Translations under genes and position numbers: made by a program
Notes under the pieces: generated by a model
What the model was told of the DNA's origin: nothing
What the model saw: the letters and a program-made list of their open reading frames with translations, nothing else
The model's database searches: none
NCBI GenBank assembly: GCA_965248385.1
Contig: CBDFIZ010000002.1
Span: 949,904-1,013,903, forward strand
DNA length: 64,000 nt
DNA from: Dehalococcoidia bacterium
Lineage (GTDB): Bacteria; Chloroflexota; Dehalococcoidia; Lucifugimonadales; JAAXIE01
Direction: 5' to 3'
Shown here: positions 1 to 64,000 of the stretch, piece by piece
Layout: the number at the start of each line of letters is the position of its first letter
Position numbering within the stretch: position 1 is the first letter of the stretch

Positions 1-132
1 GCGTATCGGCATGTGGCCCCGGACGGGCGGGAAATCTCCTTCCGGCTGCTGCGGCACTACGCATGTTGGGTACGCCACCAGAAGTACCACGGCGTCGATA
101 TCGTGACGGTGCATGTGGAGAGCCGCCGGTAG
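1..132 (+). CDS. C-terminal fragment of an ORF entering from the left edge (function unknown)
   Basis: Frame 1 is open from base 1 to TAG at 130-132 with GC-rich third positions; no recognisable motif. Confidence 0.3.
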   Translation, partial: AYRHVAPDGREISFRLLRHYACWVRHQKYHGVDIVTVHVESRR

Positions 133-215
133 GGTATCATGTTGCCACGTAGCCGGAGGCCAGAAGCGACCGGAGGCAGAAAATGGAGCAGCCCAGCGTC
201 ACAGGCTAGACCCTG

Positions 216-731
216 ATGGAAGCGGAATTCGATGACCGGTACACGCCCTACACCCGCTGGCTGGTAACCTTGTGGCTGATTGTAACCGTGGCTGGAATCT
301 TGGTGATTCCCTTCTGGTGGCTCCTGAGCCTGTGGTATTGCCCGGAGTACATGCGGCGTGTGTCGGCCCGCCTGACGACCAACGCCTTGGAGATACGCAA
401 GGGTGTGTTCATGCGGGCCGAGGCCACCATCCCACTGAACCGCATCACCGATGTACGCCTGCACGACGGCCCCTTGATGCGTCATTACAACCTGCGTGGT
501 CTCAAGGTGGAGACCGCTGGCCAAGGCGCCGGCCTCGGCGCCAGCGAGAGCAACCTCATCGGGGTAGTGGACGCCGTGCAGTTCCGGGATGCTATCCTCC
601 GGCAGAGGCAGCAGGTTCTAGGCGCTGAAGCCACGACGGCGACGCCCGCGCAAGGCGCCACCCCCTCGGATGTCACCGCGCTCCTCGCGGAGATTCGGGA
701 TATCCTTGCGAGGATGGAGAGTAAGGGGTAG
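216..731 (+). CDS. bacterial PH domain (bPH_2/YdbS-like) membrane protein
   Basis: Two N-terminal hydrophobic helices followed by RKGVF..IPLNRITDV..GPL..LGL..ETAG, typical of the DUF304/bPH_2 family. Confidence 0.7.
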   Translation: MEAEFDDRYTPYTRWLVTLWLIVTVAGILVIPFWWLLSLWYCPEYMRRVSARLTTNALEIRKGVFMRAEATIPLNRITDVRLHDGPLMRHYNLRGLKVETAGQGAGLGASESNLIGVVDAVQFRDAILRQRQQVLGAEATTATPAQGATPSDVTALLAEIRDILARMESKG

Positions 732-807
732 GAGTTAGACGGAAGCCAACCGTAGGCAAGTAGGCACATGATAGACTGTATTCAAATCACGGCTGCAGAG
801 GCCAATC

Positions 808-1098
808 GTGACCTGCGATGAGGTTCTAGACCTGTTGAGAGCGCACAAACCGCTGCTTGCGGAGCGCTTTGGCGTAACCCAACTTGCGTTGTTCGGGTCC
901 TTCGCTCGCGACCAAGCTACCGACCGCAGCGATGTAGATATTCTCGTCCAGTTCGACGGACCGGCCACGGCAAAGTCCTACTTCGGTGTGCAATTCTACT
1001 TGGAAGACCTGCTGAGTCGCCCGGTTGACCTAGTGACTACCAAGGCCTTACGCAATGAGTTCCGTACGTACGTCGAGCGAGAGGCACGCCTTGTGTGA
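808..1098 (+). CDS. MNT-type nucleotidyltransferase domain protein (type VII antitoxin-like), orphan
   Basis: GTG start; motif LFGSFARDQATDRSDVDILV (GS-X10-DxD minimal nucleotidyltransferase). Confidence 0.8.
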   Translation: MTCDEVLDLLRAHKPLLAERFGVTQLALFGSFARDQATDRSDVDILVQFDGPATAKSYFGVQFYLEDLLSRPVDLVTTKALRNEFRTYVEREARLV

Positions 1099-1104
1099 CT
1101 CCAG

Positions 1105-1716
1105 TCAGGAAGGACTTGTAGAATCGGATCGGTTCCTAAGCTCGTTCGTTCGGCGGACATATTGGTCCACGCGAGCTTGGTGCGTGTAGGCAGATTCTAA
1201 AGCGGTTCCGAGATAGTCTAATATGTCTTCTATTTCCTGCGCATCGAACTCATCGACCTCAATGTCGTCATGGCCCGCAACCGAGGCCCATAGACGTAGT
1301 TGGTCGACCCCACCATAGATAGCGGGAGTGATCACCTGCTTTTCGACTAGCTCTTTGAAGTTTTCTACCTGCTTATCGCGCAGAAACCTAATCAATGTTG
1401 TCCGAGCGGCCATCAGGGCTCCGATGTTGGCACCTGCAGCATGAGCCCGACGAGAATCCTCATAAGCCTCTCTGATCTTCTCGGGGACGCTTTTAGGCGC
1501 TCCTGGACTGTCCAACGGCCACACCGCACGCCCACGCTCCACTACGAATGTCCGTTTACATGCTCCACACCGCACGACAGATATGGGGCCACCTTCCAGG
1601 TGATACCACCCGTGTATAGGGTCGGTTAGGTTGCCTGAAAGATACACCAAACCTTCAACAACAATCGGAGTATTGATTGTATAGACACTACAAATGGGGC
1701 ATTTAACGCTATCCAT
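1105..1716 (-). CDS. DUF4145 domain protein with N-terminal zinc-ribbon
   Basis: N-terminal CPIC...CGAC cysteine pairs; C-terminal ...AAGANIGALMAARTTLIRFLRDK... and LRLWASVAGHD resembling the DUF4145 R..G(N)..AH signature. Confidence 0.6.
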   Translation of the reverse strand: MDSVKCPICSVYTINTPIVVEGLVYLSGNLTDPIHGWYHLEGGPISVVRCGACKRTFVVERGRAVWPLDSPGAPKSVPEKIREAYEDSRRAHAAGANIGALMAARTTLIRFLRDKQVENFKELVEKQVITPAIYGGVDQLRLWASVAGHDDIEVDEFDAQEIEDILDYLGTALESAYTHQARVDQYVRRTNELRNRSDSTSPS

Positions 1717-1829
1717 GGTGACAAGCTACCACCCAAGCTTCGTTAGATTCATAGGTAAGCCACAAGAGTTCGAAGAACTCAACACGTGATTTTAATGCTC
1801 AGGACCAACCGTCAGTGCGAACATTCCCC

Positions 1830-3368
1830 CTACCTCCCCTCCTTGATCCAGTCCGCCACACGCTCGCCTACTAGGATTGCGGTGGCGTTGGTGTTGGCGC
1901 GGGTGATTTGGGGGAGGACGGAGCAGTCGGCGACGCGGAGGTTGTCTACGCCTCGGACCCGGCAGTATTGGTCGGCTACGGCCATGGGGTCGGAGTCGGG
2001 GCCCATGCGACAGGTGCAGGAGTAGTGGCGGGAGGTCCCACAGGTGCGGAACAGGTAGGCGTCAAGCTTTTCGTCGTCGGCCAGTTCTTCCTCGGTGGGG
2101 TTTATCCACTGGTCAACGATTTCCTGGTAGGCTGGGTGGTCGACCATCCGGCGGACGAGGCGCAGACCCTCCCGTAGGCGCTCCCTGTCCCAAGGGTCCT
2201 CGAGGTAGTGGTAGTTAAAGTAGGGCTGGACGTTGGGGTCGGCTGAGACTATGCGCACCTCGCCGACGCTGGCAGGCATCTCCAAGGCGCAGGCGATGCG
2301 GAAGGTGCCCTCGGGCATGGTGTCGCCACTGAGGGTGGAGAAGACCGAGTTGGTCATCAGCATGATGTCGTTGGGGGTGCTGGAGCCGGTGGCAGTGTAG
2401 CGGAGGGCGAAGCGGGACTTGGTGACGTCGAGATGTAGGGCCACGCCCGCTTTCACCCGTAGCGAGGCACTGGCAGAGGGGTGATTCTTCAGGTTCTGGC
2501 CCACGCCGGGCGAGTCGTGAATTACGGGTATGCCCACTTCGCGCAACTGATCTGCTGGGCCGACGCCCGACAGCATCAGCATGTGAGGCGAGCGGATTCC
2601 GCCCGCGCTGAGGACGATCTGCTCACCCTCAACGACGAATACGTCTCCGTTGCTTTCTACCTCCACGCCCACCGCCTTCTTGCCCTCGAACACGATGCGC
2701 CGTGCCTGCACGTTACCCCGGATGGTGAGATTCATGCGGTGCTGCACCGGGTTCAGGTGGGTGAGGGCGGTGCTCATGCGGATGCCCTCAGGATTGTTCA
2801 TGGGTATGTAGCTGAGGCCGTAGGGGCCGGGGCCGTTCATGTCGGCCACTTCAGGGAAGCCGGAGGCAAGGCAGGCTTGGCGAAAGGCAGCTTGGATGGG
2901 CAGGGAGGGCTCGCTGGGGCGGCGCAGGACTGGCACGGGGCCGTCCGCGCCGTGGAAGTCGTCGCGGATGTCCTGGTCCGACTCCAGCCTGCGCAGGAAG
3001 GGCAGGACGTTCAGGTAGCCCCATTCGTCGTTGCCGCGAGCGGCCCAGTCGTCGTGGTCGTCGGGCAGACCCCGGAGGAAGACTTGGCCGTTGATGGCCC
3101 CTGAACCGCCAACGACTTTGCCCTCGGCCACATGTATCTCGCCCTGCACCGGGTTGATGATCCCGCGCATGGCCCAGTTATGGGGTGCGCCCTCGGCCTC
3201 GGCGTCCCGGGTCTCGCCGTACTTGAGGTCGTCGGTAAGGTGCTGGAAGTCGGGATAATGCGGGCCGGCCTCCAGCAGCAGCACCGACAGGCTGGGGTCC
3301 TCGGAAAGCCGGGCCGCCAGCGGACATCCCGCAGAACCAGCTCCGACCACGATAACGTCGTACTTCAT
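1830..3368 (-). CDS. GMC family FAD-dependent oxidoreductase (choline dehydrogenase-like)
   Basis: N-terminal YDVIVVGAGSAGCPLAARLSEDP Rossmann motif, 512 aa, GMC-type C-terminus. Confidence 0.88.
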   Translation of the reverse strand: MKYDVIVVGAGSAGCPLAARLSEDPSLSVLLLEAGPHYPDFQHLTDDLKYGETRDAEAEGAPHNWAMRGIINPVQGEIHVAEGKVVGGSGAINGQVFLRGLPDDHDDWAARGNDEWGYLNVLPFLRRLESDQDIRDDFHGADGPVPVLRRPSEPSLPIQAAFRQACLASGFPEVADMNGPGPYGLSYIPMNNPEGIRMSTALTHLNPVQHRMNLTIRGNVQARRIVFEGKKAVGVEVESNGDVFVVEGEQIVLSAGGIRSPHMLMLSGVGPADQLREVGIPVIHDSPGVGQNLKNHPSASASLRVKAGVALHLDVTKSRFALRYTATGSSTPNDIMLMTNSVFSTLSGDTMPEGTFRIACALEMPASVGEVRIVSADPNVQPYFNYHYLEDPWDRERLREGLRLVRRMVDHPAYQEIVDQWINPTEEELADDEKLDAYLFRTCGTSRHYSCTCRMGPDSDPMAVADQYCRVRGVDNLRVADCSVLPQITRANTNATAILVGERVADWIKEGR

Positions 3369-3733
3369 CCTTCCCTCCAGAACACCCGAATAAGTGCCGC
3401 AGGCACAGGGAAATGAGATAGCCTAGTTATTGGGTGGTTGTCAACATGGCAGTGGTCGTAGCGAGCCGAGCTCGGCCCGCTCTGAAAAGAGGCCTTACCT
3501 CTCCGCGCGTCCTGACCCAAGTGGGACGCAGCGTCTAGCGGAGCCTGGGTACGGGCACTAGATGATGACCAAGCGGAGGATGCCCGCGCTGTTATACTCT
3601 CGAGAAGACGCCGTGATTGTCTGGCAGCAGGAGACTAATCAGGAGAGGCTCAGGGTCGTAGTAGTCCACTCGACTTAGTTGGTCTCGCTCGTCTTCATCA
3701 AAACCAACCAACTCCCGTAGGCAGGTCAATCAT

Positions 3734-4909
3734 ATGTTCAGCTATCTCGACCATCTGGAATGCAGTATGTGCGGGGCCGAGTACCCGCACGACAAGCCGA
3801 TTCGCACCTGTACCGCGTGCAACAAGGTGTTGCTGGCGCGGTACGACCTGCCCCGGTTGAAGCGGGAGGTGGCGCGAGAGGCTATCGAGGGGCGACAGGC
3901 TGGCATGTGGGCCTTCTCCGAGTTGCTGCCAGCGTCGCGGCCGGAAGACATCATCACGTTGGGCGAGGGGGGGACGCCTCTGCTGCATGCCCCGCGATTG
4001 GGTGCGTCTCTTGGAATGCCCAGCTTGTACATCAAGGATGAGGGGTTGAACCCCACTGGCACCTTCAAGGCTCGCGGATTAGCGGCGGCCGTCTCCAAGG
4101 CCAAAGAGGTGGGGTTGACCCAGCTGATCATGCCCTCCGCAGGCAACGCCGCTGGGGCAATGGCGGCATACGCCGCTCGTGGTGGGTTGGAGGCGTATGT
4201 GTATATGCCCCAGGATGCGCCGGAAGGCAACAAGCTGGAGTGCATCACCCTTGGCTCCGAACTCAACCTCGTGGACGGCCATATCGGCGACGCCGGGGTG
4301 CTCTCGCGGGCTAGGGCAGCCGAGGAGGGGATGTTTGACCTTTCCACCATGCAGGAGCCATACCGGGCCGAGGGCAAGAAGACCATGGGGCTGGAAATCG
4401 CCATGCAGCTGGGATGGCGCATGCCCGAAGCCATCATCTATCCCACTGGAGGGGGCACCGGCATCATCGGCATGTGGAAGGGTTACTTGGAACTGCTGGA
4501 GTTGGGTTGGGTGGAAGGCAAGTTGCCCCGCTTCATCGCTGTGCAAGCCGAGGGTTGCCAACCCGTGGTGCATGCTTACGAGTCGGGGGCAGAGGCGTCG
4601 CAGGCGTGGCCAAACCCACATACGGTGGCTGATGGCCTCCGTGTGCCCCACCCCTTCGCCGACTACCTGGTGTTGCAGGCCATACGCGAGACGGGCGGGA
4701 CTGCCCTTACCGTTTCCGACGCCGAAATGGTACATGCCATGAAGGAGATGGCCGCGGCGGAAGGTGTGTTCGCCTGCCCTGAAGGGGCGGCCACCTTGGT
4801 GGCGGCAAAGAGGCTACTAGGTTCGGGTCAACTGAACCCCGAAGGCGTGACGGTACTTCTCAATACGGGCTCGGCCTACAAGTATCTCGGCCTGCTCGGG
4901 GACGTGTAG
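3734..4909 (+). CDS. thrC: threonine synthase-like PLP-dependent enzyme
   Basis: N-terminal Cys4 zinc ribbon, PLP lysine motif GTFKARG, tryptophan-synthase-beta-like fold length (391 aa). Confidence 0.8.
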   Translation: MFSYLDHLECSMCGAEYPHDKPIRTCTACNKVLLARYDLPRLKREVAREAIEGRQAGMWAFSELLPASRPEDIITLGEGGTPLLHAPRLGASLGMPSLYIKDEGLNPTGTFKARGLAAAVSKAKEVGLTQLIMPSAGNAAGAMAAYAARGGLEAYVYMPQDAPEGNKLECITLGSELNLVDGHIGDAGVLSRARAAEEGMFDLSTMQEPYRAEGKKTMGLEIAMQLGWRMPEAIIYPTGGGTGIIGMWKGYLELLELGWVEGKLPRFIAVQAEGCQPVVHAYESGAEASQAWPNPHTVADGLRVPHPFADYLVLQAIRETGGTALTVSDAEMVHAMKEMAAAEGVFACPEGAATLVAAKRLLGSGQLNPEGVTVLLNTGSAYKYLGLLGDV

Positions 4910-5025
4910 TCTTCTTTGGTAAGTGGCTTTCATTGAAGCGGCGTCCCTAATCCGTTAGGATTGGCCTTTGCTCCAAGTCGGCCTCAAGGTCCGGAAAGCC
5001 CTCAATCGGCCCCAAAGGATGGTGA

Positions 5026-6366
5026 ATGCTCAGGTCCCCCTTACGAGTGAGTGACGACCACCTGCGGTTCGGTGGCTGGGGCGTACATTACGCTTGGATC
5101 ATCGTCCTGCTGGCGGCCACCATGTGGATGATAAGCTCGTCCTTCCGGTTTGCCGCAGTGGTGCTTGTGCCCCACCTGCAGGACCCCGTTGATGGGTTCG
5201 GCTGGTCGAAGTGGGCCATAGCAATCGCATTCAGCTTGCAGTGGGTTATCTCCGCTGTCATGTCGCCGGTGCTCGGCGGGCTGGGGGAGCGGTACGGAGT
5301 GCGTCCCATTCTGGTACTGGGCGCAGTGCTGTTCCTAGCTGGCATGGTGCTTTGTGGATACATGACCTCGCTCTGGCAGTTCTACCTCTACTTCGGCATC
5401 CTCTTGGGCATTGCCATGACCGTGTTCCAAGTGCCGCTGGTGTCCAGCGTGACAGTCTGGTTCCGTACCAACCTAGGCGCTGCCATGGGCGGGATGCAGG
5501 CACTGCAAAGCTTGGGAACGGTGACCATGATCCCGCTGATTGCGGTGCTGTTTGCTGGGGTCGGTCTCAATTGGACCTTCTGGATTCCGGGCATCGCTGG
5601 CGGGATCCTGCTGTTCTTGATGATTCCTCCGTTCTTCAACGAGCCTGCTCAGGCCAAGATGCGGCCCTACGGGGCCGCCATCGGGGAACCTGTTGTGCCA
5701 GTGCAGCGGGATGAGGAGACCAAGATACGGAACCAAGTCTTTTTCGGCGAGGCACGTCGCACCCATGCCTTCTGGAACCTCATCGGCATTCACTTCTGGG
5801 GGTGCATGGGCCACAACGTCTTCATCGTGTTTCTGGTCGCCATGGCCCAAGACGTCGGAGTGTCAGCGAGCTTGGCCGTCGCCTCATTCGTCACTCTCCA
5901 GTCCTCCAGCATGATCGCCCGGTTCGCTGTCCCTATCGTTGCCGACCACATAGGGGCCAAGAACGTGATGAAGGTCTGCTTCTCGCTGCAAGTGCTCCCC
6001 CCCATCCTGTTGCTGGTAACTCAAGACCCGTGGGCGTTCTTCGTTTTTGCCGCCCTGTTCGGCATCGGATCGGGTGGAGAGGTGCCACTCTTCCCCATCA
6101 TCAACCGGCAGTATTTCGGTCGCGCCCCCATCGGTGCGGTCTACGGATGGGAGATGCTGGGCAACGGCTTCGGCATGGCCATTGGGCCCATATTGGGCGG
6201 CTTGCTGCTGGACTTCGTGAGTTTTCAGAGCGCAATCTTGATGTCCATAGCGTTCAGCGCGATAGGCCTCATATCCGTCGTCCTTCTTCCCGCCACGACC
6301 CGCGTGCTGACGCCTGATTGGGAGAGGCTCTTGCCTCAGGCTGTGCGATCGTCTTCGTCTTCGTAG
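5026..6366 (+). CDS. MFS transporter
   Basis: About 12 predicted hydrophobic helices, 446 aa, MFS-like loop between TM6 and TM7. Confidence 0.8.
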   Translation: MLRSPLRVSDDHLRFGGWGVHYAWIIVLLAATMWMISSSFRFAAVVLVPHLQDPVDGFGWSKWAIAIAFSLQWVISAVMSPVLGGLGERYGVRPILVLGAVLFLAGMVLCGYMTSLWQFYLYFGILLGIAMTVFQVPLVSSVTVWFRTNLGAAMGGMQALQSLGTVTMIPLIAVLFAGVGLNWTFWIPGIAGGILLFLMIPPFFNEPAQAKMRPYGAAIGEPVVPVQRDEETKIRNQVFFGEARRTHAFWNLIGIHFWGCMGHNVFIVFLVAMAQDVGVSASLAVASFVTLQSSSMIARFAVPIVADHIGAKNVMKVCFSLQVLPPILLLVTQDPWAFFVFAALFGIGSGGEVPLFPIINRQYFGRAPIGAVYGWEMLGNGFGMAIGPILGGLLLDFVSFQSAILMSIAFSAIGLISVVLLPATTRVLTPDWERLLPQAVRSSSSS

Positions 6367-6388
6367 GGGGTGACCTATCGTTAGCAGC

Positions 6389-6871
6389 TTGGTGCGTCCT
6401 TTGGAAGTCGGTTTCACCGTCGAGGACCGGCCCTACAAGCTTGGCGGGCTGATACCAGTGACCGTTGACTTGCTGGCTCGGCGGGACGTTTCCATAAGGG
6501 CCGGTTGGGTCGACTTGGTATGTCATGAGCGGTGGACGAGCAACTTCGTGGTCAACGCCCCCACCTCTTCCCGTCCCGTGATAGTGGGTGGAGGCGGACT
6601 GCCAGCTACGGTCCTGCCCACCCCCATGGCCCCACGGCGGGTAACGGAGGAATTAAAGCAGACCTACGTCCACAGTCGGCTGGTGTTCCTAGAGGGCTTA
6701 CACCTGCCATCTGGGGCCACTGCCGCCTACAATGCCCGGCTGGAAGTCGTTCAGGAGCAACCGGACCATGTGGCCGTGAGCACTGTTACATGGAAGCTGG
6801 CCTTGTTCATCGACCTGCCCCATGCCCTGGATGTCCACAGAAGTCGTCCCGTAGAGGTGCAACTGGACTGA
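6389..6871 (+). CDS. hypothetical protein (beta-rich, possibly arrestin/Spo0M-like)
   Basis: 160-aa ORF with GTG start and GC3-rich codons, co-oriented between the MFS and amidohydrolase genes; no motif recognised. Confidence 0.5.
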   Translation: MVRPLEVGFTVEDRPYKLGGLIPVTVDLLARRDVSIRAGWVDLVCHERWTSNFVVNAPTSSRPVIVGGGGLPATVLPTPMAPRRVTEELKQTYVHSRLVFLEGLHLPSGATAAYNARLEVVQEQPDHVAVSTVTWKLALFIDLPHALDVHRSRPVEVQLD

Positions 6872-6943
6872 TACCAGCTTCAGTCGAGATCCAATCCACC
6901 CCCGGCCAACACCATCATCAGGCGATGCAAAGAGAGGGCCCTC

Positions 6944-8545
6944 ATGCCGAACTCCACCATACAAGCCGATCTAGTACTGCAAAACGCCAACGTCATCACC
7001 ATCGACCGGCAGCGCCCCCGTGCCCGCTCCGTGGCGGTGCGCGACGGCAAGTTCTTCGCAATAGGCGATGGAGACAACATATCCGACTTGGTGGGACCGG
7101 GTACGGAAGTTCTGGACGTGGCAGGCAAGACCGTTCTGCCAGGGTTTATCGATGCCCACATCCATGTGCTCAGCAGTGGCATTCGGCACGTCATGGCTGC
7201 CGACTGCGCCTTACCCAGCATCGGGGCGGTACAGGTTGCCTTGCGCCAGCAGGCTCTGGGCGTTCCTTCAGGCCAGTGGGTGCAGGGATTCAAGTTCGAC
7301 GACACCAAGACATCGGAAAATCGCTTTCTCAACCGCCAAGACCTCGACGCGGTGAGCACGGATCACCCCATACTGGTGGCCCATCGCGCGGGGCATGTGT
7401 ACTACCTGAACAGTCGCGGGCTTGAAGTGGCAGGCTTTAATCGCGAGACCTCAGACCCGCCGGGCGGTCGCTTTGGGCGTGATGAGGCCACGGGTGAGCT
7501 TAACGGTGTCGTCTACGAGCGGGCCATAGAACCGGTGACGTACAACCACCTGCCTCCGGTGACCCCCGATGTGCGCCGGCAGGGGTTGAGACGCATCTGC
7601 GAGATGCTGAATCAGGTGGGACTGACCAGTGTGCATGATGCCAAGGTATCCAACCTTGAGTTGGAGACCTACCAGCAGGGGCACCAGAGTGGCGACCTAA
7701 CGCTGCGGGTCTACCTCCTGATGTACCATGACCACTTTGAGGCCCTGCGCGACGCGGGTGTCAGGAGCGGGTTTGGTGACGAGCGCCTGCGGCTCGGTGG
7801 CATCAAGATGGTGGCCGACGGGGCCATCGCGGCCCGCACCGCTTACCTTTCCGAGCCCTACGTGGGCAGCCCCTGCGACCATGGCATCCTCGCCATGAGC
7901 GCCGACGAGATCGAGGAGCGGGTGATGCAGGTGCATCAAGCCGGCTTCCAAGTGTGCATCCACGCCAACGGCGACTCCGCCATCGATGCCGTGCTCACCT
8001 CCTACGAGAAGGCGCAACAGGCCTTCCCACGCCAAGACACGCGGCACCGTCTGGAGCACTGCACCTTGGTGAACCCCGACCTGCTGGGCAGGATTAAGGC
8101 ACTGGGGTGCGTGGCAACGCCCTTCTGCACCTACATCTACTACCACGGCGAGAAGATGCCTTTCTACGGCGACAAGCGGCTGGAGTGGATGTTCGCCCAG
8201 CGCTCTTTCCTGGACTACGGCATCAACGCCACCGGGGCCACCGACTACCCTCCCGGCCCCTACGAACCGCTGCTGGGCATCCAGAGCTGTGTCACCAGGA
8301 CCGACAGCTCAGGGCGCGTCTGGGGAGCCAACCAAGCGGTCACGGTAGAGGAGGCCCTGCGCATCTACACGCTCCATGGGGCCTATGCCTCTTTCGAGGA
8401 GGATGTCAAAGGCTCCATTGAGGTGGGCAAGCTGGCAGACATGGTGGTCCTGGACCAAGACCCGACTGAGATCGATCCCATGACCATCAAGGACATCCCT
8501 GTCCTCCGTACAATCGTAGGCGGCGCAACCGTCTACTCAGCATAA
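6944..8545 (+). CDS. amidohydrolase family 3 (YtcJ-like metal-dependent hydrolase)
   Basis: VLPGFIDAHIHV metal-binding motif, HANGD, C-terminal GSIEVGKLADMVVLD. Confidence 0.88.
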   Translation: MPNSTIQADLVLQNANVITIDRQRPRARSVAVRDGKFFAIGDGDNISDLVGPGTEVLDVAGKTVLPGFIDAHIHVLSSGIRHVMAADCALPSIGAVQVALRQQALGVPSGQWVQGFKFDDTKTSENRFLNRQDLDAVSTDHPILVAHRAGHVYYLNSRGLEVAGFNRETSDPPGGRFGRDEATGELNGVVYERAIEPVTYNHLPPVTPDVRRQGLRRICEMLNQVGLTSVHDAKVSNLELETYQQGHQSGDLTLRVYLLMYHDHFEALRDAGVRSGFGDERLRLGGIKMVADGAIAARTAYLSEPYVGSPCDHGILAMSADEIEERVMQVHQAGFQVCIHANGDSAIDAVLTSYEKAQQAFPRQDTRHRLEHCTLVNPDLLGRIKALGCVATPFCTYIYYHGEKMPFYGDKRLEWMFAQRSFLDYGINATGATDYPPGPYEPLLGIQSCVTRTDSSGRVWGANQAVTVEEALRIYTLHGAYASFEEDVKGSIEVGKLADMVVLDQDPTEIDPMTIKDIPVLRTIVGGATVYSA

Positions 8546-8669
8546 GCGGCGGCGGGCGGTCTAGGGGCAACCTCTCTCTTCGCACCATAGGACTTGCGCC
8601 GGGGGAAAGGCTTGGCGCTTGCCAGGATTCACTTGCGGTATGTCCACGTCAGCCTTTAATATTCTTGCC

Positions 8670-9350
8670 ATGTTTGATTTTCATACGCATACATTTCTAA
8701 GCGATGGGGTGCTCTCCCCAATAGAGCTCATCCGACGGGCGAGGGCTGTGGGTTACGAGGTTATGGCCATAACAGACCACGTAGGCTATGGCAACGTGGA
8801 ATACGTGGTGAAGACCTTGGTCCAGGACTGTCGCGCTGCGTCACAGCGATGGGACATACTAGCGTTGCCCGGCGTCGAGATTACTCATGTTCCAAAAGAG
8901 GACATCGACGCTGTGGCCCGGGATGCCAAGCGGCTGGGTGCCCGCGTCGTCATCGTGCATGGAGAGACTATCGTTGAGCCTGTGGAGCCGGGGACCAACC
9001 ACGCAGCCATCTGTTCGGACTACGTGGACATACTTGCCCACCCAGGGCTCATACAGCTGGAAGACGCGTACCTAGCGGCGCAGAGAGGAGTCTACCTAGA
9101 GGTGTCGGCTAGAAGAGGGCATAGCCTAGCGAATGGCCATGTGGCAAAGATGGCTGCCCAAGCCGGAGCCACTACCGTGCTGGACTCCGACGCACACGAG
9201 CCGGGCGACCTACTTACGCCGGATTTCGCACACAGAGTAGTACTCGGCGCGGGCATAGAAGAGCAACAGATGCACACTATAATGCGGGAGAATCCGCAGA
9301 AGCTATTGCAGAAGCTAGGCGTTCCGCAGTCTGCCAAGACGGGCGTCTAA
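8670..9350 (+). CDS. PHP domain phosphoesterase (histidinol-phosphatase-like)
   Basis: MFDFHTHTFLSDG start motif; DxH and H motifs later in the sequence. Start chosen at the internal ATG because the 17 preceding codons are not family-like. Confidence 0.75.
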   Translation: MFDFHTHTFLSDGVLSPIELIRRARAVGYEVMAITDHVGYGNVEYVVKTLVQDCRAASQRWDILALPGVEITHVPKEDIDAVARDAKRLGARVVIVHGETIVEPVEPGTNHAAICSDYVDILAHPGLIQLEDAYLAAQRGVYLEVSARRGHSLANGHVAKMAAQAGATTVLDSDAHEPGDLLTPDFAHRVVLGAGIEEQQMHTIMRENPQKLLQKLGVPQSAKTGV

Positions 9351-9384
9351 GCGGCACTCTCCAGCAGTTACAACTATGAGAGTG

Positions 9385-9525
9385 CTAGGCCTTGCCTATG
9401 CGGAATACCTTAGTCCCACAGGTGGGGCAGGTGCCTTGGGTGGCTGGCCTGCCATTCTTCAATTGCACTTGAGTGGGACCGCTAATCTCACGTTTCGCCC
9501 TACACTTGAAGCAATAAGCTTCCAC
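9385..9525 (-). CDS. DUF5679-type zinc-ribbon mini-protein (46 aa), absent from the ORF track
   Basis: My translation: (V/M)EAYCFKCRAKREISGPTQVQLKNGRPATQGTCPTCGTKVFRIGKA. It has CxxC...CxxC, a GGGAGGA RBS 7 nt upstream of the GTG, and a TTGACA-N16-TAGACT promoter upstream. Confidence 0.75.
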   Translation of the reverse strand: MEAYCFKCRAKREISGPTQVQLKNGRPATQGTCPTCGTKVFRIGKA

Positions 9526-9556
9526 AGACAGTCCTCCCGCTAGAGGTTAGGCTCTA

Positions 9557-9584
9557 AGTCTACGTAGCTATGTAAAGTTGTCAA
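9557..9584 (-). promoter_or_regulatory. sigma70-like promoter of the DUF5679 gene
   Basis: Minus strand TTGACA (9579-9584), 16-nt spacer, TAGACT (9557-9562); the spacer contains ATAGCTACGTAG. Confidence 0.4.
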
Positions 9585-9637
9585 GGCGATGCAAGGGTCA
9601 AATTACCATAACTTCCAGTTGTGGTTCTGACTCGTAG

Positions 9638-10585
9638 CTAGGAACTGCTGCCTACAGGGCAATAGGGCGATACGGTGTCCAACTGGAACACCAAGGATGG
9701 TGTCCACAAGTTCTCAGGCTTGTTGTAGCGCAGCACTCCCAGGAAACGACCGTCGCTGGTATAAGCGCGGTACCGCTCCATGTATCCCGCGTAGGCAAGG
9801 GTTGGCCCCAAGTTAACGTCCCTGCCGTGGCGTATGAGCCTCTCCGCTGCTCGGGGGACTATGGTGCTCTTTGAGTCCAACAATGCGTAATCCACAGGCA
9901 GTAGGTGCTGCTCCCACCCCGATTCTTCCAGCTCCTCGAGGGCGATTCCCTCTTCTACCTTGAACTGGCCGGAGCGGGTGCGCACCAGTTCCGATAGGTA
10001 CCCGCCACAGCCGAGGCTCTGACCTAAGTCGTGGGCCAGCGACCGCATGTAAACACCTCGTCCGCACCCCACTTGTAGGCTGACGTTGGGAGGCGAGAAG
10101 TCCAGCAGTTCGATGCTGTGGACCTCCACGCGACGAGGCTCTCGTTCGACCTCCACCCCAGCGCGGGCCAGCTCGTACAGCCGCTTGCCGTGATGTTTCA
10201 GGGCGCTGTACATGGGGGGCGTCTGCATGATTACACCACAGAAAGGCTGCACGGCCTGCTCTACGTCGTCCCGAGTCACGCCTTGCCAATCTTGCGTCGC
10301 CAGCACCTCTCCCTCGGAGTCGTAGGTGGATGTGGTGGTGCCTAGGGTTACCTTCATGTAGTAGCCTTTGACGCCGTCAATCAGGTGCTCCATGAGCCGT
10401 GTAGCTTGGCCGAAGCAGATGGCGAGCACTCCTTCGGCCTGAGGGTCCAGGGTGCCGCCGTGGCCCACGCCCTTCTTCTGGTCCGTAAGCCGCTTCACCC
10501 GGCGTACTACGTCCATGGAGGTGCCGCCACGGGCCTTGTTGATGTTGATGAACCCGTTTATTCGTGTGGGGCGCGCGGCAGTCAT
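9638..10585 (-). CDS. truB: tRNA pseudouridine(55) synthase TruB
   Basis: GFININKARGGTSMDVV...GHGGTLDP catalytic Asp motif and a C-terminal PUA-like region. Start trimmed to the ATG at 10585; the longer ORF overlaps rbfA. Confidence 0.92.
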   Translation of the reverse strand: MTAARPTRINGFININKARGGTSMDVVRRVKRLTDQKKGVGHGGTLDPQAEGVLAICFGQATRLMEHLIDGVKGYYMKVTLGTTTSTYDSEGEVLATQDWQGVTRDDVEQAVQPFCGVIMQTPPMYSALKHHGKRLYELARAGVEVEREPRRVEVHSIELLDFSPPNVSLQVGCGRGVYMRSLAHDLGQSLGCGGYLSELVRTRSGQFKVEEGIALEELEESGWEQHLLPVDYALLDSKSTIVPRAAERLIRHGRDVNLGPTLAYAGYMERYRAYTSDGRFLGVLRYNKPENLWTPSLVFQLDTVSPYCPVGSSS

Positions 10586-10586
10586 G

Positions 10587-10967
10587 CTATCGTTCTCCAG
10601 CCGCGGGCTTGCTTTCGCCAGGTGGGTCTTCAGCCAGTCCGTCCAATAATTGGTAGATCTGCTCGGCTTGATCCAACGAGTGGTCCAGCACGAAGGAGAG
10701 GTCTGGTACCTGGCGCAGGGAGAGCCTCTTGCCCAGCTCGTGTCGCATGTACCCTGAGGCTGAGACGATGCCATTCATGGCAGTCTCCTGCACTCTCGGA
10801 GAGCCCATGACGCTGATCGAGACCCGGGCCTTCTTCAGGTCGTTGGTAGTCTCCACCAAGGTGACCGAGACGATCCCCGACAACCGCGGGTCCTTCAGGT
10901 CACGCGAGATGAGCTGGGCTAGCTCATGGCGTAACAGCTCGCTTACTTTCTCGCTACGTCTGGTCAT
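10587..10967 (-). CDS. rbfA: ribosome-binding factor A
   Basis: RSEKVSELLRHELAQLI...VSVTLVETTNDLKKARVSISV; lies between infB and truB. Confidence 0.9.
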   Translation of the reverse strand: MTRRSEKVSELLRHELAQLISRDLKDPRLSGIVSVTLVETTNDLKKARVSISVMGSPRVQETAMNGIVSASGYMRHELGKRLSLRQVPDLSFVLDHSLDQAEQIYQLLDGLAEDPPGESKPAAGER

Positions 10968-11048
10968 AGTGCAGGTGAAGCACAAAGCAGGTACGTGGGT
11001 GGACCCAATCCATGAGGCAAGGTCCGTCGCTGGTCCTGAATAGGACCT

Positions 11049-12884
11049 TTAAGCGTTCCGTGTGCGCTCGCGCCGGTAGACCTGAATTACGTCGCCTTCC
11101 TCAAACTCGCCATAGTTACCCAAGCCGATACCACACTCGGTGCCAGCGCCCATCTCGGTGACGTCCTCTCGGAAGTGGCGCAAGCTTGTGATGCCTCCTT
11201 CGTGGATGACCGCTCCATTGCGCAGCAATCGCACTCGGGCGCCACGAGTGATTCGACCCTCGGTGACCACGCAACCAGCAATCTTGCCAGCGCGACTCGC
11301 AGAGAAGATAACCCTGATTTCCGCCGCGCCGGTTATTACCTCGCGCTGCACTGGCTCAAGCATGCCCTTCAGCAGCAGCTCAATATCCTCGATCATATGG
11401 TAGATGATGTCGTAGCGCTTGACTTGGACGCCCTCGCGGGCGGCTACCTTCTCGGCGGTAGGTTCGGGATTGGTGGCAAACCCGACCACAATGGCATTGG
11501 ACGCGCTGGCAAGCAGCACATCGCTTTCGGTGATGGTACCGCTGGCGGCATGCAGGACACGGACCTTGACCCCGTCCTCGTCCAGCTTTTCCAAGGACCC
11601 TCTGGCGGCTTCGACGCTGCCTTGGACGTCGGCCTTGAGCACCAGGTTGAGTTCCTTGGCGTCGCTCAGTGCTACACCGGTGTGTACGTCTTCAGGCCCG
11701 ATGACCTTTGGCCGCGAACGTTGTGCGTCCGCGTTTCGCTGTCTTTCCTCGGCCAAGGATCGGGCTTGCCGCTCGCTTGCGACCACGGTGAATAGGTCCC
11801 CAGCGTCAGGCAGAGAACCGAAGCCCATGACTTCAGCGGGCTGGGCTGGCTCAACCGACTTCAGGCGCTGGCCCTTGTCGTCAGCCAAAGCCCGGACACG
11901 GCCGCGGGCAGTGCCCGCTACGATGTGGTCGCTCACATTGAGGGTTCCACTCTGCACCAAGACTGTAGCCAACGGACCACGGTTGCGGTCGAGCTTGGCC
12001 TCGATGATTACGCCGCGGGCGGGCCGGTGTGGTTCGGCCTTCAAGTCGGCCACCTCGGCTACAAGCAGCAGATTTTCAACCAAGTCCTCTATGCCTTCGC
12101 CAGTAGTGGCTGAAACAGGGACGGCGATGACATCACCTCCCCATTCCTCTACCAGCATGTTTTGCTCCGCCATCTGACGCTTGACACGTTCCGGGTCGGC
12201 GTCGGGCCGGTCGACCTTATTGATGGCGACCACGATGGGGACCTGGGCTGCCTTGGCGTGGTTTAAGGCCTCCAGCGTCTGGGGCATCACGCCATCGTCA
12301 GCTGCCACCACCAGTACGGCGATGTCAGTGGCGCGGGCGCCACGGGCACGTATAGCCGTAAAGGCCTCGTGGCCCGGTGTGTCCAGGAAGGTGATTTTCT
12401 GATCGCCGCGAGTAATTTGATAGGCGCCAATGCGCTGGGTGATATGGCCTACCTCGGCGTCCACTACTTTGGTGGCTCGTATGGCGTCCAGCAAGCTGGT
12501 CTTGCCATGGTCCACATGGCCCAGCATGGTGACTACTGGTGGTCGGTGCTCCAGTTGACTGGGATCCTCTGCCGCTTCGTCCACAGCGGTGCGCCCCGCT
12601 TCTTCGGGGGCCGCTTCAGGGCGCGCACGGATGCCGAAAGCGGAAGTGACTAGCAGGGCGACATCGAAGTCGATGACGTTGTTCATGGATGCCATGATGC
12701 CATTTCGCATCAGCTGCTTAATGACATCAATGGGGCTGATGCCCGACTTCTCGGCTAGGTCTTTTACCGATAGGGTTGGTGGCAGCAAAAGGTAGCGTTG
12801 CCGGCGGGCCTCCCCACGGCGTCCGCCCGCGGTGCGCGGCCCTCTTCTGCCCTCTTCAATTGTTCCAGTCGCGTCCTGCGTCAT
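11049..12884 (-). CDS. infB: translation initiation factor IF-2
   Basis: GTPase motifs [13 protein letters not shown] and NKVD; conserved C-terminal domains; nusA-ylxR-infB context. Confidence 0.97.
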
Positions 12885-13195
12885 TCAACTGCTCCCACCG
12901 AGGACCGTTCTGGTTCCTCACGCCCTAACCTATCTTGAGCATAAGCCAACAGCCTGTCACGGGTCTCCGGCGACACTATGCACTTCAACACACGGTCCAG
13001 CCGGGTCTTCTTGAGCCCTTCTTCCCAGCATTGGCGGTCAAGGCAAAGGTAGGCGCCCCGTCCTGGCAACTTGCCGACAGCGTCGACTTCGATCGAGCCG
13101 TCGACTGTTCGGACTAGTCGCACCAACTCGCGCTTGCCAGCGCGGCGCCCACAAGAGATGCAACTACGCTGCGGTACATGACGAGGCCTAGCCAT
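12881..13195 (-). CDS. ylxR: YlxR family (DUF448) RNA-binding protein
   Basis: RSCISCGRRAGKRELVRLV...GRGAYLC motif between nusA and infB. Confidence 0.88.
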   Translation of the reverse strand: MARPRHVPQRSCISCGRRAGKRELVRLVRTVDGSIEVDAVGKLPGRGAYLCLDRQCWEEGLKKTRLDRVLKCIVSPETRDRLLAYAQDRLGREEPERSSVGAVE

Positions 13196-13212
13196 TTCGA
13201 GCCTTTCCGGCT

Positions 13213-14853
13213 CTAGGCGGGACCTTGGCGGCCTGGGGCCGCTCCACGGCCCGGGGCCGGGGCCGCTCCAGCCCCTCTCACCCTTGTTGGGGTGTAACCG
13301 CCACGCCTACGCCGACCGCCCCTTCTGCCTCGCCCACGGAACTCTTCGGCAAAGTCCTCGGCGAACCGTATCTTGCCTGCGTCAGGGTTGACGATTGGGG
13401 AGTTCCAGATGGTGTCGTCGGTGACGCCCTCCGGCTGCCCCTCGCCGTCCTCTTCATCAGCCTCGTCGTCCTCGTCCTCTTCTTCGTCCTCGAAGAGGTC
13501 TTCCAGCAGTGCGTCGTCGGCTGGGGCGACCAAGGTCGGGATCTCTTCGGGCTCGACGACAGCCGTGGCTTCGACTTCTACTGCCGCTGTCGCAACTTCT
13601 TCCTCGATCATCCGCAGCAGTTGCGCTTCTTCCTCTTCGGTCTTTTCGACCTTGACTTCCAAGACCTCGGCCACTGCCTCTACAAGCTCTTCCACCTCTT
13701 CATCGGTCGTGGTAGGGATTTCAAGGGTAGCGACGGCGGCCGCTGCTCGCCCCGCTGCCTCCAGTGCCAGCCTGCGGGCTTCTTCCTCGCCCTTGCGCTG
13801 TGCCCGGATTTCGTCCCACTCGGCGACGCTCTTGATGTCCAGGTGCCAGCCGGAAAGCTTGGCGGCTAGGCGGGCGTTCTGCCCCTCCTTGCCTATGGCG
13901 AGCGACAGGTGCCTTTCAGGGACCACCACCACGGCCGTACGGTTGTCGGCGTTGGCCTCGACCTGCACCACTTCCGATGGGCTGAGGGCGTTGGAGATGA
14001 AGGTCTTGAGGTCCTTGTCCCAGCGAACGATGTCAATCTTCTCGCCCTGAAGCTCGTTAACGATACTCTGGATGCGGTTGCCGCGCATGCCGATGCAGGA
14101 GCCCACGGGATCCACGCCCTCTTGGCGCGAAGCCACGGCCACCTTGCTGCGGAAGCCCGGCTCGCGGGCGATTTCCTTGATTTCCACCACTCCGTTGTAG
14201 ACCTCAGGCACTTCCACTTCGAACAGCCTCTTCAGCAGGTTCTTGTGGGAGCGCGAAACGACGATTTCGGGGCCCCGCGGCGTCCGGCGCACATCGAGGA
14301 TGTAGACCTTCAGCCGCTGGCCTTTACGGTACCGCTCGGTGGGCACCTGCTCTTCCAAGGGCAGAATGGCTTCCACCCGCCCCAGCTCCATGACCCAGAT
14401 GCGCCCTGGCTCCATCTGGTCCAGTACGCCGGATACTATGTCTTCTGTGCGTCCCAGGAATTCCTGGAAGGTTTTCTCCCGCTCCGCCTCGCGCAGGCGT
14501 TGCAGTACAACCTGTTTGGCGGTCTGGGCGGCGATACGGCTGGCTTGGTGAGGCAACTGTTCCGGGGTGGAGATTTCCTCGCCTAAGCTGATGGATGCGT
14601 TGAAAGCCTTGGCCTGCTGGAGGCTGATTTCCCGAGTCGGGTCCTCCACCTCTTCGACCACTGTCCTCAAGGCGAACACACTCATTTCCCCAGTGTTGGG
14701 GTTGAGTTTCACCGATATGTCCTGCCCCATAGAGGTACTGTCTTTTTTGAAGGCGGAAACCAAGGCCGCCTCCACTGCGTGGAGCACCTCCTCCCGGGGT
14801 AGGTGGCGCTCTGCCACCAGCTGTGTTAGGGCTATGAGGAAATCGCTCTTCAT
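13213..14853 (-). CDS. nusA: transcription termination/antitermination factor NusA with acidic plus Arg/Gly-rich C-terminal extension
   Basis: N-terminal, S1 and KH domains ([22 protein letters not shown]; [22 protein letters not shown]); about 170-aa low-complexity tail. Confidence 0.95.
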
Positions 14854-14913
14854 CGTCTTAGCCCCCTTTGTCGCCTAGCCCTCGCCACCCCTCTCAAAGG
14901 CCCATCTAATAAG

Positions 14914-14937
14914 AAAGCGGGTTTTTTGACCCGCTTT
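14914..14937 (-). terminator. hairpin terminator downstream of cysK/M
   Basis: AAAGCGGG/CCCGCTTT stem; on the minus strand it is followed by UUUCUUAUU; lies between the cysK/M stop and the nusA start. Confidence 0.5.
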
Positions 14938-15028
14938 CAAAGAGAGGTTGGGACCGTTGCCCGCAGTATACCACCGCGAAAATATGGGTTGCAACAGACC
15001 GCTGCTAGCTAAGTGGCCAGCATCGCCT

Positions 15029-15997
15029 CTACCACCATATTTTGCCCTCGGCCTCTATCTCGTCGTAGTCCTTGGTCCACAGACCAGTGCTCAGGTACTT
15101 CCAGCCTCCATCGGCCAACAGGCACACGATGTTGCCCGCCTCCATGCGTTCAGCCTGCCTCATGGCGGCGTACACCACCGATCCGGAAGAGATGCCAGCA
15201 AATATCCCCTCCCGCTTCAGCAATTCCTTGGTGGTGCGGAAGGCATCGATGCTGCGCACCATGATGCGCGCGTCCAGCAACGACAGGTCGAGGATGGGCG
15301 GGATGAACCCTTCCTCCAAGCTGCGCAACCCCTGAATGCGGTCATCCAGCTCCGGCGCAACGGCAACGACCTTTATGTCGGGGTTGTACTCCTTGAGACG
15401 TCGTCCCGTCCCCATCAGGGTGCCGCCGGTGCCGAGCCCTGCCACGAACATGTCCACATCCGGGCAGGCTTCTATGATCTCCGGCCCCGTGCCCTCGTAG
15501 TGGGCCCGAGGATTGCCCTCGTTGCCGTATTGATAGGGCATGTAGTATTCGTTGCTGGCCGCCACCATCTCTTGGGCGACCTCAATGGAGCCGTTGGTGC
15601 CCTTGGTCCCGTCGGAGTAAACGACCTCGGCCCCATAGGCCTCCAGCAACTGGGTGCGCTCAGGGCTGACGTTCTCCGGCATCACCGCCTTCAGCCTGTA
15701 CCCTTTGAGCCCGCACACCAACGCCAGTGAGATACCGGTATTGCCACTGGTGGGCTCCAGCAAGTAACTACCAGGGCTTATGCTGCCCGACGCCTCGGCC
15801 TGCTCGATCATGGACTTGGCAATCCGGTCTTTGACGCTGCCAGTGGGGTTCTGCCCCTCCAGCTTGGCGTATATGTGCACGTCCTTGTTGGGGTTGAGAC
15901 GCTGCAACTCCACCAGTGGCGTATCGCCTATGGCATCCAGAATGCCCTTCTTTATGCCAGAACTCACCCGACCCGAGCCGTTGCCGGAACGTTCCAC
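15029..15997 (-). CDS. cysK: cysteine synthase (CysK/CysM family, PLP-dependent)
   Basis: NPTGSVKDR PLP-lysine motif and GTGGT loop; 322 aa. Confidence 0.92.
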   Translation of the reverse strand: MERSGNGSGRVSSGIKKGILDAIGDTPLVELQRLNPNKDVHIYAKLEGQNPTGSVKDRIAKSMIEQAEASGSISPGSYLLEPTSGNTGISLALVCGLKGYRLKAVMPENVSPERTQLLEAYGAEVVYSDGTKGTNGSIEVAQEMVAASNEYYMPYQYGNEGNPRAHYEGTGPEIIEACPDVDMFVAGLGTGGTLMGTGRRLKEYNPDIKVVAVAPELDDRIQGLRSLEEGFIPPILDLSLLDARIMVRSIDAFRTTKELLKREGIFAGISSGSVVYAAMRQAERMEAGNIVCLLADGGWKYLSTGLWTKDYDEIEAEGKIWW

Positions 15998-16030
15998 GTT
16001 GTGTCCTTTATACAGTTTTGCAGGTCGGTT

Positions 16031-16870
16031 CTAGCTGCCGGGATGCTGATCAGGCGCCAAGCCACAGAACACCTCATAGTCGATCAGTTCAGTCACCGTC
16101 GGGTTGTCGCCGCACAGAGGGCAGTTGGGGTTCCGCCTCAGCTTCACCTCGCGGAACTTCATCGTCAGGGCATCTATCAGCAGCAGGCGGGATGTCAATG
16201 ACTCTCCGATGCCAAGGATATACTTCAGCGCTTCGGTGGCCTGAATACTGCCGACCAGCCCAGTGAGGGCGCCCAGCACACCGGCCTCCGCACAATTGGG
16301 CACCATGCCCGGGGGAGGCGGCGATGGGAAAAGGCAGCGGTAGCAGCCGTGGCCCGGTATGAACACCGTGGCTTGGCCGTCGAAGATCAGGATGCTGCCA
16401 TCCATCAGAGGCTTTCCCAAGAGATAGCACGCGTCGTTGACCAGATAACGGGAGGCGAAGTTGTCGGCCCCGTTTATCACCAAGTCGTACTGACCGATGA
16501 TTTCCATCGCGTTGTGCGACTCGAGGCGCGTCTCGTGCAGCACCACGTTCACATCGGGGTTGTAGCTGCGGATGGTCTCCAAGGCCGACTGGGCCTTGGG
16601 CTTGCCCACGTCGTCGTTCTGGTGAAGTATCTGGCGTTGCAGGTTGGAGATGTCCACATCATCGAAGTCCACGATGCCGATAGTGCCGACCCCGGCAAGT
16701 CCCAGATATATGGCCGAGGGCGAGCCCAGTCCCCCAGCACCCACGATGAGGGCCTTTGCCTGTAGCAACTTCCGCTGTCCGGCGCTGCCGACTTGCCCCA
16801 TGATGATGTGCCTGCTGTACCGCTTCACCTGGTCCGGTGTCAGGCTCAGCGCTTGTGTAGTGGTGGTCAT
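16031..16870 (-). CDS. moeB: ThiF/MoeB family adenylyltransferase (sulfur-carrier protein activating E1-like)
   Basis: RYSRHI...VGAGGLGSP...DFDDVDISNLQRQ, two CxxC pairs, no rhodanese domain. Start set at the ATG at 16870, preceded by a GGAGGA RBS. Confidence 0.9.
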   Translation of the reverse strand: MTTTTQALSLTPDQVKRYSRHIIMGQVGSAGQRKLLQAKALIVGAGGLGSPSAIYLGLAGVGTIGIVDFDDVDISNLQRQILHQNDDVGKPKAQSALETIRSYNPDVNVVLHETRLESHNAMEIIGQYDLVINGADNFASRYLVNDACYLLGKPLMDGSILIFDGQATVFIPGHGCYRCLFPSPPPPGMVPNCAEAGVLGALTGLVGSIQATEALKYILGIGESLTSRLLLIDALTMKFREVKLRRNPNCPLCGDNPTVTELIDYEVFCGLAPDQHPGS

Positions 16871-16934
16871 CGAACTCCTCCTAGCCTTGCTCCTTGTCAA
16901 TTCAGGGCCGCCTGTTTTCCGCCAGCCATTTCTG

Positions 16935-16987
16935 GGCAAAACAAAAACCTGCGCCTCTCGCGACCCCATTGTCAGCGGGCGCAGGTT
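16935..16987 (-). terminator. intrinsic terminator/attenuator between the Rrf2 gene and moeB
   Basis: Minus strand: AACCTGCGCC-22 nt loop-GGCGCAGGTT (16946-16987), followed by TTTTTGTTTTG. Confidence 0.6.
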
Positions 16988-17012
16988 CCAGAATTCTCCC
17001 GGATACCTAGCC

Positions 17013-17057
17013 CTATTTGTTGGGACAGGTGCAGGAGCCGTCTGCTTTGTAACTCAT
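17013..17057 (-). CDS. candidate leaderless 14-aa leader peptide MSYKADGSCTCPNK
   Basis: The ATG lies about 4 nt from the predicted TSS of the TTGACA-N17-TAAGGT promoter (17068-17096); two Cys codons; directly followed by the terminator upstream of the cysteine genes. Confidence 0.3.
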   Translation of the reverse strand: MSYKADGSCTCPNK

Positions 17058-17067
17058 ACGATAGAGA

Positions 17068-17096
17068 ACCTTAGAATCAAACTTTGGGCATGTCAA
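17068..17096 (-). promoter_or_regulatory. sigma70-like promoter for the leader/moeB-cysK unit
   Basis: Minus strand TTGACA (17091-17096), 17-nt spacer, TAAGGT (17068-17073). Confidence 0.4.
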
Positions 17097-17105
17097 TACG
17101 GCGGG

Positions 17106-17558
17106 TCAGTACGGCGAAGCCTTCTGCGCCTGCTTGGTGGCTTGAACCCCAGTGTATTGCCTGTTGGCCAAGTCGCCCACTGTGGTGGTGCTGAGCACAG
17201 CATGCACCGCCTCCTCCACCGCCCGCCAGACCTCCATCTGAGCGCAGTTGCTGGAAAGCTGACACTCGCTGGGCTCTGTGAAGCAGTCCAGCGGCGGGTT
17301 GGTGCCCTCCAGCGTGGCCATCACAGAGTCGAGGCCAATCTGCATTGGGTCTCGCGCCAACACATGGCCTCCCTGAGGCCCGCGGCGGCTACGTATAAAG
17401 CCCGATTTATGCAGCGTGGTCAACAGTTGGTCGAGGTAGGCTTCTGGTATCCCCTGCTTGGAGGCGATCTCAGCAGTCTGGACCGGCCCGTCCCCGTGGC
17501 GGCTGGCCAACTCTACCAAGGCCCGCACACCGTAGTCGACCTTCATCGGAATTCTCAT
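17106..17558 (-). CDS. Rrf2 family transcriptional regulator (CymR/IscR-like)
   Basis: KVDYGVRALVELA...TAEIASKQGIPEAYLDQLLTTLHKSGFIRSRRGPQGG winged-helix signature. Confidence 0.9.
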   Translation of the reverse strand: MRIPMKVDYGVRALVELASRHGDGPVQTAEIASKQGIPEAYLDQLLTTLHKSGFIRSRRGPQGGHVLARDPMQIGLDSVMATLEGTNPPLDCFTEPSECQLSSNCAQMEVWRAVEEAVHAVLSTTTVGDLANRQYTGVQATKQAQKASPY

Positions 17559-17588
17559 GTGAGTGTCGATTCCGTTGAAATTTTTAAG

Positions 17589-17618
17589 ATTATATCACCT
17601 CTACCGCCGCCCTATCAA
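17589..17618 (-). promoter_or_regulatory. sigma70-like promoter of the Rrf2 gene
   Basis: Minus strand TTGATA (17613-17618), 18-nt spacer, TATAAT (17589-17594). Confidence 0.5.
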
Positions 17619-17675
17619 GATTGTCTACTGAGCAAGTCGACTATTACCTTGGGCCACTCCACCACAGGCGTCAGG

Positions 17676-17704
17676 TTGACGGCGGCAAGGGCTTGGTCTA
17701 AAGT
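17676..17704 (+). promoter_or_regulatory. sigma70-like promoter of hyuA
   Basis: TTGACG-N17-TAAAGT; AGGAG RBS at 17714-17718. Confidence 0.4.
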
Positions 17705-17725
17705 CCTCAAGCTAGGAGCCAACAT

Positions 17726-19723
17726 ATGAGTGTAGCAGTCGTCGGTGTCGACGTAGGTGGTACTTTCACTGATTTTGCCGTCCTCAGGGATGGTCGTCTC
17801 GAGGTCTACAAGCTGCCTTCGACACCCAGCGACCCCTCGCGGGGCATCCTTCAGGGCGTGAGCGACCTTTCCGTCGGCGAGGCCTCTTATGTCCATGGTT
17901 CTACCGTCGCTACCAATGCCCTTCTTGAGAGGCGCGGAGCACGCACCGCCTTGGTGACCACGCACGGTTTCGAGGACGTGCTGGAGATCGGGCGGCAGAA
18001 TCGCCCCGACCTCTACGACTTGGGAATGGACCGTTCTCCGGCACTGGTGCCCGCGGAGCTACGCTTCGGCGTGTCCGAGAGGGTGGACCAAGCAGGAGCT
18101 GTGGTTGCTACGCCTCGCCCTGAGGAGTTGAGCAAGCTGGTGTCGACCTTGGACGACGCCCAAGTGGACGCCGTGGCCGTGGTGCTCCTCTTCTCATTTC
18201 TCAACCCTCTGCACGAAGAGTTGGTGGCGGAAGCGCTGGCTGGCTTAAAGTCCAACCCTTATGTCTCAGTGTCCAGCCAAGTGGTGCCTGAGTTTCGTGA
18301 ATACGAGCGCACCTCCACAGTGGTGGTCAACTCATACGTAGGCCCCCTGATGTCACGCTACATAAGCCAATTGGAGACCGCTCTTGGCGCTGGGCTGCGC
18401 ATCATGCAGTCCTCGGGAGGCAGCATCACCGTCCAGCTTGCCTCCAACCAGCCGGTGCGCACCATTCTCAGCGGTCCCGCTGGTGGCGTGGTGGGGGCCT
18501 TCCACTTAGCATCGCAAGCTGGCTACGACGACGTAATCACCTTGGACATGGGCGGGACGTCTACCGATGTCTCCCTGTGCCCCGGCGTCATCAAGGAGAC
18601 CACCTCCTCCAGCTTGGCGGGCTGCCCTATCAGCGTGCCCATGATTGAGATTCACAGCGTGGGGGCCGGAGGCGGCTCCATCTCTCGTCTGGACGAGGGA
18701 GGCGCCTTGGTGGTTGGCCCGCAGTCAGCAGGAGCCGACCCTGGGCCGGCATGCTACGGCGTTGGCGACCAAGTGACCGTCACAGACGCCAACCTCATCT
18801 TGGGGCGTCTGCCTCAAGACCAGCCCCTAGCGGGAAAGTTGCAATTGCACTATCAACGGGCCCACGACCTCTTATCAGCGTTGGGTGCGGGACTCGGTGG
18901 CGACGCTCGCGCCGCAGCCTTGGGCGTGGTGAGGGTGGTGAATGCCACCATGGAGCGCGCCATCCGCACCATCTCCTTGGAGCGGGGATACGACCCTCGC
19001 CGCTTCACGCTTGTGGCCTTTGGCGGGGCGGGTCCCGCCCATGCCTGTGAGTTGGCCCAGGAGTTGGGTATTCCGCGGGTGTTGGTGCCGCCCCATCCCG
19101 GCATACTATCCGCCTTGGGCGTGGGCATCGCCGACATCGTCCGCGATTATTCCCGAACCGTGATGATGCGCGGCTCTGACATGACCAAAGACCGTCTCGA
19201 TGCCGGATTCGCTGTTCTGGAAGATGCGGCCACGGCCGAGATGGCCGATGAGGGCCTGCCTGTGGGGCGACTGGTGATGCGCCGTTTCCTTGACGTGCGC
19301 TACGTGGGACAGTCCTACGAACTGACGGTCAACTACCCCACCCGCACCGCTGGGTTCGATCAAGCCGTAGCCCGCGCTTTTCACCGCGCTCACAACCAAC
19401 GGTTCGGCTACTCCGATCCCTCGGAGCCGGTGGAGGCAGTGAACCTGCGCCTCAAGATGCTGATTCCCGTAGACAAGCCGGAACAAGCCGTGGGCCAGCG
19501 CGAGGGAAGTGACTCCAGTGCAGCCCGGGTTGCGGAAACCGAGGTTGTCTTCCAGCAAGGGGCGTTGCCCACCAACCTGTATCAGCGCGACCAGCTACGC
19601 CACGGCAACGTCATACAGGGCCCGGCTGTGGTGTTGCAGATGGACTCCACCACCTCCATCCCTCCCGGCTGGACAGCCCAAGTGGACGGCTACGGGAACC
19701 TCATCGTCGAACCAACAGGATGA
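17726..19723 (+). CDS. hyuA: hydantoinase/oxoprolinase family protein, A subunit
   Basis: VGVDVGGTFTD N-terminus, DMGGTSTD, 665 aa. Confidence 0.93.
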   Translation: MSVAVVGVDVGGTFTDFAVLRDGRLEVYKLPSTPSDPSRGILQGVSDLSVGEASYVHGSTVATNALLERRGARTALVTTHGFEDVLEIGRQNRPDLYDLGMDRSPALVPAELRFGVSERVDQAGAVVATPRPEELSKLVSTLDDAQVDAVAVVLLFSFLNPLHEELVAEALAGLKSNPYVSVSSQVVPEFREYERTSTVVVNSYVGPLMSRYISQLETALGAGLRIMQSSGGSITVQLASNQPVRTILSGPAGGVVGAFHLASQAGYDDVITLDMGGTSTDVSLCPGVIKETTSSSLAGCPISVPMIEIHSVGAGGGSISRLDEGGALVVGPQSAGADPGPACYGVGDQVTVTDANLILGRLPQDQPLAGKLQLHYQRAHDLLSALGAGLGGDARAAALGVVRVVNATMERAIRTISLERGYDPRRFTLVAFGGAGPAHACELAQELGIPRVLVPPHPGILSALGVGIADIVRDYSRTVMMRGSDMTKDRLDAGFAVLEDAATAEMADEGLPVGRLVMRRFLDVRYVGQSYELTVNYPTRTAGFDQAVARAFHRAHNQRFGYSDPSEPVEAVNLRLKMLIPVDKPEQAVGQREGSDSSAARVAETEVVFQQGALPTNLYQRDQLRHGNVIQGPAVVLQMDSTTSIPPGWTAQVDGYGNLIVEPTG

Positions 19724-19742
19724 CCGCCTCCGACAGCCGCTC

Positions 19743-19893
19743 CGTCATTCTTGTGCAATAGCCGCCTGTACCCAGACATCGTCCACCCCTCGTCATTCCC
19801 ACGTAGGCCGGAACCCACGGCCCGCACCGCCTCGGCAAGCCGCTCTCCCGTAAACCGCCCCCGTCATTCCCGCGCAGGCGGGAACCCACGGCC
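19743..19893 (+). repeat. three REP-like palindromic repeats (CGTCATTCCC-N8-GGGAACCCACGGCC type)
   Basis: Copies at 19791-19822 and 19862-19893 are near-identical, with inverted repeat TTCCCGC/GCGGGAA. A degenerate copy lies at 19743-19766. Confidence 0.7.
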
Positions 19894-19949
19894 CACACCA
19901 ACTCTGCAGACCTTAACCACCGCCATACGAAACCCCTGACTGATGGCAC

Positions 19950-20545
19950 TGATACTCGCCCGTTGACAGCGGCCACCCCTCCCCGCTGACCTCAATGCAG
20001 GCAGGGGACTGACCCCTCAGGGGCGCCCCTGCCTTTCTTATTTCAGATCCCTCGAATCAGCGGAATGAGAATGAGCGCGAACGATGGAAATAATGGAATC
20101 TCCCTCCCTCTCTGGAAGGATCCCAGTCCGCTGAAATGCGGTGCAATGCGGCAAGCTGAATCAGGTAGGGCAACGGCAAATGCGGCGTACTACAGATACA
20201 AGAAATTCCCCTCAGCTACGGCCGTTGCCGCATCCCAACTACGCCAGCGACAACACCGGCATCGCACCTCAGCTACGACTCATCCCTTTTGGGCGAGGCA
20301 CTGCCACTGCTGGGAAGCACCGCGTGTCACAGTCTGACCGTATCTAACTAGCTACGAACATGTCACAAATGTCATAGGTCTCAGATAGAATAAACCTGAT
20401 TTTAGCTACGACCAGTGTGACATCCCCAGCTACGGAACGGTCCCAAACTGGAGTTTTGGGCATGCATCATATCCTCACCTCTTCTTGCGCCGCCAGCGGC
20501 AGGCCTACGCAACGGCAGTAGCATCTCCCGCCTTGTGCTACCATT
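19950..20545 (+). ncRNA. structured noncoding locus A of the YYY-AGCTACG family (candidate novel RNA or leader)
   Basis: Promoter box TGATA-N8-TTGACA; 5' hairpin 20000-20033; AGCTACG at 20214, 20271, 20350, 20404 and 20428; two CAGATA-N15-AGCTACG cores with complementary flanks; no frame-conserved ORF. Confidence 0.5.
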
Positions 20546-20606
20546 GGCCACGCAGAACAGAGACGCCAGCACTGACTAACCCCGCCCAAAATCCCGGAGG
20601 TGCTCC

Positions 20607-22202
20607 TTGGTAGACCCCATAAGCTTGGAAGTGTTCAAGAACCTGTTCGTATCCGTCTCCGAGGAGATGGGGGTTGCCCTGCAGCGCACGGCCTACTCCC
20701 CCAACATGAAGGAGCGGCTGGACTTCTCTTGCGCTATATTCGACCCCGACGGTGCCATGGTGGCCCAAGCGGCCCACATCCCGGTGCACTTGGGCGCAAT
20801 GCCTTTCTCCGTGGCCGCCGCCATAAATCATGTCAGCCCGCTCGGGCAGGGCGACATCGTCATCCTGAACGACCCCTACTTGGGCGGCACTCATCTGCCT
20901 GACATCACCATGGTCGGACCAGTCTTCATCGGCAGTGGTGCCAACCGACAGTTAGCGGGCTTCGTCTCCAACCGGGGCCATCATGCTGACGTTGGAGGTA
21001 TGACCCCCGGCTCGCTCCCACTTTCCACTGAGCTATACCAGGAAGGCACCATCATCCCTCCCCTGAAGCTAGCCCGCCGGGGCAGGCTGAACGCTGAAGT
21101 GGTGCAACTCATCTGCCGGAACTCCCGTACCCCTGATGAGCGCAAGGGCGACTTGGCAGCCCAAGTGGCCTCCATACGCGTGGGAGAGCGCAGGTTGGCC
21201 GAAATTGCCGAACGGTACGGCATGGAGACCACGCGGGAGCACATGGACGCCATCCTTGATTACTCCGAGAGGCGCACCCGCGCGGCCATCAGCCGAATAC
21301 CCGATGGCAGTTACCACTTCCTCGACTACATGGACGACGACGGCCAAGTGGAGCAACTGGTCCCCATCGCGGTGACCATCACCGTTGACGGCGACCATCT
21401 CACCGCAGACTTTGAGGGCACTTCGCCCCAGCGTCCCGGCTGCATCAACGCTCCTTACGCTGTCACCACCTCCGCGGTGCTGTACTCCGTGCGCTGCATC
21501 ACCGGCGGTGATGTTCCCCCTAATCAAGGTTGTCTGCGTCCTGTCACCATCATCACGCCCGAAGGCTCGCTGGTGAATCCCCAGCCACAGCGGGGAGTGG
21601 CTGGGGGCAACGTTGAGACCTCCCAGCGCATTACCGACGTGCTGCTTGGAGCGTTGGCGCAAGCCCTGCCCGACGTTATACCCGCCGCCAGCCAAGGCAC
21701 GATGAACAACCTGCTCATCGGCGGACATGACCCGGTGCGCGGCAAGGCGTTTGTTTACTACGAGACCATCGCGGGAGGCATGGGCGCCCGCCCTGACAAA
21801 GACGGCGTGTCGGGCATCCACACGCACATGACCAACACCATGAACACTCCCGTCGAGGCCTTGGAGTTCGCCTTCCCGCTGCGCCTGCAGGAGTACTCTA
21901 TCCGGCGAGGCACCGGCGGGGCTGGCCTGCACCGTGGCGGCGACGGTGTACAGCGAGACGTAGAGTTCCTAAGCCCGGCCCGCGTCACTATCCTCTCGGA
22001 GCGCCGTAAGCGCGCCCCGTATGGTCTGCAAGGGGGCCATCCCGGCCACCACGGCGAGAACGTGCTACTGCGCAGCGGCTACGAAGAGGTGCGCCTCTCT
22101 GGCAAGGAGACCCTCGACGTGCTGGCAGGCGACGTCCTCAGCATACGCACCCCCGGCGGTGGCGGCTGGGGCGCACCGACGGACGAGTCCCCCGCCGACT
22201 AA
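20607..22202 (+). CDS. hyuB: hydantoinase B/oxoprolinase family protein
   Basis: TTG start with a GGAGG RBS; [11 protein letters not shown]-terminus; 531 aa. Confidence 0.93.
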
Positions 22203-22239
22203 ATAGCCCACCGTATCCGTTCGTCACCCTCGGTGCCAT

Positions 22240-22340
22240 TCCTGGATTCCGGCAACGCGGGAATCTAGGGCGGTCCGGGCAATGGAGCCCTCGGTCGTGG
22301 AGCGGCCCTTGGATACCGGCTTCCGGCGGTATGATTCCGG
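22240..22340. repeat. REP-like palindromes between convergent hyuB and pheA
   Basis: GGATTCCGGCAACGCGGGAATC (22245-22266) is the same ATTCC-N-GGAAT type as at 19791/19862. A second hairpin, ATACCG...CGGTAT, lies at 22313-22332. Confidence 0.55.
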
Positions 22341-22369
22341 CTAGGCTACGTTAGGTGGCAAGAAGGTCC

Positions 22370-23197
22370 TTACTCCCTCCACCTTGGGTAGGAGCCGAAG
22401 ATGCGGAGCATTAAGGTATGGGCGCGCACGGCTTCGATGGCTTCCCGGACTACCTGGTTCTCTCGGTGGCCCTCGCAGTCGACGAGGAAGATGTACTCGC
22501 CTAGGGCGTTCTTGGCGGGGCGCGATTCGATCTTAGCTAGGTTGACGTTGCGCTCAGCGAACTCCCTCAAAGCTTCGTACAGAAGCCCTGCCTTGTCGTC
22601 GGCGAAGGAAAAGCAGAGGGATGTCTTGTCGTCGCCCGTAGGCGGGCTGTCCTGTTTGTTGAGCACGACAAACCGGGTGACGTTGTGTTCGCTGTCCTGA
22701 ATGCCTTTGGCCAGCACCTCCAGACCTCTTAGCTGGGCGTTGCGCCAAGGCGCGATAGCGGCTGCGCCGGCGGGGCCCTCAACCACCGAGTCTGCGGCAG
22801 TCGCGTTGCTGAGAGAGGACTCCAGCCGGGCTCTCGGGAAGCACCTCTCTAGGAAGCCGCGGCACTGCCCCAAGGACTGGGGGTGGGAGTAGACCACGTC
22901 GATGTCTGCGGTGCGGGTGCCCGGTCTGACCAGCAGGCAGTGCTCGATAGGGAGCACCAACTCCCTGTTGATGAACAGCTTCTCCTCGTGAATCAGCAGG
23001 TCGAGGGTTGCTGTGACCGATCCCTCTAGGTTGTTCTCGATGGGCACGACACCCTCTTGCGCCATGCCTGAGGAAACGGCAAGGGCGACGGCCGCCACGG
23101 TGGGGAAGGACTCCAACTCGCCTTGTGAGTCGTAGAGGATGGCAGCTTCTTCAGTGAAGGTGCCCATCGGCCCCAAGTACGCGATACGTTTGGGCAT
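22370..23197 (-). CDS. pheA: prephenate dehydratase
   Basis: IAYLGPMGTFTEEAA N-terminus, TRF motif, C-terminal ACT domain (ESRP). Confidence 0.92.
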   Translation of the reverse strand: MPKRIAYLGPMGTFTEEAAILYDSQGELESFPTVAAVALAVSSGMAQEGVVPIENNLEGSVTATLDLLIHEEKLFINRELVLPIEHCLLVRPGTRTADIDVVYSHPQSLGQCRGFLERCFPRARLESSLSNATAADSVVEGPAGAAAIAPWRNAQLRGLEVLAKGIQDSEHNVTRFVVLNKQDSPPTGDDKTSLCFSFADDKAGLLYEALREFAERNVNLAKIESRPAKNALGEYIFLVDCEGHRENQVVREAIEAVRAHTLMLRIFGSYPRWRE

Positions 23198-23856
23198 CAG
23201 GCCATGCTCGTGAGGATGTCGTGCAACATCGGCTCCTCGTAGGTGGTGGTTACGGCAATCACTTCGTCATTAGCGGTGAGGATGAGAGAGTCGGAGGGCA
23301 GGTAGGGACCGTCTTGCTTCACTAGCAGGATGATGAAGCTGTTGGGTGGCAGCTGCAGGTCGACCGGCGATTTGCCCACGGCTCCCGAGTCTTCAGGGAG
23401 CGTGATGCTGACCATCCGGACCTCCGCCGAGCGCAGGTTCATCAGGTGCTGCAGGGTGCGGCCGGGCAACTCCTCCTCGATGGTGCTCAGTATGTGGTGG
23501 GTGCCGTTGACCACCACGTCGACACCCAGAACCTTGAACAAGGGGTCGTTTTCCGGCTCGCGCACCACTGCGATGGTCCGAGGGCTGCCGGGGCCGCTCT
23601 TGGCCATCTGGCAGGCCGCTAGGTTGTCCTCGTCACTGGCAGTGGTTACCAGTACGTCAGCGCGATTTATGCCTGCCGTTTTCAGCACCTGCACGTCGGT
23701 GGCGTCGCCGTGGAGGACAACGCTGCCCAGCTCTTGCCGGACGAGATCGCAACGGGACTGGTCTTTCTCAATTACCAGCACCTCGTGGCCAATGGCCAGC
23801 AGTGCTCGAGAGAGGTGGTAGCCCACATGCCCGTAGCCCACGATAACCACGTACAA
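23197..23856 (-). CDS. trkA: TrkA/RCK K+ transport regulatory protein (TrkA-N + TrkA-C)
   Basis: VVIVGYGHVGYHL Rossmann motif plus a C-terminal RCK_C domain. Confidence 0.85.
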   Translation of the reverse strand: MYVVIVGYGHVGYHLSRALLAIGHEVLVIEKDQSRCDLVRQELGSVVLHGDATDVQVLKTAGINRADVLVTTASDEDNLAACQMAKSGPGSPRTIAVVREPENDPLFKVLGVDVVVNGTHHILSTIEEELPGRTLQHLMNLRSAEVRMVSITLPEDSGAVGKSPVDLQLPPNSFIILLVKQDGPYLPSDSLILTANDEVIAVTTTYEEPMLHDILTSMA

Positions 23857-23863
23857 AGCGAGG

Positions 23864-24262
23864 CTACCCTTCCAGCCCCGATGTGATGCCGTCCACCAAA
23901 GCCATGGTGGGACTGATGACGGTCAGGCCTAGGCCCTCGTAGACCTTCTGGCGATGGGGGTCGCGTATGGAGCAGAACACCTTGGGGACATGGAAGATGC
24001 GTTGCGCCACTTGGGCGGCCATGCCGTTGCGGCTGTCGCTATCGGTAAGGGCCAAAAAGACGTCAGCGTTGCTGAGGCCTGCTTGGCGCAGATTGTCCAG
24101 CATTGGCTCTCGGTACAGCATGCCTTCCACGTTGTCCACTCTCGAAAGCTCTTCTACCAAGTCGGGGTCGCTATCGATGGCCACGACATGATGCCCTTTT
24201 TTCGCCAACATCGGCGTCAGGTGCAGCCCTGCGCCTTGGCACCCCAGTACTAGGATGCGCAT
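23864..24262 (-). CDS. TrkA-N (RCK NAD-binding) domain protein
   Basis: MRILVLGCQGAGLHL Rossmann motif; 132 aa, no RCK_C domain. Confidence 0.75.
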   Translation of the reverse strand: MRILVLGCQGAGLHLTPMLAKKGHHVVAIDSDPDLVEELSRVDNVEGMLYREPMLDNLRQAGLSNADVFLALTDSDSRNGMAAQVAQRIFHVPKVFCSIRDPHRQKVYEGLGLTVISPTMALVDGITSGLEG

Positions 24263-24265
24263 CCC

Positions 24266-24703
24266 CTAGTGTCCCACTCCGGGATGTTCCAGAGGCCCAC
24301 GCCACAGCAGGACTGGGCAGGCGGCATTCTTTAGCACGTATTGGACAGTTTCGCTGAGCACTTGAGAGCCCTTCTTGTAGCTTGCTGTCATGGCGATGAG
24401 GTCTATATTCCTGTCCATCGCCTCTTGAACGATGGCCGGGCCAGCGTGACGCGCTTGTACCAATGCGGTGTCGGCGGGACATCGCTCCTCGTGGCAGAGG
24501 GCGTCGATGCGCTCGAGAACGCTTTCAGCTGCGGCCGTCTCCCGTGGGAGGTTGGCGTCCAAGGGGTATTCGTGGCCCAATTCGATGACATAAAGGGCTT
24601 GGACCTTGGCGCCATCTTGGCGGCCTATGCGGCAGGCCATGCGCACGGCCTCTTCGCCGACTTTGCGTCCGGTGACTGGCACCATAATCTTCTTCGCCGC
24701 CAA
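24266..24703 (-). CDS. universal stress protein (UspA family)
   Basis: KIMVPV..S..A...A, 145 aa, C-terminal ...VLKNAACPVLL. Confidence 0.85.
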   Translation of the reverse strand: MAAKKIMVPVTGRKVGEEAVRMACRIGRQDGAKVQALYVIELGHEYPLDANLPRETAAAESVLERIDALCHEERCPADTALVQARHAGPAIVQEAMDRNIDLIAMTASYKKGSQVLSETVQYVLKNAACPVLLWRGPLEHPGVGH

Positions 24704-24820
24704 GGCTGCTACTCAGTGGTCATTCTGGACTATAATCCTAGGTTAACGCCGATGGAATGGCGCGCTCTTTCCGTTTAGCGAAACAGCCGACATGCTCATG
24801 GCTAGCCGGACTTGCCCAAG

Positions 24821-25492
24821 CTATCTGCCGTTGGGCGAGAAGCCGAGCTTGCCCAAATCCTCGCTCTTTCCCGCCACAATCAATACGTCGCCGGGTTTGA
24901 TTTCCTCATCCTTGGAGGGTGTCAGCAGCACATCGCGGCCGCGGCGCATGGCTAGTACCGCCACGCCGTGCCTGTCTCGCGGACCAGCCAGGCCAGCTTC
25001 CTCCAGCGTTTGTCGCATGATGGAGCCGGGTGGTCGCAGCTTGCTGATGCCGGTGTTGGGCGCAATCTCCATGTAGTCCAACTCGCCGGGGTTGAACTCG
25101 GTGTGGGCCAACCGACGCCCCATCTCCTGTTCGGGGTAGACCACTTTGTCGACGCCCACCCGTTCCAGGGTGGCCCCGTGAACGTCATTGGCGGCCCGGG
25201 CGATGATGAAGGGCACGCCTCGGCTCTTGAGAAGCACTGCGACGACGATGCTGGCTTGCATGTCGGAGCCGATGCCCACGATCCCCACGTCGAAATTGGA
25301 TACGCCCAGCTCGGTCAGCACTAATTCGTTTGTTGCATCGGCCTTGACTGCATACGTCACAGAACCCAAGAGTTCCTGGACATTGCTTTCTTCAAGGTCT
25401 ATGGCCAAGACGTCGTGGCCCGTCTGATACAACTCGCGGGCTACACTGGACCCAAACCGACCCAGCCCCACTACCACTACTTGCTTCTTCAA
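24821..25492 (-). CDS. ktrA: KtrA/TrkA K+ uptake peripheral subunit
   Basis: VVVVGLGRFGSSVAREL Rossmann motif plus RCK_C; adjacent to the TrkH/KtrB gene. Confidence 0.88.
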   Translation of the reverse strand: MKKQVVVVGLGRFGSSVARELYQTGHDVLAIDLEESNVQELLGSVTYAVKADATNELVLTELGVSNFDVGIVGIGSDMQASIVVAVLLKSRGVPFIIARAANDVHGATLERVGVDKVVYPEQEMGRRLAHTEFNPGELDYMEIAPNTGISKLRPPGSIMRQTLEEAGLAGPRDRHGVAVLAMRRGRDVLLTPSKDEEIKPGDVLIVAGKSEDLGKLGFSPNGR

Positions 25493-25530
25493 GTGATTAG
25501 CCTCGTGTGGATCGGCAATGATGGCCGACG

Positions 25531-26964
25531 CTAGCCTATTTTAACCCTTTCCTGGGCGTAACGATACAAGGATGCCTCGCCTCTGGGCACTAATGCCAGG
25601 GCCATTGTCAGGGGTCCCAACCGACCCAGCAGCATCAACACCATAAAGAGTCCCTTTCCGAAAACCGTGAGGTCGGCTGCGGCGCCAGTGGAAAGTCCGG
25701 TAGTGCCGAAGGCCGATACCGTATCGAAGAGCAACTGTCGGAAGGGTATGTCTTCAGTGAGGGTCAACAGAAGGACAGCCAGAAAGGTGATGGTCACTCC
25801 CAGCACGGCTACGGTTACGGCGCGGTGCACTTGGAAGGGGTCGATCTCCCGCCCGAATGCCTCTACCTGCTGTCGACCCCGCAGCGATGAGAATACGGCG
25901 GCGATAATCACGGCGAAGGTGGCCACTTTGATGCCTCCGGCCACGGACCCCGCTGCGCCGCCAACAAACATGAGGAAGGGGTAGAAGAGCAGCGTGAATT
26001 CCGAGGCTGCGCCAAAATCGATTGTTGAGAAGCCCGCCGTCCTTCCGCTGATTGAGTGGAAAATTGCCTGATAGATGCGCTCGCCTACGGGGAAGGCACC
26101 CAGCGTGTTCTCGTTGCCGAACTCGTTGAACAGGATGACTGCTGCCCCCAGCACGTAGAGAAAGAGACTGGTGGTCAACACCATCTTGGTATCTAGCAAA
26201 AGCCGTGAGAAGCGATGGTGACGGGAGACGTCCACCAAGGTGGCCCACCCTATGCTTCCCAAGACGATCAGAGTAGCCACGAACCCCAGAAGAGGCAGGT
26301 TCCGTATGAAGGAGCCACTCAGTACACTGGCTTCTTCGGGCAGAATGCTGAAGCCAGCATTGTTGAATGCGGACACTGAGAGAAAAGCGGCTTGCCACAT
26401 GGCCTCGCCAGCTTCGAAGAAGCCCAGCAGGCGCCACCACAGCACAATGATACCTAGGGCGTAGATGCCTAGGACGATCAGGATGATATTCCGGGTCACT
26501 CTAACCAAACTACCCATGCGGTCGACGCCCATAGCCTCGCGCATGAGAATGCGCTCGGCCAGACCCAAGCGGCGACCGGTGATTATCAGCAGGAACGTGG
26601 CCATGGTCATGAATCCCAAGCCGCCGACCAGCATCAGGACAAAAATCACCCCTTGGCCAAAGGAGCTCCAGTAGGCGCTGGTCGGCTCTACGATGAGTCC
26701 GGTTACGGTCACAGCCGAAGTTGAGGTGAACATCGCTGTCACGAAGGAACTGGGTCCCTCGTGGTTGTTGGATACGGGCAGCCACAGGAGCAGTCCGCCC
26801 ACCAGAATGAGGGCAGTGAATCCGCCGAACAGGATATACGGTGCGGTGAGAAAACGCTGTGGTCGCCGGACGGGAGAATCGTGGATAACCGAAGGCATTA
26901 CCTCGCGCATGCGAGGCCGTCGTACTACCCGGTCGCCGATCCTAGGACGCTGTTGGTCGGCCAA
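25531..26964 (-). CDS. trkH: TrkH/KtrB family K+ transporter membrane subunit
   Basis: Polytopic 477-aa protein with repeated pore-loop motifs (TAVTVTGL, SAFNNAGFS, SGRTAGFST, SAFGTTGLS). Confidence 0.9.
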   Translation of the reverse strand: MADQQRPRIGDRVVRRPRMREVMPSVIHDSPVRRPQRFLTAPYILFGGFTALILVGGLLLWLPVSNNHEGPSSFVTAMFTSTSAVTVTGLIVEPTSAYWSSFGQGVIFVLMLVGGLGFMTMATFLLIITGRRLGLAERILMREAMGVDRMGSLVRVTRNIILIVLGIYALGIIVLWWRLLGFFEAGEAMWQAAFLSVSAFNNAGFSILPEEASVLSGSFIRNLPLLGFVATLIVLGSIGWATLVDVSRHHRFSRLLLDTKMVLTTSLFLYVLGAAVILFNEFGNENTLGAFPVGERIYQAIFHSISGRTAGFSTIDFGAASEFTLLFYPFLMFVGGAAGSVAGGIKVATFAVIIAAVFSSLRGRQQVEAFGREIDPFQVHRAVTVAVLGVTITFLAVLLLTLTEDIPFRQLLFDTVSAFGTTGLSTGAAADLTVFGKGLFMVLMLLGRLGPLTMALALVPRGEASLYRYAQERVKIG

Positions 26965-27136
26965 GCCGACCTCCCTCCAACATCAGTGAGCCCGACAACA
27001 TTGGGGTCGGCGGCTGATGGCCTCCGATGTCGCAGGATTCTAGGTTCGGCACTTTCCCAGTGTCAAATGAGAGCATGGTGCCACTAAAACATGTGGTGGG
27101 GGAGATGCACCGCGGTTGCTGCGAGCGTTCCACCGC

Positions 27137-27892
27137 CTAGCGGAATAGGTCACGGGCTGAGGGGCGCACCAGTGCCTTGGCCCCTGAATCTCCGGGCGGG
27201 TAGCTGTAGCCGCGGACGATGGCCGCGGGAACACCCAAGGTCTTGCCTGTGACCAGTTCGGCAGCGCAGGCAAGCTCGTCGGCTATGGCGATCATGGTGG
27301 TGTAGAGTAGCTCGCCGTAGGCGTCGGACGTGCCCCGGTAGTCGGCCAAGGCGTGCATCCCCGCCACGCCGATGGCGACATTGGTCGCCCCCTCGCGCCA
27401 AGGGCGGCCAAAGGTGTCGGAGATTATCACTGCCATGTCTGCACCCTGCGCCTCGGCTATTCGTTGGCGGATGAGTCTTGCTGACTCGTCCGAGTCCACA
27501 GGTAAGAGGGCTACGGTTCCGGAACCTCCGGGGACGTTGGAGGCGTCCACCCCGGCATTGGCGCAGATGAAGCCGTGGGGGGTTTCGCTGATGATGGTGC
27601 CCCGGTCATTGCGCACGATGCGGGCGCTCTCCTGCAGCACAACCTCAGTGTGGCGGGGGTCCCGGTGAGTGCCATCAGAGAGGGCAATGGCCAGCGGAGA
27701 CGCGACGATGTCTTCCAAGCGCACCACTCGCCCCTCTGCCTTGGAGACAATCTTCTGGGTCACTACCAACACGTCCCCGGACTCCAGCGCCGACGTGCCG
27801 ACGCAGGCCTGCAGCAGCAGAGCAGGCAGGTCGTCCCCGCTCTGCACTTCAGGAATCCCCTCCACTGGTATGACCCGTATCTCCCCTGCCAT
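27137..27892 (-). CDS. cofE: coenzyme F420-0:L-glutamate ligase
   Basis: VLVVTQKIVSKAEGRVV and ICANAGVDASN motifs; 251 aa. Confidence 0.85.
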   Translation of the reverse strand: MAGEIRVIPVEGIPEVQSGDDLPALLLQACVGTSALESGDVLVVTQKIVSKAEGRVVRLEDIVASPLAIALSDGTHRDPRHTEVVLQESARIVRNDRGTIISETPHGFICANAGVDASNVPGGSGTVALLPVDSDESARLIRQRIAEAQGADMAVIISDTFGRPWREGATNVAIGVAGMHALADYRGTSDAYGELLYTTMIAIADELACAAELVTGKTLGVPAAIVRGYSYPPGDSGAKALVRPSARDLFR

Positions 27893-27984
27893 CTGCCGCC
27901 CCCCAATATCGATGAGTCCACGTGTGTGTTGCTAGGCCCATCCAGTGTAGCGACCCCTTGGGGGCTGTGCTACAATTTCGAATC

Positions 27985-28554
27985 ATGACTGCCGACGCCA
28001 AGGTATATACCAAGTACGGCGACACCGGGCAGACCAGCCTGCTTTACGGTGGTCGCGTCTCTAAGAACAGCCCTCACACTGAAGCCTACGGGATGACGGA
28101 CGAGGCTGTCTCGGCCATGGGATTGGCACGTGCCCTTTCGGAAGACCCCGAGGTCAAGGCCATCTTGAAGGAGCTACAGCGCGAGATGTTCACCGTGGGG
28201 GCCGAGTTGGCCACCGCCCCCGACCAATACGAGACGTACCAGAAGCACTTCAATCCTGTCACTGCCGAGATGGTGACACGATTGGAAGAGCTTATAGACC
28301 GGATGTTAGCCGAGGCGCCGCTGCCTCGTGTGTTCATCCTGCCCGGAGCATCCGGGTCCTCGGCGGCCATGGATATGGCCCGCTGCATGACCCGCACCGC
28401 CGAGCGTCGCGTTGTCGCCTTGGACGAAGTAGGCGGCCTGACCAACCCAGAAATACTGCGCTACCTCAACCGGGTGGGCGACCTGCTGTTCGTGCTGGCA
28501 CGGTACCAAGACCGCCATCTGCCCTTGGAAAAGGTCACTGGCGACCAAGACTGA
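27985..28554 (+). CDS. PduO-type ATP:cob(I)alamin adenosyltransferase
   Basis: YTKYGDTGQTSLLYGGRVSKNSPHTEAYGMTDE N-terminus. Start trimmed to the ATG at 27985. Confidence 0.85.
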   Translation: MTADAKVYTKYGDTGQTSLLYGGRVSKNSPHTEAYGMTDEAVSAMGLARALSEDPEVKAILKELQREMFTVGAELATAPDQYETYQKHFNPVTAEMVTRLEELIDRMLAEAPLPRVFILPGASGSSAAMDMARCMTRTAERRVVALDEVGGLTNPEILRYLNRVGDLLFVLARYQDRHLPLEKVTGDQD

Positions 28555-28714
28555 CGTGTCCTCCGAGGCCACCTTTGTCTCTTATTCGTTCCCCTTGAGC
28601 GGAAAGTGGTTTCGCGTAGATAGCGCCCCCCGCATAGTCAAAGAGCTTGCTCAGTACTCCTACGGGCACGCGACACTGGAGGCCAACACCCCCGCTTTAC
28701 GTGTCCCCTAAAGG

Positions 28715-29374
28715 ATGGCGCCCCCTTTGAGCCTTGAAGTATTCGTTGTGGACTACGAGATGGGCAACCTGCGTAGCGTTGCCCGAGCCTTGGAGAAGGC
28801 GGAGGCCTCGGTGAGGGTCAGTAGCGACCCGCTGGCCTTGGCCCAAGCCGACGCGGTGGTGCTGCCCGGCGTGGGGGCGGCCGATGCTGCCATGCGAGCG
28901 TTGCACTCCCGGGGCTTGGTTGGACCTATGAGGGAGTATGTGGCTACTGGACGCCCCTTCCTAGGGGTCTGCTTGGGAATGCAACTGCTGCTCCAAGCCA
29001 CCGAAGAGGGAGAGGCCCCTTGCTTGGGAATAGTGCCCGGCAAGGTGCGCCGCCTGCCTCCCGGCCAGAAGGTGCCGCACATGGGTTGGAACTGGGTCAA
29101 CTTCCGCCAGCAACACCCTGCTTTCGACGGCCTGGGCAGCGGAGGCTACTTCTACTTCGTCCACAGCTATTACCCCGATCCGGAGGATGACGAGTGTGTC
29201 GCGGGCGTAACCGACTACGGCGTCACCTTCTGCAGTGCGGTAGGGCGGGGCAACCTGACTGCCACTCAATTCCACCCCGAAAAAAGCGGGCCGACTGGCC
29301 TGAAGATATACCGCAATTTCGTTTCCTCAGCCGTCGAGTGGGCCTCCCGCTCCAGCTCCCGATCAGAGCGCTAG
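28715..29374 (+). CDS. hisH: imidazole glycerol phosphate synthase, glutamine amidotransferase subunit HisH
   Basis: VVDYEMGNLRSV, GVCLGMQLL catalytic Cys, FHPEKS. Confidence 0.93.
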   Translation: MAPPLSLEVFVVDYEMGNLRSVARALEKAEASVRVSSDPLALAQADAVVLPGVGAADAAMRALHSRGLVGPMREYVATGRPFLGVCLGMQLLLQATEEGEAPCLGIVPGKVRRLPPGQKVPHMGWNWVNFRQQHPAFDGLGSGGYFYFVHSYYPDPEDDECVAGVTDYGVTFCSAVGRGNLTATQFHPEKSGPTGLKIYRNFVSSAVEWASRSSSRSER

Positions 29375-29379
29375 GGGTC

Positions 29380-30096
29380 GTGGAAGTCATACCTGCCATC
29401 GACCTGCGCGGGGGCCGTTGCGTTCGCCTCTTCCAAGGCGACTACGCGCAAGAGACGGTCTTCTCCCATGACCCAGCCGAGGTGGCCCGCCGCTGGGAGA
29501 CTGCCGGAGCACCCCGCATCCATGTGGTAGACCTCGACGGGGCGCGCACTGGCCAGCAGGCCAACCGGGAGGCCATCGCCAGCATCGTGGCCGCCGTAAG
29601 CATCCCTCTTCAGGTTGGAGGTGGCGTCCGCACTATCGATGATGCCGAAGGGCTGGCATTTCTGGGTGTCGACCGGTTCGTGTTAGGCACAGCGGCCGTG
29701 CGCGACCCGGACTTGGTGGCCCGTCTCTGTCAGCAGTTCGGCGGCCAGCGCATCGTGGTCGCCGTCGACGCTCGCAACGGTCAAGTGGCCATTCAGGGTT
29801 GGCGGGAAGACACCAGCGTTACGGCCTCCGACTTGGTGAGCGAGATGACCGCTCTGGGCGTACCCCGCTTTCTCTACACCGACATATCCCGCGACGGCAC
29901 CCTCAGCCAGCCCAATTTCGACGCCCTCGCCCAACTGGTCAACAGCACCGCCAGCGCCATCCTGGCCTCCGGCGGCGTCTCACAGTTGGAACACCTGACA
30001 CGCCTGTCGGAGCTTGGCGCAGAAGGGGCCATACTAGGCCGAGCCCTGTATACCGGCGACATCGACTTGGCCCAAGCCATTCAAACGACGCGATAG
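29380..30096 (+). CDS. hisA: HisA (ProFAR isomerase)
   Basis: GTG start just after the hisH stop; VIPAIDLRGGRCVRLFQGDY; GG...SGGV motifs. Confidence 0.92.
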   Translation: MEVIPAIDLRGGRCVRLFQGDYAQETVFSHDPAEVARRWETAGAPRIHVVDLDGARTGQQANREAIASIVAAVSIPLQVGGGVRTIDDAEGLAFLGVDRFVLGTAAVRDPDLVARLCQQFGGQRIVVAVDARNGQVAIQGWREDTSVTASDLVSEMTALGVPRFLYTDISRDGTLSQPNFDALAQLVNSTASAILASGGVSQLEHLTRLSELGAEGAILGRALYTGDIDLAQAIQTTR

Positions 30097-30352
30097 TTGC
30101 TTGCGCTGGCGGAGTTAACTAGACGTCCGATCAACCGTCAGGACAGGGCTACTCCCCCAATCGCGAACGGCTACGCGGTGGAGTTGGGCCGCCAGAAGAC
30201 AATGGCGACGCTGGCGGTGAAGCCGGGGAGAATGGGCGAGCCTAGGGTGTGGAGGCCGTAGTTGGCGACCTCGTTCAAAGCGTCATCGTTGTGGGCCAGT
30301 ACCCGAACCACCCCCACGGGGAGCGTGCTTCTCCCCCTGAAGCCAATCCCTC

Positions 30353-31095
30353 TGACATCAGCCCGTTGACACGGCTGTCCTTCCCCACCTAGGCTCGACA
30401 TATGGCTCCAAAAACGCAATCAGCGAAAACACCCGTAGCAGGGCCGCCAGCAACGGGTGTCGGAAAACCCCTTGCCAATACCCCTTGTAACAACACGCCA
30501 CCGGGCAGACCCACGTGTAGCGGCCACGCCAACCTGCTACCTGCGTGGCCTCTCAATGGTACGTGTGTGTCCCATAAAAGCCCGTTATTTCGTAGCTGGA
30601 TTTACCCAAATGAGACAAATGAGACACATTACAGATACGGAGAATGCGTTTTTAGCTACGACCAGTGTCTCATCTGTACCCTTTCCAGATACGATTCTGG
30701 CCATGTCACTGAGACCAAAACGGTACACCATGTCTCACCCCATACACAGCCTTCCATACCCATGTCGGGCCAAGCGGACCGGATACAACGACGTCACAAA
30801 TGCACAGGCATCAGCTACGAAAACGTGAATTCGTGTGTCAACCCCTTGACTAAAGCAAAGCTGACGCATCGCTGCGCCGGTCCAAATCCCGGTACAATAA
30901 AATGCATACAATTTATGACGGATATAGCATTGGAAGTTAACGAGAGATGCAAAAGACTAGCATTGGAACACCACAAACACCACAAAATGCGAACGTCCAA
31001 GGCCAGTAATGCCGGTTGTCATGCCAAGACCTCCGGCAAAGCAGCAACGGACTCGTGAGAGGGCTAGAGCCTGCCCCGGACCCGGTCCGGGGGGT
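30353..31095 (+). ncRNA. structured noncoding locus B of the YYY-AGCTACG family
   Basis: Promoter box TGACA-N8-TTGACA-N18-TAGGCT; TCGTAGCT (30590) pairs with AGCTACGA (30654); ATGAGACA x2 (30610, 30619) with complements at 30666 and 30731; lower-GC 3' half with further tandem word duplications. Confidence 0.5.
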
Positions 31096-31340
31096 GACGG
31101 TGATTCACGGCGCTTTAACCATGCCACATACAACATTCGAAAGACCCTGGCCATTGCCCGCACTCTGTGGCCATCGGGGTCCACGACCCAGTACTCTTGA
31201 ATGTTGTGCCGGGGTATAGGTTCAGCTTGATTCGCCGGTCACGACTGGCCGTAGACGGCGACACCACCACACCGGTTTGCGCGTCCCAAGCTGCTGTTGT
31301 ACATTGAATCGTCAAATCATCACGCTGGTGGCGCAGGGAT

Positions 31341-31919
31341 ATGGTCGAGCACGCAGAACATAACGCAGACAGGGCAGCTAGGTGGCTCTCGCCCGACAGG
31401 GAGCTGGAGCTGGACCCGTTCAACGTGATAAATTACATGCCCATAGATCCCTACGACCGCGTGGCCGACATCGGCTGCGGTCCCGGCTATTTCACCATCC
31501 CCCTAGCCAAATACCTCGTCCACGGATTCCTTCATGCCTTGGATACTGACGAGGAGATGGTGGAGGTGACCCGTCGTCGCGTGGAAGCGTCGCGGCTGGG
31601 CCATGTGCAGGTGCAGGCCTGCCAGCCGACTGAGTTCCCCATTGAGGCGGGCTCACTTGATGGCGTTTTCCTGTCGCTGGTCGTGCATCATCATGGCTTG
31701 GACCGCGAAGCCTTCTTGAAGGCGGTCCGCGAGTTGCTGCGGCCCCGGGGCTGGTGCATCGTCTTGGAATGGCATGGCGAAGGCGGGCAGGACTCTCACT
31801 CTCACGACCACCGCATCGAGCCCGACGACCTACGCGGTCTGGCGCAGCGCTCAGGTTTCCGCTTCCAAAGTTGGCGCAAACTCAATGACGCTCAGTACAT
31901 GGCTACCCTCAGGAAATAG
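31341..31919 (+). CDS. class I SAM-dependent methyltransferase
   Basis: [16 protein letters not shown] motif I; 192 aa. Confidence 0.85.
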
Positions 31920-31921
31920 CC

Positions 31922-32767
31922 GTGCTAACCAAGCGAATCATCCCTTGCTTGGATGTGGACGCGGGCCGTGTGGTGAAGGGTGTCAGCTTCGTTGACCTCA
32001 TTGACGCGGGCGATCCGGCTGAACTCGCCTCACTCTATGACCGCGAGGGGGCCGACGAGCTGGTGTTCCTCGACATCACCGCCAGTTCCGACCAACGGGA
32101 CACTATGGTGGATGTGGTCCACCGAGTGTCGGACCAAGTCTTCATCCCCCTAACCGTTGGTGGCGGCATCCGGACCATCCAAGACGTGCGACGCATGCTC
32201 CGGGCAGGGGCTGACAAGGTCTCGCTGAACACGGCCGCAGTGAACAACCCAAGCTTGGTGGCCGAGGGCGCCGCCAACTTCGGCAGCCAGTGCATCGTAG
32301 TTGCCATTGACGCTCGAAGCACCCAAGGGACCGACTCGTCCAACCGCCCCCATCCCGGCCTTCCCCCTTCCACGGGAAACGGACGACCCGATGGAGACCT
32401 AGCCGTCGACGAGCATACCCGCTGGGAGGTCTTCACCCACGGCGGTCGGACTCCCACTGGCATCGACGCCCTCAAGTGGGCGCGACGCGTGGTGGAGTTG
32501 GGGTCGGGGGAGTTGTTGCTCACCAGCATGGACAACGACGGCCACCAAGAGGGTTACGACCTAGAACTGATCCGGGCCATATCTGAGACCGTCCCTGTGC
32601 CCGTCATCGCCAGTGGCGGCGCGGGCAACCTAGACCACTTGGTCGATGCCCTGCTGCAGGGCAAGGCCGATGCCGTACTGGCCGCCAGCATCTTCCACTT
32701 CGGCACGTTTTCCATCGGCCAAGCCAAGGAGCACTTGGCATCTCGCAGCATACCGGTCCGTCTGTGA
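31922..32767 (+). CDS. hisF: imidazole glycerol phosphate synthase cyclase subunit HisF (with about 33-aa insertion)
   Basis: GTG start; [30 protein letters not shown]. Confidence 0.93.
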
Positions 32768-32844
32768 CCGACCTGGGAACTATCACGACAGAACCATAGA
32801 ATCATCACTCATAGAACCGTCACGAGGAGTAGTCGCGGAACGCT

Positions 32845-33555
32845 ATGGCAAACATCACCACAGTAATCTTTGACATGTACGAGACCCTAGCCCATAACTC
32901 GCCTGCCCTCTGGGTGGAGACCTTCCAGCGGATATGCGGTAGTCAAGAGTTGGCCGTCGACCACGAGGAGTTGTACCGCTGCTGGAAGTCATACGAAATG
33001 AACTTTCGGCACGAGAGGCTGAACCTAGAAGAGCCTGAGAAGAGCCCGCCTTTCCTGAGCTACGAGCAGGCTTGGGCAAGCTGCTTCCAACGCGCCTTCA
33101 AAGACTTGGAACTGCAGGCAGACGCCTCGGCGGCCGCCCGCACGGCTGTGGAGCACATGGGCGAGCGGGAGATATACCCCGACGCCCTACAGGCCCTGCC
33201 GGAGATACGCACTCGGTGGCGTACCGCGCTGCTCTCCAATGCCGATGACGACTATCTGAACTCCACCTTGGAACGGATAGCGGGCAGGTTCGAGGTGGTG
33301 CTCTCGTCGGAGCAGGCGCAGGCCTACAAGCCGCACCCACGGCCGTTCCTTCAAGTTGCGGAGCAGCTTTGCGCCGAGCCTGCCCAGTGCGCCTACGTGG
33401 GCGACAGTCAGTTTGACGATGTGTTGGGAGCCAGCCGAGTGGGCATGACCACCATCTGGGTGAGCCGCTCCGGGGCTGCCCCAGACCCCAACTTGCCAGC
33501 TCCCAACTATCAGGTCAGTGACCTTACTGAGATACCCGGACTCCTTGGGAGGTGA
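32845..33555 (+). CDS. HAD family hydrolase
   Basis: VIFDMYETL motif I; SNADD; GDSQFDDVLGA motif IV. Confidence 0.8.
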   Translation: MANITTVIFDMYETLAHNSPALWVETFQRICGSQELAVDHEELYRCWKSYEMNFRHERLNLEEPEKSPPFLSYEQAWASCFQRAFKDLELQADASAAARTAVEHMGEREIYPDALQALPEIRTRWRTALLSNADDDYLNSTLERIAGRFEVVLSSEQAQAYKPHPRPFLQVAEQLCAEPAQCAYVGDSQFDDVLGASRVGMTTIWVSRSGAAPDPNLPAPNYQVSDLTEIPGLLGR

Positions 33556-34181
33556 GGCATATGGATATGAAGCTGAACGAGCGTGGCCTGATGCCGGCTA
33601 TCGCACAGGATATCGACACCGGCCAAGTGCTGATGATGGGCTACATGAGCCCCGGCGCCTTGAAGCGCACTCTGGAAGGCGGCCAAGTGTGGTACTACAG
33701 CCGTAGCCGCGAGGACCTGTGGCACAAGGGAGAGGTGTCGGGCAACTACCTCAACCTCAAGGAAGCGTGGGTGGACTGCGACTCCGATACCATCCTCATG
33801 AAGGTCACGCCCGACGGCCCTACCTGTCACACCGGCGAGCCATCCTGCTTCTTTACCCCTCTCGACACCATGCCCGAAGGCTTCCATAGCGAGGAGGCCA
33901 GCGCTGATATCCTGGAAGAGCTCTTCTCCACCATTCAGGATCGGAAGCGCGACCTGCCCGAAGGCAGCTACACCGCCGAGCTCTTGCGCAGGGGTGTAGG
34001 CCGCGTTGCCCAAAAGGTAATCGAGGAAGCTGGAGAGACGGCTCTAGCCGCAGCCCAAGGCGACACCGACAGCCTTCCCGCCGAAGCCGCCGACCTCCTC
34101 TACCACACCCTAGTCCTGCTGGCCGCCTCCGGCGTCACCCCCAACCAAGTGTGGGAAGAACTGCGCTCGCGCCGACGGTAA
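33552..34181 (+). CDS. hisI: bifunctional phosphoribosyl-AMP cyclohydrolase/phosphoribosyl-ATP diphosphatase HisIE
   Basis: PAIAQD..TGQVLMMGYM, CHTGEPSCF, then the HisE helix LEELFSTIQDRK...EAADLLYH. The start could be GTG 33552 or ATG 33561/33567. Confidence 0.92.
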   Translation: MRHMDMKLNERGLMPAIAQDIDTGQVLMMGYMSPGALKRTLEGGQVWYYSRSREDLWHKGEVSGNYLNLKEAWVDCDSDTILMKVTPDGPTCHTGEPSCFFTPLDTMPEGFHSEEASADILEELFSTIQDRKRDLPEGSYTAELLRRGVGRVAQKVIEEAGETALAAAQGDTDSLPAEAADLLYHTLVLLAASGVTPNQVWEELRSRRR

Positions 34182-34184
34182 CGC

Positions 34185-34199
34185 GGCCCAACGTGGGCC
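34185..34199. terminator. hairpin between convergent hisIE and cupin genes
   Basis: GGCCCA-acg-TGGGCC perfect stem; no clear U-tract. Confidence 0.35.
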
Positions 34200-34212
34200 A
34201 GGGACGCCCCGG

Positions 34213-34560
34213 CTAGTCCACGAATTCGGTGGTAGGGTTGTCCGTCGGGAAGATGGTGAACATGCGGGCTTCGGCGTCGGTGTGGTTCACCAGCTTGTGG
34301 GGCGTGTTTGGCGGGGCAAGCAGGGTGTGGCCCGGCGTCACAGTGCGCGACTCGTCGCCCACCACCATCTCCACGCTGCCCTCGAAAAGCACGATGGCCT
34401 CGTCCGTCGGGTGAGTGTGCAGCCGGAGGGCCGACCCGCCATCCATCACCAACTCGCCCACAGTCAGGTTGGCGGCCCCAGCGTCCTTGTTCACGAAGCG
34501 CCGTGCCCTGCGTCCCTCGGCCTCTTCATATGGCGTGTCGCTATTGTTGATAATCGGCAT
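34213..34560 (-). CDS. cupin domain protein
   Basis: G..LRLHTHPTDE...V..G, 115 aa (cupin_2 signature). Confidence 0.8.
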   Translation of the reverse strand: MPIINNSDTPYEEAEGRRARRFVNKDAGAANLTVGELVMDGGSALRLHTHPTDEAIVLFEGSVEMVVGDESRTVTPGHTLLAPPNTPHKLVNHTDAEARMFTIFPTDNPTTEFVD

Positions 34561-34714
34561 ATTGATCCTTCCTAAGCGGGTGTTGGCACGATTCTAGCGG
34601 CGGCACGCGTTGTGGGCAACGCTTGGAGGGCTGGGCCGCACACCGTCGCGCCTTCGCGAGTCACATGCTCTCCGACCTGCACGCGGTTGACGGCTCGGCT
34701 CCATTCTCTCCGTT

Positions 34715-35341
34715 TCACACCACGACTCCCCAGTGAATGGCTACGGTCCCGAAGGCCAAGAGGCGCGAGCCAGTGTCCTGAAGGCCCGCAGCCCCGAAGA
34801 GCTCGCGGACTCCCTCGCGGGTGAAGAAGCGGTCGACTGAGCGGGGCAGGTAGGTGTAGGCCCGGCGGTCGCCCGCGACCAACTGACCTGCCAAGGGAAC
34901 CAGCCAATGGAAGTAGGGGCGGAAAAGGGGGCGCAGAGGGCTGCCTTCCCGAAGCGGGATGATTTCCAGAATCACCACCTTGCCACCGGGCTGCACCACT
35001 CGCGCGAGCTCGGCCAGCGTAGCGTGTACGTCGGGCATGTTACGCAGGCCGAAGCCCGATGTGGCGCAGCAAAAGGTGTCGTCGGGAAAGGGCAACGAGA
35101 GGGCGTCGCCCACCACCAGGTTCAGTCTGTCCTTGGACTTGGCCCGGGCCATCTGCACCATCTGAGGCACGATGTCCAAACCAACCACGCTCTGAATACC
35201 CGGCTGGCGGTCCAGCGCTAAGGCGAAGTCGCCGGTGCCGGTGGCGATGTCCAGCGCGATGCCGGGAGGGCCGGTGGCGGCGATACGGGCGGCTTGGGTT
35301 CTCCACCGATAGTGCATACCGCCGGTCATCAGAGTGTTCAT
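34715..35341 (-). CDS. ubiE: demethylmenaquinone/ubiquinone C-methyltransferase UbiE/MenG (5' end unresolved)
   Basis: LDIATGTGDFAL SAM motif, GFGLRNMPD. Family-like sequence YVRELFARIAGRYDLMN continues in frame upstream of the first ATG without a canonical start. Confidence 0.85.
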   Translation of the reverse strand: MNTLMTGGMHYRWRTQAARIAATGPPGIALDIATGTGDFALALDRQPGIQSVVGLDIVPQMVQMARAKSKDRLNLVVGDALSLPFPDDTFCCATSGFGLRNMPDVHATLAELARVVQPGGKVVILEIIPLREGSPLRPLFRPYFHWLVPLAGQLVAGDRRAYTYLPRSVDRFFTREGVRELFGAAGLQDTGSRLLAFGTVAIHWGVVV

Positions 35342-35456
35342 TAGGTCGTAGCGACCGGCGATACGGGCGAACAGCTCCCGTACGTAGGCTCGTCGCTCGT
35401 CGCCCGATAACTCCGCCCCTGAGACCTCCGGCCCTCGAGTTTTCCGACATGTTCGC

Positions 35457-36059
35457 TCAGGCTTCGTCGGGTCGGTACTGAAGCCCTTGTTCTAGGGTTT
35501 CGTCCACGCCCAGCGCCACCAATATGCGGCCTACAACGAATTTCACCACGTCATCGATGCTCTGGGGCCGGAGGTAGAATGCCGGGTCGGGTGGGAGAAC
35601 CACAGTCCCCATGCGACTCAGGGTCAGCAGATTCTCTAGGTGAGTAGCGTGCAGGGGAGTCTCCCGGGGCACCACCACCAGTTGTCTTCGCTCCTTGAGG
35701 CACACGTCAGCGGAACGTAGCAGCAGGTTGGACGCTAGGCCGTGGGCGATGGATGCAATGCTGTTCATGCTGCAGGGCACCACCACCATGCCGCGGGTGG
35801 GGAAAGTGCCACTCGCGATGGGGGCGCGCATGTCGCTGATGGCATAGTGCCGGAAGTGGGGGTGCTCCCGCCACCGGGCTAGTTCTTCGTTGAAGGGCTG
35901 GTCCATTTCCTCGTGCCACACCAGCCGGGCGTCATTGGAACACACAAGGATGGTGGGGATGTCGCGCAGCAGCAACTCATCGACTGTGGCCTTGGCCATG
36001 AGCGATCCACTGGCCCCGGAGATTCCCACTATTACAGGCTTGCCATCGCCGGGCATCAT
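35457..36059 (-). CDS. ubiX: flavin prenyltransferase UbiX
   Basis: VGISGASGS N-terminus; 200 aa; adjacent to ubiD and ubiA. Confidence 0.92.
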   Translation of the reverse strand: MMPGDGKPVIVGISGASGSLMAKATVDELLLRDIPTILVCSNDARLVWHEEMDQPFNEELARWREHPHFRHYAISDMRAPIASGTFPTRGMVVVPCSMNSIASIAHGLASNLLLRSADVCLKERRQLVVVPRETPLHATHLENLLTLSRMGTVVLPPDPAFYLRPQSIDDVVKFVVGRILVALGVDETLEQGLQYRPDEA

Positions 36060-36943
36060 AGGACCACCGCTAGGGTGGTGAATAGCAACAGGGTCAGTGA
36101 CACGATGGCATTGAGCTTGAAAGCCTTGGAGATCCTAGTCAGGTCGTTGGATCGCACCATTGTGTGCTGGAAAGCGACTATAGCCACTGCCAAGCCCCAA
36201 CCGATGAAGTAGAAGTATGACAGCCCCATCCAGAGGCCCACAGCTAGGAGGCATGAGAGGGTGAGCACATGAGAGAAGCGTGCCCACAAGATCGCTCCGG
36301 GTATGCCGATCTTCCGGGCGATGGATTGGACCCCATATCCCTTGTCGAAGTCATAGTCCAGCGTACCGTAGAAGACGTCGAACCCTCCAACCCAGAATGT
36401 GACAGCAAAGGCCAATAGTATCGCTTCAGGGTCCAAGCTGCCAGTTACGCCAATCCACGCGCCCGCAGGGGCCAGTCCATCGGCAAAACCCAAGGCGTAG
36501 TGGGCTGCCCAAGAGTGATACTTGACGTAAGAATAGCCCACCACAATCACCGCCGCCACGGGAGCTAGGGCAAAAGCCAAGGTGTTCAACTGGGACGCCC
36601 CGTAGAAGAACACCCCCAGCGAGACCAGCATCACGATCCGCATGTCCCAAGGGGTGAGCGTGCCTTGAGGCAGGTGCCTGCCCCTAGTGCGAGGGTTGGC
36701 GATGTCTTCCTTGTGGTGAATCAGCCGGTTGGCCGACATAGCCAGGGTTCGTGCCCCCGTCATGGCCACGTTGATCCACAAAAACTGCTGCCACGTAGGC
36801 CAACCGTCCGCGGCTAACAGCATGCCGATGTAGCCGATGGGCAGCGCGAACATGCTCTCCTCGAACCGTACCGCTGCCAGCAGCAGATTCACCTTCGAGG
36901 GCAGGGCCAGCAACCCCGCTCGCTGCGGCCGGGCTGTGGTCAT
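36056..36943 (-). CDS. ubiA: UbiA family aromatic prenyltransferase
   Basis: Eight to nine TM helices; N..I...EDIANPRTRGRHLPQG Asp-rich-like motif; overlaps the ubiX start by 4 nt. Confidence 0.85.
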   Translation of the reverse strand: MTTARPQRAGLLALPSKVNLLLAAVRFEESMFALPIGYIGMLLAADGWPTWQQFLWINVAMTGARTLAMSANRLIHHKEDIANPRTRGRHLPQGTLTPWDMRIVMLVSLGVFFYGASQLNTLAFALAPVAAVIVVGYSYVKYHSWAAHYALGFADGLAPAGAWIGVTGSLDPEAILLAFAVTFWVGGFDVFYGTLDYDFDKGYGVQSIARKIGIPGAILWARFSHVLTLSCLLAVGLWMGLSYFYFIGWGLAVAIVAFQHTMVRSNDLTRISKAFKLNAIVSLTLLLFTTLAVVL

Positions 36944-37353
36944 AGCTCATCGTCCCTAGACGGTGTCCTATCGGCATCGATGGCATCGCACAGGTGTCGC
37001 AAGGCCGGCAGGTAGTCGGGCAGCCGGCCGTACACTTGCTCCGCCAACTCTTCGTTGTAAGTGTGGACACTAAGGTTACGGTCTTGGGACATCCGGGCCC
37101 ACAGTCTGTCATCAGCCAAAAGGCCATAGGAGAAAGCCTGGGTGAAACAGTCTCGTGGAGAGCGGCATACAAGGCTCTGCTTCCGCAGGTGGTCCTGAAT
37201 GACCTTCCACGATAGCTCAAAGCACAACTCGAACCTTTTGATGCTCGAGTCCCTCGCCATACCACTCTGGGGTTCCGCTAGCGATTCCTCAAAGCGCGCG
37301 ATGGCTTGCTGAAAGTCGACGAAGCGGCGGTCATCTTGCATATAGCAAGTCAC
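36940..37353 (-). CDS. HI0074-family nucleotidyltransferase substrate-binding protein (HEPN toxin-like)
   Basis: RDSSIKRFELCFELSWKVIQDHL...QDRNLSVHTYNEELA (R-X4-H HEPN motif RNLSVH). Confidence 0.85.
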   Translation of the reverse strand: MTCYMQDDRRFVDFQQAIARFEESLAEPQSGMARDSSIKRFELCFELSWKVIQDHLRKQSLVCRSPRDCFTQAFSYGLLADDRLWARMSQDRNLSVHTYNEELAEQVYGRLPDYLPALRHLCDAIDADRTPSRDDEL

Positions 37354-37660
37354 CGCATGCCAGGATGGCCTCGCGGAACCCGTCGTCTACTGTGTGCATG
37401 TCCACTAAGTCGATCTTACGTAGGGTCAGTAGGTCGCCTACCTCTAGCGCCATGCCGGTGTATACACCGAACTCCAGGAGTGAGCCAGTGTCGAAGGCTA
37501 TATCGAGGTCCGACACATTTAACGCCTTACCCTGAGCCCAAGAGCCAAAGAGGTAGACGCAGAGCGGCCCCTCCGGCACATGGCGTCGGATGACATCCAC
37601 CACCTCTTCCACTAGGGGCTGCACGTCGCTGCGGACACCGGGAACGATGTTCCGGTTCAC
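37331..37660 (-). CDS. MNT nucleotidyltransferase (antitoxin-like) partner of the HEPN protein
   Basis: VYLFGSWAQGKALNVSDLDIAFD. The GTG start overlaps the ubiD TGA stop (GTGA). The 3' end overlaps the HEPN gene. Confidence 0.8.
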   Translation of the reverse strand: MNRNIVPGVRSDVQPLVEEVVDVIRRHVPEGPLCVYLFGSWAQGKALNVSDLDIAFDTGSLLEFGVYTGMALEVGDLLTLRKIDLVDMHTVDDGFREAILACGDLLYAR

Positions 37661-39111
37661 AGCCCGTATTCCTGCCACTTGCGGTCCACCAGTTCCTTGA
37701 TGGCTTGGTCCATCTCGATGTCTGGGGGCCATTCGCGTTGGCGGCCCTCGCCTGCGATTTTGTTGGTGGCGTCGATGCCGATCTTGCCGCCGAACTTGGG
37801 CATGAGGGAGGCGTGGTCGAGGTCGTCAATGGGACCGCTGCTGAGGACGAAGTCTTGGGAGGGGTCGATGTTATTTGTGACTCGCCAAGCCACTTCGGAT
37901 ACGTTGTGGACATTCACATTGTGGTCGACCACGATGATGCACTTCACTAAGGACATGAGACCCATGCCCCACAGGCCGTGCATCACCTTGCGGGCCTGTC
38001 CGGGATATTCCTTCTTGATGGAGACGATGACTAGGTTGTGGAAGCCGCCCTCTGCGGGCATGTTCATGTCAACCACTTCGGGCAGCAGAGTGCGTACCAC
38101 CGGCATAAACACCCGCTCGGTCACCTTGCCCATCCAATAGTCCTCCATAGGTGGGCGGCCTACTATCGTCGCAGGGTAGATGGGGTCGCGGCGACGGGTG
38201 ATGCAGGTTGCGTGGAATACGGGGTAGGTGTCGGGCATGGAGTAGTAGCCGGTATGGTCGCCGAAGGGTCCTTCCATCCGCTCGTCTCCGGGAGTCACGT
38301 AGCCTTCGATGACGATCTCAGCTTGGGCGGGTACCTCCAAGTCGACGGTCTTGGCTTTTACCAGCTCTACGCCTTCCTCGCGTATGAAGCCGGCCACCGC
38401 CATCTCATCCATGTCGGGGGGCACGGGGGCGCAGCCGGTCCAGATGGTGGCCGGGTCCCCGCCTAGGACCACCGCCACCTCGACCCGGTCCTGCCCCTTC
38501 TCACCGCCTACTCGGTAATGGTGGGCCCCTACCTTGTGAGTTTGCCAGTGCATGGCAGCGGTGCGCTTGTCGTACACCTGGATGCGATACATGCCAGCGT
38601 TCCGCACCCCGGTGTTAGGGTCGCGGGTGATGACCAAGGGCAGGGTGATGTAGCGGCCTCCATCCATAGGCCAGCACTTGAGGATGGGGAGGCTGAACAG
38701 GTCGACGTCATCTTCGGTCTGTACCACTTCCTGGCATGGGGCGTGGCTCACCACTTTGGGCTGGTACGAGGCAAGGCGGGCCAACTGGCCCAAGGCCCGC
38801 ATCTTGTCCACGATGCCCTTGGGAGGCTGCTGGGCCATGGACATAAGCTGCTCCAAGCGGCCCACCAAGTCATCAAGATGTTCGACTCCCAAAGCCCATG
38901 CCATGCGCTGCTCAGTGCCATACATATTGATGAGGAGGGGTATGTCGTACCCCTCGACGTTCTCAAAAAGCAGGGCAGGGCCGTTCGACTTCACCATCCG
39001 GTCGGCGATCTCGGTGATCTCCAGCTCCCAGCTTACCGGAGCGGTGATGCGCTTCAGGTCGCCCCTACTTTCAAGGAAGGCGATGAAATCGCGGAGGTCC
39101 CTATACTTCAT
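37657..39111 (-). CDS. ubiD: UbiD family decarboxylase
   Basis: MKYRDLRDFIAFLESRGDLKRI N-terminus; 484 aa. Confidence 0.93.
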   Translation of the reverse strand: MKYRDLRDFIAFLESRGDLKRITAPVSWELEITEIADRMVKSNGPALLFENVEGYDIPLLINMYGTEQRMAWALGVEHLDDLVGRLEQLMSMAQQPPKGIVDKMRALGQLARLASYQPKVVSHAPCQEVVQTEDDVDLFSLPILKCWPMDGGRYITLPLVITRDPNTGVRNAGMYRIQVYDKRTAAMHWQTHKVGAHHYRVGGEKGQDRVEVAVVLGGDPATIWTGCAPVPPDMDEMAVAGFIREEGVELVKAKTVDLEVPAQAEIVIEGYVTPGDERMEGPFGDHTGYYSMPDTYPVFHATCITRRRDPIYPATIVGRPPMEDYWMGKVTERVFMPVVRTLLPEVVDMNMPAEGGFHNLVIVSIKKEYPGQARKVMHGLWGMGLMSLVKCIIVVDHNVNVHNVSEVAWRVTNNIDPSQDFVLSSGPIDDLDHASLMPKFGGKIGIDATNKIAGEGRQREWPPDIEMDQAIKELVDRKWQEYGL

Positions 39112-39160
39112 GGTGATTCACGCCTTAGCCGGCAAGTTTCATGCTTTGATCTCTTGGGGC

Positions 39161-39499
39161 CTAGAGGTCCATGTAGACCACTACCGCGGCGTTAGCCATC
39201 ACCGTAGCGTCGGTCCCGTCTTCGCTGGGGATCTCCAGCCCACCGTGGACCACCGTCACGGTGCCTGTGCCATGGGGGAGTACGCTGGCCACTTGGTCCT
39301 TGTCCACGGCATCAGGCTGGGGCACACCGATGGTGACCTCCACCTTCATGTCTTCCACGCTCTGGCCCACGGCCCGGGCAAACCCCAAGCTGTTGTGCCA
39401 CAAGGCGTCGCGCACAGCGCGTTGGGCGGCCTTGGTGTAGTCGCGGCCGTGCAGGTCGGTGCCCAAACCCATCTCGACTACGCATCGTCTCAGTGCCAT
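39161..39499 (-). CDS. Lin0512 family protein (conserved hypothetical)
   Basis: VEMGLGTDLHGRDYTKAAQRAVRDALWHNSL resembles the Lin0512_fam signature as I remember it. Confidence 0.6.
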   Translation of the reverse strand: MALRRCVVEMGLGTDLHGRDYTKAAQRAVRDALWHNSLGFARAVGQSVEDMKVEVTIGVPQPDAVDKDQVASVLPHGTGTVTVVHGGLEIPSEDGTDATVMANAAVVVYMDL

Positions 39500-39631
39500 T
39501 GAAGCGTCTCCTAGTTCGAAAGTGTCTCCATTACACTACGGCTATGGGCGCCAAGACAAGGCGTGAGTTTTGACAAGGATGGGCCCCACTGCTATTCTAG
39601 CTGCCGATTCGCCAGCTTCGTCGCTAGGTTT

Positions 39632-40150
39632 ATGGAGAGTGGTATGGGTTGGGCTGAAACCATGGTGCAGGCCCTCAAAGAATCGGATACATCTTTGATT
39701 GCCTATGTGCCCGACATCAGCATCCATCAGGTGACGTCTCTCATTGAGGAAGACCCCTTCTTCCATCTGGTGTCAGCCACTAGGGAAGAAGAGGCCATCG
39801 GGATAGCAGTGGGCGCCCATGCCGTGGGGCGGAACGCCGCGGTATTCATGCAGTCCAGCGGGTTCGGCAATTGCATCAACGCAGTGGCTAGCCTGTGCAT
39901 ACCAGCCCGAACGCCCATCCCCTTCTTCATCAACCTGCGTGGTGAGATAGGGGAGTTCAACATCGCCCAGACGGCCATGGGGCGTGCCACCCGGCCCATA
40001 CTCGATACCTTTGGCATTACTCACTATACCCTCACCGACGAACACCGGCTGGACCTAGTGTTGAAGGGGGCTCTGAAGCTGTGCCACGCAGCGCGGCAGC
40101 CGGTTGCCCTCTGCTTGACTCCTCTGCTGCACGGAGGGAAACTTGCATAG
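39632..40150 (+). CDS. TPP-dependent decarboxylase alpha subunit (sulfopyruvate/phosphonopyruvate decarboxylase-like)
   Basis: TPP_enzyme_N-like ...VPDISIHQV...SATREEEAIGIAVGA. Split-subunit architecture with the next gene. Start uncertain (39563/39632/39644). Confidence 0.7.
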   Translation: MESGMGWAETMVQALKESDTSLIAYVPDISIHQVTSLIEEDPFFHLVSATREEEAIGIAVGAHAVGRNAAVFMQSSGFGNCINAVASLCIPARTPIPFFINLRGEIGEFNIAQTAMGRATRPILDTFGITHYTLTDEHRLDLVLKGALKLCHAARQPVALCLTPLLHGGKLA

Positions 40151-40697
40151 GTTCGAGGCAATGCAGTTGCTGATGCAGCATGTGGGCGACCTACCCGTGG
40201 TCGCCAATCTGGGGCCCACCACTGATGAGCTTTGGAACATCGGTGACCGGCCCCGCAACTTCTACACCTTCGGCTCCATGGGCCTCTGCTCCTCTATAGC
40301 CTTGGGAATGGCCCTCTCCACTACCGACAAGATCCTCTCCTTTGACGGAGACGGCTCGCTGCTGATGAACTTGGGGGCCATCGCCACCATCGGGCGTGAG
40401 ATGCCCTCCAACCTAGTCGTAGTAGTGTGGGACAACGAAGAGTGGGGGCAGACTGGACACCAGTCCAGCCACACCGCCAAGGGCACCGACCTTGAGCAGG
40501 TGGCCCGCAGTTGCAGCATCAGCAAGACAGCCACTGTGGACAACGAGGAAGACTTGGTGACGGTGTTCAGGCAGGCCATCTCGGAAGAGGGCCCGTGGTT
40601 CATCGTGGCTAAGGTGGAAGAAACTGACGACGAGGTCACCTTCGCCCCCAATGAGCCGGAAATGTTTCTGCATCGCTTCCGACAAACCTACCTCTAG
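40143..40697 (+). CDS. TPP-dependent decarboxylase beta subunit (ComE-like)
   Basis: GDGSLLMNLGAIATIG...NEEWG thiamine-PP binding motif; overlaps the alpha subunit by 8 nt. Confidence 0.75.
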   Translation: MHRFEAMQLLMQHVGDLPVVANLGPTTDELWNIGDRPRNFYTFGSMGLCSSIALGMALSTTDKILSFDGDGSLLMNLGAIATIGREMPSNLVVVVWDNEEWGQTGHQSSHTAKGTDLEQVARSCSISKTATVDNEEDLVTVFRQAISEEGPWFIVAKVEETDDEVTFAPNEPEMFLHRFRQTYL

Positions 40698-40731
40698 CCG
40701 GTTGCTCCATCCAATCGTTCCCGCCCTTCCA

Positions 40732-41230
40732 TGACACCGGCCCGTTGACAGCTACGCCCTATCCGCTCTAGTGTTGATGCAGGCAGGGGATCGACCTTCA
40801 AGGTCGCCCCCCTGCCCTTTCCATTCGGCCCCATTTCGAAAGGAACGCAGTGCGCGACGGGAACGCGAACAAGCTGGCAAAGCTGACTCACATACGACAG
40901 CGCGAGAAATGCGAGACGCTGCAGATACAAAAAAGTTCGTTCCAGCTACGACCGGTCTCGTCTCTCAGCTACAAACCGCAATGTTCTCGCCAAGCCACGC
41001 CGCCACGGGAGCCTCATGGACGCACCGTGCCAAAGCTGTCTCAGTTGAAGAGACCGCAGGAATTGCAGTGCATTCAGCTTCAAACAATTGCGCTGCAGAC
41101 ACGAATGGACTGCAATTCTCCAACGATCTTGAGCCGCTACCCGTAAGTCTGGGCGGGAGCCGCGGGAGCCCTCGGCGTATACACGGCCTTATTGACTGGA
41201 AGTAGCCAAAAGTTGTACCTTGATAGCTGG
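40732..41230 (+). ncRNA. structured noncoding locus C of the YYY-AGCTACG family
   Basis: Promoter box TGACA-N8-TTGACA-N18-TAGTGT; 5' hairpin 40782-40816; nested stems GCGAGAA/TTCTCGC and CGAGAC/GTCTCG around CAGATAC-N15-AGCTACGACC; long-range stem 41059-41068/41110-41118. Confidence 0.5.
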
Positions 41231-41272
41231 CCCCGAACGCTCGGGGCCACCGTGATTGAGGGGGCATCAAGC

Positions 41273-41345
41273 GCCCCAGTGGCGCAATGGCAGCGCAGCC
41301 GATTTGTAATCGGCAGGTTGGTGGGTTCGAATCCCCCCTGGGGCT
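41273..41345 (+). tRNA. tRNA-Thr (anticodon TGT)
   Basis: Hand fold: acceptor GCCCCAG/CTGGGGC, D stem GCGC/GCGC, anticodon stem GCCGA/TCGGC, loop TTTGTAA, T loop TTCGAAT. One mismatch in the T stem and a 6-nt variable loop. Confidence 0.75.
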
Positions 41346-41428
41346 CTCCCCAGTGCAGGAAAGCATCTGCTCCCCCGCCCTAGCCATATTGCGCCTGAAG
41401 CGCAGTATGGCTAAACTGGTGCCTATAG

Positions 41429-41517
41429 GGGAGGGGTGGGTGAGTGGTTAAAGCCACCAGACTGTAAATCTGGCGCCCTTGCGGGCTTCGTAGGTTCGAA
41501 TCCTACCCCCTCCACCA
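41429..41517 (+). tRNA. tRNA-Tyr (anticodon GTA), class II long variable arm, CCA encoded
   Basis: Acceptor GGAGGGG/CCCCTCC, anticodon stem CCAGA/TCTGG, loop CTGTAAA, T arm GTAGG-TTCGAAT-CCTAC, terminal ACCA. Confidence 0.9.
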
Positions 41518-41546
41518 AAAACAATTATTTCAGGTTCCAAGGTAGT

Positions 41547-41621
41547 GCCCACATAGCTCAGAGGTAGAGCACGTTCTTGGTAAGAACGGGGTCGGCGGTT
41601 CGACTCCGCCTGTGGGCTCCA
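41547..41621 (+). tRNA. tRNA-Thr (anticodon GGT), CCA encoded
   Basis: Acceptor GCCCACA/TGTGGGC, D arm GCTC-AGAGGTA-GAGC, anticodon stem CGTTC/GAACG, loop TTGGTAA, T arm GGCGG-TTCGACT-CCGCC. Confidence 0.92.
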
Positions 41622-41647
41622 GAGAGATTTTCAGGAGGATTTCGTAG

Positions 41648-42850
<1,203 letters not shown>

Positions 42851-42852
42851 CC

Positions 42853-43023
42853 ATGGCAAGAAAGAGTACAGAAGCCAGGATCATCGTTACTCTCGCCTGC
42901 ACCACCTGTAGGGAGCGCAACTACACCAGCGAGAAGAACAGGCGCAACGACCCCCAGAGGGTTGAGTTGAGGAAGTACTGTTCGCGCTGTCGCAATCACA
43001 CCTCTCACAGGGAAATGCGGTAA
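42853..43023 (+). CDS. rpmG: 50S ribosomal protein L33 (absent from the ORF track)
   Basis: My translation: [56 protein letters not shown]. Canonical tuf-rpmG-secE order. Confidence 0.9.
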
Positions 43024-43027
43024 CACT

Positions 43028-43261
43028 TTGGCCCGGGTGACGTCACAAGGGTTGATCCGCCGCGGTGGAATTGGTCGCGGAGGTGCACTCCGCTTCTTCG
43101 GCGAGGCCTTCGGCGAACTACGCAAGTGCGTATGGCCGACTCGCGAAGAGGTGGTGCGCCTCACCGGCATCGTCATCGTCATTGCAGGCATCATTGGGTT
43201 TGCGTTGGGCGTTCTGGACTTCACATTCACGCAGACGCTCACTCGGTTCCTATTCTCCTGA
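43028..43261 (+). CDS. secE: preprotein translocase subunit SecE
   Basis: TTG start; ...ELRKCVWPTREEVV... followed by a single TM helix. Confidence 0.88.
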   Translation: MARVTSQGLIRRGGIGRGGALRFFGEAFGELRKCVWPTREEVVRLTGIVIVIAGIIGFALGVLDFTFTQTLTRFLFS

Positions 43262-43301
43262 CGGGCCAGGTCCGGTTACGATACAGGTCGGAAAGGGCAT
43301 T

Positions 43302-43880
43302 ATGGCCACTAGATCCGATACAACAGATTTGGGCGAGGGCGCCGTACGGTGGTACGTCCTGCATGCCTACTCAGGCCAGGAAGACCGCGTAAAGAAGAAC
43401 CTGGATCAGCGTATCCAGAGCATGGATATGCAGCACAAAATATTCCAGGTGATTGTCCCGTCCGAGGAAGAGGTTGTACTCAAGGACGGCAAGCGTCGGC
43501 CCGAGAGCCGTAAGGTGTTCCCCGGCTACGTGTTGGTCCAGATGAGTATGGAAGACGAGAGTTGGCGCGTAGTGCGTGAGACGCCAGGGGTTACTGGGTT
43601 CGTGTCTGCCCAAGAACCGGGCGACCCGCGCCCGAGGCCACTGCCTCTCCCTGATGCCGAGGTGGAGGGTATCCTTAGCCAGATAGCGACGGGAGCACCC
43701 AAGGTGAATGTGGGTCTGGAGCGTGGGGAGTCGGTGCGAATTGTCGCCGGTCCCTTCTCCGACTTCATGGGCACCATCAACAATGTGGACCCCAACAAGG
43801 GTAAGGTACGGGTGCTGGTCTCCTTCTTCGGCAGGGAGACTCCCGTGGAACTGGACTTTCTTCAGGTGGAAAAGGTGTAA
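43302..43880 (+). CDS. nusG: transcription termination/antitermination protein NusG
   Basis: WYVLHAYSGQEDRVKKNL NGN domain; KOW motif GESVRIVAGPF. Start trimmed to the ATG at 43302. Confidence 0.95.
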   Translation: MATRSDTTDLGEGAVRWYVLHAYSGQEDRVKKNLDQRIQSMDMQHKIFQVIVPSEEEVVLKDGKRRPESRKVFPGYVLVQMSMEDESWRVVRETPGVTGFVSAQEPGDPRPRPLPLPDAEVEGILSQIATGAPKVNVGLERGESVRIVAGPFSDFMGTINNVDPNKGKVRVLVSFFGRETPVELDFLQVEKV

Positions 43881-44309
43881 ATGGCCAAGAAAGTACGGGC
43901 TATCGTCAAGCTGCAACTACAAGCGGGCAAGGCCACTCCGGCCCCGCCGGTGGGCCCCGCCTTGGGCCAGCATGGCGTCAACATAATGGCCTTCGTCAAG
44001 GAATACAACGAGAAAACAGCGAGCCAGTCTGGCACAGTGGTGCCCGTGCACATAACCGTCTTCGAAGACCGCTCGTTCACATTCGCGACCCGCACGCCTC
44101 CCGCTGCCGAGCTGCTGCGTCAAGCAGCTGGCGTGGAGAAGGGTGGCGACCGTCCCGGCTTTGCCCCGGCGGGCGCCGTCCCTCGCTCTGCCTTGCGAAC
44201 TATTGCAGAGTTGAAGCTGCGGGACTTGAATGCATCCTCGGTCGACGGGGCCATGAAAATCATCGAAGGCACTGCCCGTAGCATGGGCATTGAGATAGCA
44301 GAGGAATAG
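43881..44309 (+). CDS. rplK: 50S ribosomal protein L11
   Basis: [27 protein letters not shown]. Confidence 0.97.
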
Positions 44310-44312
44310 ACC

Positions 44313-45026
44313 ATGCCCAAACACAGCAAGCGCTACAATCAGTTGGCCGAACGCGTCGACCCGGACCGGGAATACACGCCGCAGGAGGCCCTCGACCTCC
44401 TTACCGAGGGCAACACCAAGTTCGATCAGACAGTGGAGTTGCACCTCAAGACGGGGGCCGACGTGCGCCATGCCGACCAGCAGGTGCGGTCGGTCACGGT
44501 TCTGCCTCACGGGTTGGGCAAACCCCAGCGTGTCCTCGTCTTCGCCGGGGGCGACGCTGCCGAGGCAGCGCGCCAAGCTGGCGCCGATTACGTTGGTGAT
44601 GACGACCTGATCAAGAAAGTCGAAGACGGTTGGGTGGAGTTTGACGTCGGGCTTGCCGTGCCCGACATCATGAGTAAGATCGGGCGCTTGGGCCGGGTCT
44701 TGGGCCGACGCGGTCTGATGCCCAACCCACGCACCGGCACCATGGTGCAGCCGAGAGACTTGGGCCGGGTCATCGAAGAGGCGAAGAAGGGACGGCTTGA
44801 ATTCCGCACCGACCGCACGGCCATCATCCACTGCCCCTTGGGGAAGGTGAGCTTCTCCCGCGAGCAACTTTTGGAGAACCTGTCATCTCTGGTGGACTCG
44901 GTGCAGAGGGCGCGGCCCGACGGTATCAAGGGGTCTTTTCTGCGCAGCGCCTACCTCACCACCACCATGGGCCCCGGAGTAAGACTTGACTTGGGAGAGC
45001 TTCTCGCGCTAAAAGAAGGTCTGTAA
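44313..45026 (+). CDS. rplA: 50S ribosomal protein L1
   Basis: KFDQTVELHLKTG..., MPNPRTGT. Confidence 0.97.
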   Translation: MPKHSKRYNQLAERVDPDREYTPQEALDLLTEGNTKFDQTVELHLKTGADVRHADQQVRSVTVLPHGLGKPQRVLVFAGGDAAEAARQAGADYVGDDDLIKKVEDGWVEFDVGLAVPDIMSKIGRLGRVLGRRGLMPNPRTGTMVQPRDLGRVIEEAKKGRLEFRTDRTAIIHCPLGKVSFSREQLLENLSSLVDSVQRARPDGIKGSFLRSAYLTTTMGPGVRLDLGELLALKEGL

Positions 45027-45029
45027 AAG

Positions 45030-45200
45030 AAAGGTACGCTGAAGACAGCGGGTCCCCCGCCCAAGCCGGCTCCCCATCAACGGGAGCGAAGCCAGAAAGA
45101 GCGGGGGTTAAGCCGACGGGCCCGCCGAGGCACTGAGGACTCCCTTCGGGCATATTGCGCCGGACGTGATCCCTGGGCCGCGGCTCAGGGATTTTTTTGA
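45030..45200 (+). promoter_or_regulatory. rplJ (L10) leader region with terminator-like hairpin
   Basis: 220-nt structured gap before rplJ. Hairpin ATCCCTG...CAGGGAT (45169-45192) is followed by TTTTTTT. The position matches the known L10-leader autoregulatory site. Confidence 0.5.
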
Positions 45201-45247
45201 TAGCTCGAACGTACTGGCCTTAGGGATTCGCTGAAAGGAGAAATCAC

Positions 45248-45808
45248 TTGCCCACAGAGAAACGCATAACGCAAACGCGAGAGATTCAGGAGAAACTGGG
45301 TCGCTGTACCATCGCCGTGGCGACCGATCCCACGGGTCTCAGCGTCAACGTGCTTAATGACCTGCGTCGCAGGCTACGAGAGCGTGGGGTGGAGTACCGC
45401 ATGGTCAAGAACAGCCTGACTTATCTCGCTGCCGATGGCGCTCAAATGTCCCACCTCAAGGACTCGGTGCAGGGGCCTACGGCCTTGGCCTTCGGCTACG
45501 ACGACCCGGTGCAAACCGCGGCCGCCCTCGACGAGTACGTCCGCACCACCCGAGTCCAACTGCCCATACGGGGAGGCATATTGGGTCGGCGCGCCCTGAG
45601 CTCGGCCGATGTCTCCACGTTGGCGACCCTGCCCTCCCGCGAGGTGCTGGCGGGCCAAGTGCTGGGTCAACTCCAAGCTCCCGTAGCCAACCTGATGTCC
45701 CAACTGGAGGCCCCCATTCAAGGCCTCCTAGGTGTCCTCAACGGTCCCATTGCCAACCTGGCAAGCCTGCTTCAGCAACGTGGCCAACAGTTGGAATCAA
45801 ACTGGTAA
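45248..45808 (+). CDS. rplJ: 50S ribosomal protein L10
   Basis: TTG start with an AAAGGAG RBS; L10 family sequence; followed by rplL. Confidence 0.93.
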   Translation: MPTEKRITQTREIQEKLGRCTIAVATDPTGLSVNVLNDLRRRLRERGVEYRMVKNSLTYLAADGAQMSHLKDSVQGPTALAFGYDDPVQTAAALDEYVRTTRVQLPIRGGILGRRALSSADVSTLATLPSREVLAGQVLGQLQAPVANLMSQLEAPIQGLLGVLNGPIANLASLLQQRGQQLESNW

Positions 45809-45878
45809 GGGCAGGCTGGCCCGGTCTTCGATAGTGAACACAACCACAAGACAGTAGTCGTTAGTAGAAGGAGGAGTC

Positions 45879-46277
45879 ATGACCATGACCAAGGATGAGG
45901 TATTGGAATCCATCAAGCAGATGTCAGTGCTGGACTTGTCCGACTTGGTGAAGTCTCTTGAGGACACGTTCGGCATCAAGGCTATTGCCCCCATGGCCAT
46001 GGCAGCGGCAGCAGCGCCCGCCAGTGGCGGAGGAGCTGCGGCAGCCGCTGTGGAAGAGGAAGAGCAGACCGAGTTTACGGTGATGCTGACGGACATCGGC
46101 TCCAACAAGATCAACGTCATCAAGGCGGTGCGTGAAGTCACCACGCTGGGTCTGCGCGAGGCCAAGGAGTTGGTGGAGAGCGCTCCTGCCCAAGTGAAGG
46201 AAGCTGTTCCCAAGGGCGAGGCCGACTCGGTCAAGGCGAAGCTGGAAGAGGCTGGGGCAACCGTAGCCATCCAATAG
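45879..46277 (+). CDS. rplL: 50S ribosomal protein L7/L12
   Basis: Ala-rich hinge; C-terminal [24 protein letters not shown]. Confidence 0.97.
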
Positions 46278-46339
46278 CCTCGCCTTCCGGTGACCTCCCC
46301 GTTCAGTAGCCTCGCCCCCCAGTGGCCTGAATGAGGTGA

Positions 46340-46606
46340 ATGATGAGTAAACGCAAGGACCGGGAACGGTTCGCCGCTCTCAAGACAAGTAATCCCCACT
46401 ACCAAGGCTTTAGGGGCCAAGGGGCCGAGACCGCGGCCCCCAGCCCCGAAGCCCTCCGGACTCTGACCTGCACTGTGTGCGGCCGCCGCCGCAACGTCAC
46501 GGAAGAGACCGCGCGGGATGAAGGTGATTCCTACGTATGCCTCAGCTGCCGCGATGAAGCAGAAGAAGGCGCCGCCAGCGATCAGGAGGCGGTGCCTTCT
46601 GGCTAG
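46340..46606 (+). CDS. small zinc-ribbon protein (hypothetical)
   Basis: 88 aa with CTVC...CLSC cysteine pairs and GC3-rich codons. Confidence 0.5.
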   Translation: MMSKRKDRERFAALKTSNPHYQGFRGQGAETAAPSPEALRTLTCTVCGRRRNVTEETARDEGDSYVCLSCRDEAEEGAASDQEAVPSG

Positions 46607-46637
46607 CCCCCTGTTCCACCCCTATCGGAACAGGGGG
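46607..46637. terminator. 11-bp hairpin between convergent genes (3' arm lies inside the peptidase stop region)
   Basis: CCCCCTGTTCC-9 nt-GGAACAGGGGG; no U-tract. Confidence 0.35.
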
Positions 46638-48001
46638 AGTTGCTCGTTCAGATGGTCGTAGGCGCGCACCAGTTGCGCGTCGCCACTGGTGCCCACCAGT
46701 AGAGGCACTTGGATATCCGGGGAGATGCCCCCGTCGCTGATGAGCTTCCCCATGGGCGTGTGCCAGCGCGTTATCGCAAGTTGCACTGCCGAGCCGTCCC
46801 CTAGCGGGAAGTAGGAAAAAGCGGCTGCGTCACCATTGGTCTCGGTTCCGATGACCGTGGCCCTAGAGGCATCCTGCAAGGCTCCCGCCAACGCCTCCGA
46901 TGCGTCGGCTGTGGCTTTGTTCGCCAAGACCGCCATGGGGATCTCGTCCTCCCCGGCGATGGTGCCCTCGCCCTCTACGAGGTACTCGATGCGGTTGCCT
47001 TGACTGTCCATCTCGTACATGAAGGTGCCCGCAGGCAGGAACTCACCGGCTACCTTGCGGGCGGACTCCACAGGTCCGCCGGGGTTGGAACGCAAGTCCA
47101 GTATCAGGGCCAGCATGTCGGCGGCCTTGAGCCTCTCCACCACGTCCAGTACCTCGTTGGGAGTGTTGTCAGTGAACTCGGAGACGTACACGTAGCCGAT
47201 GGCTCCCGGCAGCAGTTGCACGTCCACCGTGGGCACCTCGATGGTGCCACGGGTGATGTCAAACTCCAGAGGACGCTCCTCGTCCGGGCGCGATACCTTC
47301 AGGTGCACCTTGGTGCGGGCTGGGCCACGCACCAGCGAAACGGCCTCGTCAGCGGTCAGGTCGTCCATTGATTGCCCTTCCACCTCTATGAGCACGTCGC
47401 CTGCCCGGATCCCGCCTACGTCGGCAGGGCCCCCACGCATGGGCGAGAGTGTCACTTGGCCGTTCACCACGTTGACAAATGCACCGATGCCTTCGTAGTC
47501 ATCATCGGTCTCTTCCAGAGCGCGGTCGTAGGCTTCGGGGGTCAGGTACCTGGTGGAGACGTCGCTCAGCCCTTCGACCATCCCTTGGACGCTCGCCACT
47601 GCCAGAGCATGCCTGTCCAGCTCAGGGTACTTCAGGTGCAGCGCCTCCCAAGCCTTCCAGACGTTAAGCAACTCCATAGGGACGCCACCGGGGACGCGAC
47701 CACGCGTGGCGTCCAACTCGGTAAGGAAGGGGTAGGCAGGCTCCTCAACTTGGGCCAGCATGGCGACGATGACCGACTCGCTGACTTTCTCAGAGTCCAC
47801 CGACTCCACGTCCACGTAGGACTCGTTGATGACCTGCCAAGCCTCCCATATGAGTCCCTCGTCGCCTGTTGTTTCGGGCGCAGGCCGGCTGCAGGCTGCC
47901 AAGGTCGCGAGGAGCACAAAAACAAGGGCCGCTACCCCGCTTATGCGGGCCAAATTGCCCAAGCACGGGCACGAACGGGACTTGAATACATTGGGAAGCA
48001 T
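46622..48001 (-). CDS. S41 family C-terminal processing peptidase with PDZ domain
   Basis: LDLRSNPGG motif, PDZ segment GIRAGDVLIEVEG, N-terminal lipoprotein-like signal (LAACS). Confidence 0.88.
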   Translation of the reverse strand: MLPNVFKSRSCPCLGNLARISGVAALVFVLLATLAACSRPAPETTGDEGLIWEAWQVINESYVDVESVDSEKVSESVIVAMLAQVEEPAYPFLTELDATRGRVPGGVPMELLNVWKAWEALHLKYPELDRHALAVASVQGMVEGLSDVSTRYLTPEAYDRALEETDDDYEGIGAFVNVVNGQVTLSPMRGGPADVGGIRAGDVLIEVEGQSMDDLTADEAVSLVRGPARTKVHLKVSRPDEERPLEFDITRGTIEVPTVDVQLLPGAIGYVYVSEFTDNTPNEVLDVVERLKAADMLALILDLRSNPGGPVESARKVAGEFLPAGTFMYEMDSQGNRIEYLVEGEGTIAGEDEIPMAVLANKATADASEALAGALQDASRATVIGTETNGDAAAFSYFPLGDGSAVQLAITRWHTPMGKLISDGGISPDIQVPLLVGTSGDAQLVRAYDHLNEQLPLFR

Positions 48002-48187
48002 ACAGGCTACAGTTTACCACGAGTAGCAGTTCAGTCTTGAGATGGCATCCTTGGCTTGGGTCGTCATTCCGACTGAGGATACCTAACCGGCCCTCAGCAA
48101 TCGGTCGCCCTAGGCTATCTCGTAGGAACGCTGTAACGAAATGGAGTTTCCTCAGTAATTCTGAACAGCGACAACCACATGGCCAAC

Positions 48188-48217
48188 TTGCAAGCCCCAA
48201 GGGCTGCTGGCTACAAT
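48188..48217 (+). promoter_or_regulatory. sigma70-like promoter of the ABC importer operon
   Basis: TTGCAA-N18-TACAAT. Confidence 0.4.
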
Positions 48218-48278
48218 GAAGTGTTAGGCCGATTTTGTGGTCTATCAAAATAGCCTCGGGAAGGCTTGCGTTATAGAA

Positions 48279-50003
48279 ATGCGCCGAAACATATCCAAAG
48301 CATTACTAGTCTCCGGCAAGATTGCCTTGCTTTGCGTCTTACTGTTGGTGGTGGTCGCAGCCTGTTCTACGAGACCAGCCCCTGAAGTGACCACTACGGA
48401 GGGCACCCCTACGGCCACGCCAACGACTGCCCCGGCTGGAGGCAGCGCCGCCGGCACGGTGGCCTCAGGTACCGCCTTGCCCGTAGCCGTCGAAGAGCCG
48501 GCCGAGGGCGGAAAGCTGGTCCGGCTGTGGGCCGACCCGCCTACCTTGGACCCCCATCTCACCACTGATGCCACATCAGCCACGATCATCGTCGAGGTGT
48601 TCGGCGGGCTGGTTACCATCGACCCCAACCTGCAGATCGTCGGTGATTTGGCTAGCCACTGGGAGGTGCTGAACGAGGGCAAGACCTACGTGTTCCACCT
48701 CCGCTCCAATGCAACCTTCCACGATGGCAGGCAAGTAACGGCCCAAGACGTGAAGTGGTCCATGGAAAGGGCGACCGACCCCGAAACCCTTTCGCTGGTT
48801 GCGGACCAGTACTTGGGCGACATTATCGGCGTTGAGGCCAAGCTGCAGGGTGAAGCCAACGAAATCACCGGTGTACAGGTGGTTGATGATGTCACCATTC
48901 GGATCGACATCGACGCACCCAAGAGCTACTTCCTAGCCAAGCTGACCTACCCCACGGCCTTTGTGGTCGACCGCCAGCAACTGGAGAGCGATGACCGCTG
49001 GTTCCGCCGTCCCAACGCCACTGGCCCATTCAAGTTGGTTTCGTACGAGTTGGGCGAGCGGATGGTGCTGGAGCGCCACGAGGGCTACCATCTAGGTGCC
49101 CCCAGACTCCAGAGCGTTGAGTTCATACTCAGTGGCGGCACTGCCATGCTGATGTATGAGAACGACGAGATTCACATAACCGGCGTTGGGCTGGCCGACT
49201 TGGACAGGCTGCTCGACCCCTCTGAAGCTCTGAGCCTCGAGTTGCGTACGGCTCCACCTCCTTTCGATACCCGCTACATCGGGTTGAACGTGAACGAACC
49301 ACCCTTCGACGACCCCAAGGTGCGGCTGGCCCTGAACCATGCTATTGATCGGGCTGAGATCGCCGACATCGTGCTGGGCGATCTGGTGGTGCCCGCCAAG
49401 GGAATTCTCCCTCCCAACTTCCCCGGTTATAACCCGGAAACAATCGGCTACGAATACGATCCGGAGAAGGCGCAGCAGTTATTGTCGGAATCAAAGTACG
49501 GCAATGACCCTGACGCACTGGGGCTCATCGTGCTGACTACTTCCGGCAGTTTCGGAGCCAATGTGGGACTGGATACGCAAGTGATACAGGAGATGTGGCG
49601 TCAGAACCTTGGCATTGAGGTGGACGTGCAGCAGACCGATTATGCGGTCTACCTGCAGGACCTGCACAGCCGCATATTCCAGATGTTCGAAATCGGCTGG
49701 ATTGCCGACTACCCCGACCCGGAGAACTTCCTAGACATCCTGTTCCACAGCGAAAGCAGCAACAACCACACCGGCTACAGCAATCCGCAGGTCGACTCTT
49801 TGCTGGAGAAGGCCAGGCTGGGGTCTGAGGAAGAGCGCTACGCCCAGTACCATGAGATTGAGCGCTTGATACTGGCCGACGCGCCGTGGATACCGCTGTG
49901 GCATGGCGGGGAGCAGTACATACTGGTGAAGCCCAGTGTGAAGGACTACTACCAGACGCCGCTGATTATCCCCAAGCTGCGATACGTCTACATAGAAGAA
50001 TAG
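48279..50003 (+). CDS. ABC transporter substrate-binding lipoprotein, family 5 (peptide/nickel type)
   Basis: Signal peptide ending VAACS, then a Thr/Ala/Pro linker and an SBP_bac_5-like body. Start trimmed to the ATG at 48279. Confidence 0.88.
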   Translation: MRRNISKALLVSGKIALLCVLLLVVVAACSTRPAPEVTTTEGTPTATPTTAPAGGSAAGTVASGTALPVAVEEPAEGGKLVRLWADPPTLDPHLTTDATSATIIVEVFGGLVTIDPNLQIVGDLASHWEVLNEGKTYVFHLRSNATFHDGRQVTAQDVKWSMERATDPETLSLVADQYLGDIIGVEAKLQGEANEITGVQVVDDVTIRIDIDAPKSYFLAKLTYPTAFVVDRQQLESDDRWFRRPNATGPFKLVSYELGERMVLERHEGYHLGAPRLQSVEFILSGGTAMLMYENDEIHITGVGLADLDRLLDPSEALSLELRTAPPPFDTRYIGLNVNEPPFDDPKVRLALNHAIDRAEIADIVLGDLVVPAKGILPPNFPGYNPETIGYEYDPEKAQQLLSESKYGNDPDALGLIVLTTSGSFGANVGLDTQVIQEMWRQNLGIEVDVQQTDYAVYLQDLHSRIFQMFEIGWIADYPDPENFLDILFHSESSNNHTGYSNPQVDSLLEKARLGSEEERYAQYHEIERLILADAPWIPLWHGGEQYILVKPSVKDYYQTPLIIPKLRYVYIEE

Positions 50004-50025
50004 AGAAGCCGGGCCCGGAGGCGGC

Positions 50026-50973
50026 ATGTGGGTGTACATCGCGCGACGCCTCTTGTGGGCACCTGTGCTCCTGCTGATAGTGTGTTTCGTCACCTTCGTC
50101 TTGGGCAGCGTTGTGCCCGGCGACCCCTTCCAAGCCCGCCTAGGCCCTAGGGCCAACCCCGAAGCATTGGAGCGCCTCCGTGAGGAGAAGGGCCTGAACG
50201 ATCCCGTCCCTATCCAGTTCGGGCGTTATATTGCCAACGCCGTCCGAGGTGACTTGGGGGAGAGCTACGTGCGTCCTGGCACCACCGTCAATGAGCTCCT
50301 TGCCAAGAAGATATGGGTGTCCTTCCAGCTTGACCTAGCTGGGCTGATTGTGGCCTTTGCCCTCGGGGTGCCGTTGGGGCTCTACGCAGCCATGAAGCAG
50401 GGAACGTGGATCGACCCGCTGATAATCGGCTCGACTCTGTTGGGCATGTCCTTCCCCGTGTTCCTCACCGCGCCGGGGCTCATCATGATTTTCGGGCTGT
50501 GGCTGGAGATACTCCCCGTGCAGGGATGGGGAGGCTTCTTCGACCTTCGCATTATCATGCCTGCGATGGCCATGGGCATACCCGGTGTGGCGGTCATCGC
50601 CCGCCTGACTCGGGCCAGCACTTTGGAGGTGATGTCTCAAGACTACGTGCGTACCGCGCGGGCCAAGGGGCTGGGGGAGATGACTGTGCGCACACGGCAT
50701 ATCCTCCGGAACGCCCTCATACCCGTGGTCACGGTCCTCGGTATGTCCCTGTCGGGCCTGCTGATTAGCTCGGTGATAATCGAGCTTTTCTTTGGCATCC
50801 CAGGTGCAGGCCAGCTGGCTATTGAGGCCCTATTCGGTCGCGACTACCCGGTGATTACCGCCTTGGTGCTGATTGGAGGCACTGCGTTCTTCCTGACTAA
50901 CCTCTTGGTGGACCTCGTATACCCGCTGTTGGACCCCCGTATACGGCTGGAAGACGGAGCTCTAGGTGGCTAG
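50026..50973 (+). CDS. ABC transporter permease (DppB/OppB-like)
   Basis: BPD_transp_1 EAA-like loop ...SQDYVRTARAKGL...; 6 TM helices. Confidence 0.9.
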   Translation: MWVYIARRLLWAPVLLLIVCFVTFVLGSVVPGDPFQARLGPRANPEALERLREEKGLNDPVPIQFGRYIANAVRGDLGESYVRPGTTVNELLAKKIWVSFQLDLAGLIVAFALGVPLGLYAAMKQGTWIDPLIIGSTLLGMSFPVFLTAPGLIMIFGLWLEILPVQGWGGFFDLRIIMPAMAMGIPGVAVIARLTRASTLEVMSQDYVRTARAKGLGEMTVRTRHILRNALIPVVTVLGMSLSGLLISSVIIELFFGIPGAGQLAIEALFGRDYPVITALVLIGGTAFFLTNLLVDLVYPLLDPRIRLEDGALGG

Positions 50974-51952
50974 CGAAGGGCTCGCCCAGATCAGCCTTGC
51001 ACAGTACCAGACTCAGGGCTACTGGAAGCAGGCGTGGCGACGGCTTGTAAGGAAGAGAATCGGCGTCGTCTGCCTAGTTATCATAGTTGTCATCTACTTG
51101 GCCGGGGCGTTGGCCTCGTGGGTGACCCCCTATGGCTACAACGATCAGAATTTGAGCGAGCCGGACCGGGAGGCAAGGTTCTGTGGCGCATGTGAGGGGC
51201 CGTCGTTTAGTCACCCCTTCGGCACTGATGTTTTAGGCCGGGACCAGTTTACCCGTGTCATATACAGCCTTCGCACTACAGTGATCGTTACCATAGCCGG
51301 GATACTCACGGGAAGCCTGTTCTTGGGAATCGGATTTGGCCTGCTGTCGGGGTACTTCAGGGGGTGGGTCGACTCGGTCATCAACCGCGTTGGCGAGCTG
51401 TTCACCGCATTTCCCACGATACTTCTGGTAATCCTGCTGGCTGCCTCTGTGCGTCCTCCCGTGGTGGACTGGGTTCGGGAGTTTGGAGGCGTGGGGCGCG
51501 ACATCATCCGGCTGGGGCTCGTGGACTACTTCATCGTGTTTGGGGCGTTGTCGGCCTTCTCTTGGGTGGGAATGATGCGCATCGTGCGGGGACAGGTGCT
51601 CTCAGTGCGCGAGAACCAGTATGTTGACGCTGCCGTTTCGCTGGGGGCCAGCAACTGGCGCATCCTACGCTTTCATGTGCTGCCCAATATCCTGAGCCCT
51701 GTGATTGTCTTGGTGTCCATGGGCATGGGCAGCATCGCCGGCTCCGAGGTGTTCCTCAGCTTCATCGGCATCGGGATTCAGTCGCCGACACCCAGCTTGG
51801 GGATCATGATGTTCGAGTATGGTAGCGTGTCAGTGCTTCGGACCGAGCCGTATCTGCTGCTGTTCCCAGCGGCCACCCTAGCTCTGCTGCTATTCACCTT
51901 CAACCTGCTGGGCGACGCCTTGAATGACGCCCTTAATCCTCGCGCCCGCTAG
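50966..51952 (+). CDS. ABC transporter permease (DppC/OppC-like)
   Basis: ...RENQYVDAAVSLGAS... EAA loop; overlaps the preceding permease by 8 nt. Confidence 0.9.
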   Translation: MASEGLAQISLAQYQTQGYWKQAWRRLVRKRIGVVCLVIIVVIYLAGALASWVTPYGYNDQNLSEPDREARFCGACEGPSFSHPFGTDVLGRDQFTRVIYSLRTTVIVTIAGILTGSLFLGIGFGLLSGYFRGWVDSVINRVGELFTAFPTILLVILLAASVRPPVVDWVREFGGVGRDIIRLGLVDYFIVFGALSAFSWVGMMRIVRGQVLSVRENQYVDAAVSLGASNWRILRFHVLPNILSPVIVLVSMGMGSIAGSEVFLSFIGIGIQSPTPSLGIMMFEYGSVSVLRTEPYLLLFPAATLALLLFTFNLLGDALNDALNPRAR

Positions 51953-53337
51953 CTGCGTTTACGGCGGCGAAATAGCAGCGGTCCAGCAAGAAGACCCAGT
52001 GCAATCATCCCCAGCGGTATCGTCGCTTGGGCGTCTTCGCTGGCTGCTGAGCAACTGGAGCCGGTGCGGAGTGGAGGACCTTCTTCGGAGGCAGCCGTCT
52101 CGGGTTCCGGCTGCGCTGCTGTAGTGGCCGCGGCCTGAGGCGGCATGGCGTCGGGAGACTCTTCCGGTTCAGCGCGACGCAGCGCTTCCAACTCGTCGGG
52201 CGCCGGCAGCGGCTCCAATCCGATCTGCAAGCGCCACTCAGTGTCCAAGCCGTGCTGGTCGAAGCCGTAGACCTGCTGCATTGCTTGGTCGAGGTCCAAG
52301 GTCCTGCGCAACGTGCTCATCAGTTCAGCGATCTTGTCCGGGCCGTAACGCGCGATGAGGTAGCGCACTACTGACCGGGAGTGACCGTAGGCGATCACGA
52401 TGTCTTCCGGCTCGCCACCAAAGTCATTCAGGTACCACAGAGGCTTCACACGGCGGGTATAGATGCCGTGAAGCAGGGCTTGGGTGTAGCCTTCTTCTTG
52501 GTCGATGTTGCCGAACTCGGCCAAGCCCTCGTTAAGCCATGCGGGCAGACGGGGGTAACCCCTGCCTGCGGCCTCGGCCACTAGAATGTGTGTCAGCTCA
52601 TGAGAGGTGATGCCGGTGACTGTGGTCTCGTCACCCAGCACCAGCACCACTCGCTCGTCGGGCCAAGCCATGCCTTGGGTGCGCAGGTCCTCCCTGACTG
52701 CTTGCGACCGGAAGGGTAGGGCACCGCTCATGTCGCGGTAGTTGTTGTAGGAGACAACTCGGATAGGGAGGTTGGGGTCGATGCCCAGCACGGGGGCCAT
52801 GTTGTCCACTGTCTCCACGGCGGCGTCCAGCACAATCTCCGCCCGCTTCTTAACGAACTCCGCCAAGCTGCCGCCGTAGTAGTATACGGTCACAAGACCC
52901 TTGGACACCTGCAGCCACTGGAAGCGGCTGTCCTGGTAGATGACCTCTTTTTCGGGAGTGCGTACGACGCGGCCCGCAGTGTCCCTGAGCTCGTACACGT
53001 AGGAGATGGGTGTACCAGGAGGCACGTACTGGCCGCCTGTACGGGTGCGCAGGGCGTACTCGCCGCTGACCTCGGTGCCGGGGGTGATGTTCAGGCGTCC
53101 GTTGGTCAAAGTCTCGCTGCCGGGGACGCGCAGCAGCACCCGCACATGCTCGATTGGGTCGGGCCCGCGCGCCACCACGCCGAACACGAGCCCGTCGGGG
53201 AAGTTGCTCTCCACGCTATCCGACACGATCATAGGCTCTTCCGACTGGGCCATAAGCGGCGACGAGAAGAGCAGCGTGGCCAATAACGCTCCAGCAAGCA
53301 GGGCCAAAGGCAGTCTTATGGCTACAGCCAAGTTCAT
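51949..53337 (-). CDS. secreted MA-clan zinc peptidase-like protein with C-terminal TM anchor
   Basis: Signal peptide, HELTHILV (HExxH) plus downstream NEGLAEF, and C-terminal IPLGMIALGLLAGPLLFRRRKRS. Confidence 0.65.
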   Translation of the reverse strand: MNLAVAIRLPLALLAGALLATLLFSSPLMAQSEEPMIVSDSVESNFPDGLVFGVVARGPDPIEHVRVLLRVPGSETLTNGRLNITPGTEVSGEYALRTRTGGQYVPPGTPISYVYELRDTAGRVVRTPEKEVIYQDSRFQWLQVSKGLVTVYYYGGSLAEFVKKRAEIVLDAAVETVDNMAPVLGIDPNLPIRVVSYNNYRDMSGALPFRSQAVREDLRTQGMAWPDERVVLVLGDETTVTGITSHELTHILVAEAAGRGYPRLPAWLNEGLAEFGNIDQEEGYTQALLHGIYTRRVKPLWYLNDFGGEPEDIVIAYGHSRSVVRYLIARYGPDKIAELMSTLRRTLDLDQAMQQVYGFDQHGLDTEWRLQIGLEPLPAPDELEALRRAEPEESPDAMPPQAAATTAAQPEPETAASEEGPPLRTGSSCSAASEDAQATIPLGMIALGLLAGPLLFRRRKRS

Positions 53338-53397
53338 GTATCGCGTCCTGATGAGCCGATTTGGGCTTGTGCGCTCTGGTGCCCGCGGGCCGGCATC

Positions 53398-54108
53398 CTA
53401 CTGAAAGCCCAAGCCGTGCTCCTTCAAGCTGATAAAGCGCTCACCCTTCCCTATGATAACGTGGTCCACTAGCTCGATGTCCAGCAGTTCGGCTGCTTGG
53501 CGTACATCTGCCGTCATGCTGACGTCTTGTGCGCTAGGCTCCGGGTCGCCCGTGGGGTGATTGTGCACAACCACCATTGCGGGTGCATTCTCCCGGATGG
53601 CTGGCCGCAGCATCTCAGCCACCCGTATGACCGCGGTGTGTACGCTTCCCTTATACGCTTCGTGGACCGACATGACCTCGTTGCGGGTGTTCAGCAGCAC
53701 TACTTTGATGTGCTCCTGGTCCAACGCGCTCATCTCCGGGCCAAGAAGGTTGTACACATCGCGGGGATGGTTGATCAGGGGCTGCTCCTCCCGTACTAGT
53801 GATACTGCTCGTCGCCCCAACTCCAACGCAGCCATTAGTTGGCAAGCCTTGGCCTCGCTGATGCCCTTCTCCCGGGCGAGCTCGGCGAAAGAGGCCTCTC
53901 CCAACCCCTTCAGTCCCTTGAACCGGGAGATGAGCCGGTGGGCCATGGCGATGACGTTCTCGCCCTGCATGCCGGTACGGAGGAGAATGGCCACTAGGTC
54001 GGAGTTGTTCAGCGACTGCGCGCCATAGTGGCGAAGCCTCTCCCGCGGCCGTTCTCCAGCGGGAAGGTCGCGTATCATAGCGGTGTATGGAGGGGCGTCG
54101 TCGTTCAT
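53398..54108 (-). CDS. radC: RadC-like JAB domain protein
   Basis: HhH N-terminus (LSNSDLVAILLRTG) and JAMM motif HNHPTGDPEPSAQD. Confidence 0.9.
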   Translation of the reverse strand: MNDDAPPYTAMIRDLPAGERPRERLRHYGAQSLNNSDLVAILLRTGMQGENVIAMAHRLISRFKGLKGLGEASFAELAREKGISEAKACQLMAALELGRRAVSLVREEQPLINHPRDVYNLLGPEMSALDQEHIKVVLLNTRNEVMSVHEAYKGSVHTAVIRVAEMLRPAIRENAPAMVVVHNHPTGDPEPSAQDVSMTADVRQAAELLDIELVDHVIIGKGERFISLKEHGLGFQ

Positions 54109-54267
54109 GTTGTGTCCGTGCTGCTCCCTATCGTGAGCGCCGAATGTTACCGGTTGGGAGCTTGAGCCGTCAACGGGCTGGTGTCAGTGTCGGTCGGCCA
54201 AAAATGTAGGGGCAACCGCAATGGTCACCCCTACATAAAGTTTTCGGGAGCTTCGGGTCGAGAAGAG

Positions 54268-55293
54268 TTACAGGTTGGCCTGCGGGTCGGAGTAGCTCTC
54301 CTCCTTGATGTATATCTGGAGGCGGCCTCGCTGGGTGTCAGCCACGACGATGCGCCGATTGGCTCGGTCGTAGCCGATGGCCGTGGGCATGTTGAATCGC
54401 CATTCCTGTTCTAGGCTCTTCACACGACGACGCGCCTTCACGTAGTCGGGGTTGGCGTCCACTGCCATCTGCGCCCACTTGGAGAGCTGCTGCGCGTCTC
54501 CAACGAGAGACGTCAGGAAGACGCCTGCCGAATCATATACCTGCACCCGGTTGTTGCCCCAGTCGGTGACATAGACCTCGCCGTCGTCGTCCACTGCCAC
54601 GTCGGTGGGGTGGTTCATCTCACCCGCGCCCTCGCCATGGCCGTATCCGAAGGTGGCTAAGTAGGCGCCGTCGGGGCTGAACTTCTGTACCCGGTGGTTC
54701 TTCCAGTCGGCCACGTAGACGTTGTTGTCTAGGTCGGTGGTGATGCCCCAAGGACGGTTGAGGTTGCCGGGGCCGCTGCCGAAAGACCCAAACTTGCCTA
54801 GGAAGCGACCATCGCTGGAGAACTTCTGTACGCGGTGGTTCTCGGTGTCCACCACGTAGAGGTTGTCACGGGAGTCGAAGGTCATCCCGGAAGGCCGGTT
54901 CAACTCACCGTCGCCGGTGCCCGGCGTGCCGAACTTTGACAAGTAGTTTCCTTGGTTGTCGAAGACGCTGATACGGTTCAGCCACTCGTCGGAGACGTAA
55001 ACATTCCCCGCGCTGTCGACGGCCACGCCTGTGGGCCAAGTGGTCTGGCCGTCCCCATCTCCCCTCCAGCCGAACTCGGCCAGAATCTCTTCGCCACCCG
55101 GCTCAGGGATGCTGACCTTAGTGGTGTGGGGAGTGTTGTTGTTCTCGTTAGCCCGATTGACCACGTAGGCCACTCGGTCGGGGCCGAGAGCCAAGCCAAT
55201 AGGATTTGTGAAGCCATTGCCCGAAGCCGCGTTGCGGCCCACGGTGTGGCTGTAGTTGATGGTCCGTCCTGCAACGGTAGTCGTAAGAGCCAT
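54268..55293 (-). CDS. NHL repeat beta-propeller protein
   Basis: Six repeats of ...P.G...D..GN.YV.D..N.R.Q.F...G. Confidence 0.85.
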   Translation of the reverse strand: MALTTTVAGRTINYSHTVGRNAASGNGFTNPIGLALGPDRVAYVVNRANENNNTPHTTKVSIPEPGGEEILAEFGWRGDGDGQTTWPTGVAVDSAGNVYVSDEWLNRISVFDNQGNYLSKFGTPGTGDGELNRPSGMTFDSRDNLYVVDTENHRVQKFSSDGRFLGKFGSFGSGPGNLNRPWGITTDLDNNVYVADWKNHRVQKFSPDGAYLATFGYGHGEGAGEMNHPTDVAVDDDGEVYVTDWGNNRVQVYDSAGVFLTSLVGDAQQLSKWAQMAVDANPDYVKARRRVKSLEQEWRFNMPTAIGYDRANRRIVVADTQRGRLQIYIKEESYSDPQANL

Positions 55294-55446
55294 CCGGTGC
55301 TTCCTCCTTGTACAGACTTGCCGCCTTGCCGGAGGCGTTAGGTGATACCCAATCCCTCCGGGTATAGCAGGCTGGCAGGCTCGCGGCCTGCCAGCCTTGT
55401 GTGGCGACTGCTCTTGTTGGTATGTCGCCTGCGCTAGCGCGTCGGC

Positions 55447-56574
55447 CTACAGGAAGCTGAAGTTCTCGAAGTTGCCGTTGACGATGGGCTTCGCTTCCAA
55501 GCCTAGCCAGTTCTCCAGGATGGTGGTGTACACGCCACGGAAGTCGTGGGTGGGCACCAAGTCACCCTGCTGCAGGTCCTCGGCCTTGCGGGACGGGTAC
55601 TCGCCGTAGATGCCGCCATTGACGGTTTCGCCGACCATGAAAGCGACTCCGGCGGCGCCGTGGTCTGTACCAGACCCGTTGTCGTGGACGCGACGGCCGA
55701 ACTCGGAAAACAGGAGCATGACCACGTTGTCCGCGGCGTCATGCTCGCGCAAGTCCTCAAAGAAGTCTTCAACCGCCTCGGAGACCTCGGTCCACAGTTT
55801 GTGGTGGCCGGGCACCTGGCTGGCGTGGGTGTCGAAACTGCTGTGCTCGGTGTAGAAGATGCGGGTGCCCAGGCCGGCTAGGTGTATCTGAGCGATGTCC
55901 CTCAGCCGGCGGGCGACGGGGCTGGCAGCGTACTCCACGGTGGAGGAGTAGCGGGCCGGGGCCTCCTTCAGGATGTCGGCGCCTTTCATGGCGTCAAGGC
56001 CGGTGCTACCTAGGTACTCCATGACCTGTCCCCGCCCGATGGCTGGGGAGTAGACCCTGGAGAAGGTGTCGAGCATAGCGTCGCGCTGCTGCTCGGCCTC
56101 CATGCCAGTGAACAGGCCGTAAGTGGCCAAGTCGGGCACTGAGGCCACGGGCACACCACGCACCACCAGTGCCCGGGGCAGGCCTTGGCCGATGTTGACC
56201 GTGGAGATTACGTTCTCCTGACCGGGGTCCAGCTCGCGCGTGGCCCGCCCCAGCCAACCCTCGGTGCCGACGGTCTCTGGCTCGCAGGTATGCCAGATAT
56301 CCATGGAGCGGAAGTGGGATCGTGGGGAGTTGGCGTAACCCACGCCGTTGATCACCGCCACGTTGCCTTGGTCGTACATCCGCTTCATAGCTTGCATGGC
56401 CGGGTTAAAGCCGAGCTCGTCATCCAGCTTGATGATCTGGTCCTCGGGTAGGCCCACTGCAGGCCGGTTGTCGCGGTACAGAGGGTCGTTGTAGGGAATC
56501 ACCGTGTTGAAGTAGTCGTTGCCGCCGCTGAGCTGCAAGACCACAAAGACCGGGTCTTTCTTAGTCGCAGTCAT
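55447..56574 (-). CDS. DUF1501 domain protein (sulfatase-like fold)
   Basis: LSGGNDYFN, SEFGRR...N..GTDHG. Start set at the ATG at 56574 with a GGAGGA RBS. Confidence 0.85.
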   Translation of the reverse strand: MTATKKDPVFVVLQLSGGNDYFNTVIPYNDPLYRDNRPAVGLPEDQIIKLDDELGFNPAMQAMKRMYDQGNVAVINGVGYANSPRSHFRSMDIWHTCEPETVGTEGWLGRATRELDPGQENVISTVNIGQGLPRALVVRGVPVASVPDLATYGLFTGMEAEQQRDAMLDTFSRVYSPAIGRGQVMEYLGSTGLDAMKGADILKEAPARYSSTVEYAASPVARRLRDIAQIHLAGLGTRIFYTEHSSFDTHASQVPGHHKLWTEVSEAVEDFFEDLREHDAADNVVMLLFSEFGRRVHDNGSGTDHGAAGVAFMVGETVNGGIYGEYPSRKAEDLQQGDLVPTHDFRGVYTTILENWLGLEAKPIVNGNFENFSFL

Positions 56575-56707
56575 TGCTCCTCCTCTCGGGTGGGGTTGGG
56601 GGCATCCATGGGGCGAGACCCTATGGATGCCCTGCTCTTGCTTTCTGATGGCTAGGCATACAGTGGCCGAAGCCACTACATGCCGCCGTTTTACTTCTCT
56701 GCGCTCT

Positions 56708-58129
56708 TTACGCGAACTGGAACTCGCGGGTGGCTGCGATTAGCTGGAGCACGGAGCTGACCCGCGCCTCAGCGTGGGATGCGCTCCACTTTAGGTCGCC
56801 GTCATTGGCGGCTTGCTCCACAAGCTCCTTGCGAGTGCCCTCGTCCACATTCAGCGGGCCCATCTGGTCCAAGCAGTTATCCACCAACTGCGCCGGGGTC
56901 ATATCGCCTGCTGACCGCAGTCGCTCGATGATGTCGCGCACGCCGGGCAGGTCAGTGTCGCCGAACCGATCAGACATGAAGTTGATGCGGGCCATGAGCG
57001 AACCGCTGTTGATCCACTCCTCGCCCGTGTGCCATCCCTCCACGCTGGGGGGGTTTAGCAGGTCCTGTCCCATATATGTCGGCTGCATCGACAGGTTGCC
57101 GATGCCCGGGCCGGGGAAGGCGGAGCCGCCGACTGTCCGCAGGGTGTTCACCACGACTTCAGCAGGGCTCTTCACATGGGCGTAACGCACGCTGGCGTCC
57201 TTGAAGAAGTCGGAGTTGAACAGGGTCCGCAGCACGGCCTTCATTTCCAAGCCGGAGTCACGGAAGCTGTTGGCCAGGGTCTCGATGGCCTGCGGGTCTC
57301 GCGGGGCATCGATCTGCCACGCGGGTACCTGCACCTCGTCGGCCACGAAGAAGTTGTACAGATGGCGCGCCACGAAGTGGTGGCATGCCTGCTGCTGCAC
57401 CACGATGTCTAGGATATCCTCGCCGTTGAGCTTGCCGGTGTGACCTAGGAAGGTCTTCTCGTCGTCGTCGTGGTCTTCGGGGCGGTATTCGAACTTCCAA
57501 GGGTAGCGACCGTAGGGCAGGCGGGGAATCTTGTACTCAAAGGTCCAGCCGGTGAAGGCCCGCGATGCCTCGCGCACATCCACCTCGGTATAGTTGCCTA
57601 CACCCATGCTGAACAGCTCCAGCAACTCACGCCCCCAGTTCTCGTTGACGGCTTGGGCGTGGTTCTCGTTCTGGTCCAGCCAGAAAATCATGGCCGGATT
57701 GGTGGCTATGTCCATCAGGATGGAGCGGTAGTTGCCCATGCCGTTGTCCCGGAACATGTCAATCTGCTGGTTCAACTGGTCATAGTTGTCGACCTTGGAG
57801 TTTCCTGTGGCGAACACATGGTGCCAGAAGACGGCCATCTTCTCTTCCAAGGGGCGCTGGGTATTCAGAAGGTGGTACATCCAGTTAACGTTGCCCATGG
57901 GAGGCTGGCCGCCTGCGAGAAGGGCTCCGGGATGGTACCGCAGCATCTCGTATCGGTCGGCTTGGGGTATGTTGTCATCCGGGTTGAGCAACTCCTCTAC
58001 TGTAGCCTCGTAGCCCTTTTCGCAACGGGCTTCGATTTCGCTACGAGTGGCGCCAAACCCGGCGCGTCGCATGAGGTGCGCCATCAGCGCTATGTCATCT
58101 TTGTTGGCCACTTTCCCCTCCTTTCTCAT
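56708..58129 (-). CDS. DUF1800 domain protein
   Basis: HLMRRAGFGATRSEIE... family-like N-terminus. Classic DUF1800-DUF1501 gene pair. Confidence 0.85.
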   Translation of the reverse strand: MRKEGKVANKDDIALMAHLMRRAGFGATRSEIEARCEKGYEATVEELLNPDDNIPQADRYEMLRYHPGALLAGGQPPMGNVNWMYHLLNTQRPLEEKMAVFWHHVFATGNSKVDNYDQLNQQIDMFRDNGMGNYRSILMDIATNPAMIFWLDQNENHAQAVNENWGRELLELFSMGVGNYTEVDVREASRAFTGWTFEYKIPRLPYGRYPWKFEYRPEDHDDDEKTFLGHTGKLNGEDILDIVVQQQACHHFVARHLYNFFVADEVQVPAWQIDAPRDPQAIETLANSFRDSGLEMKAVLRTLFNSDFFKDASVRYAHVKSPAEVVVNTLRTVGGSAFPGPGIGNLSMQPTYMGQDLLNPPSVEGWHTGEEWINSGSLMARINFMSDRFGDTDLPGVRDIIERLRSAGDMTPAQLVDNCLDQMGPLNVDEGTRKELVEQAANDGDLKWSASHAEARVSSVLQLIAATREFQFA

Positions 58130-58201
58130 ATCAGGGGTGATTTGGCTCGGATTCTAGCACCTGGGATGCCACTGGCCAAATTGGGGGTCCACCTGTGGAC
58201 T

Positions 58202-58720
58202 CTATGGAATGGGGTGCACCAACTCGCCGCCGACGGCGTGGCGGGTGGGCACACGCTGGGTCTGGGCGCCCTTGGTCTCCCAGAATAGCTCGGCTATCTG
58301 CTGGGTGGTGGCCAACAGCTGCTCGGCGGCTGCCAGGTCCACCTCTTGGCGGGTGCGCGATGCCAGCTTCATGGCATTCCAGAAGAGGGTATGCACGTCG
58401 GGGTGCTGCTCTAGGTGAGTGGGGTTGAAGTAGTCGCCCCAGAGGATGCGAAGCTCGCGCTTGCACATCTCGGCGTGCTCTTCCTTGGAGGCTATGTACC
58501 GGCCAAGCTTGGCGTCGTGGACCTCCACCTCGTCGGCGGGGGCGTGGGCATCGGGCTTGGGAAGGTCACGAATGAGCTGGTTCATCCGCAGTATGGTGAG
58601 GGCTGCCACTTGGGACTGATGGGGGTCGTAGATGCCACAGGGCACGTCGCAGTGGGCGTGGGCTTCTTCCGGGGTTACCACACGAGCCAAGCTGCGAAGC
58701 GCATGGTAGATTAGTCGCAT
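58202..58720 (-). CDS. sodN: nickel superoxide dismutase precursor
   Basis: Propeptide followed by the Ni-hook HCDVPCGIYDP; GGAGGA RBS. Confidence 0.92.
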   Translation of the reverse strand: MRLIYHALRSLARVVTPEEAHAHCDVPCGIYDPHQSQVAALTILRMNQLIRDLPKPDAHAPADEVEVHDAKLGRYIASKEEHAEMCKRELRILWGDYFNPTHLEQHPDVHTLFWNAMKLASRTRQEVDLAAAEQLLATTQQIAELFWETKGAQTQRVPTRHAVGGELVHPIP

Positions 58721-58799
58721 ATTTCCTCCACGTTAGCTTGATTAGGTTTTGATGGCCTCAAGTGTACCAGAGGGCAAAAAGAGCGGCAATCGAAGGGAC

Positions 58800-59329
58800 A
58801 ACTCGTCACTGTCACAGACTGGCCTCATTTAGATGGCTGTCTCCAGACCTGCCCGTGGATTGAGGGACGCATTTGCACGCAGGTGTGCACGCATGGTGGC
58901 GCCCCGTAGCTGAGGTGAGGCGATGGGCGTGCATGCTGCCTAGCTGGGGTTGCACGGCGTTTGTAGCTGCGGCGAATTTTTTCGTAGCTAATCCCCCTGC
59001 AATCCCTGCAATTGGGTCCTTTGGTGCAGCTAGCGACCAGCTACGACTTTGGATGTGCATCGGCACTGCATGGTGGGGACGGGCGTGGCAGCGGCGGATG
59101 TTGGATTCTCGTGGCGATGCCGTAGCTGCGGTGGGCTGAGGAGGGGCCTGCACCGATTGTTGTCCTTCAGATGGTTGCAGTTTTTGCACGAGGCGTCCTT
59201 CTCAAGTCGAGTTATGGCCGAAGTTGAATCGTAGGGCCAAATGGAAAGCCGGTGCCACCTCGATGGGTTCGTCCCCGGCCTATGGTCATACTAGCCGAAT
59301 GAGTGTTGGGAGACAATGGCCGATTGTCA
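58800..59329 (-). ncRNA. structured noncoding locus D of the YYY-AGCTACG family (minus strand, upstream of sodN)
   Basis: Minus-strand promoter box TGACA-N8-TTGTCT-N17-TAGTAT (59288-59329). Six AGCTAC(G/A)/AGCTAGG copies. Adjacent tandem ATTGCAGGG x2 (58995-59012). TGCGTGCA x2 with a complement flanking AGCTACG (58874-58934). Confidence 0.5.
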
Positions 59330-59457
59330 TGGCTGGGTGGTGGGGTGCAGATTGTGGTTTGCGATAACGATTGATGCTCTGCCGTTGGGCGGGACGAATC
59401 AGAAAGGAAAGCGCAGATCCACTAACGCGATGCACTAGAATGGCGTTGGGTGGTCCT

Positions 59458-59943
59458 ATGCGCCTATCGCTCGTCTCATATCTAATGTCCCTTATCCGCG
59501 CCCGGCGCTTCATAGTGCGCGGCGCGAGTATGGAGCCTGGTTTCCGCGATGGCGACTGCCTGCTGGTAGACCGTGGCGCGTACGGCAGGCGAGTCCCTGC
59601 TCGTCATGAGGCAGTGGTACTGCGTCTGCCTCATGACGAGCAGGCTTATTTGAAGCGTATCGTGGGTTTGCCGGGGGAGTGGGTCCGCTTGGAATCTGAA
59701 GCGGTGATGGTGGACGGCAAGGCGATCCGCGAACCATATCTGGCTGACAGGAGCATACCCCAAGAGTTCGTCGGTCAGGAGTGGTACTTGGGGCCCGATG
59801 ACTACTTGGTGCTGGGTGATACCCGAAGAGATAGTTTCGACAGCCGCAGGTTTGGCCCTGTGAGTGTGGAGCAGCTTGTGGGATCGGTACTGTTCCGCTA
59901 CTGGCCGTCGTCGCGTTGGGGTAGGGGTTCGACCCCTGCCTAA
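59458..59943 (+). CDS. sodX: S26 family signal-peptidase-like Ni-SOD maturation protease
   Basis: GASMEP catalytic Ser motif, LKRIVGLPGE, GDTRRDSFDSR. Start uncertain (59440/59458). Confidence 0.85.
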   Translation: MRLSLVSYLMSLIRARRFIVRGASMEPGFRDGDCLLVDRGAYGRRVPARHEAVVLRLPHDEQAYLKRIVGLPGEWVRLESEAVMVDGKAIREPYLADRSIPQEFVGQEWYLGPDDYLVLGDTRRDSFDSRRFGPVSVEQLVGSVLFRYWPSSRWGRGSTPA

Positions 59944-60926
59944 CGGGAGTCCTCGGCCAACCAGCGGGCGGCGTCCTTGGCGAAGTAGGTGATGATCATG
60001 TCGGCCCCAGCCCGCTTGATGGCGGTGAGCAGTTCGAGGGCCACGCGCTTGCCGTCAATCCACTCGTTCTGGGCGGCGGCGTGCACCATGGCGTACTCGC
60101 CACTGACGCTGTAGGCAGCGATGGGGTGGTTGTACTGCTCCCGCACCCGGGCGATGACATCGAGGTAGGCCAAGGCTGGCTTGACCATGATGACGTCGGC
60201 CCCCTCCTGGATGTCGGTCTCAATCTCCCGCATCGCCATGCGCGAGTTGGCCGGGTCCATCTGGTAAGTATGCCGGTCGCCGAAACGGGGCGTGGACTCG
60301 GCGGCCACGCGGAAGGGCCCGTACAGGGCGGAGGCGTACTTGGCGGAGTATCCAATGACGGGGGTCTCGATGTACCCAGCGGCGTCAAGGGCGGTACGAA
60401 TGGCGCCGACTTGGCCGTCCATCATGGCGGAAGGGGCGACGGCGTCGGCACCGGCGGCGACCTGCGAGACGGCGGTGCGAGCCAGAAGCTCGAGAGTTTC
60501 GTCGTTATCGATGGCCTCGTGCTTCACCACGCCACAATGGCCGTGGTCGGTGTACTCGCACAAGCAGACATCGCCGATGACCATGAGTTCCGGCACGGTC
60601 TTCTTTAGGAGGCTGGAGGCCTGCTGGATAATGCCATCGTCGTCGTATGCCCCCGATCCCACGGCGTCCTTCACTTCGGGTATGCCGAACAGCAGCACTG
60701 CCGGAATGCCTAGGGAGGCAACTTCCACGGCCTCGCGTTCCAACAGGTCTAGGGAAAGCTGGTAGCAGCCGGGCAGCGGTCCGATTTCCTGGCGCACGTT
60801 GTGGCCATGGGTGACAAATAGAGGATAGATGAACTCGTTGGGGCTAAGGCGTGTCTCCTGCACCATCCTTCTGAGGGATGGTGTGCCCCTCAAGCGACGC
60901 AGGCGCGCCTGAGGATAACCTACCAT
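59940..60926 (-). CDS. hemB: porphobilinogen synthase
   Basis: RLRRLR N-terminus; active-site Lys region VKPAL.YLD; 328 aa. Confidence 0.95.
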   Translation of the reverse strand: MVGYPQARLRRLRGTPSLRRMVQETRLSPNEFIYPLFVTHGHNVRQEIGPLPGCYQLSLDLLEREAVEVASLGIPAVLLFGIPEVKDAVGSGAYDDDGIIQQASSLLKKTVPELMVIGDVCLCEYTDHGHCGVVKHEAIDNDETLELLARTAVSQVAAGADAVAPSAMMDGQVGAIRTALDAAGYIETPVIGYSAKYASALYGPFRVAAESTPRFGDRHTYQMDPANSRMAMREIETDIQEGADVIMVKPALAYLDVIARVREQYNHPIAAYSVSGEYAMVHAAAQNEWIDGKRVALELLTAIKRAGADMIITYFAKDAARWLAEDSR

Positions 60927-60928
60927 TG

Positions 60929-61729
60929 CTATGTCCTCCCGTGGGTATAATGCTCTTTTAGAGTCTGCACCAGCCCTTCGCTGGTGTGGTCCGACGCTAC
61001 TACGTCGATCTGCAAGCCCTTGTGCCGTGCCGCTTCGGCAGTAACCGGCCCAATACAGGCTAGCACAACTGGGGCCAGTTGCTCTATACGCCCCTCCAGC
61101 ACACTTACCATACTGCGCACAGCAGAGGGGCTGGTGAAGGTGGCTACGTCCAGCCCACCGCGCAACGCTTCGTGCACCTGGATTCCGGCGTTGTGGGGGA
61201 TTTCGGTGCGGTACAAGGAGATGTGTTTCACCTCCGCACCCAGCGCTTCCAAGCTAGGCGGAAGCTCGGCGCTGCCCTCCTCGGCCCGTGGCAGTAGTAC
61301 CCGCTTACCTTGCAGGTCGAGGCTGCTCATCGCCTTCACGATTCCCGCAGTCCGGTGGTCGTGGGGCATCAGGGCAACCTCAATGCCACGCTGTTTCAAA
61401 GATTGGGATGTAGCAGGGCCAATAGCGGCCACAGATAGTGCGTGAAGGTGCTTCTCATCCAGTCCAAGGGCGAGCAGCCAGTCGAAGAAAACCTCCACGC
61501 CATTCACGCTGGTGAACACAAGCCAGTGGTAGTCGTCTAGGGACAGCAGTGCCTGCTTGATGGCCCCGTCATAGTCTAGGCACGGGCGAATGGAGATGAG
61601 GGGCGCCTCCACCGGCGTGGCCCCCTCATCTCCCAGCAGACGTACGAGCGAGGCGGCTTGCGCTTGCGGGCGCGTGACCAGCACCCGCAAGCCCTTCAGC
61701 GACCGGGCGGTCTGCTGTGGATTAGCCAT
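60929..61729 (-). CDS. hemD: uroporphyrinogen-III synthase
   Basis: LKGLRVLVTRPQ...; between hemC and hemB. Start trimmed to the ATG at 61729. Confidence 0.85.
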   Translation of the reverse strand: MANPQQTARSLKGLRVLVTRPQAQAASLVRLLGDEGATPVEAPLISIRPCLDYDGAIKQALLSLDDYHWLVFTSVNGVEVFFDWLLALGLDEKHLHALSVAAIGPATSQSLKQRGIEVALMPHDHRTAGIVKAMSSLDLQGKRVLLPRAEEGSAELPPSLEALGAEVKHISLYRTEIPHNAGIQVHEALRGGLDVATFTSPSAVRSMVSVLEGRIEQLAPVVLACIGPVTAEAARHKGLQIDVVASDHTSEGLVQTLKEHYTHGRT

Positions 61730-62630
61730 TCTGTAACTCCGAAACCGGCGCCCCACTCTCGATCAATGCTTGGAGACAGCTGGCCGCCACGGCATGGGGG
61801 TCTGGGCTCCCAAAAGCGTAAACTTGAGAAGAATCGTCTTCTCCCCATGCCAAGTAACCAATGAGATGCAGCAGTCCGTCCTGCAGGCGCGCATAAGCGC
61901 CCATAGGTAGCTGGCACCCTCCACCCAGAAGCTCCAAAAGGTGACGCTCGGCAGTTATTTCCTGCCTTGTCGGAGTGTGTTCCAAAGCGGCGACCGCATC
62001 TACGACGCCAGTGTCGTCTGTGCGAGTCTGCACCGCTAGCGCCCCCTGACCTGGGGCGGATACGAACTGTCGCTGTGGGAGGCGCTCAGCGATGTCGCCA
62101 TCGAGACCCAGCCGGTCCATGCCCGCGGCGGCCAACACCGCTCCGTCGTAGTCTTCTCCCTTGGCCTTTCCCAAGCGTGTCTCAACGTTTCCACGCATGG
62201 GAAGCACTTGCAGGTCAGGACGCTGGTTCCTGAGTTGGGAGGCCCTTCGTGGGCTGCTGGTGCCGATGCGCGCCCCCTTGGGAAGCTGCTCCAGTGAGCA
62301 TCCCCAACGGTTGACCAGGACGTCCCGTGGGTCAGCGCGTTGGCAGACCGCGGCTATGGTGAGGCCCTCAGGTGACTGGGTGGGCAGATCCTTGAGGCTG
62401 TGCACTGCTAGGTCCACCTCGCCCCTCAGCAGGGCGTCCTCCAACTCCTTCACGAACATGCCCCGACCCATCCCCGCTAGCGATGCCTCGGGGGAGGCAT
62501 CGGCTTGGGTGCGAACGCGGACGACCTCCACATCCAGACCCGGCGAGAGAGCACGCAGACGCTCCACCACCTCATTGGTCTGGGCCATGGCCAGTCTGCT
62601 GGCCCGGCTACCTACGCGTAAGCTGTTCAT
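61722..62630 (-). CDS. hemC: hydroxymethylbilane synthase
   Basis: LRVGSRASRLAMAQT..., HSLKDLPT, GTSSPRR. Confidence 0.95.
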   Translation of the reverse strand: MNSLRVGSRASRLAMAQTNEVVERLRALSPGLDVEVVRVRTQADASPEASLAGMGRGMFVKELEDALLRGEVDLAVHSLKDLPTQSPEGLTIAAVCQRADPRDVLVNRWGCSLEQLPKGARIGTSSPRRASQLRNQRPDLQVLPMRGNVETRLGKAKGEDYDGAVLAAAGMDRLGLDGDIAERLPQRQFVSAPGQGALAVQTRTDDTGVVDAVAALEHTPTRQEITAERHLLELLGGGCQLPMGAYARLQDGLLHLIGYLAWGEDDSSQVYAFGSPDPHAVAASCLQALIESGAPVSELQNG

Positions 62631-62838
62631 GTTGACCGCATTGCAGCAACATCAAAATCTAGTCTCTGGACTTGTCGATGCTATTGCACAACCCTTCGCA
62701 GCATACTACAAACGGGTTTCTGGTGCGTCACGGTACGTACGACGACCCGATATCGGACGGGGGCGGCTTTACCGTCATTTGGGCCTGGAGCCGGAATCAA
62801 GTGGGTCCCGGCCTCCGGGGACCGTTCCCCAACACCTA

Positions 62839-63357
62839 TGACATTAGCCCGTTGACGGGGACTGCTGTTCCCCTCTAGCCTTCGTACAGACCCGTCCCGT
62901 TCACGACTGGTCCCTCTCTTGGTAGACCACTTCTTGAGGTGCCAAAACATGCGGACCCCTCGCAAGGACAGTCCCGTGGCTGTTCACTACGCACGCGTAC
63001 ACACTCGCCGCTCCAGTGGTCCAGCCCGATGCCATAAAATGTGGCATAGAAATCCCTTAATTTCGTAGTTGAATTGATTACGAATGCTACAGATGCTACA
63101 TAACGCAGATACGGTAAAACGCATTTTAGCTACGAGGCGTCTGGCATGTGAACAAGCCACAGCTACGATTCGTAGCAACCATGGGATAGATGAGACCGAA
63201 ACCAGATAAAAAACTCGCGTCAGCTACAACTACTGTCCCATCCGAAGCTGCAAGGACGGTCGTGATGCAAGGATCTCCCTCCGGAGGGATAACGGTCGGC
63301 TGTCCCCCAGAAGATCCCCTTGATATACTTTCTTGTAGCTACAGCGAGGCACAGCGT
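62839..63357 (+). ncRNA. structured noncoding locus E of the YYY-AGCTACG family (upstream of gatB)
   Basis: Promoter box TGACA-N8-TTGACG-N18-TAGCCT. TCGTAGTT (63063) pairs with AGCTACGA (63128). ATGCTACA x2 (63084, 63093). CAGATAC-N15-AGCTACG. GCTACGA-TT-CGTAGC hairpin (63162-63176). The last AGCTACA lies 8 nt before the gatB SD. Confidence 0.5.
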
Positions 63358-64000
63358 GTGGAATACGAAACCGTTATAGGGCTAGAGGTGCATGTCCAGC
63401 TGCTTACCGAGAGCAAGATGTTTTGCTCTTGCAGCACTCGGTATCAGGGCGCGCCTCCCAATACGCATGTCTGTCCTGTGTGCTTGGGGATGCCTGGGGT
63501 GCTGCCGGTTATCAACAGGCAGGCTGTGGAGCACACGATTGCTACTGGCTTGGCCTTGGACTGCCGCATCGCTGAGACTACACGGTTCGACCGCAAGAAC
63601 TACCCCTATCCAGACCTCATGAAGGGCTACCAGATCTCCCAGTACCAAGACCCAATCGCCTATGACGGGTACTTGGACTTGGAGATTGGTGACCACCGGA
63701 GGCGCATCAGCGTGGAGCGGGTGCACTTGGAAGAGGATGTGGCCAAGCTGCAGCACGTAACCGGGTATGGGGCCGAGCCTTACACGTTGGTGGATGTGAA
63801 TCGGTCCGGCGTACCTCTGATGGAAGTGGTGAGCCGTCCCGACATGCGCTCGGCGGAAGAGGCCCGCCTCTACCTCACCAGCCTCCACGCCATCCTGCAA
63901 TACACAGGTGTCTCCACCGCCAATATGCAGGAGGGCAACTTCCGCTGCGATACCAACGTTAGCCTTCGCCCCAGGGGCAGTGACCAATTGGGGGGCAAGG
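63358..64000 (+). CDS. gatB: Asp-tRNA(Asn)/Glu-tRNA(Gln) amidotransferase subunit B (5' part, runs off the window)
   Basis: GTG start; my translation is [51 protein letters not shown].... It is not in the ORF track because no stop is reached. Confidence 0.9.

Follow-up and report, generated by a model that had tools for sequence, protein, structure and literature searches.

Correia elements of Neisseria and BOX elements of Streptococcus pneumoniae are modular repeats dispersed among intergenic regions; they are transcribed along with adjacent genes, may provide promoters, and form RNA hairpins. Promoter propagation in prokaryotes has also been described in the form of putative mobile promoters, in which homologous promoter-bearing upstream regions are found before unrelated genes. 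Here, we analyzed a genomic stretch of 64,000 nt (the window) in which five gaps between genes (loci A to E) are copies of an undescribed, high-copy, non-coding cassette family of uncultured SAR202-like Chloroflexota. The cassettes are 0.5-1 kb in length and carry one to three hairpin units of ~100 nt that display a 9-base motif. This clade-specific, modular and non-coding family is interspersed in the Chloroflexota clade and is not a five-member curiosity. Judging from sequence, our preferred but tentative reading, held at slightly less than even confidence, is that its members are promoter-leader cassettes that duplicate and can in part transpose, and that their RNA units would serve in cis as platforms displaying the motif to a putative factor.

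The original prediction treated the five gaps as one family with ordered blocks, and this was borne out. Each locus holds one or two copies of the unit, and matches of a covariance model of the unit within the window were confined to the five loci, all on the predicted strand. In four related genomes, all labelled 'Dehalococcoidia bacterium', the same model gave at least 52 matches, spread over 29 blocks of eight kb; loci of other taxa that carry a 16-base pattern by chance (n=74) scored just 10-31 bits. An Rfam search of the loci returned nothing significant, in line with the original prediction, which recognised no described RNA family. The description of the gaps as ORF-free had to be qualified, in that ORFs of 90-218 aa are present (e.g., 30402-31058), but their GC3 is 0.51-0.55 versus 0.70-0.83 in genes. 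In homologous copies, the ORF of locus B is shortened to 66-150 aa. GAT and GCT do not vary at sites that would be wobble positions. Overall, the initial observation was confirmed, and its interpretation was supported in part.

A promoter box was thought to be shared by all five loci. The pattern TGAYA-N8-TTGACR occurs five times against 0.10 expected, and exact copies open A (19950-19992, plus strand, as are all features below unless stated; TGATA-N8-TTGACA, with TTGACA at 19963-19968 and a -10-like TGACCT ~18 nt downstream), B (30353-30395; -10 TAGGCT), C (40732-40774; -10 TAGTGT) and E (62839-62881; -10 TAGCCT), but the box of D (59287-59329, minus strand; TGACA-N8-TTGTCT-N17-TAGTAT) is degenerate. 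The remaining exact match (54186-54168, minus strand) lies directly before radC; therefore, the box represents a type of promoter found in this organism and is not private to the loci. Moreover, a conserved terminator-like hairpin opens about half of the loci, with homologous hairpins in 15 loci. It is present in A (20000-20045; GGCAGGGG...CCCCTGCC, then a U-rich tract), in C (40782-40826; inner stem with compensatory changes, GACCUU/AAGGUC) and in D (59233-59289, minus strand; E 8e-11). With a strong terminator-like hairpin so close behind the start site, most transcripts would end before the units, which counts against a cis-leader role.

Each unit was expected to contain a word duplicated in tandem on its 5' side and the reverse complement of this word on its 3' side. 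Such an arrangement was recovered in A1, A2, B, C and E, but the word in D is not the one proposed: unit D (59032-58934, minus strand; 15.7 bits) has AUUGCAGGG twice and the 3' arm CCGUGCAAC. Locus A contains unit A1 (20153-20248; words CGGCAA/AUGCGGCGU, 3' arm UUGCCGCAU; 65.2 bits) and unit A2 (20340-20438; AUGUCACAA/AUGUCAUAG, 3' arm GUGUGACAU), a further match of the unit model with an orthologous unit in L185 and L184. Unit B1 (30592-30688; AUGAGACAA/AUGAGACAC, 3' arm GUGUCUCAU; 80.3 bits) is preceded by an anti-motif, UUUCGUAGCUGG (30591-30602), that can pair with CAGCUACGAAA (30812-30822), its complement, and a weak second unit of B was found at 30771-30824 (17.4 bits, E 0.013). Unit C1 (40880-40978; GCGCGAGAA/AUGCGAGAC, 3' arm GUCUCG; 79.8 bits) has a second complement, UUCUCGC, at 40984, and is accompanied by a weak unit C2 (41033-41130; word AUUGCAG/CUGCAAU; 13.9 bits). 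Locus E contains unit E1 (63066-63162; AUGCUACAG/AUGCUACAU, with a distal complement GUAGCA at 63172; 52 bits) and unit E2 (63165-63256; AUGGGAUAG/AUGAGACCG, 3' arm CUGUCCCAU; 28.6 bits), the latter being outside the training set of the covariance model.

The proposed compensatory change in the stems proved genuine, as helix words vary among units and pairing is retained. The pairings of the two 5' words with the 3' arm (W1:W' and W2:W') are each formed in 85-86% of cells versus 29-44% in slid controls, double changes occur at all nine helix pairs, and the observed covariation score was reached by none of 500 shuffles. Units outside the training set use new words. The 3' strand is complementary to both tandem 5' words while the helix sequence changes freely; a single simple hairpin does not describe the fold, since the 3' arm covaries with both words. 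Coordinated changes were also observed in orthologous units, where two copies of AUGUCAC with GUGACAU correspond to two copies of AUUUCAC with AUGAAAU, and words are replaced stepwise in the L076/L028/L050 series. In orthologous units the motifs are kept and the spacers have diverged, which argues for a cis role of the cassettes. Folding energies and the parity of G.U and A.C pairs count against the cis-RNA reading: the predicted energies do not stand out (z -0.95 to -1.94 in five of the six segments folded, and +0.60 for A1), and helix G.U pairs (14-15) are not above A.C mismatches (13-16), so the helix data fit RNA pairing and single-stranded DNA alike.

The motif was originally given as a pyrimidine tract followed by AGCTAC(G/A). 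Its enrichment is real, but it is better written as YAG(A/C)TACR, which has 36 matches versus 8.6 +/- 3.2 expected. The loci, 2.7 kb in total, contain 22 copies in sense and 4 in antisense, giving a sense density of 8.05 per kb inside the loci versus 0.082 per kb per strand outside; this ~100-fold, strand-specific enrichment speaks for cis-acting cassettes. Up to four copies of YCAG(A/C)UACGA per unit are placed around the helix. The motif-to-motif distance in the core is 21 nt, and the predicted start-to-start spacings of the core (22 nt in four units and 21 nt in a fifth) were all reproduced. In L064 (5200-5420), five tandem 44-nt repeats show the motif in hairpin loops, also in favour of the cis reading.

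The neighbouring genes named in the original prediction (hyuB, MTase-hisF, the tRNA-tuf operon, sodN and gatB) were confirmed by Pfam, and the co-orientation of loci with the downstream gene extends elsewhere to 25 of 28 loci. Counted by unit, 35 of 37 share the orientation of the gene downstream; upstream genes are randomly oriented (20 co-oriented versus 19 divergent). Such a bias could reflect selection against antisense or polar insertions, not cis function. The downstream genes are diverse and functionally unrelated, and cassettes also sit inside operons, in sense orientation ahead of a gene. No terminator-like sites were found at the 3' ends, between cassettes and downstream genes. Several downstream genes (at D; at L021/L053, TTGCRC-N17-TAGCAT; and at L005) apparently possess a separate promoter downstream of the cassette, and therefore a leader role is not required for their expression.

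Cassettes are gained and lost between related genomes. Comparison with relatives confirmed that the normally adjacent pair hyuA|hyuB is split, and showed this site to be insertion-polymorphic, with gaps of 85, 286, 884 and 2473 nt in related genomes: the gap is 85 nt in a syntenic relative, and a single bare unit is present in a closer relative. L185 has a promoterless unit within the hyuA-hyuB spacer, and at one orthologous site L021 and L053 carry elements facing opposite genes.

The layout that we propose consists of a sigma-70-type promoter, a hairpin (in about half of copies), one to three units and the next gene. We infer transcription, read-through and the 5' end of the cassettes from sequence features; the cassette RNA would be part of, or made along with, the 5' leader or intercistronic RNA of the gene that follows. 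In cis, the units may then offer a multivalent display platform to a trans-acting factor that recognises a specific sequence and is most likely a protein. Through this factor, read-through, processing or stability would be set for the downstream message. The 5' hairpin might attenuate or insulate the cassette promoter, and free-standing arrays (L064) could titrate the same putative factor. Spread probably occurred via transposition (B type) and recombination or duplication between cassettes.

The original prediction recognised no described mobile element, and locus B speaks in part against this. The subfamily of locus B is ~1 kb long and is bounded elsewhere by 18-bp, ISAs1-like terminal inverted repeats starting with CAGGG. 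The window copy has the right end only, within a 3' module (31064-31149) comprising a hairpin (CCCCGGACC/GGUCCGGGG), then GUGAUUCACGGCGCUUUAACC..., and the right terminal inverted repeat ACAACATTCGAAAGACCCTG (31130-31149). Copies with both repeats occur in OZ253586.1; in L005 the two repeats pair at 18/18 positions over a distance of 937 nt, the direct repeats on either side agree at 8/10 (L005) and 6/8 (L061) positions, and at least four full copies, 84-89% alike, lie in unrelated contexts. ISAs1 inverted repeats are 14-22 bp long and likewise start with CAGGG, with a 10-bp direct repeat (PMC11946415). These MITE-like features, together with the insertion-polymorphic sites and the absence of a match to any RNA family, would fit selfish non-autonomous elements mobilised in trans by an ISAs1-family transposase and having no host-level RNA function; promoter, hairpins and motifs would serve the element or be incidental, and the orientation bias would arise from the purging of harmful insertions. 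We regard this as unlikely. A, C and E showed no terminal inverted repeats in their surroundings, the single 29-nt, 72% inverted repeat around D is unlike the B-type ends, the flanking direct repeats are imperfect, and no transposase with CAGGGTCTTTCGATT ends was seen. In addition, paralogues of another subfamily share variable segments, with the homology of one copy (L045) starting at the 5' hairpin and not at a fixed end, and units are kept in situ with coordinated word changes amid unalignable neighbouring sequence, unlike dead transposon copies.

Independent trans-acting sponge sRNAs, which would sequester an RNA-binding protein via YCAGMUACGA sites by the logic of CsrB/RsmZ, could explain why each locus has numerous same-strand copies of the motif, the consensus promoter of each locus and the L064 array, which is followed by no co-oriented gene call. 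However, we consider them improbable: the strong orientation bias, unexpected for free-standing sRNA genes, and the absence of a terminator-like site closing the loci make a sponge fit less well than a cis role, a promoterless unit lies in an operon spacer, the motif is not known as a protein site, and five loci in 64 kb imply a copy number well beyond that of known sponge families. It is very unlikely that words and motifs act in single- or double-stranded DNA instead of RNA, as recombination or transposition hairpins or as binding-site arrays for a DNA-binding protein. The G.U/A.C parity, the transposon ends of one subfamily and the perfect DNA palindromes formed by some motif/anti-motif pairs (TATCTGGACAGATA in L185) would suit such an element, but orientation tracks the gene and not a fixed strand (D is on the minus strand with its gene), a terminator-like RNA hairpin belongs to the family, as does a consensus promoter, and the motif layout is strongly single-stranded and one-strand specific (22 sense versus 4 antisense). 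The least probable alternative is an RNA processing or catalytic module, in which two variable helices would enclose a conserved internal loop (CAGAUAC/CAGCUACGACC) that is cut, either as a processing site or as a small self-cleaving ribozyme, to separate upstream and downstream messages. Two variable helices around ~20 invariant unpaired bases do resemble small ribozymes or processing sites, and intercistronic units occur at hyuA|hyuB and between coxL/M/S-type subunit genes, but ribozyme families in Rfam gave no match even at E<=10, and single copies of the motif, as well as copies in ordinary hairpin loops, are more in keeping with a binding site than with a catalytic core.

Among known systems, ISAs1-type MITEs resemble the B-type copies in the 18-bp CAGGG ends, the imperfect 8-10-bp direct repeats, the absence of a transposase and the occurrence of several copies per genome at unrelated sites. 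The B-type copies differ in that they are ~970 bp long, carry a promoter and RNA units as cargo, and have an inner right-arm copy that suggests a composite; window B lacks the left end, the other four loci lack a left end or any such inverted repeats, and no autonomous partner was seen. The cassettes have no sequence or end similarity to Correia or BOX elements, from which they also differ in their size of 0.5-1 kb, full promoter box, terminator-like 5' hairpin and almost invariable sense orientation to the downstream gene. As in CsrB/RsmZ and CsrA-bound leaders, a short motif recurs many times in loops and single-stranded stretches of a non-coding RNA, but this motif is YCAGMUACGA and not A(N)GGA, the 3' terminator-like site is absent, the numerous copies are linked to the genes that follow them, and the partner protein is putative. 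REP/BIME/REPIN sequences are also high-copy intergenic hairpins with compensatory changes, and the reverse complement of the cassette motif contains GTAG; however, REPs are 20-40-nt palindromes located mostly after genes, whereas the cassette units are ~100 nt long, lie upstream of genes in sense and have two tandem 5' words. Like putative mobile promoters, the cassettes put homologous promoter regions before unrelated genes, but they add long, structured, covarying units and, in one subfamily, transposon ends.

When the covariance model of the repeated unit of about 100 nt (R1) was run on the window without filters, it matched only the five non-coding loci, A-E (starting at 19950, 30353, 40732 and 62839 on the plus strand for A, B, C and E, and at 59329 on the minus strand for D), on the predicted strand every time. 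Units outside its training set were recovered as well, at 63165-63256 in E, at 59032-58934 in D, and also in B and C. The motif YAG(A/C)TACR occurs 36 times in the window, against 8.6 expected, with 22 sense and 4 antisense copies within the 2.7 kb of the loci (8.05 per kb inside the loci vs 0.082 per kb per strand outside); it is far denser in the loci than in the remaining DNA. The family covers these 2.7 kb (about 4%) of otherwise 'empty' DNA in the window. At the gathering threshold, a search of the window against Rfam 15 returned three tRNAs and no match to any locus, and a search of loci A and B alone at E<=5-10 gave sub-threshold chance matches only, in line with the original observation, in which no described RNA family was recognized. 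Group I and II introns, ribozymes, riboswitches and the large non-coding RNAs OLE, GOLLD, ROOL and HEARO were discarded as identities, having no Rfam match. Plasmid and phage collections searched for locus B held nothing similar, and no mention of the motif or of such a family was found in a literature search.

The genes originally named beside the loci agree with Pfam: A lies between hyuA and hyuB, B between hisA and methyltransferase-hisF, C between a TPP enzyme gene and tRNA-Thr-Tyr-Thr-tuf, D between sodN and the signal-peptidase-like sodX, and E between the hemC side and gatB. By a crude gene map, ORFs inside the five gaps have a GC3 of 0.51-0.55, and neighboring genes 0.70-0.83. A protein-coding reading was rejected on this low GC3, on frames broken between copies and on invariant wobble positions; an in-frame reading of the core (xDT...ATT) likewise breaks down in unit A1 and across copies. 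The promoter box TGAYA-N8-TTGACR was observed five times in the window, with 0.10 expected. It had been predicted at all five loci, which holds for A, B, C and E, but D has a weaker version only. The fifth exact box (54168-54186, minus strand, TGACACCAGCCCGTTGACG) serves radC, whose short leader contains no units; the box is therefore a general promoter type of this organism, common to the loci and not unique to them. We also observed a zinc-ribbon-like small ORF of about 46 aa (9384-9640, minus strand, CxxC...CxxC) with two copies of TAGCTACG (9570 and 9640) upstream of it in a 287-nt gap, in which R1 detected no unit.

When 40 units, taken both from the window and from related genomes, were aligned, a fixed order of elements emerged: AAGCUGRAC, YCAGAUACGA, two tandem and nearly identical words (W1 and W2) and CAGAUAC in the 5' part, followed by an A-rich/U-rich mini-hairpin, CAGCUACGACC, the reverse complement of the word (W') and YCC-CAGCUACG in the 3' part. 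What had been described as a core is a pair of motif copies 21 nt apart. Would-be wobble positions are invariant (GAT, GCT), which, together with frame-shifting indels between copies, indicates that the units are non-coding. Paired cells make up 85.0% of W1:W' and 85.7% of W2:W', compared with 29-44% in controls that shift the partner by 1-3 columns; double changes occur at all nine pairs, and none of 500 shuffles reached the observed covariation score. The words vary widely (AUGAGAC, AUGCGAC, AUUCGAC, AUGCGGC, AUGCUAC, AUGUCAC, AUGGGAC and, in units outside the training set, AUUGCAG, AUGGAAC and CUGGCAG). Hence the claim that the word differs from unit to unit with its complementarity kept is borne out, and each unit combines covarying pairing with a conserved 9-nt motif. 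The helix shows no excess of G.U pairs (14-15) over A.C mismatches (13-16), so this asymmetry had to be dropped as proof of RNA pairing, and the test leaves RNA and single-stranded DNA pairing undistinguished. Predicted folding energies are ordinary, with weak z-scores, and RNAalifold on seven copies of the B-type subfamily lent long-range pairs no net covariation support. A UCGUAKCUG anti-motif, able to pair with a motif copy further downstream, lies 5' of the B, D and E units. Neither an antisense role of the words at the start codon of the next gene nor a role as a codon-like specifier was upheld, as the starts of downstream genes do not match them.

A two-part G+C-rich hairpin (consensus GCAGGGGACUGACCCCUCAGGGUCGCCCCUGC, then UUUUCUUUUU) follows the -10 element by a few bases in A, C and D and in 12 loci elsewhere, with compensatory changes (e.g. 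GCCGGGG/CCCCGGC and GACCUU/AAGGUC). By its sequence, it resembles an intrinsic terminator, located right where the transcript would begin, and may attenuate the cassette promoter, insulate it or protect the 5' end. Among the stretches from other genomes (L-numbers), L064 carries at 5200-5420 five tandem 44-nt hairpins, GGUCUCAC / GUGAGACC, each with the motif CCCUCAGCUACGAAC in its loop, which abut a convergent gene; as a free-standing motif array, these are the most promising candidate. A type III toxin-antitoxin array was considered for these repeats and set aside, since they are not followed by a toxin gene. Two other repeats were encountered. Between hyuA and locus A lie two copies (19793-19822 and 19864-19893) of a REP-like hairpin, GTCATTCCCGCGCAGGCGGGAACCCACGGCC, similar copies of which occur in L099 and L068 and also at 5105-5170 of L053, where the loop contains an insertion; it resembles the Neisseria ATTCCC-N8-GGGAAT repeats. 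A second family, the hairpin CCGTTCGTCCTGAGCGAAGTCGAAGGAC, absent from the window and often with a 40-70-nt insertion in its loop, was found at 3375-3470 of L021, 5030-5100 of L053, 4385-4480 of L064 and, on the minus strand just upstream of a box at 1971, at about 1990-2030 of L092.

A scan for CAGATAC-N15-AGCTACGAC, with each species represented by a single genome, gave at least 103 stretches. Among the matches listed, 29 are 8-kb blocks of four 'Dehalococcoidia bacterium' genomes (OZ253586.1, 16; CBDBED01, 6; OX638353.1, 5; OZ240229.1, 2), in which R1 found 52 units, mostly 1-3 per locus; the 74 stretches from other taxa among the matches listed scored 10-31 bits, mostly across the bare pattern. 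One hyuB relative (76% identity) carries the name SAR202-cluster bacterium. Thus, a real, strand-specific and clade-restricted family stands behind the five originally predicted members, but it is not limited to five and is high-copy in related genomes. Given five loci in 64 kb and unascertained extra loci in the 8-kb blocks, copies probably number on the order of 10^2 per genome, an extrapolation and not a direct count. R1 is a ready-made marker for this clade.

With a simple GC3-based gene caller, unit and downstream gene were found in the same orientation in 35 of 37 cases, compared with 20 co-oriented and 19 divergent upstream genes. After clustering of units into loci, 25 of 28 were co-oriented with the downstream gene, so that the co-orientation originally noted in the window generalizes, and sense orientation towards the next gene is near-universal. 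Downstream genes (hyuB, hisF, tuf, sodN and gatB in the window; rplI (ribosomal protein L9), relA (RelA/SpoT), norB (NorB), coxL/M/S-type genes for the L, M and S subunits of xanthine-dehydrogenase/CO-dehydrogenase-type enzymes, luciferase-like monooxygenases, SDRs, amidase, S15 peptidase and others elsewhere) have no functional relation among them. Consensus scans found no terminator-like site between cassette (promoter, optional 5' hairpin and units) and next gene, and some downstream genes apparently keep a promoter of their own after the cassette. A cassette in L053 with a perfect TTGACA-N17-TATAAT promoter is immediately preceded (5085-5769) by a gene for a HigA-like antidote, which has a small partner ORF on the opposite strand.

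Comparison of orthologous sites revealed gain and loss. A gap of only 3-50 nt separates hyuA from hyuB in most of 80 metagenome hyuB homologues, some with an LmbE/PIG-L gene in between; in JGI metagenome relatives (hyuB identity at most 78%) the family is absent, and larger gaps contain the LmbE/PIG-L gene. In the syntenic relative L187 (hyuB identity 81%) the gap is 85 nt and unit-free, confirming that locus A splits the pair in the window, where the gap is 884 nt. L185 (89%) has a 286-nt gap with a single unit orthologous to A2, the second unit of locus A, and no box promoter, and L184 (90%) has a 2473-nt gap in which one unit is accompanied by the box promoter and the 5' hairpin, and into which an unrelated gene has been inserted. 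In L184, alone among close relatives, two ORFs of 98 and 428 aa with no Pfam match on record are inserted between the cassette and hyuA (2677-4309, minus strand). Motifs are kept in the A2-orthologous unit, and its surroundings are unalignable; its words changed together in all three places, from AUGUCAC twice with GUGACAU (window and L185) to AUUUCAC twice with AUGAAAU (L184). In a second orthologous set, which three genomes share upstream of S15 peptidase (identity of the flanking genes, 87%), the words changed stepwise (GAGACC, GAGACC, GGUCUC; GCGGCC, GAGACC, GGCCGC; GCGGCA, GCGGCG, GGCCGC). These joint changes are the compensatory substitutions anticipated for orthologous loci. In one orthologous divergent intergenic region of two genomes, cassettes face opposite genes. 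Cassette sites are therefore polymorphic for insertion: cassettes turn over between species, and units are constrained once placed.

One subfamily has transposon ends. At least four copies in OZ253586.1 match locus B (30353-31149) with 84-85% identity across ~800 nt. They are 84-89% identical mutually, adjoin unrelated genes and have terminal inverted repeats of 18 bp, CAGGGTCTTTCGATTATT (18/18 complementary and 937 nt apart in L005; 16/18 in L054). Flanking direct repeats are imperfect (CCCGATGGCA/CCCAATGACA, 8/10, in L005; TGCTGACC/TGCTGGCT, 6/8, in L061) or, for CATTGTGCC in L054, offset by 4 nt. The B-type ends agree with ISAs1-family inverted repeats (14-22 bp starting with CAGGG; direct repeat 10 bp; PMC11946415), and the copies in unrelated sites and the hyuA/hyuB site, occupied or empty in relatives, add to the likeness to an ISAs1-derived MITE. 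The OZ253586.1 copies carry a further right arm internally, immediately before the promoter, which suggests that they are composite (left arm, right arm, promoter and RNA body, right arm); the window's B retains only the right arm (31064-31149) and right repeat (31130-31149). A transposase gene with B-type ends (CAGGGTCTTTCGATT) was not seen in the 29 blocks. Searches around A, C and E revealed no terminal inverted repeats, and the sole inverted repeat at D (29 nt, 72%) has a sequence unlike the B-type ends. The family had originally not been recognized as a described mobile element; this has to be revised for the B subfamily, and no B-type ends were found at A, C, D and E. In four paralogues of another subfamily, the shared segments vary in extent and the homology of one copy starts at the 5' hairpin, which suggests that, as a second route, cassettes spread by recombination or duplication. 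The 3' module of B and of the B-type copies contains GCGCUUUAACCA (31110-31122 in the window), which resembles the boxA antitermination element of rRNA operons (GCUCUUUAACAA), perhaps by chance. About 50 nt beyond the right repeat of B lies an inverted degenerate copy of this repeat, CTCTTGAATGTTGT (31130-31207 spans the two), which may be a remnant of a neighboring element's end. In L040 (3255-4545), an insertion of ~1.3 kb with its own 19-bp inverted repeats, CCGTTTGCTTGTAGGGTTT / AAACCCTACAAGCAAACGG, and a lower-G+C Cys-rich ORF sits within the left arm of a B-type element, between direct copies of the arm end.

From these patterns, a cassette would be transcribed with the leader of the downstream gene or the intercistronic RNA, its units would serve as cis display platforms for a putative motif-binding factor, and the 5' hairpin may tune its promoter. 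The main rival holds that the cassettes are selfish elements whose orientation bias reflects the purging of harmful insertions; transposon ends and polymorphic sites would suit it, but in-situ conservation and coordinated word changes count against pure selfishness. Extending the cis-display reading, we can suggest, tentatively and as a rather unlikely whole, that this SAR202-like Chloroflexota lineage has genome-wide RNA control by attenuator-led, two-state, 9-nt-motif cassettes spread by transposition. Cassettes would precede about a hundred unrelated genes and operon-internal junctions, each hairpin would switch between two interchangeable 5' partners of one 3' arm, a putative dedicated factor (e.g. 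an elongation/antitermination or RNA-stability protein) would read the motif, and the mobile element would 'install' the regulation. If functional, the family would be a rare bacterial case in which a mobile non-coding element supplies many unrelated genes with both promoter and structured RNA module, with rewired operons (hyuAB, cox-type subunit genes) in an abundant uncultured environmental lineage. Moreover, clear covariation and a defined 9-nt motif make the unit a concrete handle toward a new RNA-binding factor.

Lower weight is given to three other possible readings, i.e. sponge sRNAs, action at the DNA level, and processing or ribozyme activity. Like CsrB/RsmZ sponges, the loci have a promoter and a repeated motif that is predicted to be exposed in loops and single strands, but this motif is other than GGA, terminator-like sites are absent at the 3' ends and one unit (in L185) has no promoter at all. 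Like riboswitch and T-box leaders, the loci are sense-oriented and directly upstream of a gene, but their downstream genes are not of one functional class. REP/REPIN elements are palindromes of 20-40 nt that usually lie 3' of genes, whereas the units described here are ~100 nt long and lie 5' of genes.

Follow-up and report, generated by a model that had tools for sequence, protein, structure and literature searches.

The question raised by this locus is what occupies the 883 bp between hyuA and hyuB, two + strand genes in a 64-kb stretch of Dehalococcoidia DNA that was analysed as a whole (hereafter the window). The gap holds one copy of an apparently undescribed family of non-coding cassettes that is confined to one Dehalococcoidia lineage. 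We are confident that these sequences form a dispersed cassette family with selected hairpins, and favour, at a probability of about 0.5, the reading that each cassette recombines, brings a promoter with it and works in cis through hairpin modules in the leader RNA.

The hyuA-hyuB spacer and its dispersed relatives

The gene boundaries given in an initial annotation of the locus were upheld by ORFs and Pfam matches (Table 1), as was its view of the spacer as a non-coding insertion, since a syntenic relative (Rrf2-hyuA-hyuB-pheA-trk context) has a spacer of 85 nt with no unit. The repeated words that it had listed were all located, including those of units A1 and A3, the tandem words GAATGA (20063, 20069) and ATGGAA (20084, 20093), and AGCTACG, which occurs five times in the spacer (20214, 20271, 20350, 20404, 20428) together with one AACTACG. 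AGCTACG is found 23 times in the window, compared with 5.8 expected (0 of 100 shuffles reached 23), and the spaced pair CAGATA-N10-30-AGCTAC seven times, compared with 0.08 expected; six of these seven matches are units and the other (54292-54318, - strand) is located within a gene. Two REP-like hairpins precede the cassette and do not belong to the unit family; they form a direct repeat (D1) with copies 84% identical and two matches in the window, and the sister strain has a single copy. A CRISPR or tandem repeat array was rejected: comparison with CRISPR direct repeats gave only a 14-nt chance match in a REP-like hairpin, and the boxes are irregularly spaced (26-80 nt) with no repeat-spacer periodicity. 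The region directly 5' of hyuB is conserved in all relatives, with 100% identity to the sister strain and a core, GTGCTACCATTG.CCACGC, that is invariant in four relatives.

Table 1 Features of the hyuA-hyuB spacer and of the other cassettes in the window
Feature	Position	Strand	Description
hyuA (hydantoinase/oxoprolinase A), upstream flank	17726-19723	+	ORF; Pfam PF05378/PF01968/PF19278 (Hydant_A_N, Hydantoinase_A, Hydant_A_C)
hyuA-hyuB spacer with cassette	19724-20606	+	883 bp
Two REP-like hairpin copies	19787-19908	+	Cores 19792-19817 and 19863-19888, TTCCCGCGCAGGCGGGAA
Cassette 5' box, promoter-like	19949-19992	+	CTGATAC-N-GCCCG-TTGACA (19963-19968), 18-nt spacer, TGACCT (19987-19992)
GC-rich 5' stem-loop and U-rich tail	19999-20046 (stem-loop 19999-20034)	+	Common to AC-type cassettes
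Hairpin A0	20057-20134	+	Stem TCAGCGGA/TCCGCTGA around tandem GAATGA x2 and ATGGAA x2; inverted repeat I3
Unit A1	20136-20249	+	R1 match 78.6 bits, E 3e-15; repeats I7, I8
A1 words ATGCGG	20136, 20146, 20180	+	
A1 box1 CAGATAC	20193-20199	+	
A1 box2 CAGCTACGGCC	20213-20223	+	
A1 3' arm TTGCCGCAT	20225-20233	+	
A1 box3 AACTACG	20237-20243	+	
Solitary box CAGCTACGAC ("A2" position)	20270-20279	+	Weak partial R1 match 20261-20281
Unit A3	20325-20439	+	R1 match 77.7 bits, E 4e-15
A3 word-like TGTCACA	20325-20331	+	
A3 box0 AGCTACG	20350-20356	+	
A3 word 1 ATGTCACA	20360-20367	+	
A3 word 2 ATGTCATA	20369-20376	+	
A3 box1 CAGATAG	20382-20388	+	
A3 box2 AGCTACGACC	20404-20413	+	
A3 3' arm TGTGACAT	20416-20423	+	
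A3 box3 AGCTACG	20428-20434	+	
Region directly 5' of hyuB	20531-20606	+	Contains GGAGGTG before the TTG start
hyuB, downstream flank	20607-22202	+	TTG start; Pfam PF02538 (Hydantoinase_B), E 4e-220
Member B, ~800 nt	30349-31154	+	Between hisA and methyltransferase/hisF; units 30578-30689 and 30756-30885
Member C (AC-type)	40722-41272	+	Upstream of tRNA-Thr/Tyr/Thr and EF-Tu; unit 40865-40979
Member D	62829-63381	+	Fills the hemC/gatB divergent intergenic region; units 63051-63163 and 63167-63257
Degenerate member E	58900-59130	-	Leader of Ni-superoxide dismutase (sodN)

A full cassette consists of three parts. The first is a conserved box of putative sigma-70 type, YTGACAY-N3-GCCCG-TTGACR-N18-TAnnnT; the box flagged earlier at 19950-19992 proved to be the conserved 5' end of every full cassette. 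The TTGACR-N18-TAnnnT geometry recurs at 30366/30390, 40745/40769 and 62852/62876 in the window and in cassettes L002, L010, L011, L022 and L023 elsewhere, with exactly 18 nt between the hexamers across nine divergent cassettes. A scan with the sigma-70 consensus did not call the box because its second hexamer matches that consensus at 3/6 positions, and the -10 hexamer of locus A, TGACCT, departs at its critical second base, a G, from the TAACCT of the sister strain. The second part, in AC-type cassettes including locus A, is a 5' stem-loop of high stability (-25.3 kcal/mol, z -2.4) that runs into a U-rich tail; its counterpart at locus C (-27.3 kcal/mol, z -3.3) has a different inner stem and a weak U-tract, and the same element is present in L002, L022 and L023. 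A terminator-like site was called by scan at 20018-20036. The hairpin, which starts only a few nucleotides from where transcription is presumed to begin, looks together with its U-tract like a terminator directly after the box, a poor fit with driving hyuB. The third part comprises one to three hairpin modules, preceded at locus A by the hairpin A0 segment, which is present in L023 and missing from L022. B-type cassettes end in a further hairpin repeat, R (31056-31154 in member B), and appear self-contained.

The initial annotation dealt with a single locus; the unit in fact occurs at four window loci and a degenerate fifth, as well as in one Dehalococcoidia MAG (OZ253586.1), which makes it part of a dispersed family. 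Member B is 82-83% identical to five full copies in that MAG. Degenerate member E retains tandem TTGCAGGG words, AGCTACG boxes and a GTGCAA arm, with a weak match (58941-59003, E 0.3-0.9) to R1, a covariance model of the unit. R1 gave 25 matches at E<1e-3 in 179 kb, every one of them intergenic, and none in L025 or L026, two relatives at 81% identity. A strict 21-base pattern, scanned against 185,579 species genomes, was found in OZ253586.1 alone (nine loci), a scan of JGI metagenomes with the pattern gave chance matches only, and no family matches were obtained in viral contigs (pattern scan) or in plasmids and phages (blastn). Searching the whole window with Rfam 15 (4227 models) at gathering score recovered three tRNAs only, and loci A and B at E up to 10 gave sub-threshold chance matches of 15-20 bits against thresholds of 34-94, leaving the duplicated-5'-arm hairpin design described below with no Rfam counterpart. 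ARAGORN likewise reported just the three real tRNAs in the window, the units not being tRNA-like, and we found no description of such an element in the literature on Dehalococcoidia or Chloroflexi.

The cassettes always share the orientation of the downstream gene, and they occupy either the spacer of an operon or, for gatB and sodN, the one 5' leader that the gene offers. All six strong window units are on the + strand with + strand genes downstream, member E is on the - strand with sodN, and D and E lie in divergent intergenic regions as the sole leader available to gatB and sodN, respectively. In OZ253586.1, copy L001 is located between a purL-like gene and dnaB on the same strand, with an unannotated 163-aa ORF between, and copy L010 is upstream of citrate synthase (gltA), also on the same strand. 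The downstream genes (hyuB, hisF, tRNA/tuf, gatB, sodN, dnaB and gltA) have no common function.

Architecture and covariation of the units

Each unit has the order box0, word, word, box1, A/U-rich loop, box2, word complement and box3. Written as RNA, the module has an 8-9-nt 3' arm, GUGUnnnCAU, that can pair with either of two tandem identical 5' arms, AAUGnnnAC AAUGnnnACAC, so that a short helix (consensus arms AAUGnnnACA / UGUnnnCAU) is framed by four conserved boxes, CAG(A/C)UACGAC, with the A/U-rich loop between the inner two. The stems are variable and the 45-nt loops conserved. In unit A1, TTGCCGCAT is the perfect complement of ATGCGGCAA (20146-20154), as first reported, and GGCAACGGC is complementary to GCCGTTGCC (20221-20229), although the former begins at 20169 and not, as given originally, at 20170 (20169-20177). 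Unit A3, in which the minimum free energy fold pairs the 3' arm with word 1, has counterparts at the matching position in L022, L023 and L024.

The 3' arm covaries with both 5' arms. RNAalifold, unguided, paired word 2 with the 3' arm (90% paired, six of nine pairs compensatory), which bears out the earlier description of A1 and A3 as true repeat units with complementary arms. For word 1 and the 3' arm, 96% were paired across 16 units (7/8 pairs compensatory) and 91% across 23 units (8/8 compensatory); in both sets 0 of 500 shuffles were as good, and slid controls were 18-51% paired. At the hyu locus itself, the window has ATGTCACA twice with TGTGACAT, compared with ATTTCACA twice with TATGAAAT in L023, where ATT replaces ATG in both words with a compensating change in the 3' arm, and among B copies one pair forms a series of A-U, G·U (L006) and G-C (L011). 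The pairing is thus preserved in relatives by compensatory changes, the reverse of the loss that the initial annotation had named as evidence against it. Such three-way covariation, with two identical 5' arms held complementary to one 3' arm, points to two interchangeable registers.

The helix is kept by compensatory substitution, and a single-stranded DNA hairpin would leave covariation identical to that of RNA. A G-U pair in A3 had been taken to make sense only at the RNA level, a claim that fails across the family: in the 23 distinct units, G·U oppositions (14) are about as frequent as A·C ones (16), and wobbles therefore carry no strand or RNA signal. Folding of the whole leader, as proposed at the outset, does not discriminate either, because both strands beat shuffles (z -2.35 for the + strand and -2.98 for the - strand), and single units have folding energies only modestly better than shuffles (z 0 to -2.2). 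Three further structures were considered and not adopted. A long-range CGUAGCU:AGCUACG pseudoknot was 76% paired with no covariation, and is left unproven for that reason and because of its palindromic AGCT core; an A/U mini-hairpin between box1 and box2 was 46% paired in a fixed register, again with no covariation; and a large defined fold of the 760-nt B-type RNA had four compensatory pairs among 193 predicted, with a positive covariation term.

Turnover between strains and resemblance to mobile repeats

Cassettes are gained, lost or swapped between strains with 97-99% identical flanking genes. Member B, in the his operon, is missing from a sister strain whose flanks are 97-99% identical, the ~900-bp indel that carries it having no terminal inverted repeats at its ends, and its junctions, compared with the empty site, share GTTGTG(G/C)C in a way that is ambiguous and does not amount to a clean target duplication. 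At the hyu locus, spacer identity falls to 55-75% between flanks of 97-99% identity, and the cassette of the sister strain is only 57-67% identical to that of the window. Unit A1 of the window is 77% identical to L005 of OZ253586.1, compared with 67% to its positional equivalent in the sister strain. Spacers in syntenic relatives range from 85 nt (L026) through 286 (L024) and 666 (L022) to 2472 nt (L023), and that of L024 contains unit A3 alone, with no box. This presence and absence between strains shows that a given copy is dispensable. The family also marks recombination hot spots, useful in strain typing.

Turnover of this kind could also be expected of selfish, non-autonomous mobile DNA, an explanation that we consider unlikely, in which the hairpins (arms and GTAGCT/AGCTAC boxes) would be ssDNA or cruciform recognition structures for a recombinase or transposase encoded elsewhere, on the model of REP/REPIN-RAYT, IS200/IS605 ends or attC, and the carried promoter would make insertions into operons tolerable. 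Consistent with it are the swapping of cassettes between nearly identical strains, the insertions within the hyu and his operons, insertion sites that are not the same in the two genomes, a greater mutual similarity of the OZ253586.1 copies (84-89%) than to the window copy (82-83%), the possible short duplication at both B junctions, and a wobble test that gives RNA no advantage. However, neither terminal inverted repeats nor a clean target duplication were found, no transposase, reverse transcriptase or integrase is present among the ~50 genes of the 64-kb window, and no mobility or partner gene was found next to five OZ253586.1 copies. Variable arms around conserved loops are the reverse of what an arm-reading enzyme would need, strict co-orientation with genes requires an additional assumption, and the compensatory change also affects a unit that has stayed at a single locus between conserved flanks (window, L023 and L024), a sign that selection acted once the unit was in place. 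Even as selfish DNA, the cassettes would represent a new repeat family that explains long "empty" intergenic regions in these MAGs.

Among known dispersed repeats, the BOX elements of Streptococcus pneumoniae are modular boxA-boxB(n)-boxC intergenic repeats of 100-300 bp. Like the cassettes, they are dispersed, non-coding, intergenic and lineage-restricted, vary in module number, encode no enzyme of their own, and have predicted stable RNA hairpins and co-transcription with neighbouring genes, the latter being presumed for the cassettes. Unlike the cassettes, they are not defined by a promoter of their own and lack the tandem 5' arms that compete for a single 3' arm. Their modules keep a conserved sequence instead of covarying, and there is no sequence similarity between the two. 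Correia repeat-enclosed elements of Neisseria are ~100-155 bp long, with terminal inverted repeats of 26 bp and a target duplication of TA. Similarly to the cassettes, these and other MITEs are intergenic and strain-variable and can bring promoters and RNA-processing hairpins to their neighbours, but the cassettes are 0.3-0.9 kb long, with no terminal inverted repeats or clean duplication found.

REPs are 20-40-nt GC-rich palindromes with stems conserved within a family, mobilised by RAYT transposases. The cassettes resemble REPs and REPINs as multi-copy intergenic hairpin palindromes that persist as genome populations, and the complement of the cassette box contains GTAG, the tetranucleotide conserved at REP 5' ends; in contrast to REPs, conserved loops and variable stems characterise the units, and no RAYT/Y1 transposase was found among the ~50 window genes. 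The REP-like pair in the hyu spacer differs in sequence from the units. Integron attC sites, which are recognised by the R''/R' signatures RYYYAAC and GTTRRRY, share with the cassettes a primacy of structure over sequence, covarying imperfect inverted repeats, co-orientation, and cassette gain and loss. Unlike attC, however, the units have long sequence-conserved loops and lack the R''/R' signatures, and the window contains no integrase, array or ORF cassettes.

Putative mobile promoters, or promoter reuse in prokaryotes (PMC3575422), involve highly similar promoter regions upstream of unrelated genes within a genome. The cassette box is comparable in preceding hyuB, methyltransferase/hisF, tRNA-tuf, gatB and radC, but it is just the first part of a longer cassette with hairpin modules, and a unit can lack it, as in L024. 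A candidate structured RNA from a narrow Chloroflexi lineage, the Chloroflexi-1 motif (RF01698; Weinberg et al. 2010, PMC2864571), is included in Rfam and gave no match in the window at the gathering threshold, nor in loci A and B at E up to 10.

Leader, transcript, binding site or gene

The favoured reading supposes that each cassette is transcribed on the + strand from its own box and that the modules take up their fold in this RNA, with their effect exerted in cis; we see the chances that function resides in + strand RNA acting in cis as even. Counting against this reading are the G in the -10 hexamer of locus A, the terminator-like 5' hairpin, the neutral wobbles, the folding of both strands, the modest energies of single units, the self-contained look of B-type cassettes, the unrelated downstream genes, the dispensability of single copies, and the long-range, mini-hairpin and global folds that covariation does not support. 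A protein or RNase might then read the single-stranded boxes displayed around the register-shifting helix and so set processing, stability or read-through of the leader, although we propose a box-binding factor acting as a register switch only tentatively, with the odds against it. At the hyu locus, hyuB would be expressed from a separately controlled leader supplied by the cassette and not simply coupled to hyuA, while cassettes that encode no enzyme of their own would spread and be exchanged through recombination among copies. Should the modules act on RNA, a portable promoter and structured leader would be rewiring housekeeping operons (hyu, his, tRNA-tuf, gatB and sodN), and exchange between near-identical strains would constitute a route of regulatory evolution not described for Chloroflexota. 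More speculative, and rather unlikely, is a new class of cis-acting RNA module in which a register-shifting hairpin is read by a dedicated factor across unrelated operons and delivered to new genes on a strain-recombining promoter cassette.

Known cis-acting leader RNAs, such as put, EAR, and RAT/BglG-type, TRAP or PyrR sites, belong to defined regulons. They are comparable to the cassettes in lying between promoter and gene and in combining single-stranded motifs with alternative helices, including tandem motif repeats in the case of TRAP. Unlike these, the cassettes precede unrelated genes and have dispensable copies, and they share no sequence or architecture with them. A riboswitch or other metabolite-sensing leader was rejected on account of the unrelated downstream genes and the restriction of the family to one lineage.

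Instead of acting in cis, the cassettes could be independent genes for trans-acting non-coding RNAs, each its own transcription unit (~750 nt for the B-type) serving as a protein sponge or scaffold through its CAG(A/C)UACGA boxes or making intermolecular contacts between words and complements, which appears quite improbable. The B-type does span a promoter box to terminal hairpin R, with downstream genes beginning 130-630 nt later, there are several paralogues per genome and many boxes in each RNA, unit 1 is best conserved (26/130 positions variable, compared with ~33% in the 3' part), and the spare 5' arm would be free to base-pair with a 3' arm on a different molecule. On the other hand, R has no U-tract, nothing resembling a terminator closes D or E ahead of gatB and sodN, unit A3 of L024 stands without a promoter box 85 nt 5' of hyuB within an operon spacer, and strains can do without individual copies.

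Arrays of double-stranded DNA binding sites for a regulator or nucleoid-associated protein, with ATGnnACA/TGTnnCAT as one 9-bp site in two orientations, CAG(A/C)TAC boxes ~21 bp apart and apparent covariation arising from local site duplication, are very improbable. Boxes 1 and 2 indeed begin at a spacing of 20-21 bp, roughly two turns of the helix, with an A-tract/T-tract between them, AGCTACG lies between the -35 and -10 at locus C (40750) and within a promoter-like site at 9563 on the - strand, and the wobbles have no strand bias. Nevertheless, neither the parallel change of three short sites at a fixed locus (L023 compared with the window) nor the A-U, G·U, G-C series of the B copies is easily obtained unless pairing is selected, and repeats of 9 bp fall short of the length that gene conversion requires. 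Moreover, the conserved part of a protein site would not change (ATG to ATT), and symmetric sites are not expected to be strictly co-oriented with genes.

The cassettes are non-coding. Substitutions among related B-type copies are distributed over codon positions as 80/74/76, with no 3-periodicity, these copies contain 1-nt indels and stops in all frames, and ORFs are not conserved among cassette copies. The units therefore have next to no chance of being genes for small proteins or leader peptides, for although the words begin with ATG, tandem and in frame (9-nt period), the boxes then read A-D-T and A-T-T, the ATG frame is open over unit 1 in six B copies, and translation of B, C, D1 and L005 yields peptides that look alike (MRx..ADTK..ATT), the spacing of box1 and box2 is 20 and not 21 in A1, L007 and L009, a stop follows after 2-5 codons in A3 and D2, no Shine-Dalgarno sequence was seen, and both words of L023 have lost ATG with compensation in the 3' arm. 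The family also accounts for ORFs called spuriously in these MAGs, among them one of 218 aa at 30402-31058.

Paired arms of the hairpin

RNAalifold, given the alignment as its only input, paired word 2 of the cassette units with the 3' arm, and six of the nine pairs are compensatory. Word 1, the first of the two tandem 5' arms, pairs with the same 3' arm in 96% of cells across 16 units, with seven of eight pairs compensatory and none of 500 shuffles as good; sliding the register by 1-3 columns left 18-50% paired. Across 23 distinct units the values were 91% paired and 8/8 compensatory. At the hyu locus, words ATGTCACA/ATGTCATA and arm TGTGACAT of the window are replaced by two copies of ATTTCACA and arm TATGAAAT in a relative with 90% HyuB identity (L023), the flanks being otherwise alignable. 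Among the ~800-nt repeats resembling locus B (B-type), the fourth pair is A-U in most copies, G·U in L006 and G-C in L011. Covariation of both words, together with these individual cases, therefore indicates a design in which a single 3' arm stays able to pair with either of two identical 5' arms in tandem; selection acts on the hairpin, and each word tracks the arm. Covariation was also looked for in the units between CGUAGCU and AGCUACG and within the A/U mini-hairpin, and supported neither.

A cassette family dispersed through the window

The hyuA-hyuB spacer is 883 bp long by gene positions and Pfam, as the initial annotation had claimed, and the words listed there are all present and correctly placed, save that GGCAACGGC starts at 20169 rather than 20170. 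The word and box pattern is far from chance, the window having 23 copies of AGCTACG where 5.8 were expected and seven of CAGATA-N10-30-AGCTAC where 0.08 were expected. Judged from sequence, this cassette (locus A, units A1 and A3) is one member of a dispersed family with further loci B to E.

Cassette loci and other features of the window
Feature	Position	Strand	Remark
AGCTACG boxes, two	9385-9660	-	one directly after truB stop
hyuA	17726-19723		Pfam-confirmed
REP-like copies	19787-19837, 19858-19908		84% identical
5' box, locus A	19950-19992	+	
-10-like hexamer, locus A	19987-19992	+	TGACCT
hyuB	20607-22202		Pfam-confirmed
Block absent from sister strain	~30280-31213		contains cassette B
218-aa ATG ORF	30402-31058	+	wholly within cassette B
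Unit, locus B	30578-30689	+	
Repeat R	31056-31154		
Unit, locus C	40865-40979	+	
tRNA-Thr/Tyr/Thr, EF-Tu, NusG, L10	41273-45808		follow cassette C
Cassette-type box near radC	54140-54191	-	no unit behind
Degenerate member, locus E	~58900-59130	-	
Two units, locus D	63051-63163, 63167-63257	+	

Alignment of 16, later 25, units gave a consensus of box0 CAGAUACGAC, word 1 AUGnnnACA, word 2 AAUGnnnACAC, box1 CAGAUAC, a stretch of ~15 nt that is purine-rich then U-rich, box2 CAGCUACGACC, the 3' arm GUGUnnnCAU and box3 CCCAGCUACG. Every + strand locus has a 5' box (YTGACAY-N3-GCCCG-TTGACR, exactly 18 nt, TAnnnT), and the box singled out by the initial annotation ahead of locus A is this same element. 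It precedes the first unit by ~180 nt at locus A and by 230-270 nt at the other + strand loci. The hexamer of locus A differs from the TAnnnT of all other cassettes (TAACCT in the sister strain, L022 2526-2531), so the putative promoter of that copy may be weakened. Upstream of this cassette, the hyuA-proximal part of the spacer carries two copies of a REP-like element (hairpin TTCCCGCGCAGGCGGGAA), with no further copies in the window and only one in the sister strain.

Cassettes A and C, L002a, L022 and L023 have in common a very stable 5' stem-loop (-25 to -27 kcal/mol) immediately after the box, followed by a U-rich tail; A and C have different inner stems, paired in both, and a terminator scan scored the stem-loop terminator-like. 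The B-type repeat of 800 nt combines three word/complement hairpins with a terminal repeat R. The Dehalococcoidia MAG OZ253586.1 holds five full and two partial copies (82-89% identical), of which unit 1 is the best-conserved part. Repeat R (~90 nt, CTAGAGCCTGCCCCGGACCCGGTCCGGGG..GTGATTCACGGCGCTTTAACCATGCC..CAACAATCGAAAGACCCTG) closes every B copy, and four OZ253586.1 loci (L001, L003, L006, L007) have a further R immediately ahead of the promoter box; possible roles are those of a terminator, of an attachment site or of a REP in its own right.

Cassette C is followed by a classic high-expression cluster, and the 530-nt non-coding stretch ahead of the tRNA operon is unusual in itself. A full cassette-type box (CACTGACACCAGCCCGTTGACG-N18-TAACAT) is located ~45 nt upstream of radC; it would represent a cassette that is solo or truncated, or else show that the box works as a strong promoter in general. 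The AGCTACG box not adjoining truB occupies the spacer of a promoter-like site, flanked by its -35 (TTGACA) and its TAGAGC-type -10; the 46-aa ORF downstream of that site contains two CxxC pairs (MEAYCFKCRAKREISGPTQVQLKNGRPATQGTCPTCGTKVFRIGKA) and resembles a small zinc-ribbon protein.

Distribution and turnover among relatives

A strict 21-base pattern searched against 185,579 species representatives matched nine loci, all in the 3.7-Mb OZ253586.1, plus two chance matches. JGI metagenomes yielded chance matches only, viral contigs none, and neither blastn against plasmids and phages nor Rfam returned anything. Units also occur in three close relatives whose contigs were found via HyuB homologues (the sister strain L022/L027, L023 and L024), and in neither of two relatives with 81% HyuB identity (L025, L026).

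The hyu neighbourhood is at least partly kept in all of these relatives, with an Rrf2 gene upstream wherever the contig extends that far; downstream, pheA/trk occur only in L022, L025 and L026, and a Rieske oxygenase in L023 and L024. Gap length and content vary, in agreement with the earlier proposal that the spacer is an insertion: 85 nt without a unit in L026; a PIG-L family gene (2626-3474) in L025; 286 nt with unit A3 only, lacking the promoter box, in L024 (HyuB 89%); 666 nt with A1 and A3 in L022 (HyuB 100%), the same two units as in the 883-nt gap of the window; and 2472 nt (1529-4000) in L023, comprising two extra - strand genes, the box, the 5' hairpin and an A3-type unit. The extra genes encode 98 aa and a leucine-rich, lipoprotein-like 428 aa without a Pfam match. 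The hyuA-hyuB junction is a general insertion hot spot.

Between L022 and the window, flanking genes are 97-99% identical, the cassette only 55-75%. Window A1 is closer to an OZ253586.1 copy (77%) than to the sister-strain A1 at the same position (67%), and for A3 identity between the two strains falls to 57%. Cassette B is wholly absent from the sister strain, where ~900-930 bp are reduced to ~23 bp (L027 19718-19740) and the hisA-methyltransferase gap measures 338 nt vs 1244 nt. Flanks at this site (hisH-hisA-[B]-methyltransferase-hisF) are 87-97% identical, and the inserted block extends ~50 nt per side beyond the B consensus common to OZ253586.1. Its junctions show ambiguous short similarity only and no terminal inverted repeats; no mobility gene was found among ~50 annotated window genes. 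Recombination exchange among family members would fit this turnover best. L024 has a second cassette-like locus (6150-6588) with a canonical TTGACA-N17-TACAAT promoter sequence and two units, whose word ATGAGACA is that of the B type and whose arrangement, with box0 leading, is that of A and C; the contig ends within the second unit.

Strand, context and alternative readings

That selected hairpin modules ride on a dispersed, promoter-bearing, exchangeable cassette is well supported. Their action in cis on the + strand transcript is the best available reading, with a probability of about one half, because of unit orientation, leader or operon-spacer position, and a unit that has been retained, with compensatory changes, at one fixed locus even where the box is missing. 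Folding of the 610-nt leader, as the initial annotation had suggested, did beat shuffles, but on both strands, and its RNA-level argument from one G-U pair is not general because 14 G·U stand against 16 A·C oppositions over all units. The + strand reading depends instead on context: the promoter-like box lies on the units' strand, strong units all point in the direction of the next gene, and OZ253586.1 copies with identified neighbours (L001, L010), which lie close to purL, dnaB and citrate synthase, are oriented likewise. Loci D and E fill the divergent hemC/gatB and the sodN/sodX intergenic regions, and their units therefore lie in the only leader gatB and sodN can have. Tentatively, four conserved boxes around a two-register helix could be where a protein or RNase docks to decide leader fate.

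By behaviour the nearest analogues are pneumococcal BOX and Correia elements, both modular transcribed intergenic repeats, and 'mobile promoters' (PMC3575422). The unit design is unlike all three, lacking terminal inverted repeats and combining variable stems, conserved loops and a duplicated 5' arm; nor does the cassette match the lineage-restricted Chloroflexi-1 motif (PMC2864571). We would file the family with those intergenic repeats that are interspersed, transcribed and hairpin-forming; that it is a portable regulatory leader of a new class is rather doubtful.

Against cis action stand the terminator-like hairpin directly after the presumed start, the weakened hexamer of locus A, the unrelated downstream genes and the dispensability of individual copies. 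Selfish DNA recognised in folded form is an unlikely alternative; trans-acting RNA genes are somewhat less likely still. Arrays of duplex binding sites are improbable. The cassettes are non-coding, and small-peptide genes can be practically dismissed: substitutions in six B copies fall 80/74/76 by codon position, single-nt indels are common and stops occur in all frames. In L023 the ATG of the words reads ATT. The 218-aa ORF, not conserved in other B copies, is almost certainly an artefact of gene prediction.

Follow-up and report, generated by a model that had tools for sequence, protein, structure and literature searches.

The pneumococcal BOX elements and the enterobacterial BIMEs are dispersed noncoding intergenic repeats, roughly 30-300 nt long and restricted to their lineages; they consist of hairpin-forming sub-modules that vary in number and order, and are co-transcribed with neighbouring genes. 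The Correia elements of Neisseria (about 100-150 bp) have terminal inverted repeats, a TA duplication and possible promoter activity; they sit just 5' of genes and alter gene transcription. REP sequences contain GTAG. The LDR and Sib loci of E. coli, a few hundred bp in length, were once taken for noncoding repeats, and are type I toxin-antitoxin loci, coding for a conserved hydrophobic peptide of small size together with an antisense RNA. In the pMV158 family, the nic locus has a hairpin whose loop contains the conserved 9-mer TACTACG/AC, located beside two short direct repeats (PMC1851628).

The locus analyzed here (locus B) resembles BOX and BIMEs in being dispersed, noncoding, intergenic, modular and lineage-restricted, in its capacity for hairpins and in its predicted co-transcription with neighbouring genes. 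It differs from them in its length of about 800 nt, in a conserved promoter at a fixed end, and in a tandem word that co-varies with its complement; we know of no sequence similarity between the element and BOX or BIMEs. With the Correia elements it shares the arrangement of a dispersed promoter-bearing repeat upstream of genes; however, the terminal inverted repeats are missing (neither end, CCCACTGACAT... or ...CGAAAGACCCTG, is an inverted copy of the other), and the evidence for a duplication is ambiguous. The large RNAs OLE, GOLLD, ROOL, HEARO and raiA are likewise several hundred nt long, lineage-restricted and devoid of a conserved ORF, but these have extensive covariation-supported folds, whereas our element has only local hairpins and drifts at a near-neutral rate; the Rfam searches detected no match to any of the five. 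As with LDR and Sib, we are dealing with a dispersed, noncoding-looking repeat, but no conserved small ORF or type I toxin was found on either strand of the element. The loop box of the element, YAGCTACGAC, has 7 of the 9 bases of the pMV158 nick 9-mer TACTACGAC, which could be chance; the setting is chromosomal, there are several boxes per element, one direct repeat is the stem itself, and no Rep gene is located nearby, according to the locus gene tables and the window ORFs tested. We give about an even chance to the conclusion that locus B is a copy of a lineage-specific, modular, promoter-bearing noncoding intergenic repeat of about 800 nt that is not involved in control of the his operon. 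The lineage is a small group of uncultured Dehalococcoidia, and the element matches no known RNA family. In the search of the window, i.e., the whole 64-kb stretch of DNA analyzed here, against Rfam 15 in gathering mode, only three tRNAs reached the cut-off; in permissive mode, the best scores for locus B, 19.8 and 14.8 bits, fell short of their cut-offs, 34.1 and 37.6. Searches of plasmid and phage collections yielded no match to the element, and we found nothing relevant in the literature on non-coding RNAs of Dehalococcoidia or Chloroflexota.

The initial annotation had delimited locus B as 30353-31095. This span lies inside the conserved element but is too small: 8 further copies, with 78-91% identity, align from 30348-30352 to 31148-31149, and outside these edges the flanking sequences of the copies are unrelated. 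All words and coordinates reported for the locus proved correct when re-read against the window sequence. The features are as follows:

30348-31149, plus strand: the whole B-type element, a conserved noncoding repeat of about 800 nt with sharp ends
30366-30395, plus strand: predicted sigma-70-type promoter (-35 TTGACA at 30366-30371, 18-nt spacer, -10 TAGGCT at 30390-30395)
30402-31058, plus strand: ORF218, 218 codons, beginning at the predicted transcription start and covering the element
30522-30550, plus strand: local hairpin GGCCACGC...GCGTGGCC (alignment columns 176-183 pair with 197-204)
30590-30597, plus strand: 5' arm of the proposed outer stem, TCGTAGCT, an inverted copy of the box, complementary to AGCTACGA at 30654-30661
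30610-30617 and 30619-30627, plus strand: tandem words X1 and X2, both co-varying with X' (ATGAGACA at 30610-30617 and 30619-30626)
30632-30638 and 30653-30661, plus strand: loop boxes CAGATAC and TAGCTACGA, with a fixed start-to-start spacing of 21-22 nt
30665-30673, plus strand: complement X', GTGTCTCAT, pairing with X1/X2 (TGTCTCAT at 30666-30673)
30685-30700, plus strand: hairpin CCAGA-TACGAT-TCTGG with a second CAGATACGA box (columns 342-345 with 353-356)
30706-30870, plus strand: dispensable middle module (box CAGCTACGA at 30812-30820, best-conserved block at 30843-30866)
30710-30737, plus strand: local hairpin TGAGAC...GTCTCA, predicted by both the single-sequence and the alignment fold (TGTCTCA at 30731-30737)
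30871-31055, plus strand: AT-richer 3' domain (hairpin CCGG-TCCAAATC-CCGG at 30877-30892; duplications of AGCATTGGAA at 30926 and 30959, and of CACCACAAA, twice within 30969-30986)
31074-31092, plus strand: GC-rich terminal hairpin CCCCGGACC-c-GGTCCGGGG, with no U-tract
31093-31149, plus strand: conserved 3' tail (boxA-like GCGCTTTAACC at 31110-31120; element end ...CGAAAGACCCTG)

The copies occur in several intergenic contexts, have common sharp ends, and vary in the number and order of their modules, as is the case for dispersed modular repeats. Copies L086 and L089 are without one 165-nt block (30706-30870), the same middle module that carries the longest invariant runs of the element; L094 is a rearranged variant with the order promoter, middle/3' domain, core unit; and an extra 3' module is located directly 5' of the element in L085, L087 and L091. 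The 3' domain is kept in all copies, L094 included, with the CACCACAAA duplication limited to locus B and its closest copies, and CACCACAAATGGCACAG in the others. The lower GC content noted earlier for this part of the locus is borne out (0.45-0.53 over 30600-31000, compared to 0.58-0.66 in the surroundings). Some copies have short direct repeats at their flanks (GCACCCACC in L088, GTGCCAC in L087, CATGGAACTG in L090), which either overlap the start sequence conserved at the 5' end or vary in distance from the ends, and are ambiguous as target-site duplications. Because of this ambiguity, and because terminal inverted repeats are lacking, no mechanism of mobility is shown. It should be noted that four copies or variants come from one sample, where they are found on four contigs, three of them B-type at 10-13x coverage and one a locus C orthologue at 16x; like the five loci within the 64 kb of the window, this hints only indirectly at many copies per genome.

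Between locus B and its orthologue L093 the element is 94.2% identical, compared to approximately 91.5% at four-fold sites, and rate heterogeneity is only mild; overall constraint is weak, and the element drifts at a rate that is about neutral. Between L090 and L091, the DsbH-like genes are just 37% identical; they are probably paralogues, unusable for calibration of genome divergence. In the hairpin at 30522-30550, one pair is G-C in four copies, G-U in two and A-U in one, the last being the compensated state of locus B. Of the 7 distinct copies, 5 retain the terminal hairpin; L091 has it in altered form, and L086 and L089 have lost it. No T-run follows it, and the terminator scan did not call an intrinsic terminator at this site. 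The motif GCGCTTTAACC agrees with the NusB/NusE boxA antitermination consensus GYTCTTTAANA (PMC5725501) at 8 of the 10 specified positions, a consensus that may not be that of this phylum, and its positions 3 and 4 vary among copies. A consensus fold of the whole element was considered and rejected: its covariation term is unfavourable, and in it promoter DNA and the 3' tail are even joined by numerous G.U pairs.

The 5' part of the element contains the predicted promoter. TTGAC and TAGGCT are invariant in all 8 copies, whereas only 5 of the 18 spacer positions are, and the segment 30348-30395 is 100% identical between locus B and L093. The -35 context CCCGTTGAC also heads loci A, C and D (described below) and the radC promoter. 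The built-in consensus promoter scan did not call this site, because TAGGCT matches TATAAT weakly. Several downstream genes have promoter-like sequences of their own 3' of the element, so promoter supply may not be its role. We infer the promoter, the RNA ends and the read-through at locus B from the sequence.

The core of the element is a hairpin unit of about 65 nt, and here the initial annotation had proposed that the tandem word ATGAGACA pairs with its downstream complement. This stem is supported by co-variation in 17 related units: the X1:X' and X2:X' registers are each 88.2% paired, and the pairs changed on both sides (6 of 8 for X1:X' and 7 of 9 for X2:X') reach numbers attained by 0-1 of 500 shuffles. 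Relative to unit A3 of locus A, the double compensatory change also holds, with ATGTCACA/TGTGACAT there and ATGAGACA/TGTCTCAT at locus B. In the orthologue L093, X' is GTGTCCCAT, giving an A.C mismatch; this suggests that the perfect stem at locus B is the result of a recent C-to-T compensating change. CAGATAC and TAGCTACGA are invariant or nearly so in all 17 units, and five paralogous units of the window have them in exactly the same register. There are 23 occurrences of AGCTACG in the window versus 5.8 expected (none of 100 shuffles reach 23), and 34 of the broader box YAGMTACRV versus 8.9 expected, in exactly five clusters. Among stem mismatches, A.C (6) is as frequent as G.U (5), so that the strand test is uninformative and does not establish plus-strand RNA as the species that folds. 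Matches to a covariance model of the hairpin unit were restricted to this clade; a scan of metagenomes with a fixed-register pattern of the unit yielded three matches, all of them due to chance, in coding DNA.

Two further pairings suggested earlier are not supported. The outer stem TCGTAGCT:AGCTACGA is 96.6% complementary, but with no pairs changed on both sides and three uncompensated mismatches; it is missing from 6 of the 17 units, and a competing local hairpin is equally compatible with the 5' arm. The other proposal was nesting of the first word with the second TGTCTCA; the latter forms a local pairing with TGAGAC (30710-30715) and has stayed the same in L085, where X1, X2 and X' have all changed.

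The earlier assignment of locus B to a family was confirmed, with four other loci in the window (five in all). These are long leader-like regions in which the hairpin unit recurs with different words:

19950-20450, plus strand: locus A, between the hydantoinase A/B genes (units 20171-20242 and 20360-20432)
40732-41000, plus strand: locus C, 5' of the tRNA Thr-Tyr-Thr cluster and tuf (unit 40900-40972)
62840-63345, plus strand: locus D, 5' of gatB (units 63084-63156 and 63181-63250)
58900-59140, minus strand: locus E, 5' of the Ni-superoxide dismutase gene (tandem ATTGCAGGG words and boxes; CAGATAC absent)

A search for homologues of the locus C ORF produced no matches, so locus C is not a conserved dispersed element; its divergence is faster than that of synonymous sites.

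Locus B is flanked by hisH and hisA (stop at 30096) upstream, and by a SAM methyltransferase gene (MT) and hisF downstream, as identified by Pfam, and it had been presented as an element of the his operon. This framing is not supported, because near-identical copies adjoin unrelated genes, which makes the his location incidental. The copies precede, always in the same orientation, argF, gltA (two copies, syntenic), tig-clpPX, icd-mdh, a CoA-transferase gene and a norB-like gene; L093, from a relative with approximately 96% identity, is the orthologous copy in the hisA/hisF position. All of about 13 independent loci are co-oriented with the gene downstream, and loci A and B each interrupt an otherwise tight gene pair. 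In Dehalococcoidia that are less closely related, the order is hisH-hisA-hisF or hisA-MT-hisF, the gaps measure about 100 nt and the motif is absent; the hisF-based search of reference genomes found such "empty" his operons and no further copies of the element. An exact look-up of the methyltransferase yielded no record. We also considered and dropped the idea that the element had split a Uma2 gene: there is only a sub-threshold Uma2 match (E = 0.03), on one side.

ORF218 had gone unnoticed in the initial annotation. The noncoding status that the annotation had assigned to the locus is sustained: compared to the orthologue, dN/dS is 0.94, with substitutions distributed 10:16:12 over codon positions, while the flanking genes have values of 0.08-0.17; pN/pS is 0.43-1.51 across all frames and segments of the element; and the "homologues" of ORF218 map onto the window DNA in two or three shifting frames. 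There is no Pfam match, GC3 is 0.51 compared to 0.70-0.83 in real genes, and the AlphaFold model (pLDDT 47.9, pTM 0.21) has no confident fold. ORF218 is not a conserved protein, as judged from these sequence comparisons. Its length is beyond chance, being reached by 2 of 500 dinucleotide shuffles and 5 of 5000 simple base shuffles. This openness is the sole coding-like property of ORF218, and our best explanation does not account for it.

The openness is the starting point for an alternative in which ORF218 is a leaderless, fast-evolving gene, or in which translation itself matters because ribosomes block Rho termination before the downstream gene. The ATG follows the -10 hexamer at a distance of exactly 7 nt, as part of an invariant ATGG; every copy has one nearly stop-free sense frame, the antisense strand being ordinary; and ORFs survive more often than when the changes of each copy are randomly scattered, a signal inflated by ascertainment because the copies were found through protein search. 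Against this stand the dN/dS and pN/pS values and the GC3 given above, the frames that wander between copies, the lack of a Pfam family or a confident fold, and the fact that more than half of the 46 matches start elsewhere than at the 30402 ATG; we consider this alternative very unlikely. A leader specific to the his operon, e.g., an attenuator or riboswitch controlling hisF, is hardly credible. It would fit the position between hisA and MT-hisF and the presence of alternative pairings, but the element adjoins at least seven unrelated genes, and this distribution of copies effectively refutes it; furthermore, other Dehalococcoidia his operons are without the element, and there is no His-codon leader peptide, no conserved small ORF, no U-tract terminator in the scan of the sense strand, and no Rfam match. 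We judge it rather unlikely that the loci are genes for a trans-acting noncoding RNA that has no connection with the neighbouring gene and is either large and structured or a sponge whose YAGMUACGR boxes titrate an RNA-binding protein, as CsrB does CsrA. Such genes could be expected to have the conserved promoter, the terminal hairpin module and, in some cases, the second copy upstream that we observe, which would insulate the unit, along with 4-8 boxes per locus in a single orientation; downstream genes often have their own promoters, and covariation supports the hairpin. However, covariation does not support a global fold, the drift is near-neutral, the block with the best conservation can be lost, divergence at locus C outpaces that at synonymous sites, and strict co-orientation with the downstream gene is unexpected for a free-standing RNA gene.

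The same hairpins could act as DNA. The units may be single-stranded substrates whose loop box is nicked by an HUH-type nuclease (Rep, RAYT or IS200-like) or a recombinase encoded elsewhere, so that modules are mobilized or rearranged; we regard this as unlikely. The loop box has CTACGAC in common with the pMV158 RepB nick site TACTACG/AC (PMC1851628), but this 7-nt match could be chance, and several boxes per element are present where a single nick site is expected. A plus-strand A.C is a G.U on the other strand, so the lack of an RNA strand signature is compatible with such a substrate, as are the shuffled modules with local hotspots of change; the minus-strand box includes GTAG, as in REP sequences. 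Conversely, neither the window ORFs tested nor the locus gene tables include a Rep, HUH or transposase gene, and the plasmid and phage collections contain no match to the element. A further DNA-level explanation, in which the boxes are double-stranded sites for a regulator or nucleoid-type protein, forming iteron-like arrays just 3' of strong promoters, has in our view a small probability. The boxes are direct repeats with recurrent spacings of 21-22 and 31-33 bp, near two and three helical turns, yet spacings of 23-25 bp are equally common, and a unit may simply pass its spacings on to its copies. The -35 region of locus C overlaps with one of the boxes, another box lies within a promoter spacer (9563-9569), and TAGCTA is palindromic; however, the covariation of word and complement would be left unexplained.

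Returning to the reading of locus B as a copy of a modular, promoter-bearing repeat, we propose the following scenario. The element would have entered the hisA/hisF junction, as locus A would have entered the hyuA/hyuB junction. Its own promoter would fire at about position 30402 and produce an RNA of approximately 0.7 kb, untranslated or nominally translated, toward the downstream genes; this transcription would avoid polarity, which may be why the element is tolerated in an operon. The hairpin units would show single-stranded YAGMUACGR boxes to a hypothetical sequence-specific factor, the duplicated word providing two equivalent pairing registers. A bolder version, to which we assign a low probability, is a new regulatory RNA module: a two-register hairpin, in which two identical 5' words compete for a single complement, would show the invariant boxes CAGAUAC and AGCUACGA to a dedicated protein, and, carried on promoter-bearing cassettes upstream of housekeeping genes, would constitute a lineage-wide post-transcriptional regulon, with the B-type cassette perhaps read by ribosomes from a leaderless AUG purely to sustain transcription.

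One consequence concerns annotation: gene callers turn these elements into hypothetical proteins, of which public databases contain 46 clusters; such annotations are spurious and can be corrected. The three-way co-varying hairpin with its invariant loop boxes is a testable handle on a nucleic-acid-binding factor. If confirmed, the element would be a modular repeat of unusual size that carries its own promoter, in an uncultured lineage about which little is known, sitting within operons (hisA|hisF and hyuA|hyuB) and before the core genes gltA, icd-mdh, tig-clpPX and argF and the tRNA-tuf cluster, and it would illustrate one way in which inserted transcription units rewire gene expression.

Every word that the initial annotation listed at locus B, the element at the hisA/methyltransferase (MT)-hisF junction (30348-31149), was found at its coordinate, and the flanks were also right: hisH, hisA (end 30096), a 1.24-kb gap, a SAM methyltransferase gene (31341-31919) and hisF (31922-32767). 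The GC content is 0.45-0.53 over 30600-31000, versus about 0.6 in the surroundings. The words are not chance occurrences, since AGCTACG is found 23 times in the window, compared to 5.8 expected. CAGATACG and CAGCTACG are variants of a single box, YAGMTACRV, with 34 occurrences (8.9 expected) grouped in exactly five clusters, i.e., locus B and the related loci A, C, D and E. HisF assigns the window to uncultured Dehalococcoidia (best species representative, 76% identical); in these relatives, hisH-hisA-hisF or hisA-MT-hisF are tightly packed, with gaps of ~100 nt, and none carries the motif in its his operon; thus, the 1.24-kb spacer is lineage-specific.

An open frame of 218 codons (ORF218, 30402-31058) spans the element, and further copies were obtained by fetching the contigs behind its database matches. 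Eight such copies align from 30348-30352 to 31148-31149 with 78-91% identity, and the flanking sequence outside their shared edges is unrelated. In every copy, a co-oriented gene follows 20-240 nt downstream; these neighbors are argF (contig L085), gltA (L086 and L089, syntenic), a norB-like gene (L087), a CoA-transferase gene (L088), tig-clpP-clpX (L090) and icd-mdh (L091 and L092). The orthologue in L093 has the element at the same hisA/MT-hisF junction, with flanking genes about 96-98% identical to those of the window. The varied neighbors, together with this orthologue, indicate an ~800-nt dispersed repeat that is stably inherited at the his site; the earlier reading of a his-operon element does not hold, because other copies stand beside unrelated genes. 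The element had no match in plasmid and phage collections, or in Rfam. Its parts are as follows.

Features of the element at locus B (forward-strand window coordinates)
30366-30395: predicted promoter at the 5' edge (TTGACA 30366-30371, 18-nt spacer, TAGGCT 30390-30395); hexamers invariant in all copies, spacer variable
30522-30550: compensated hairpin within the variable 5' domain
30590-30673: core unit
30685-30700: CCAGATACGATTCTGG hairpin
30706-30870: middle module, missing in L086 and L089
30710-30737: TGAGAC...GTCTCA hairpin
After the middle module, before the GC hairpin: AT-richer 3' domain
31074-31092: GC hairpin, retained in five of seven distinct copies
3' of the GC hairpin: conserved tail, ending ...CGAAAGACCCTG

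The orthologues do not differ in the promoter segment (100% identity), and the CCCGTTGAC context of this segment is common to the promoters of loci A, B, C and D and of the radC gene, suggesting that the locus B promoter is the organism's ordinary strong-promoter form. The module order is altered in the variant L094, where the promoter is followed by the middle and 3' domains and then by the core unit. In L085 (3712-3796), L087 (3892-3953) and L091 (3846-3953), the 5' edge of the element is directly preceded by an extra solo 3' module (hairpin and tail), which either flanks the element with terminator-like modules at both ends or is the remnant of a tandem arrangement. Most copies have a second, truncated tandem-word pair in the middle module, (AC)GTCACA-A-ATGTCACA, followed by a box (30796-30830); the word is nearly the same as that of unit A3 in locus A (20360-20380), which is evidence of module exchange between loci. 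Just past the GC hairpin, in the conserved tail, GCGCTTTAACC (31110-31120) agrees with boxA, GYTCTTTAANA (PMC5725501), a gamma-proteobacterial consensus that may not be the host's, at 8 of 10 specified positions; this may mark a signal for Nus-factor antitermination or be due to chance.

The search with ORF218 returned 46 predicted "proteins", which looked like a refutation of the noncoding reading. However, a conserved protein is ruled out by shifting frames and by substitution patterns: the matches translate the same conserved DNA in differing frames (PNETNETHYRYGECVFSYD versus QMRQMRHITDSENAFLATTS in the alignment; 2-3 frames per hit in tblastn mapping), and the dN/dS against the orthologue is 0.94, with substitutions 10:16:12 by codon position. 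The controls (hisF, hisA and the methyltransferase) showed dN/dS of 0.08-0.17 and a strong third-position bias. Across all copies, no purifying selection was detected in any segment or frame (pN/pS 0.43-1.51), and neither strand has a conserved small ORF, so the noncoding reading stands. Together, these results imply that conservation acts at the nucleotide level. In addition, ORF218 has no Pfam match, its GC3 is 0.51 versus 0.70-0.83 in real genes of the window, and AlphaFold gave a pLDDT of 47.9 and a pTM of 0.21. It should be noted that public protein databases list 46 clusters of hypothetical proteins (150-234 aa) that gene callers derived from copies of the element; these annotations are spurious gene calls.

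The strongest structural result is a three-way co-variation between the tandem words (30610-30617 and 30619-30627) and their complement (30665-30673). Five units in the window are in exact register (word, word, 5 nt, CAGATA, 15-16 nt, AGCTACG, 4-5 nt, complement), and a covariance model trained on 13 units recovered two more (window 63181-63250; relative's contig L084, 9382-9454), with no hits among the fetched sequences of more distant Dehalococcoidia and of other phyla. Over 17 units, 88.2% of cells are paired for the second word versus the complement, with both-side changes in seven of nine pairs, and 88.2% for the first word, with such changes in six of eight; these values were reached by 0-1 of 500 shuffles, and pairing falls to 16-48% when the partner is slid. 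The inner stem is real, and the double compensatory change proposed earlier is borne out. The orthologue retains A.C, a mismatch, at a pair that is A-U in the window; thus, the perfect stem of the window is a recent compensation. A.C mismatches are as frequent as G.U (6 versus 5), which does not distinguish among plus-strand RNA, antisense RNA and single-stranded DNA as the folded species. The proposed outer stem, TCGTAGCT:AGCTACGA, is 96.6% complementary, but has no both-side changes and three uncompensated mismatches; it is absent in 6 of 17 units, and a competing local hairpin fits equally well. Nesting of the second TGTCTCA with the first word is not supported either: its partner is local, and L085 has it unaltered despite changes to the two tandem words and to the first complement. 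For a consensus fold of the whole element, the covariation term was unfavorable (both-side changes in only 8 of 156 pairs).

Divergence of the element is close to neutral: the orthologues share 94.2% identity over it, and their flanking genes about 91.5% at four-fold sites. Invariant runs are just mildly longer than expected by chance (p about 0.04), and the block with the highest conservation lies within the dispensable middle module. In two comparisons the elements outpace their surroundings. Between the near-identical genomes of L086 (3948-4577) and L089 (2241-2869), ~29 of 629 element positions differ, whereas 454 nt of adjoining intergenic DNA are 100% identical; this element is a local hotspot of change. 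At locus C, which has large indels, identity is 83%, versus 93% at four-fold sites. Both cases could result from gene conversion between copies of the repeat or from its chimeric assembly.

Several other sites were observed in the window. The spacers flanking the element (31150-31260 and 30171-30347, both minus strand) give protein-like fragments in minus-strand translation; the right-hand one has a sub-threshold match to Uma2 (DUF820 nuclease; E = 0.03) and may be a decayed gene adjoining, or split by, the insertion. Two tandem REP-like palindromic repeats (CGTCATTCCCRCGYAGGCSGGAACCCACGGCCC; 84% identical, 71 nt apart) lie at 19787-19908, just upstream of the locus A promoter. At the predicted transcript starts of loci A (19950-20014) and C (40732-40796), the promoter is followed by a GC hairpin and a T-rich tail (GCAGGCAGGGGA...CCCCTGCC TTTC), a putative 5' stem-loop or early terminator module that is absent from locus B. 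A truB-like gene (identified by eye) and a gene for a DUF5679 zinc-ribbon protein are separated by a region with two isolated TAGCTACG boxes (9563-9639, minus strand); one box is inside the spacer of a promoter-like TTGACA-N16-TAGACT, a hint that boxes may act at the DNA level too. A HepT-like/nucleotidyltransferase (MNT) toxin-antitoxin pair (36940-37732, minus strand) lies between ubiD-like and ubiA-like genes, named from the syntenic relative L084, which has the pair in the same place. A locally AT-richer stretch holds a 203-aa ORF (1105-1716, minus strand) with a GC3 of 0.51 and no Pfam match, which may be a gene of foreign or mobile origin.

The reading with the best support is that locus B is a modular intergenic repeat, specific to this lineage and carrying its own promoter. 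Both locus A and locus B split normally adjacent gene pairs (hydantoinase A|B and hisA|hisF), and all ~13 independent loci are oriented toward the downstream gene, which fits with insertions rescued by their own promoter; insertions would survive only as this promoter restores transcription downstream. Most simply, the hairpin unit with its invariant single-stranded boxes would be a recognition module for a putative factor. Alternatively, the element could be a trans-acting RNA or protein sponge, or an array of double-stranded binding sites, or its hairpins could serve as single-stranded DNA substrates of HUH-type nucleases. The loop box has CTACGAC in common with the pMV158 nick site TACTACG/AC, and both lie within a hairpin loop adjoining two direct repeats (PMC1851628); however, no Rep or transposase gene was seen among the window ORFs tested and the gene tables of the fetched loci.

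A further rival is a translated ORF with an unconstrained sequence. Every copy has one nearly stop-free frame on the sense strand, that of the window being significant versus shuffles, and long sense-strand ORFs are kept in most copies despite frameshifts. ORFs survive more often than if the changes seen in each copy are placed randomly along it, a signal inflated because the copies were found through a protein search. The ORF218 ATG lies 7 nt past the -10 hexamer, at the predicted transcription start, and ATGG is invariant in all copies, which suggests a possible leaderless AUG.

Overall, the observation and the inner stem of the initial annotation are confirmed, whereas no support was found for its his-operon and nested-stem interpretations. 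The repeat at locus B belongs with the modular intergenic repeats already known from bacteria, as a new and unusually large variant.

Follow-up and report, generated by a model that had tools for sequence, protein, structure and literature searches.

BOX elements of Streptococcus pneumoniae are built from modules that are conserved in sequence throughout, and an own promoter is not a defining part of them. CsrB/RsmZ-type RNAs are discrete, carry terminators and have a known partner, CsrA, and a GGA word, and stable-RNA operons such as rrn (P1-P2) and thrU-tufB possess tandem promoters and leaders. The Correia repeat-enclosed elements of Neisseria span 100 to 155 bp and have conserved 26-bp terminal inverted repeats and a TA duplication (PMC2649163). 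The palindromes of REP, BIME and REPIN repeats with RAYT are sequence-conserved, 20 to 40 nt long and high-copy, with the word outside the stem foot (PMC8049555 for REPINs). Finally, the concept of re-used or "mobile" prokaryotic promoters covers the promoter only (PMC3575422).

The window analyzed here, a stretch of 64,000 nucleotides from a Dehalococcoidia bacterium, holds a repeat family in five gene-free gaps: ~19950-20545 (locus A), 30353-31095 (B), 40732-41230 (C), 58800-59329 on the minus strand (D), and 62839-63357 (E). Locus C is a gap of ~0.5 kb between a ComE-like TPP-enzyme gene and a tRNA-Thr/Tyr/Thr-tuf operon.

With BOX elements, the family shares a plan of head, variable internal modules and tail, an intergenic position, transcription with neighbors, and a module number that varies among strains; unlike BOX, it has copy-specific stems, and there is no sequence similarity between the two. 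As in CsrB/RsmZ RNAs, many copies of a short word lie in loops or single-stranded linkers and a genome holds several paralogues, whereas the family has no terminator, no known partner, another word and a rapid turnover. Two serial promoter-like boxes before a tRNA-tuf operon, with a leader that would be removed at the first tRNA, recall rrn P1-P2 and thrU-tufB, but here the upstream box belongs to a repeat that also stands before unrelated genes, and some relatives that have this operon lack it. Correia elements are likewise small, non-coding, dispersed intergenic elements from which neighboring genes can obtain promoters, and they too undergo co-transcription, form RNA folds and vary in presence among close strains (PMC2649163); in contrast to them, the family measures 0.5 to 1 kb, has a single directional head, and conserves its loops and not its arms. 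A Correia-type MITE was rejected on the lack of a terminal inverted repeat and on ends that differ between copies. Dispersed intergenic hairpins with a short conserved GTAG/CTAC word beside the stem are common to REP/REPIN sequences and this family, but here the word sits in a large loop and the stem is variable; a REP/REPIN assignment was rejected because a shared conserved palindrome is absent and the arms differ in every unit. Homologous promoter-bearing sequence before unrelated genes of one genome is also what defines mobile promoters (PMC3575422), whereas the family combines a predicted promoter with a 5' hairpin and structured modules.

Anatomy of locus C and its hairpin units

Locus C consists of a head, one intact unit, one decayed unit and a short tail. 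Its features and neighbors, all on the plus strand, are as follows (L001, L081 and the other relatives are described below).

40143-40697: ComE-like beta half of a split TPP-dependent decarboxylase (Pfam TPP_enzyme_C, 7e-20)
40731-40774: family head box, with ATGACA (40731-36), -35-like TTGACA (40745-50), an 18-nt spacer and -10-like TAGTGT (40769-74)
40782-40816: 5' stem-loop from folding, with an 8-bp outer stem, a 6-bp inner stem and a UCA loop
40837-48 and 40855-66: direct word pair CGAAAGGAACGC / CGACGGGAACGC
40871 and 40880: AAGCTG twice, 9-nt period
40889-40990: unit 1 with flanks
40889-99: unit 1, M1-like word CACATACGACA
40902-08: unit 1, W1, GCGAGAA
40911-17: unit 1, W2, GCGAGAC, 9 bases after W1
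40922-28: unit 1, M2, CAGATAC, followed by 14 nt and then M3
40943-53: unit 1, M3, CAGCTACGACC
40955-61: unit 1, 3' arm GTCTCGT, complement of W2
40966-77: unit 1, M4, CAGCTACAAACC
40984-90: unit 1, outer 3' arm TTCTCGC, complement of W1
41039-41055: small hairpin GTCTC-AGTTGAA-GAGAC, in both MFE and centroid folds
41060-41118: unit 2, decayed, arms 41060-75 and 41103-18 (inverted repeat I2; covariance model)
41126-41151: conserved tail block ATCTTGAGCCGCTACCCGTAAGTCTG, kept in L001 and L081
41153-70: tandem GCGGGAGCC, two copies, after the tail block
41192-41221: the operon's own promoter-like box, with TTGACT (41192-97), an 18-nt spacer and TACCTT (41216-21)
41228-41249: leader hairpin, 9 bp, perfect, just before tRNA-Thr
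41273-41346: tRNA-Thr(UGU) (ARAGORN, Rfam)
41430-41517: tRNA-Tyr(GUA) (ARAGORN, Rfam)
41547-41621: tRNA-Thr(GGU) (ARAGORN, Rfam)
41648-42850: tuf (EF-Tu; Pfam GTP_EFTU, 3.8e-61)

These coordinates confirmed the tRNA-Thr/Tyr/Thr-tuf operon that the original prediction had placed downstream. The scan of the window with Rfam 15 at gathering scores returned the three tRNAs only, permissive filters over 40600-41300 gave nothing but microRNA noise (E ≥0.65), and locus C matched no Rfam family, including ROOL, GOLLD, T-box and 6S. No terminator-like sites were found between the head and tRNA-Thr, an exact-protein look-up of the ComE-like protein returned no record, and the locus C sequence was single-copy at the 31-mer level. 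The tRNA-Thr/tRNA-Tyr spacer (41347-41429) carries a strong hairpin (AGCCATATTGCGC…GCGCAGTATGGCT), and 80 to 85 nt of it are skipped by many run contigs that probably belong to other community members. Elsewhere in the window, between ubiA and ubiD, a gene pair on the minus strand (36940-37732) encodes a nucleotidyltransferase (Polbeta) and an NTase_sub_bind protein and looks like an MNT/HEPN-type toxin-antitoxin module.

The head of locus C reads ATGACA-N6-GCCCGTTGACA-N18-TAGTGT and is followed by a strong hairpin. In an alignment, it took the same fixed register as the heads at loci A, B, D and E and in L001 and L081, and so did the promoter-like box proximal to the tRNA. The family head pattern, ATGAYA-N6-GCCCGTTGAC-N19-TAnnnT, is present in this register at locus C; the exact word CCCGTTGACAGC is common to loci A and C, whose heads are 71% identical over 65 nt. 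The -10 hexamers of the heads are weak relative to the E. coli consensus and fall below an E. coli-type scan, that of locus A being poor, and we regard the head as a putative promoter on its sequence. Family word CAGCTACG overlaps the -35-like hexamer at 40749-40759 (TTGACAGCTACGCC), and likewise in L001 and L081. The 5' stem-loop that follows (MFE -27.3 kcal/mol, z = -5.1) was matched by none of 200 shuffles; A, L001 and L081 retain its outer stem, and its inner part varies.

Downstream of the stem-loop, a letter-by-letter check placed most of the predicted words correctly: AAGCTG at 40871 and 40880, GCGAGAAATGCGAGAC at 40902-40917, CAGATAC at 40922, AGCTACGACC at 40944, GTCTCG at 40955-40960, AGCTACAAAC at 40967, TTCTCGC at 40984-40990, GGAATTGCAG at 41059-41068 and CTGCAATTC at 41110-41118. 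The exception was a GGAACGC pair, predicted at 40848 and 40859 but actually located at 40842 and 40860, and neither L001 nor L081 retains it. AAGCTG occurs as a pair in L081 too, whereas in L001 a 1-nt deletion breaks the pair. AGCTACAAAC occurs again on the minus strand of the 58800-59329 locus, in agreement with the predicted recurrence of this block.

The family unit has a locus-specific stem of 7 to 9 bp closing a conserved loop of ~37 nt, in which two CAGMTAC words, CAGMTAC(G/A)A in full form, lie ~21 nt apart. The loop is the conserved part of the unit (CAGMTAC, two A's and CAGCTACG); a second copy of the 5' arm, at a 9-nt period, is usual, and extra word copies flank the hairpin. We compared 12 units (two each from A, C and L081, and one each from B, D, E, L001, L002 and L003). 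All nine units first examined formed a helix of 7 to 9 bp in the same register with unrelated arm sequences, and the register holds in the 12. In the 12-unit alignment, pairing cells amounted to 88%, versus 60.5% in shuffles, and seven of the nine stem pairs had changed on both sides; the covariation score was 0.721, versus 0.204 in shuffles, and was reached by 0 of 500. When the partner columns were slid by 1 to 3, pairing fell to 21 to 47%, and when the 5' and 3' flanks were re-paired between units, the observed total was reached in 0 of 100,000 trials. On the given strand, G-U pairs exceeded A-C mismatches by 6 to 2, which hints weakly at an RNA role for this strand. In 9 of the 12 units, W1 and W2 were each able to form 5 bp or more with the 3' arm, and in unit 1 of L081 the distal arm copy pairs better (9 bp versus 5). 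To our knowledge, the loop word matches RfaH ops, boxA, the T-box and the tRNA T-arm neither in word nor in orientation.

Locus C holds two such units, with covariance model scores of 65.1 bits (40909-40964) and 55.7 bits (41062-41117); both are training sequences and match by construction. The assignment of locus C to the family agreed with the original prediction, with the head in register with other heads and the unit anatomy as in other units. The folding energy of unit 1 is unremarkable (z = -0.9), and the support for this unit is comparative. Two nested stems had been proposed for it: the inner one, GCGAGAC/GTCTCG(T), covaries across the 12 units, but the outer one is clear only in loci B and C. 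Unit 2 has 16-nt arms that are 94% complementary (z = -3.05); the stem is longer than in other units at 16 nt, and the loop words have decayed to CAGCTTC and CAGACAC. The long-range stem predicted between 41059 and 41110 is real and is the stem of this decayed unit, with two compensatory pair changes relative to its intact orthologue in L001 (G-C to C-G and G-C to U-A).

Distribution of the family and the same site in relatives

The word AGCTACRAC was found seven times in the window, versus 0.58 expected, and none of 100 shuffles reached 7; the matches are concentrated in the five family loci. The unit model matched these five loci and the relatives L001, L002, L003 (minus strand) and L081 only, with no match in the rest of the window or, at E<0.1, among 76 further Dehalococcoidia loci (0.92 Mb). 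These relatives are MAGs of uncultured Dehalococcoidia, and the runs sharing words of the tRNA-tuf stretch are sponge metatranscriptomes; a search of the literature on such repeats in sponge Dehalococcoidia found nothing relevant. The repeat is lineage-restricted and non-coding. A second unit in the 62839-63357 locus, at 63190-63242, scored 35.4 bits from outside the training set, and in two metatranscriptomes, RNA contigs extending into gatB start at 63190.

A metagenome scan with the pattern AGCTACGAMCN{8,30}CAGCTACRRAMC returned 42 loci, which is about our chance estimate if the collection holds ~10^12 bases. These loci were rejected as family members, being tandem repeats or coding low-complexity sequence of unrelated taxa; the same pattern had four matches in viral contigs, also unrelated, and the unit model had no match on the 46 metagenome and viral loci that share the bare words. 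Five metagenome contigs (L085, L102, L103, L117 and L123) contain tandem arrays with a period of 18 to 34 nt, each including CAGCTACGAAC; they come from unrelated taxa with a G+C of 0.37 to 0.52, the unit model has no match in them, and about this number of tandem repeats would be expected by chance.

All five window copies are co-oriented with the downstream gene, and the elements reach up to the start of the next gene. The downstream genes are unrelated, namely, hyuB, a methyltransferase with hisF, tRNA-tuf, sodN and gatB. Genes for a transposase, integrase, reverse transcriptase or RAYT were not found in the 64-kb window, in which all genes are housekeeping.

Using the ComE-like gene as an anchor to locate syntenic relatives, we found the ComE-to-tRNA-tuf order to be kept in 4 of 80 species retrieved. 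For the window and these four, the length between the ComE stop and tRNA-Thr and the content of the interval are as follows.

Window: 575 nt; head, unit 1, decayed unit 2 and tail
L001: 523 nt; head and tail retained, a 61-nt gap taking in most of unit 1, and an intact unit 2
L002: 625 nt; several units, and a decayed head box with a canonical TTGACA-N17-TATAAT beyond it
L003: 1367 nt; one unit together with words of the family, on the opposite strand
L070: 161 nt; element absent

L001 is the closest species, with a tuf protein 99.75% identical to that of the window. A further relative, the metagenome contig L081, was found through a tuf protein look-up and has an identical tuf; its flanks are 94 to 98% identical and the interval is equal in length, and it carries two intact units whose arm words differ from those of the window yet are still complementary. 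The inverted unit of L003 resembles unit 1 of L081. The ComE-to-tRNA gap of L003 is a repeat hotspot: beside the inverted units, this 1.37-kb gap contains six tandem copies of the 15-nt CCACCAACTCATCGG at ~6745-6840.

The core unit of the original prediction is thus present in the window but not conserved at the site, falling mostly into the 61-nt gap in L001 and having different arm words in L081. Nor was the interval as a whole conserved in relatives with the same tRNA-tuf context: the element is variable, inverted (L003) or absent (L070). In contrast, L001, L002, L003, L081 and the element-free L070 all retain the proximal box and hairpin (41192-41249). Since this box is kept even in L070, a conserved start signal belongs to the operon itself, and the element is a fast-remodeled accessory; with the element variable, inverted or absent and the operon box conserved, the link to the tRNAs is positional rather than a conserved functional coupling.

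Signs of mobility were seen at other loci. At locus B, an RNA contig of a related strain joins 30250 to 31214, the ~960-nt element being absent there. In a DNA-like run, B-like sequence had a summed depth of 95 to 360, versus ~9 in the flanks (multi-copy in the metagenome), and one DNA contig joins the B end at 31147 back to the start at 30352 with 6 nt, GTGCCA, in between; this junction could be due to head-to-tail or tandem copies or to a circle. The same related strain lacks 19767-20136 (370 nt) at locus A in both DNA and RNA contigs, a segment that includes REP-like repeats and the head and 5' hairpin of the locus, and the rest of the element is transcribed there at the hyuA/hyuB level.

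Two further repeats lie at these loci. A REP-like repeat with a palindrome (…CGTCATTCCCGCGCAGGCGGGAACCCACGG…) lies immediately before locus A in two copies, at 19787-19837 and 19858-19908. In the DNA-like run X24, bin 19824-19907 had a summed depth of 5329, versus ~13 to 37 in the flanks, and its RNA depth was 315; the 19787-19908 repeat is very high-copy in the sponge metagenome of X24. At the end of locus B, the palindrome CCCCGGACCCGGTCCGGGG (31049-31119) had a summed depth of 359 in DNA and 105 to 553 in RNA, which points to another high-copy hairpin repeat.

RNA across locus C

A search for RNA runs of the window's own strain found none, as the exact-word runs were all DNA-like; X1 to X4, which hold the exact sequence, showed flat depth and contigs of >100 kb. 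In the metatranscriptome X14, from a related strain, one 654-nt contig (depth 38.7) is colinear with 40757-40954 and 41190-41375. It covers the head, the hairpin and unit 1, and then the proximal box and the whole of tRNA-Thr plus 29 nt beyond; the aligned parts are ~86 to 90% identical, and ~263 nt between them are below the 85% threshold. In the same run, the ComE contigs had depths of 2.5 to 6.6 and the tuf contig 88.6, values that, as means over assembled contigs of a related strain, are a poor measure of expression. These three segments had depths of 4.4, 5.1 and 6.6 in X24, a DNA-like run that shares its host species with X14. X14 is without contigs over 40676-40739 or over the heads of D and E, all of which X24 covers, and DNA carry-over is therefore unlikely as the source of the X14 contig. 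Transcription of the element and read-through into tRNA-Thr are thus supported by one contig of a related strain, in line with the co-transcription suggested in the original prediction.

The X14 contig reaches 40757, and the start that the head box predicts lies ~25 nt further downstream; in addition, X26 and X29 contain weak read-through from ComE. For these two reasons, the contig does not fix the start, and the head is a candidate promoter. In a second metatranscriptome, X25, a contig extends 323 nt upstream of 41190 in strain-specific sequence. The head and proximal body of D and E had almost no RNA in three runs, although the DNA was present, and sodN, just downstream of D, was 30 to 70 times higher than element D. 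The near absence of D and E from RNA indicated that the heads are not generally strong promoters.

Competing explanations and the preferred reading

If the elements were independent stable RNAs that titrate or scaffold an RNA-binding protein in trans, in the manner of CsrB/RsmZ and with the neighbors irrelevant, one would understand why conserved loop words, predicted to be single-stranded, go with stems that vary freely, why each element has a promoter-like head and a protective 5' hairpin, why a genome holds several paralogues, and why G-U pairs outnumber A-C mismatches. Such RNAs are hard to reconcile with the lack of a terminator or defined 3' end, with elements that abut the start of the next gene and, in five of five window copies, point at it, with units lost, decayed or swapped between very close relatives and whole elements missing in related strains, and with the near absence of D and E from RNA in three metatranscriptomes. 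We consider this explanation unlikely.

The presence, absence and inversion of the element among close relatives, the multi-copy state of B-type sequence in the metagenome and the 31147-to-30352 contig junction (tandem pair or circle) would follow from an element acting at the DNA level, whose single-stranded hairpins are substrates of a recombinase or transposase supplied in trans (REP/RAYT or non-autonomous IS110-like) and whose RNA is incidental. REPs contain CTAC/GTAG, and so does the family word. However, known transposases recognize conserved ends, and here the arms differ among copies, terminal inverted repeats are absent, and the only flanking 8-mer pair is at chance level and is not kept in L001. 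The 64-kb window is moreover without a transposase, integrase or reverse transcriptase, and locus C is single-copy by 31-mers. On this evidence, we regard the DNA-level explanation as improbable.

A third explanation, to which we give little credence, is a cis-regulatory leader in which W1 and W2 compete for the single 3' arm and a loop-bound factor decides between them, controlling read-through or processing much as a nut site or attenuator does. Two pairable arm copies in 9 of the 12 units (with the distal copy better in L081 unit 1), co-orientation with the downstream genes at all five window loci and RNA continuous into tRNA-Thr in the X14 contig fit such a leader, but it would have to serve unrelated downstream genes with no terminator to override, and the same operon retains its own promoter box and carries the element inverted in L003 and not at all in L070. 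A small protein gene is highly improbable and was rejected, with neither a conserved frame nor a known domain at locus C: open frames exist (40771-41205, 144 aa; 40850-41146, 98 aa) with tblastn similarity in L081, but there is no Pfam family, the tblastn matches lie in several frames and mirror nucleotide similarity, gaps of 1, 2 and 61 nt relative to L001 break every frame, and stop-free runs of such length are usual at 58 to 60% G+C.

The reading that we favor, and hold to be probable, treats locus C as one copy of a modular intergenic repeat that is dispensable, carries a promoter and at this site provides an extra upstream promoter and leader. Being variable, inverted or absent in close relatives, the element is not a dedicated or conserved regulator of the tRNA-tuf operon. 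Under the favored reading, the head would fire as a promoter and the 5' stem-loop would protect the RNA end; the transcript would pass the units and the proximal promoter into tRNA-Thr, since no terminator follows the head, and, from general tRNA biology, RNase P would free a leader of ~490 nt at the tRNA-Thr 5' end. The element would in this way give the operon a second upstream promoter and a long leader. The element also recombines or moves, its units being lost, swapped or inverted among close relatives with the pairing kept.

Conserved loop words on free stems suggest a sequence-specific reader, and it is our guess that the single-stranded words are protein contact sites. Going further, the unit may be a new RNA or ssDNA module in which a lineage-specific protein reads the double CAGMUAC loop and the duplicated arms serve as an address or guide, the whole being a mobile promoter-bearing RNA element system; we put this forward as a long shot. 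The module design, with its conserved loop, free stem and arm duplicated at 9 nt, is unusual and would be the signature of a loop reader, and the loop motif offers a concrete handle for a search for the partner. For annotation, the family accounts for five large "empty" gaps within otherwise compact operons. If the favored reading is true, an uncultured, sponge-associated Dehalococcoidia lineage carries promoter-bearing structured repeats that rewire transcription before core genes and turn over faster than the genes that surround them.
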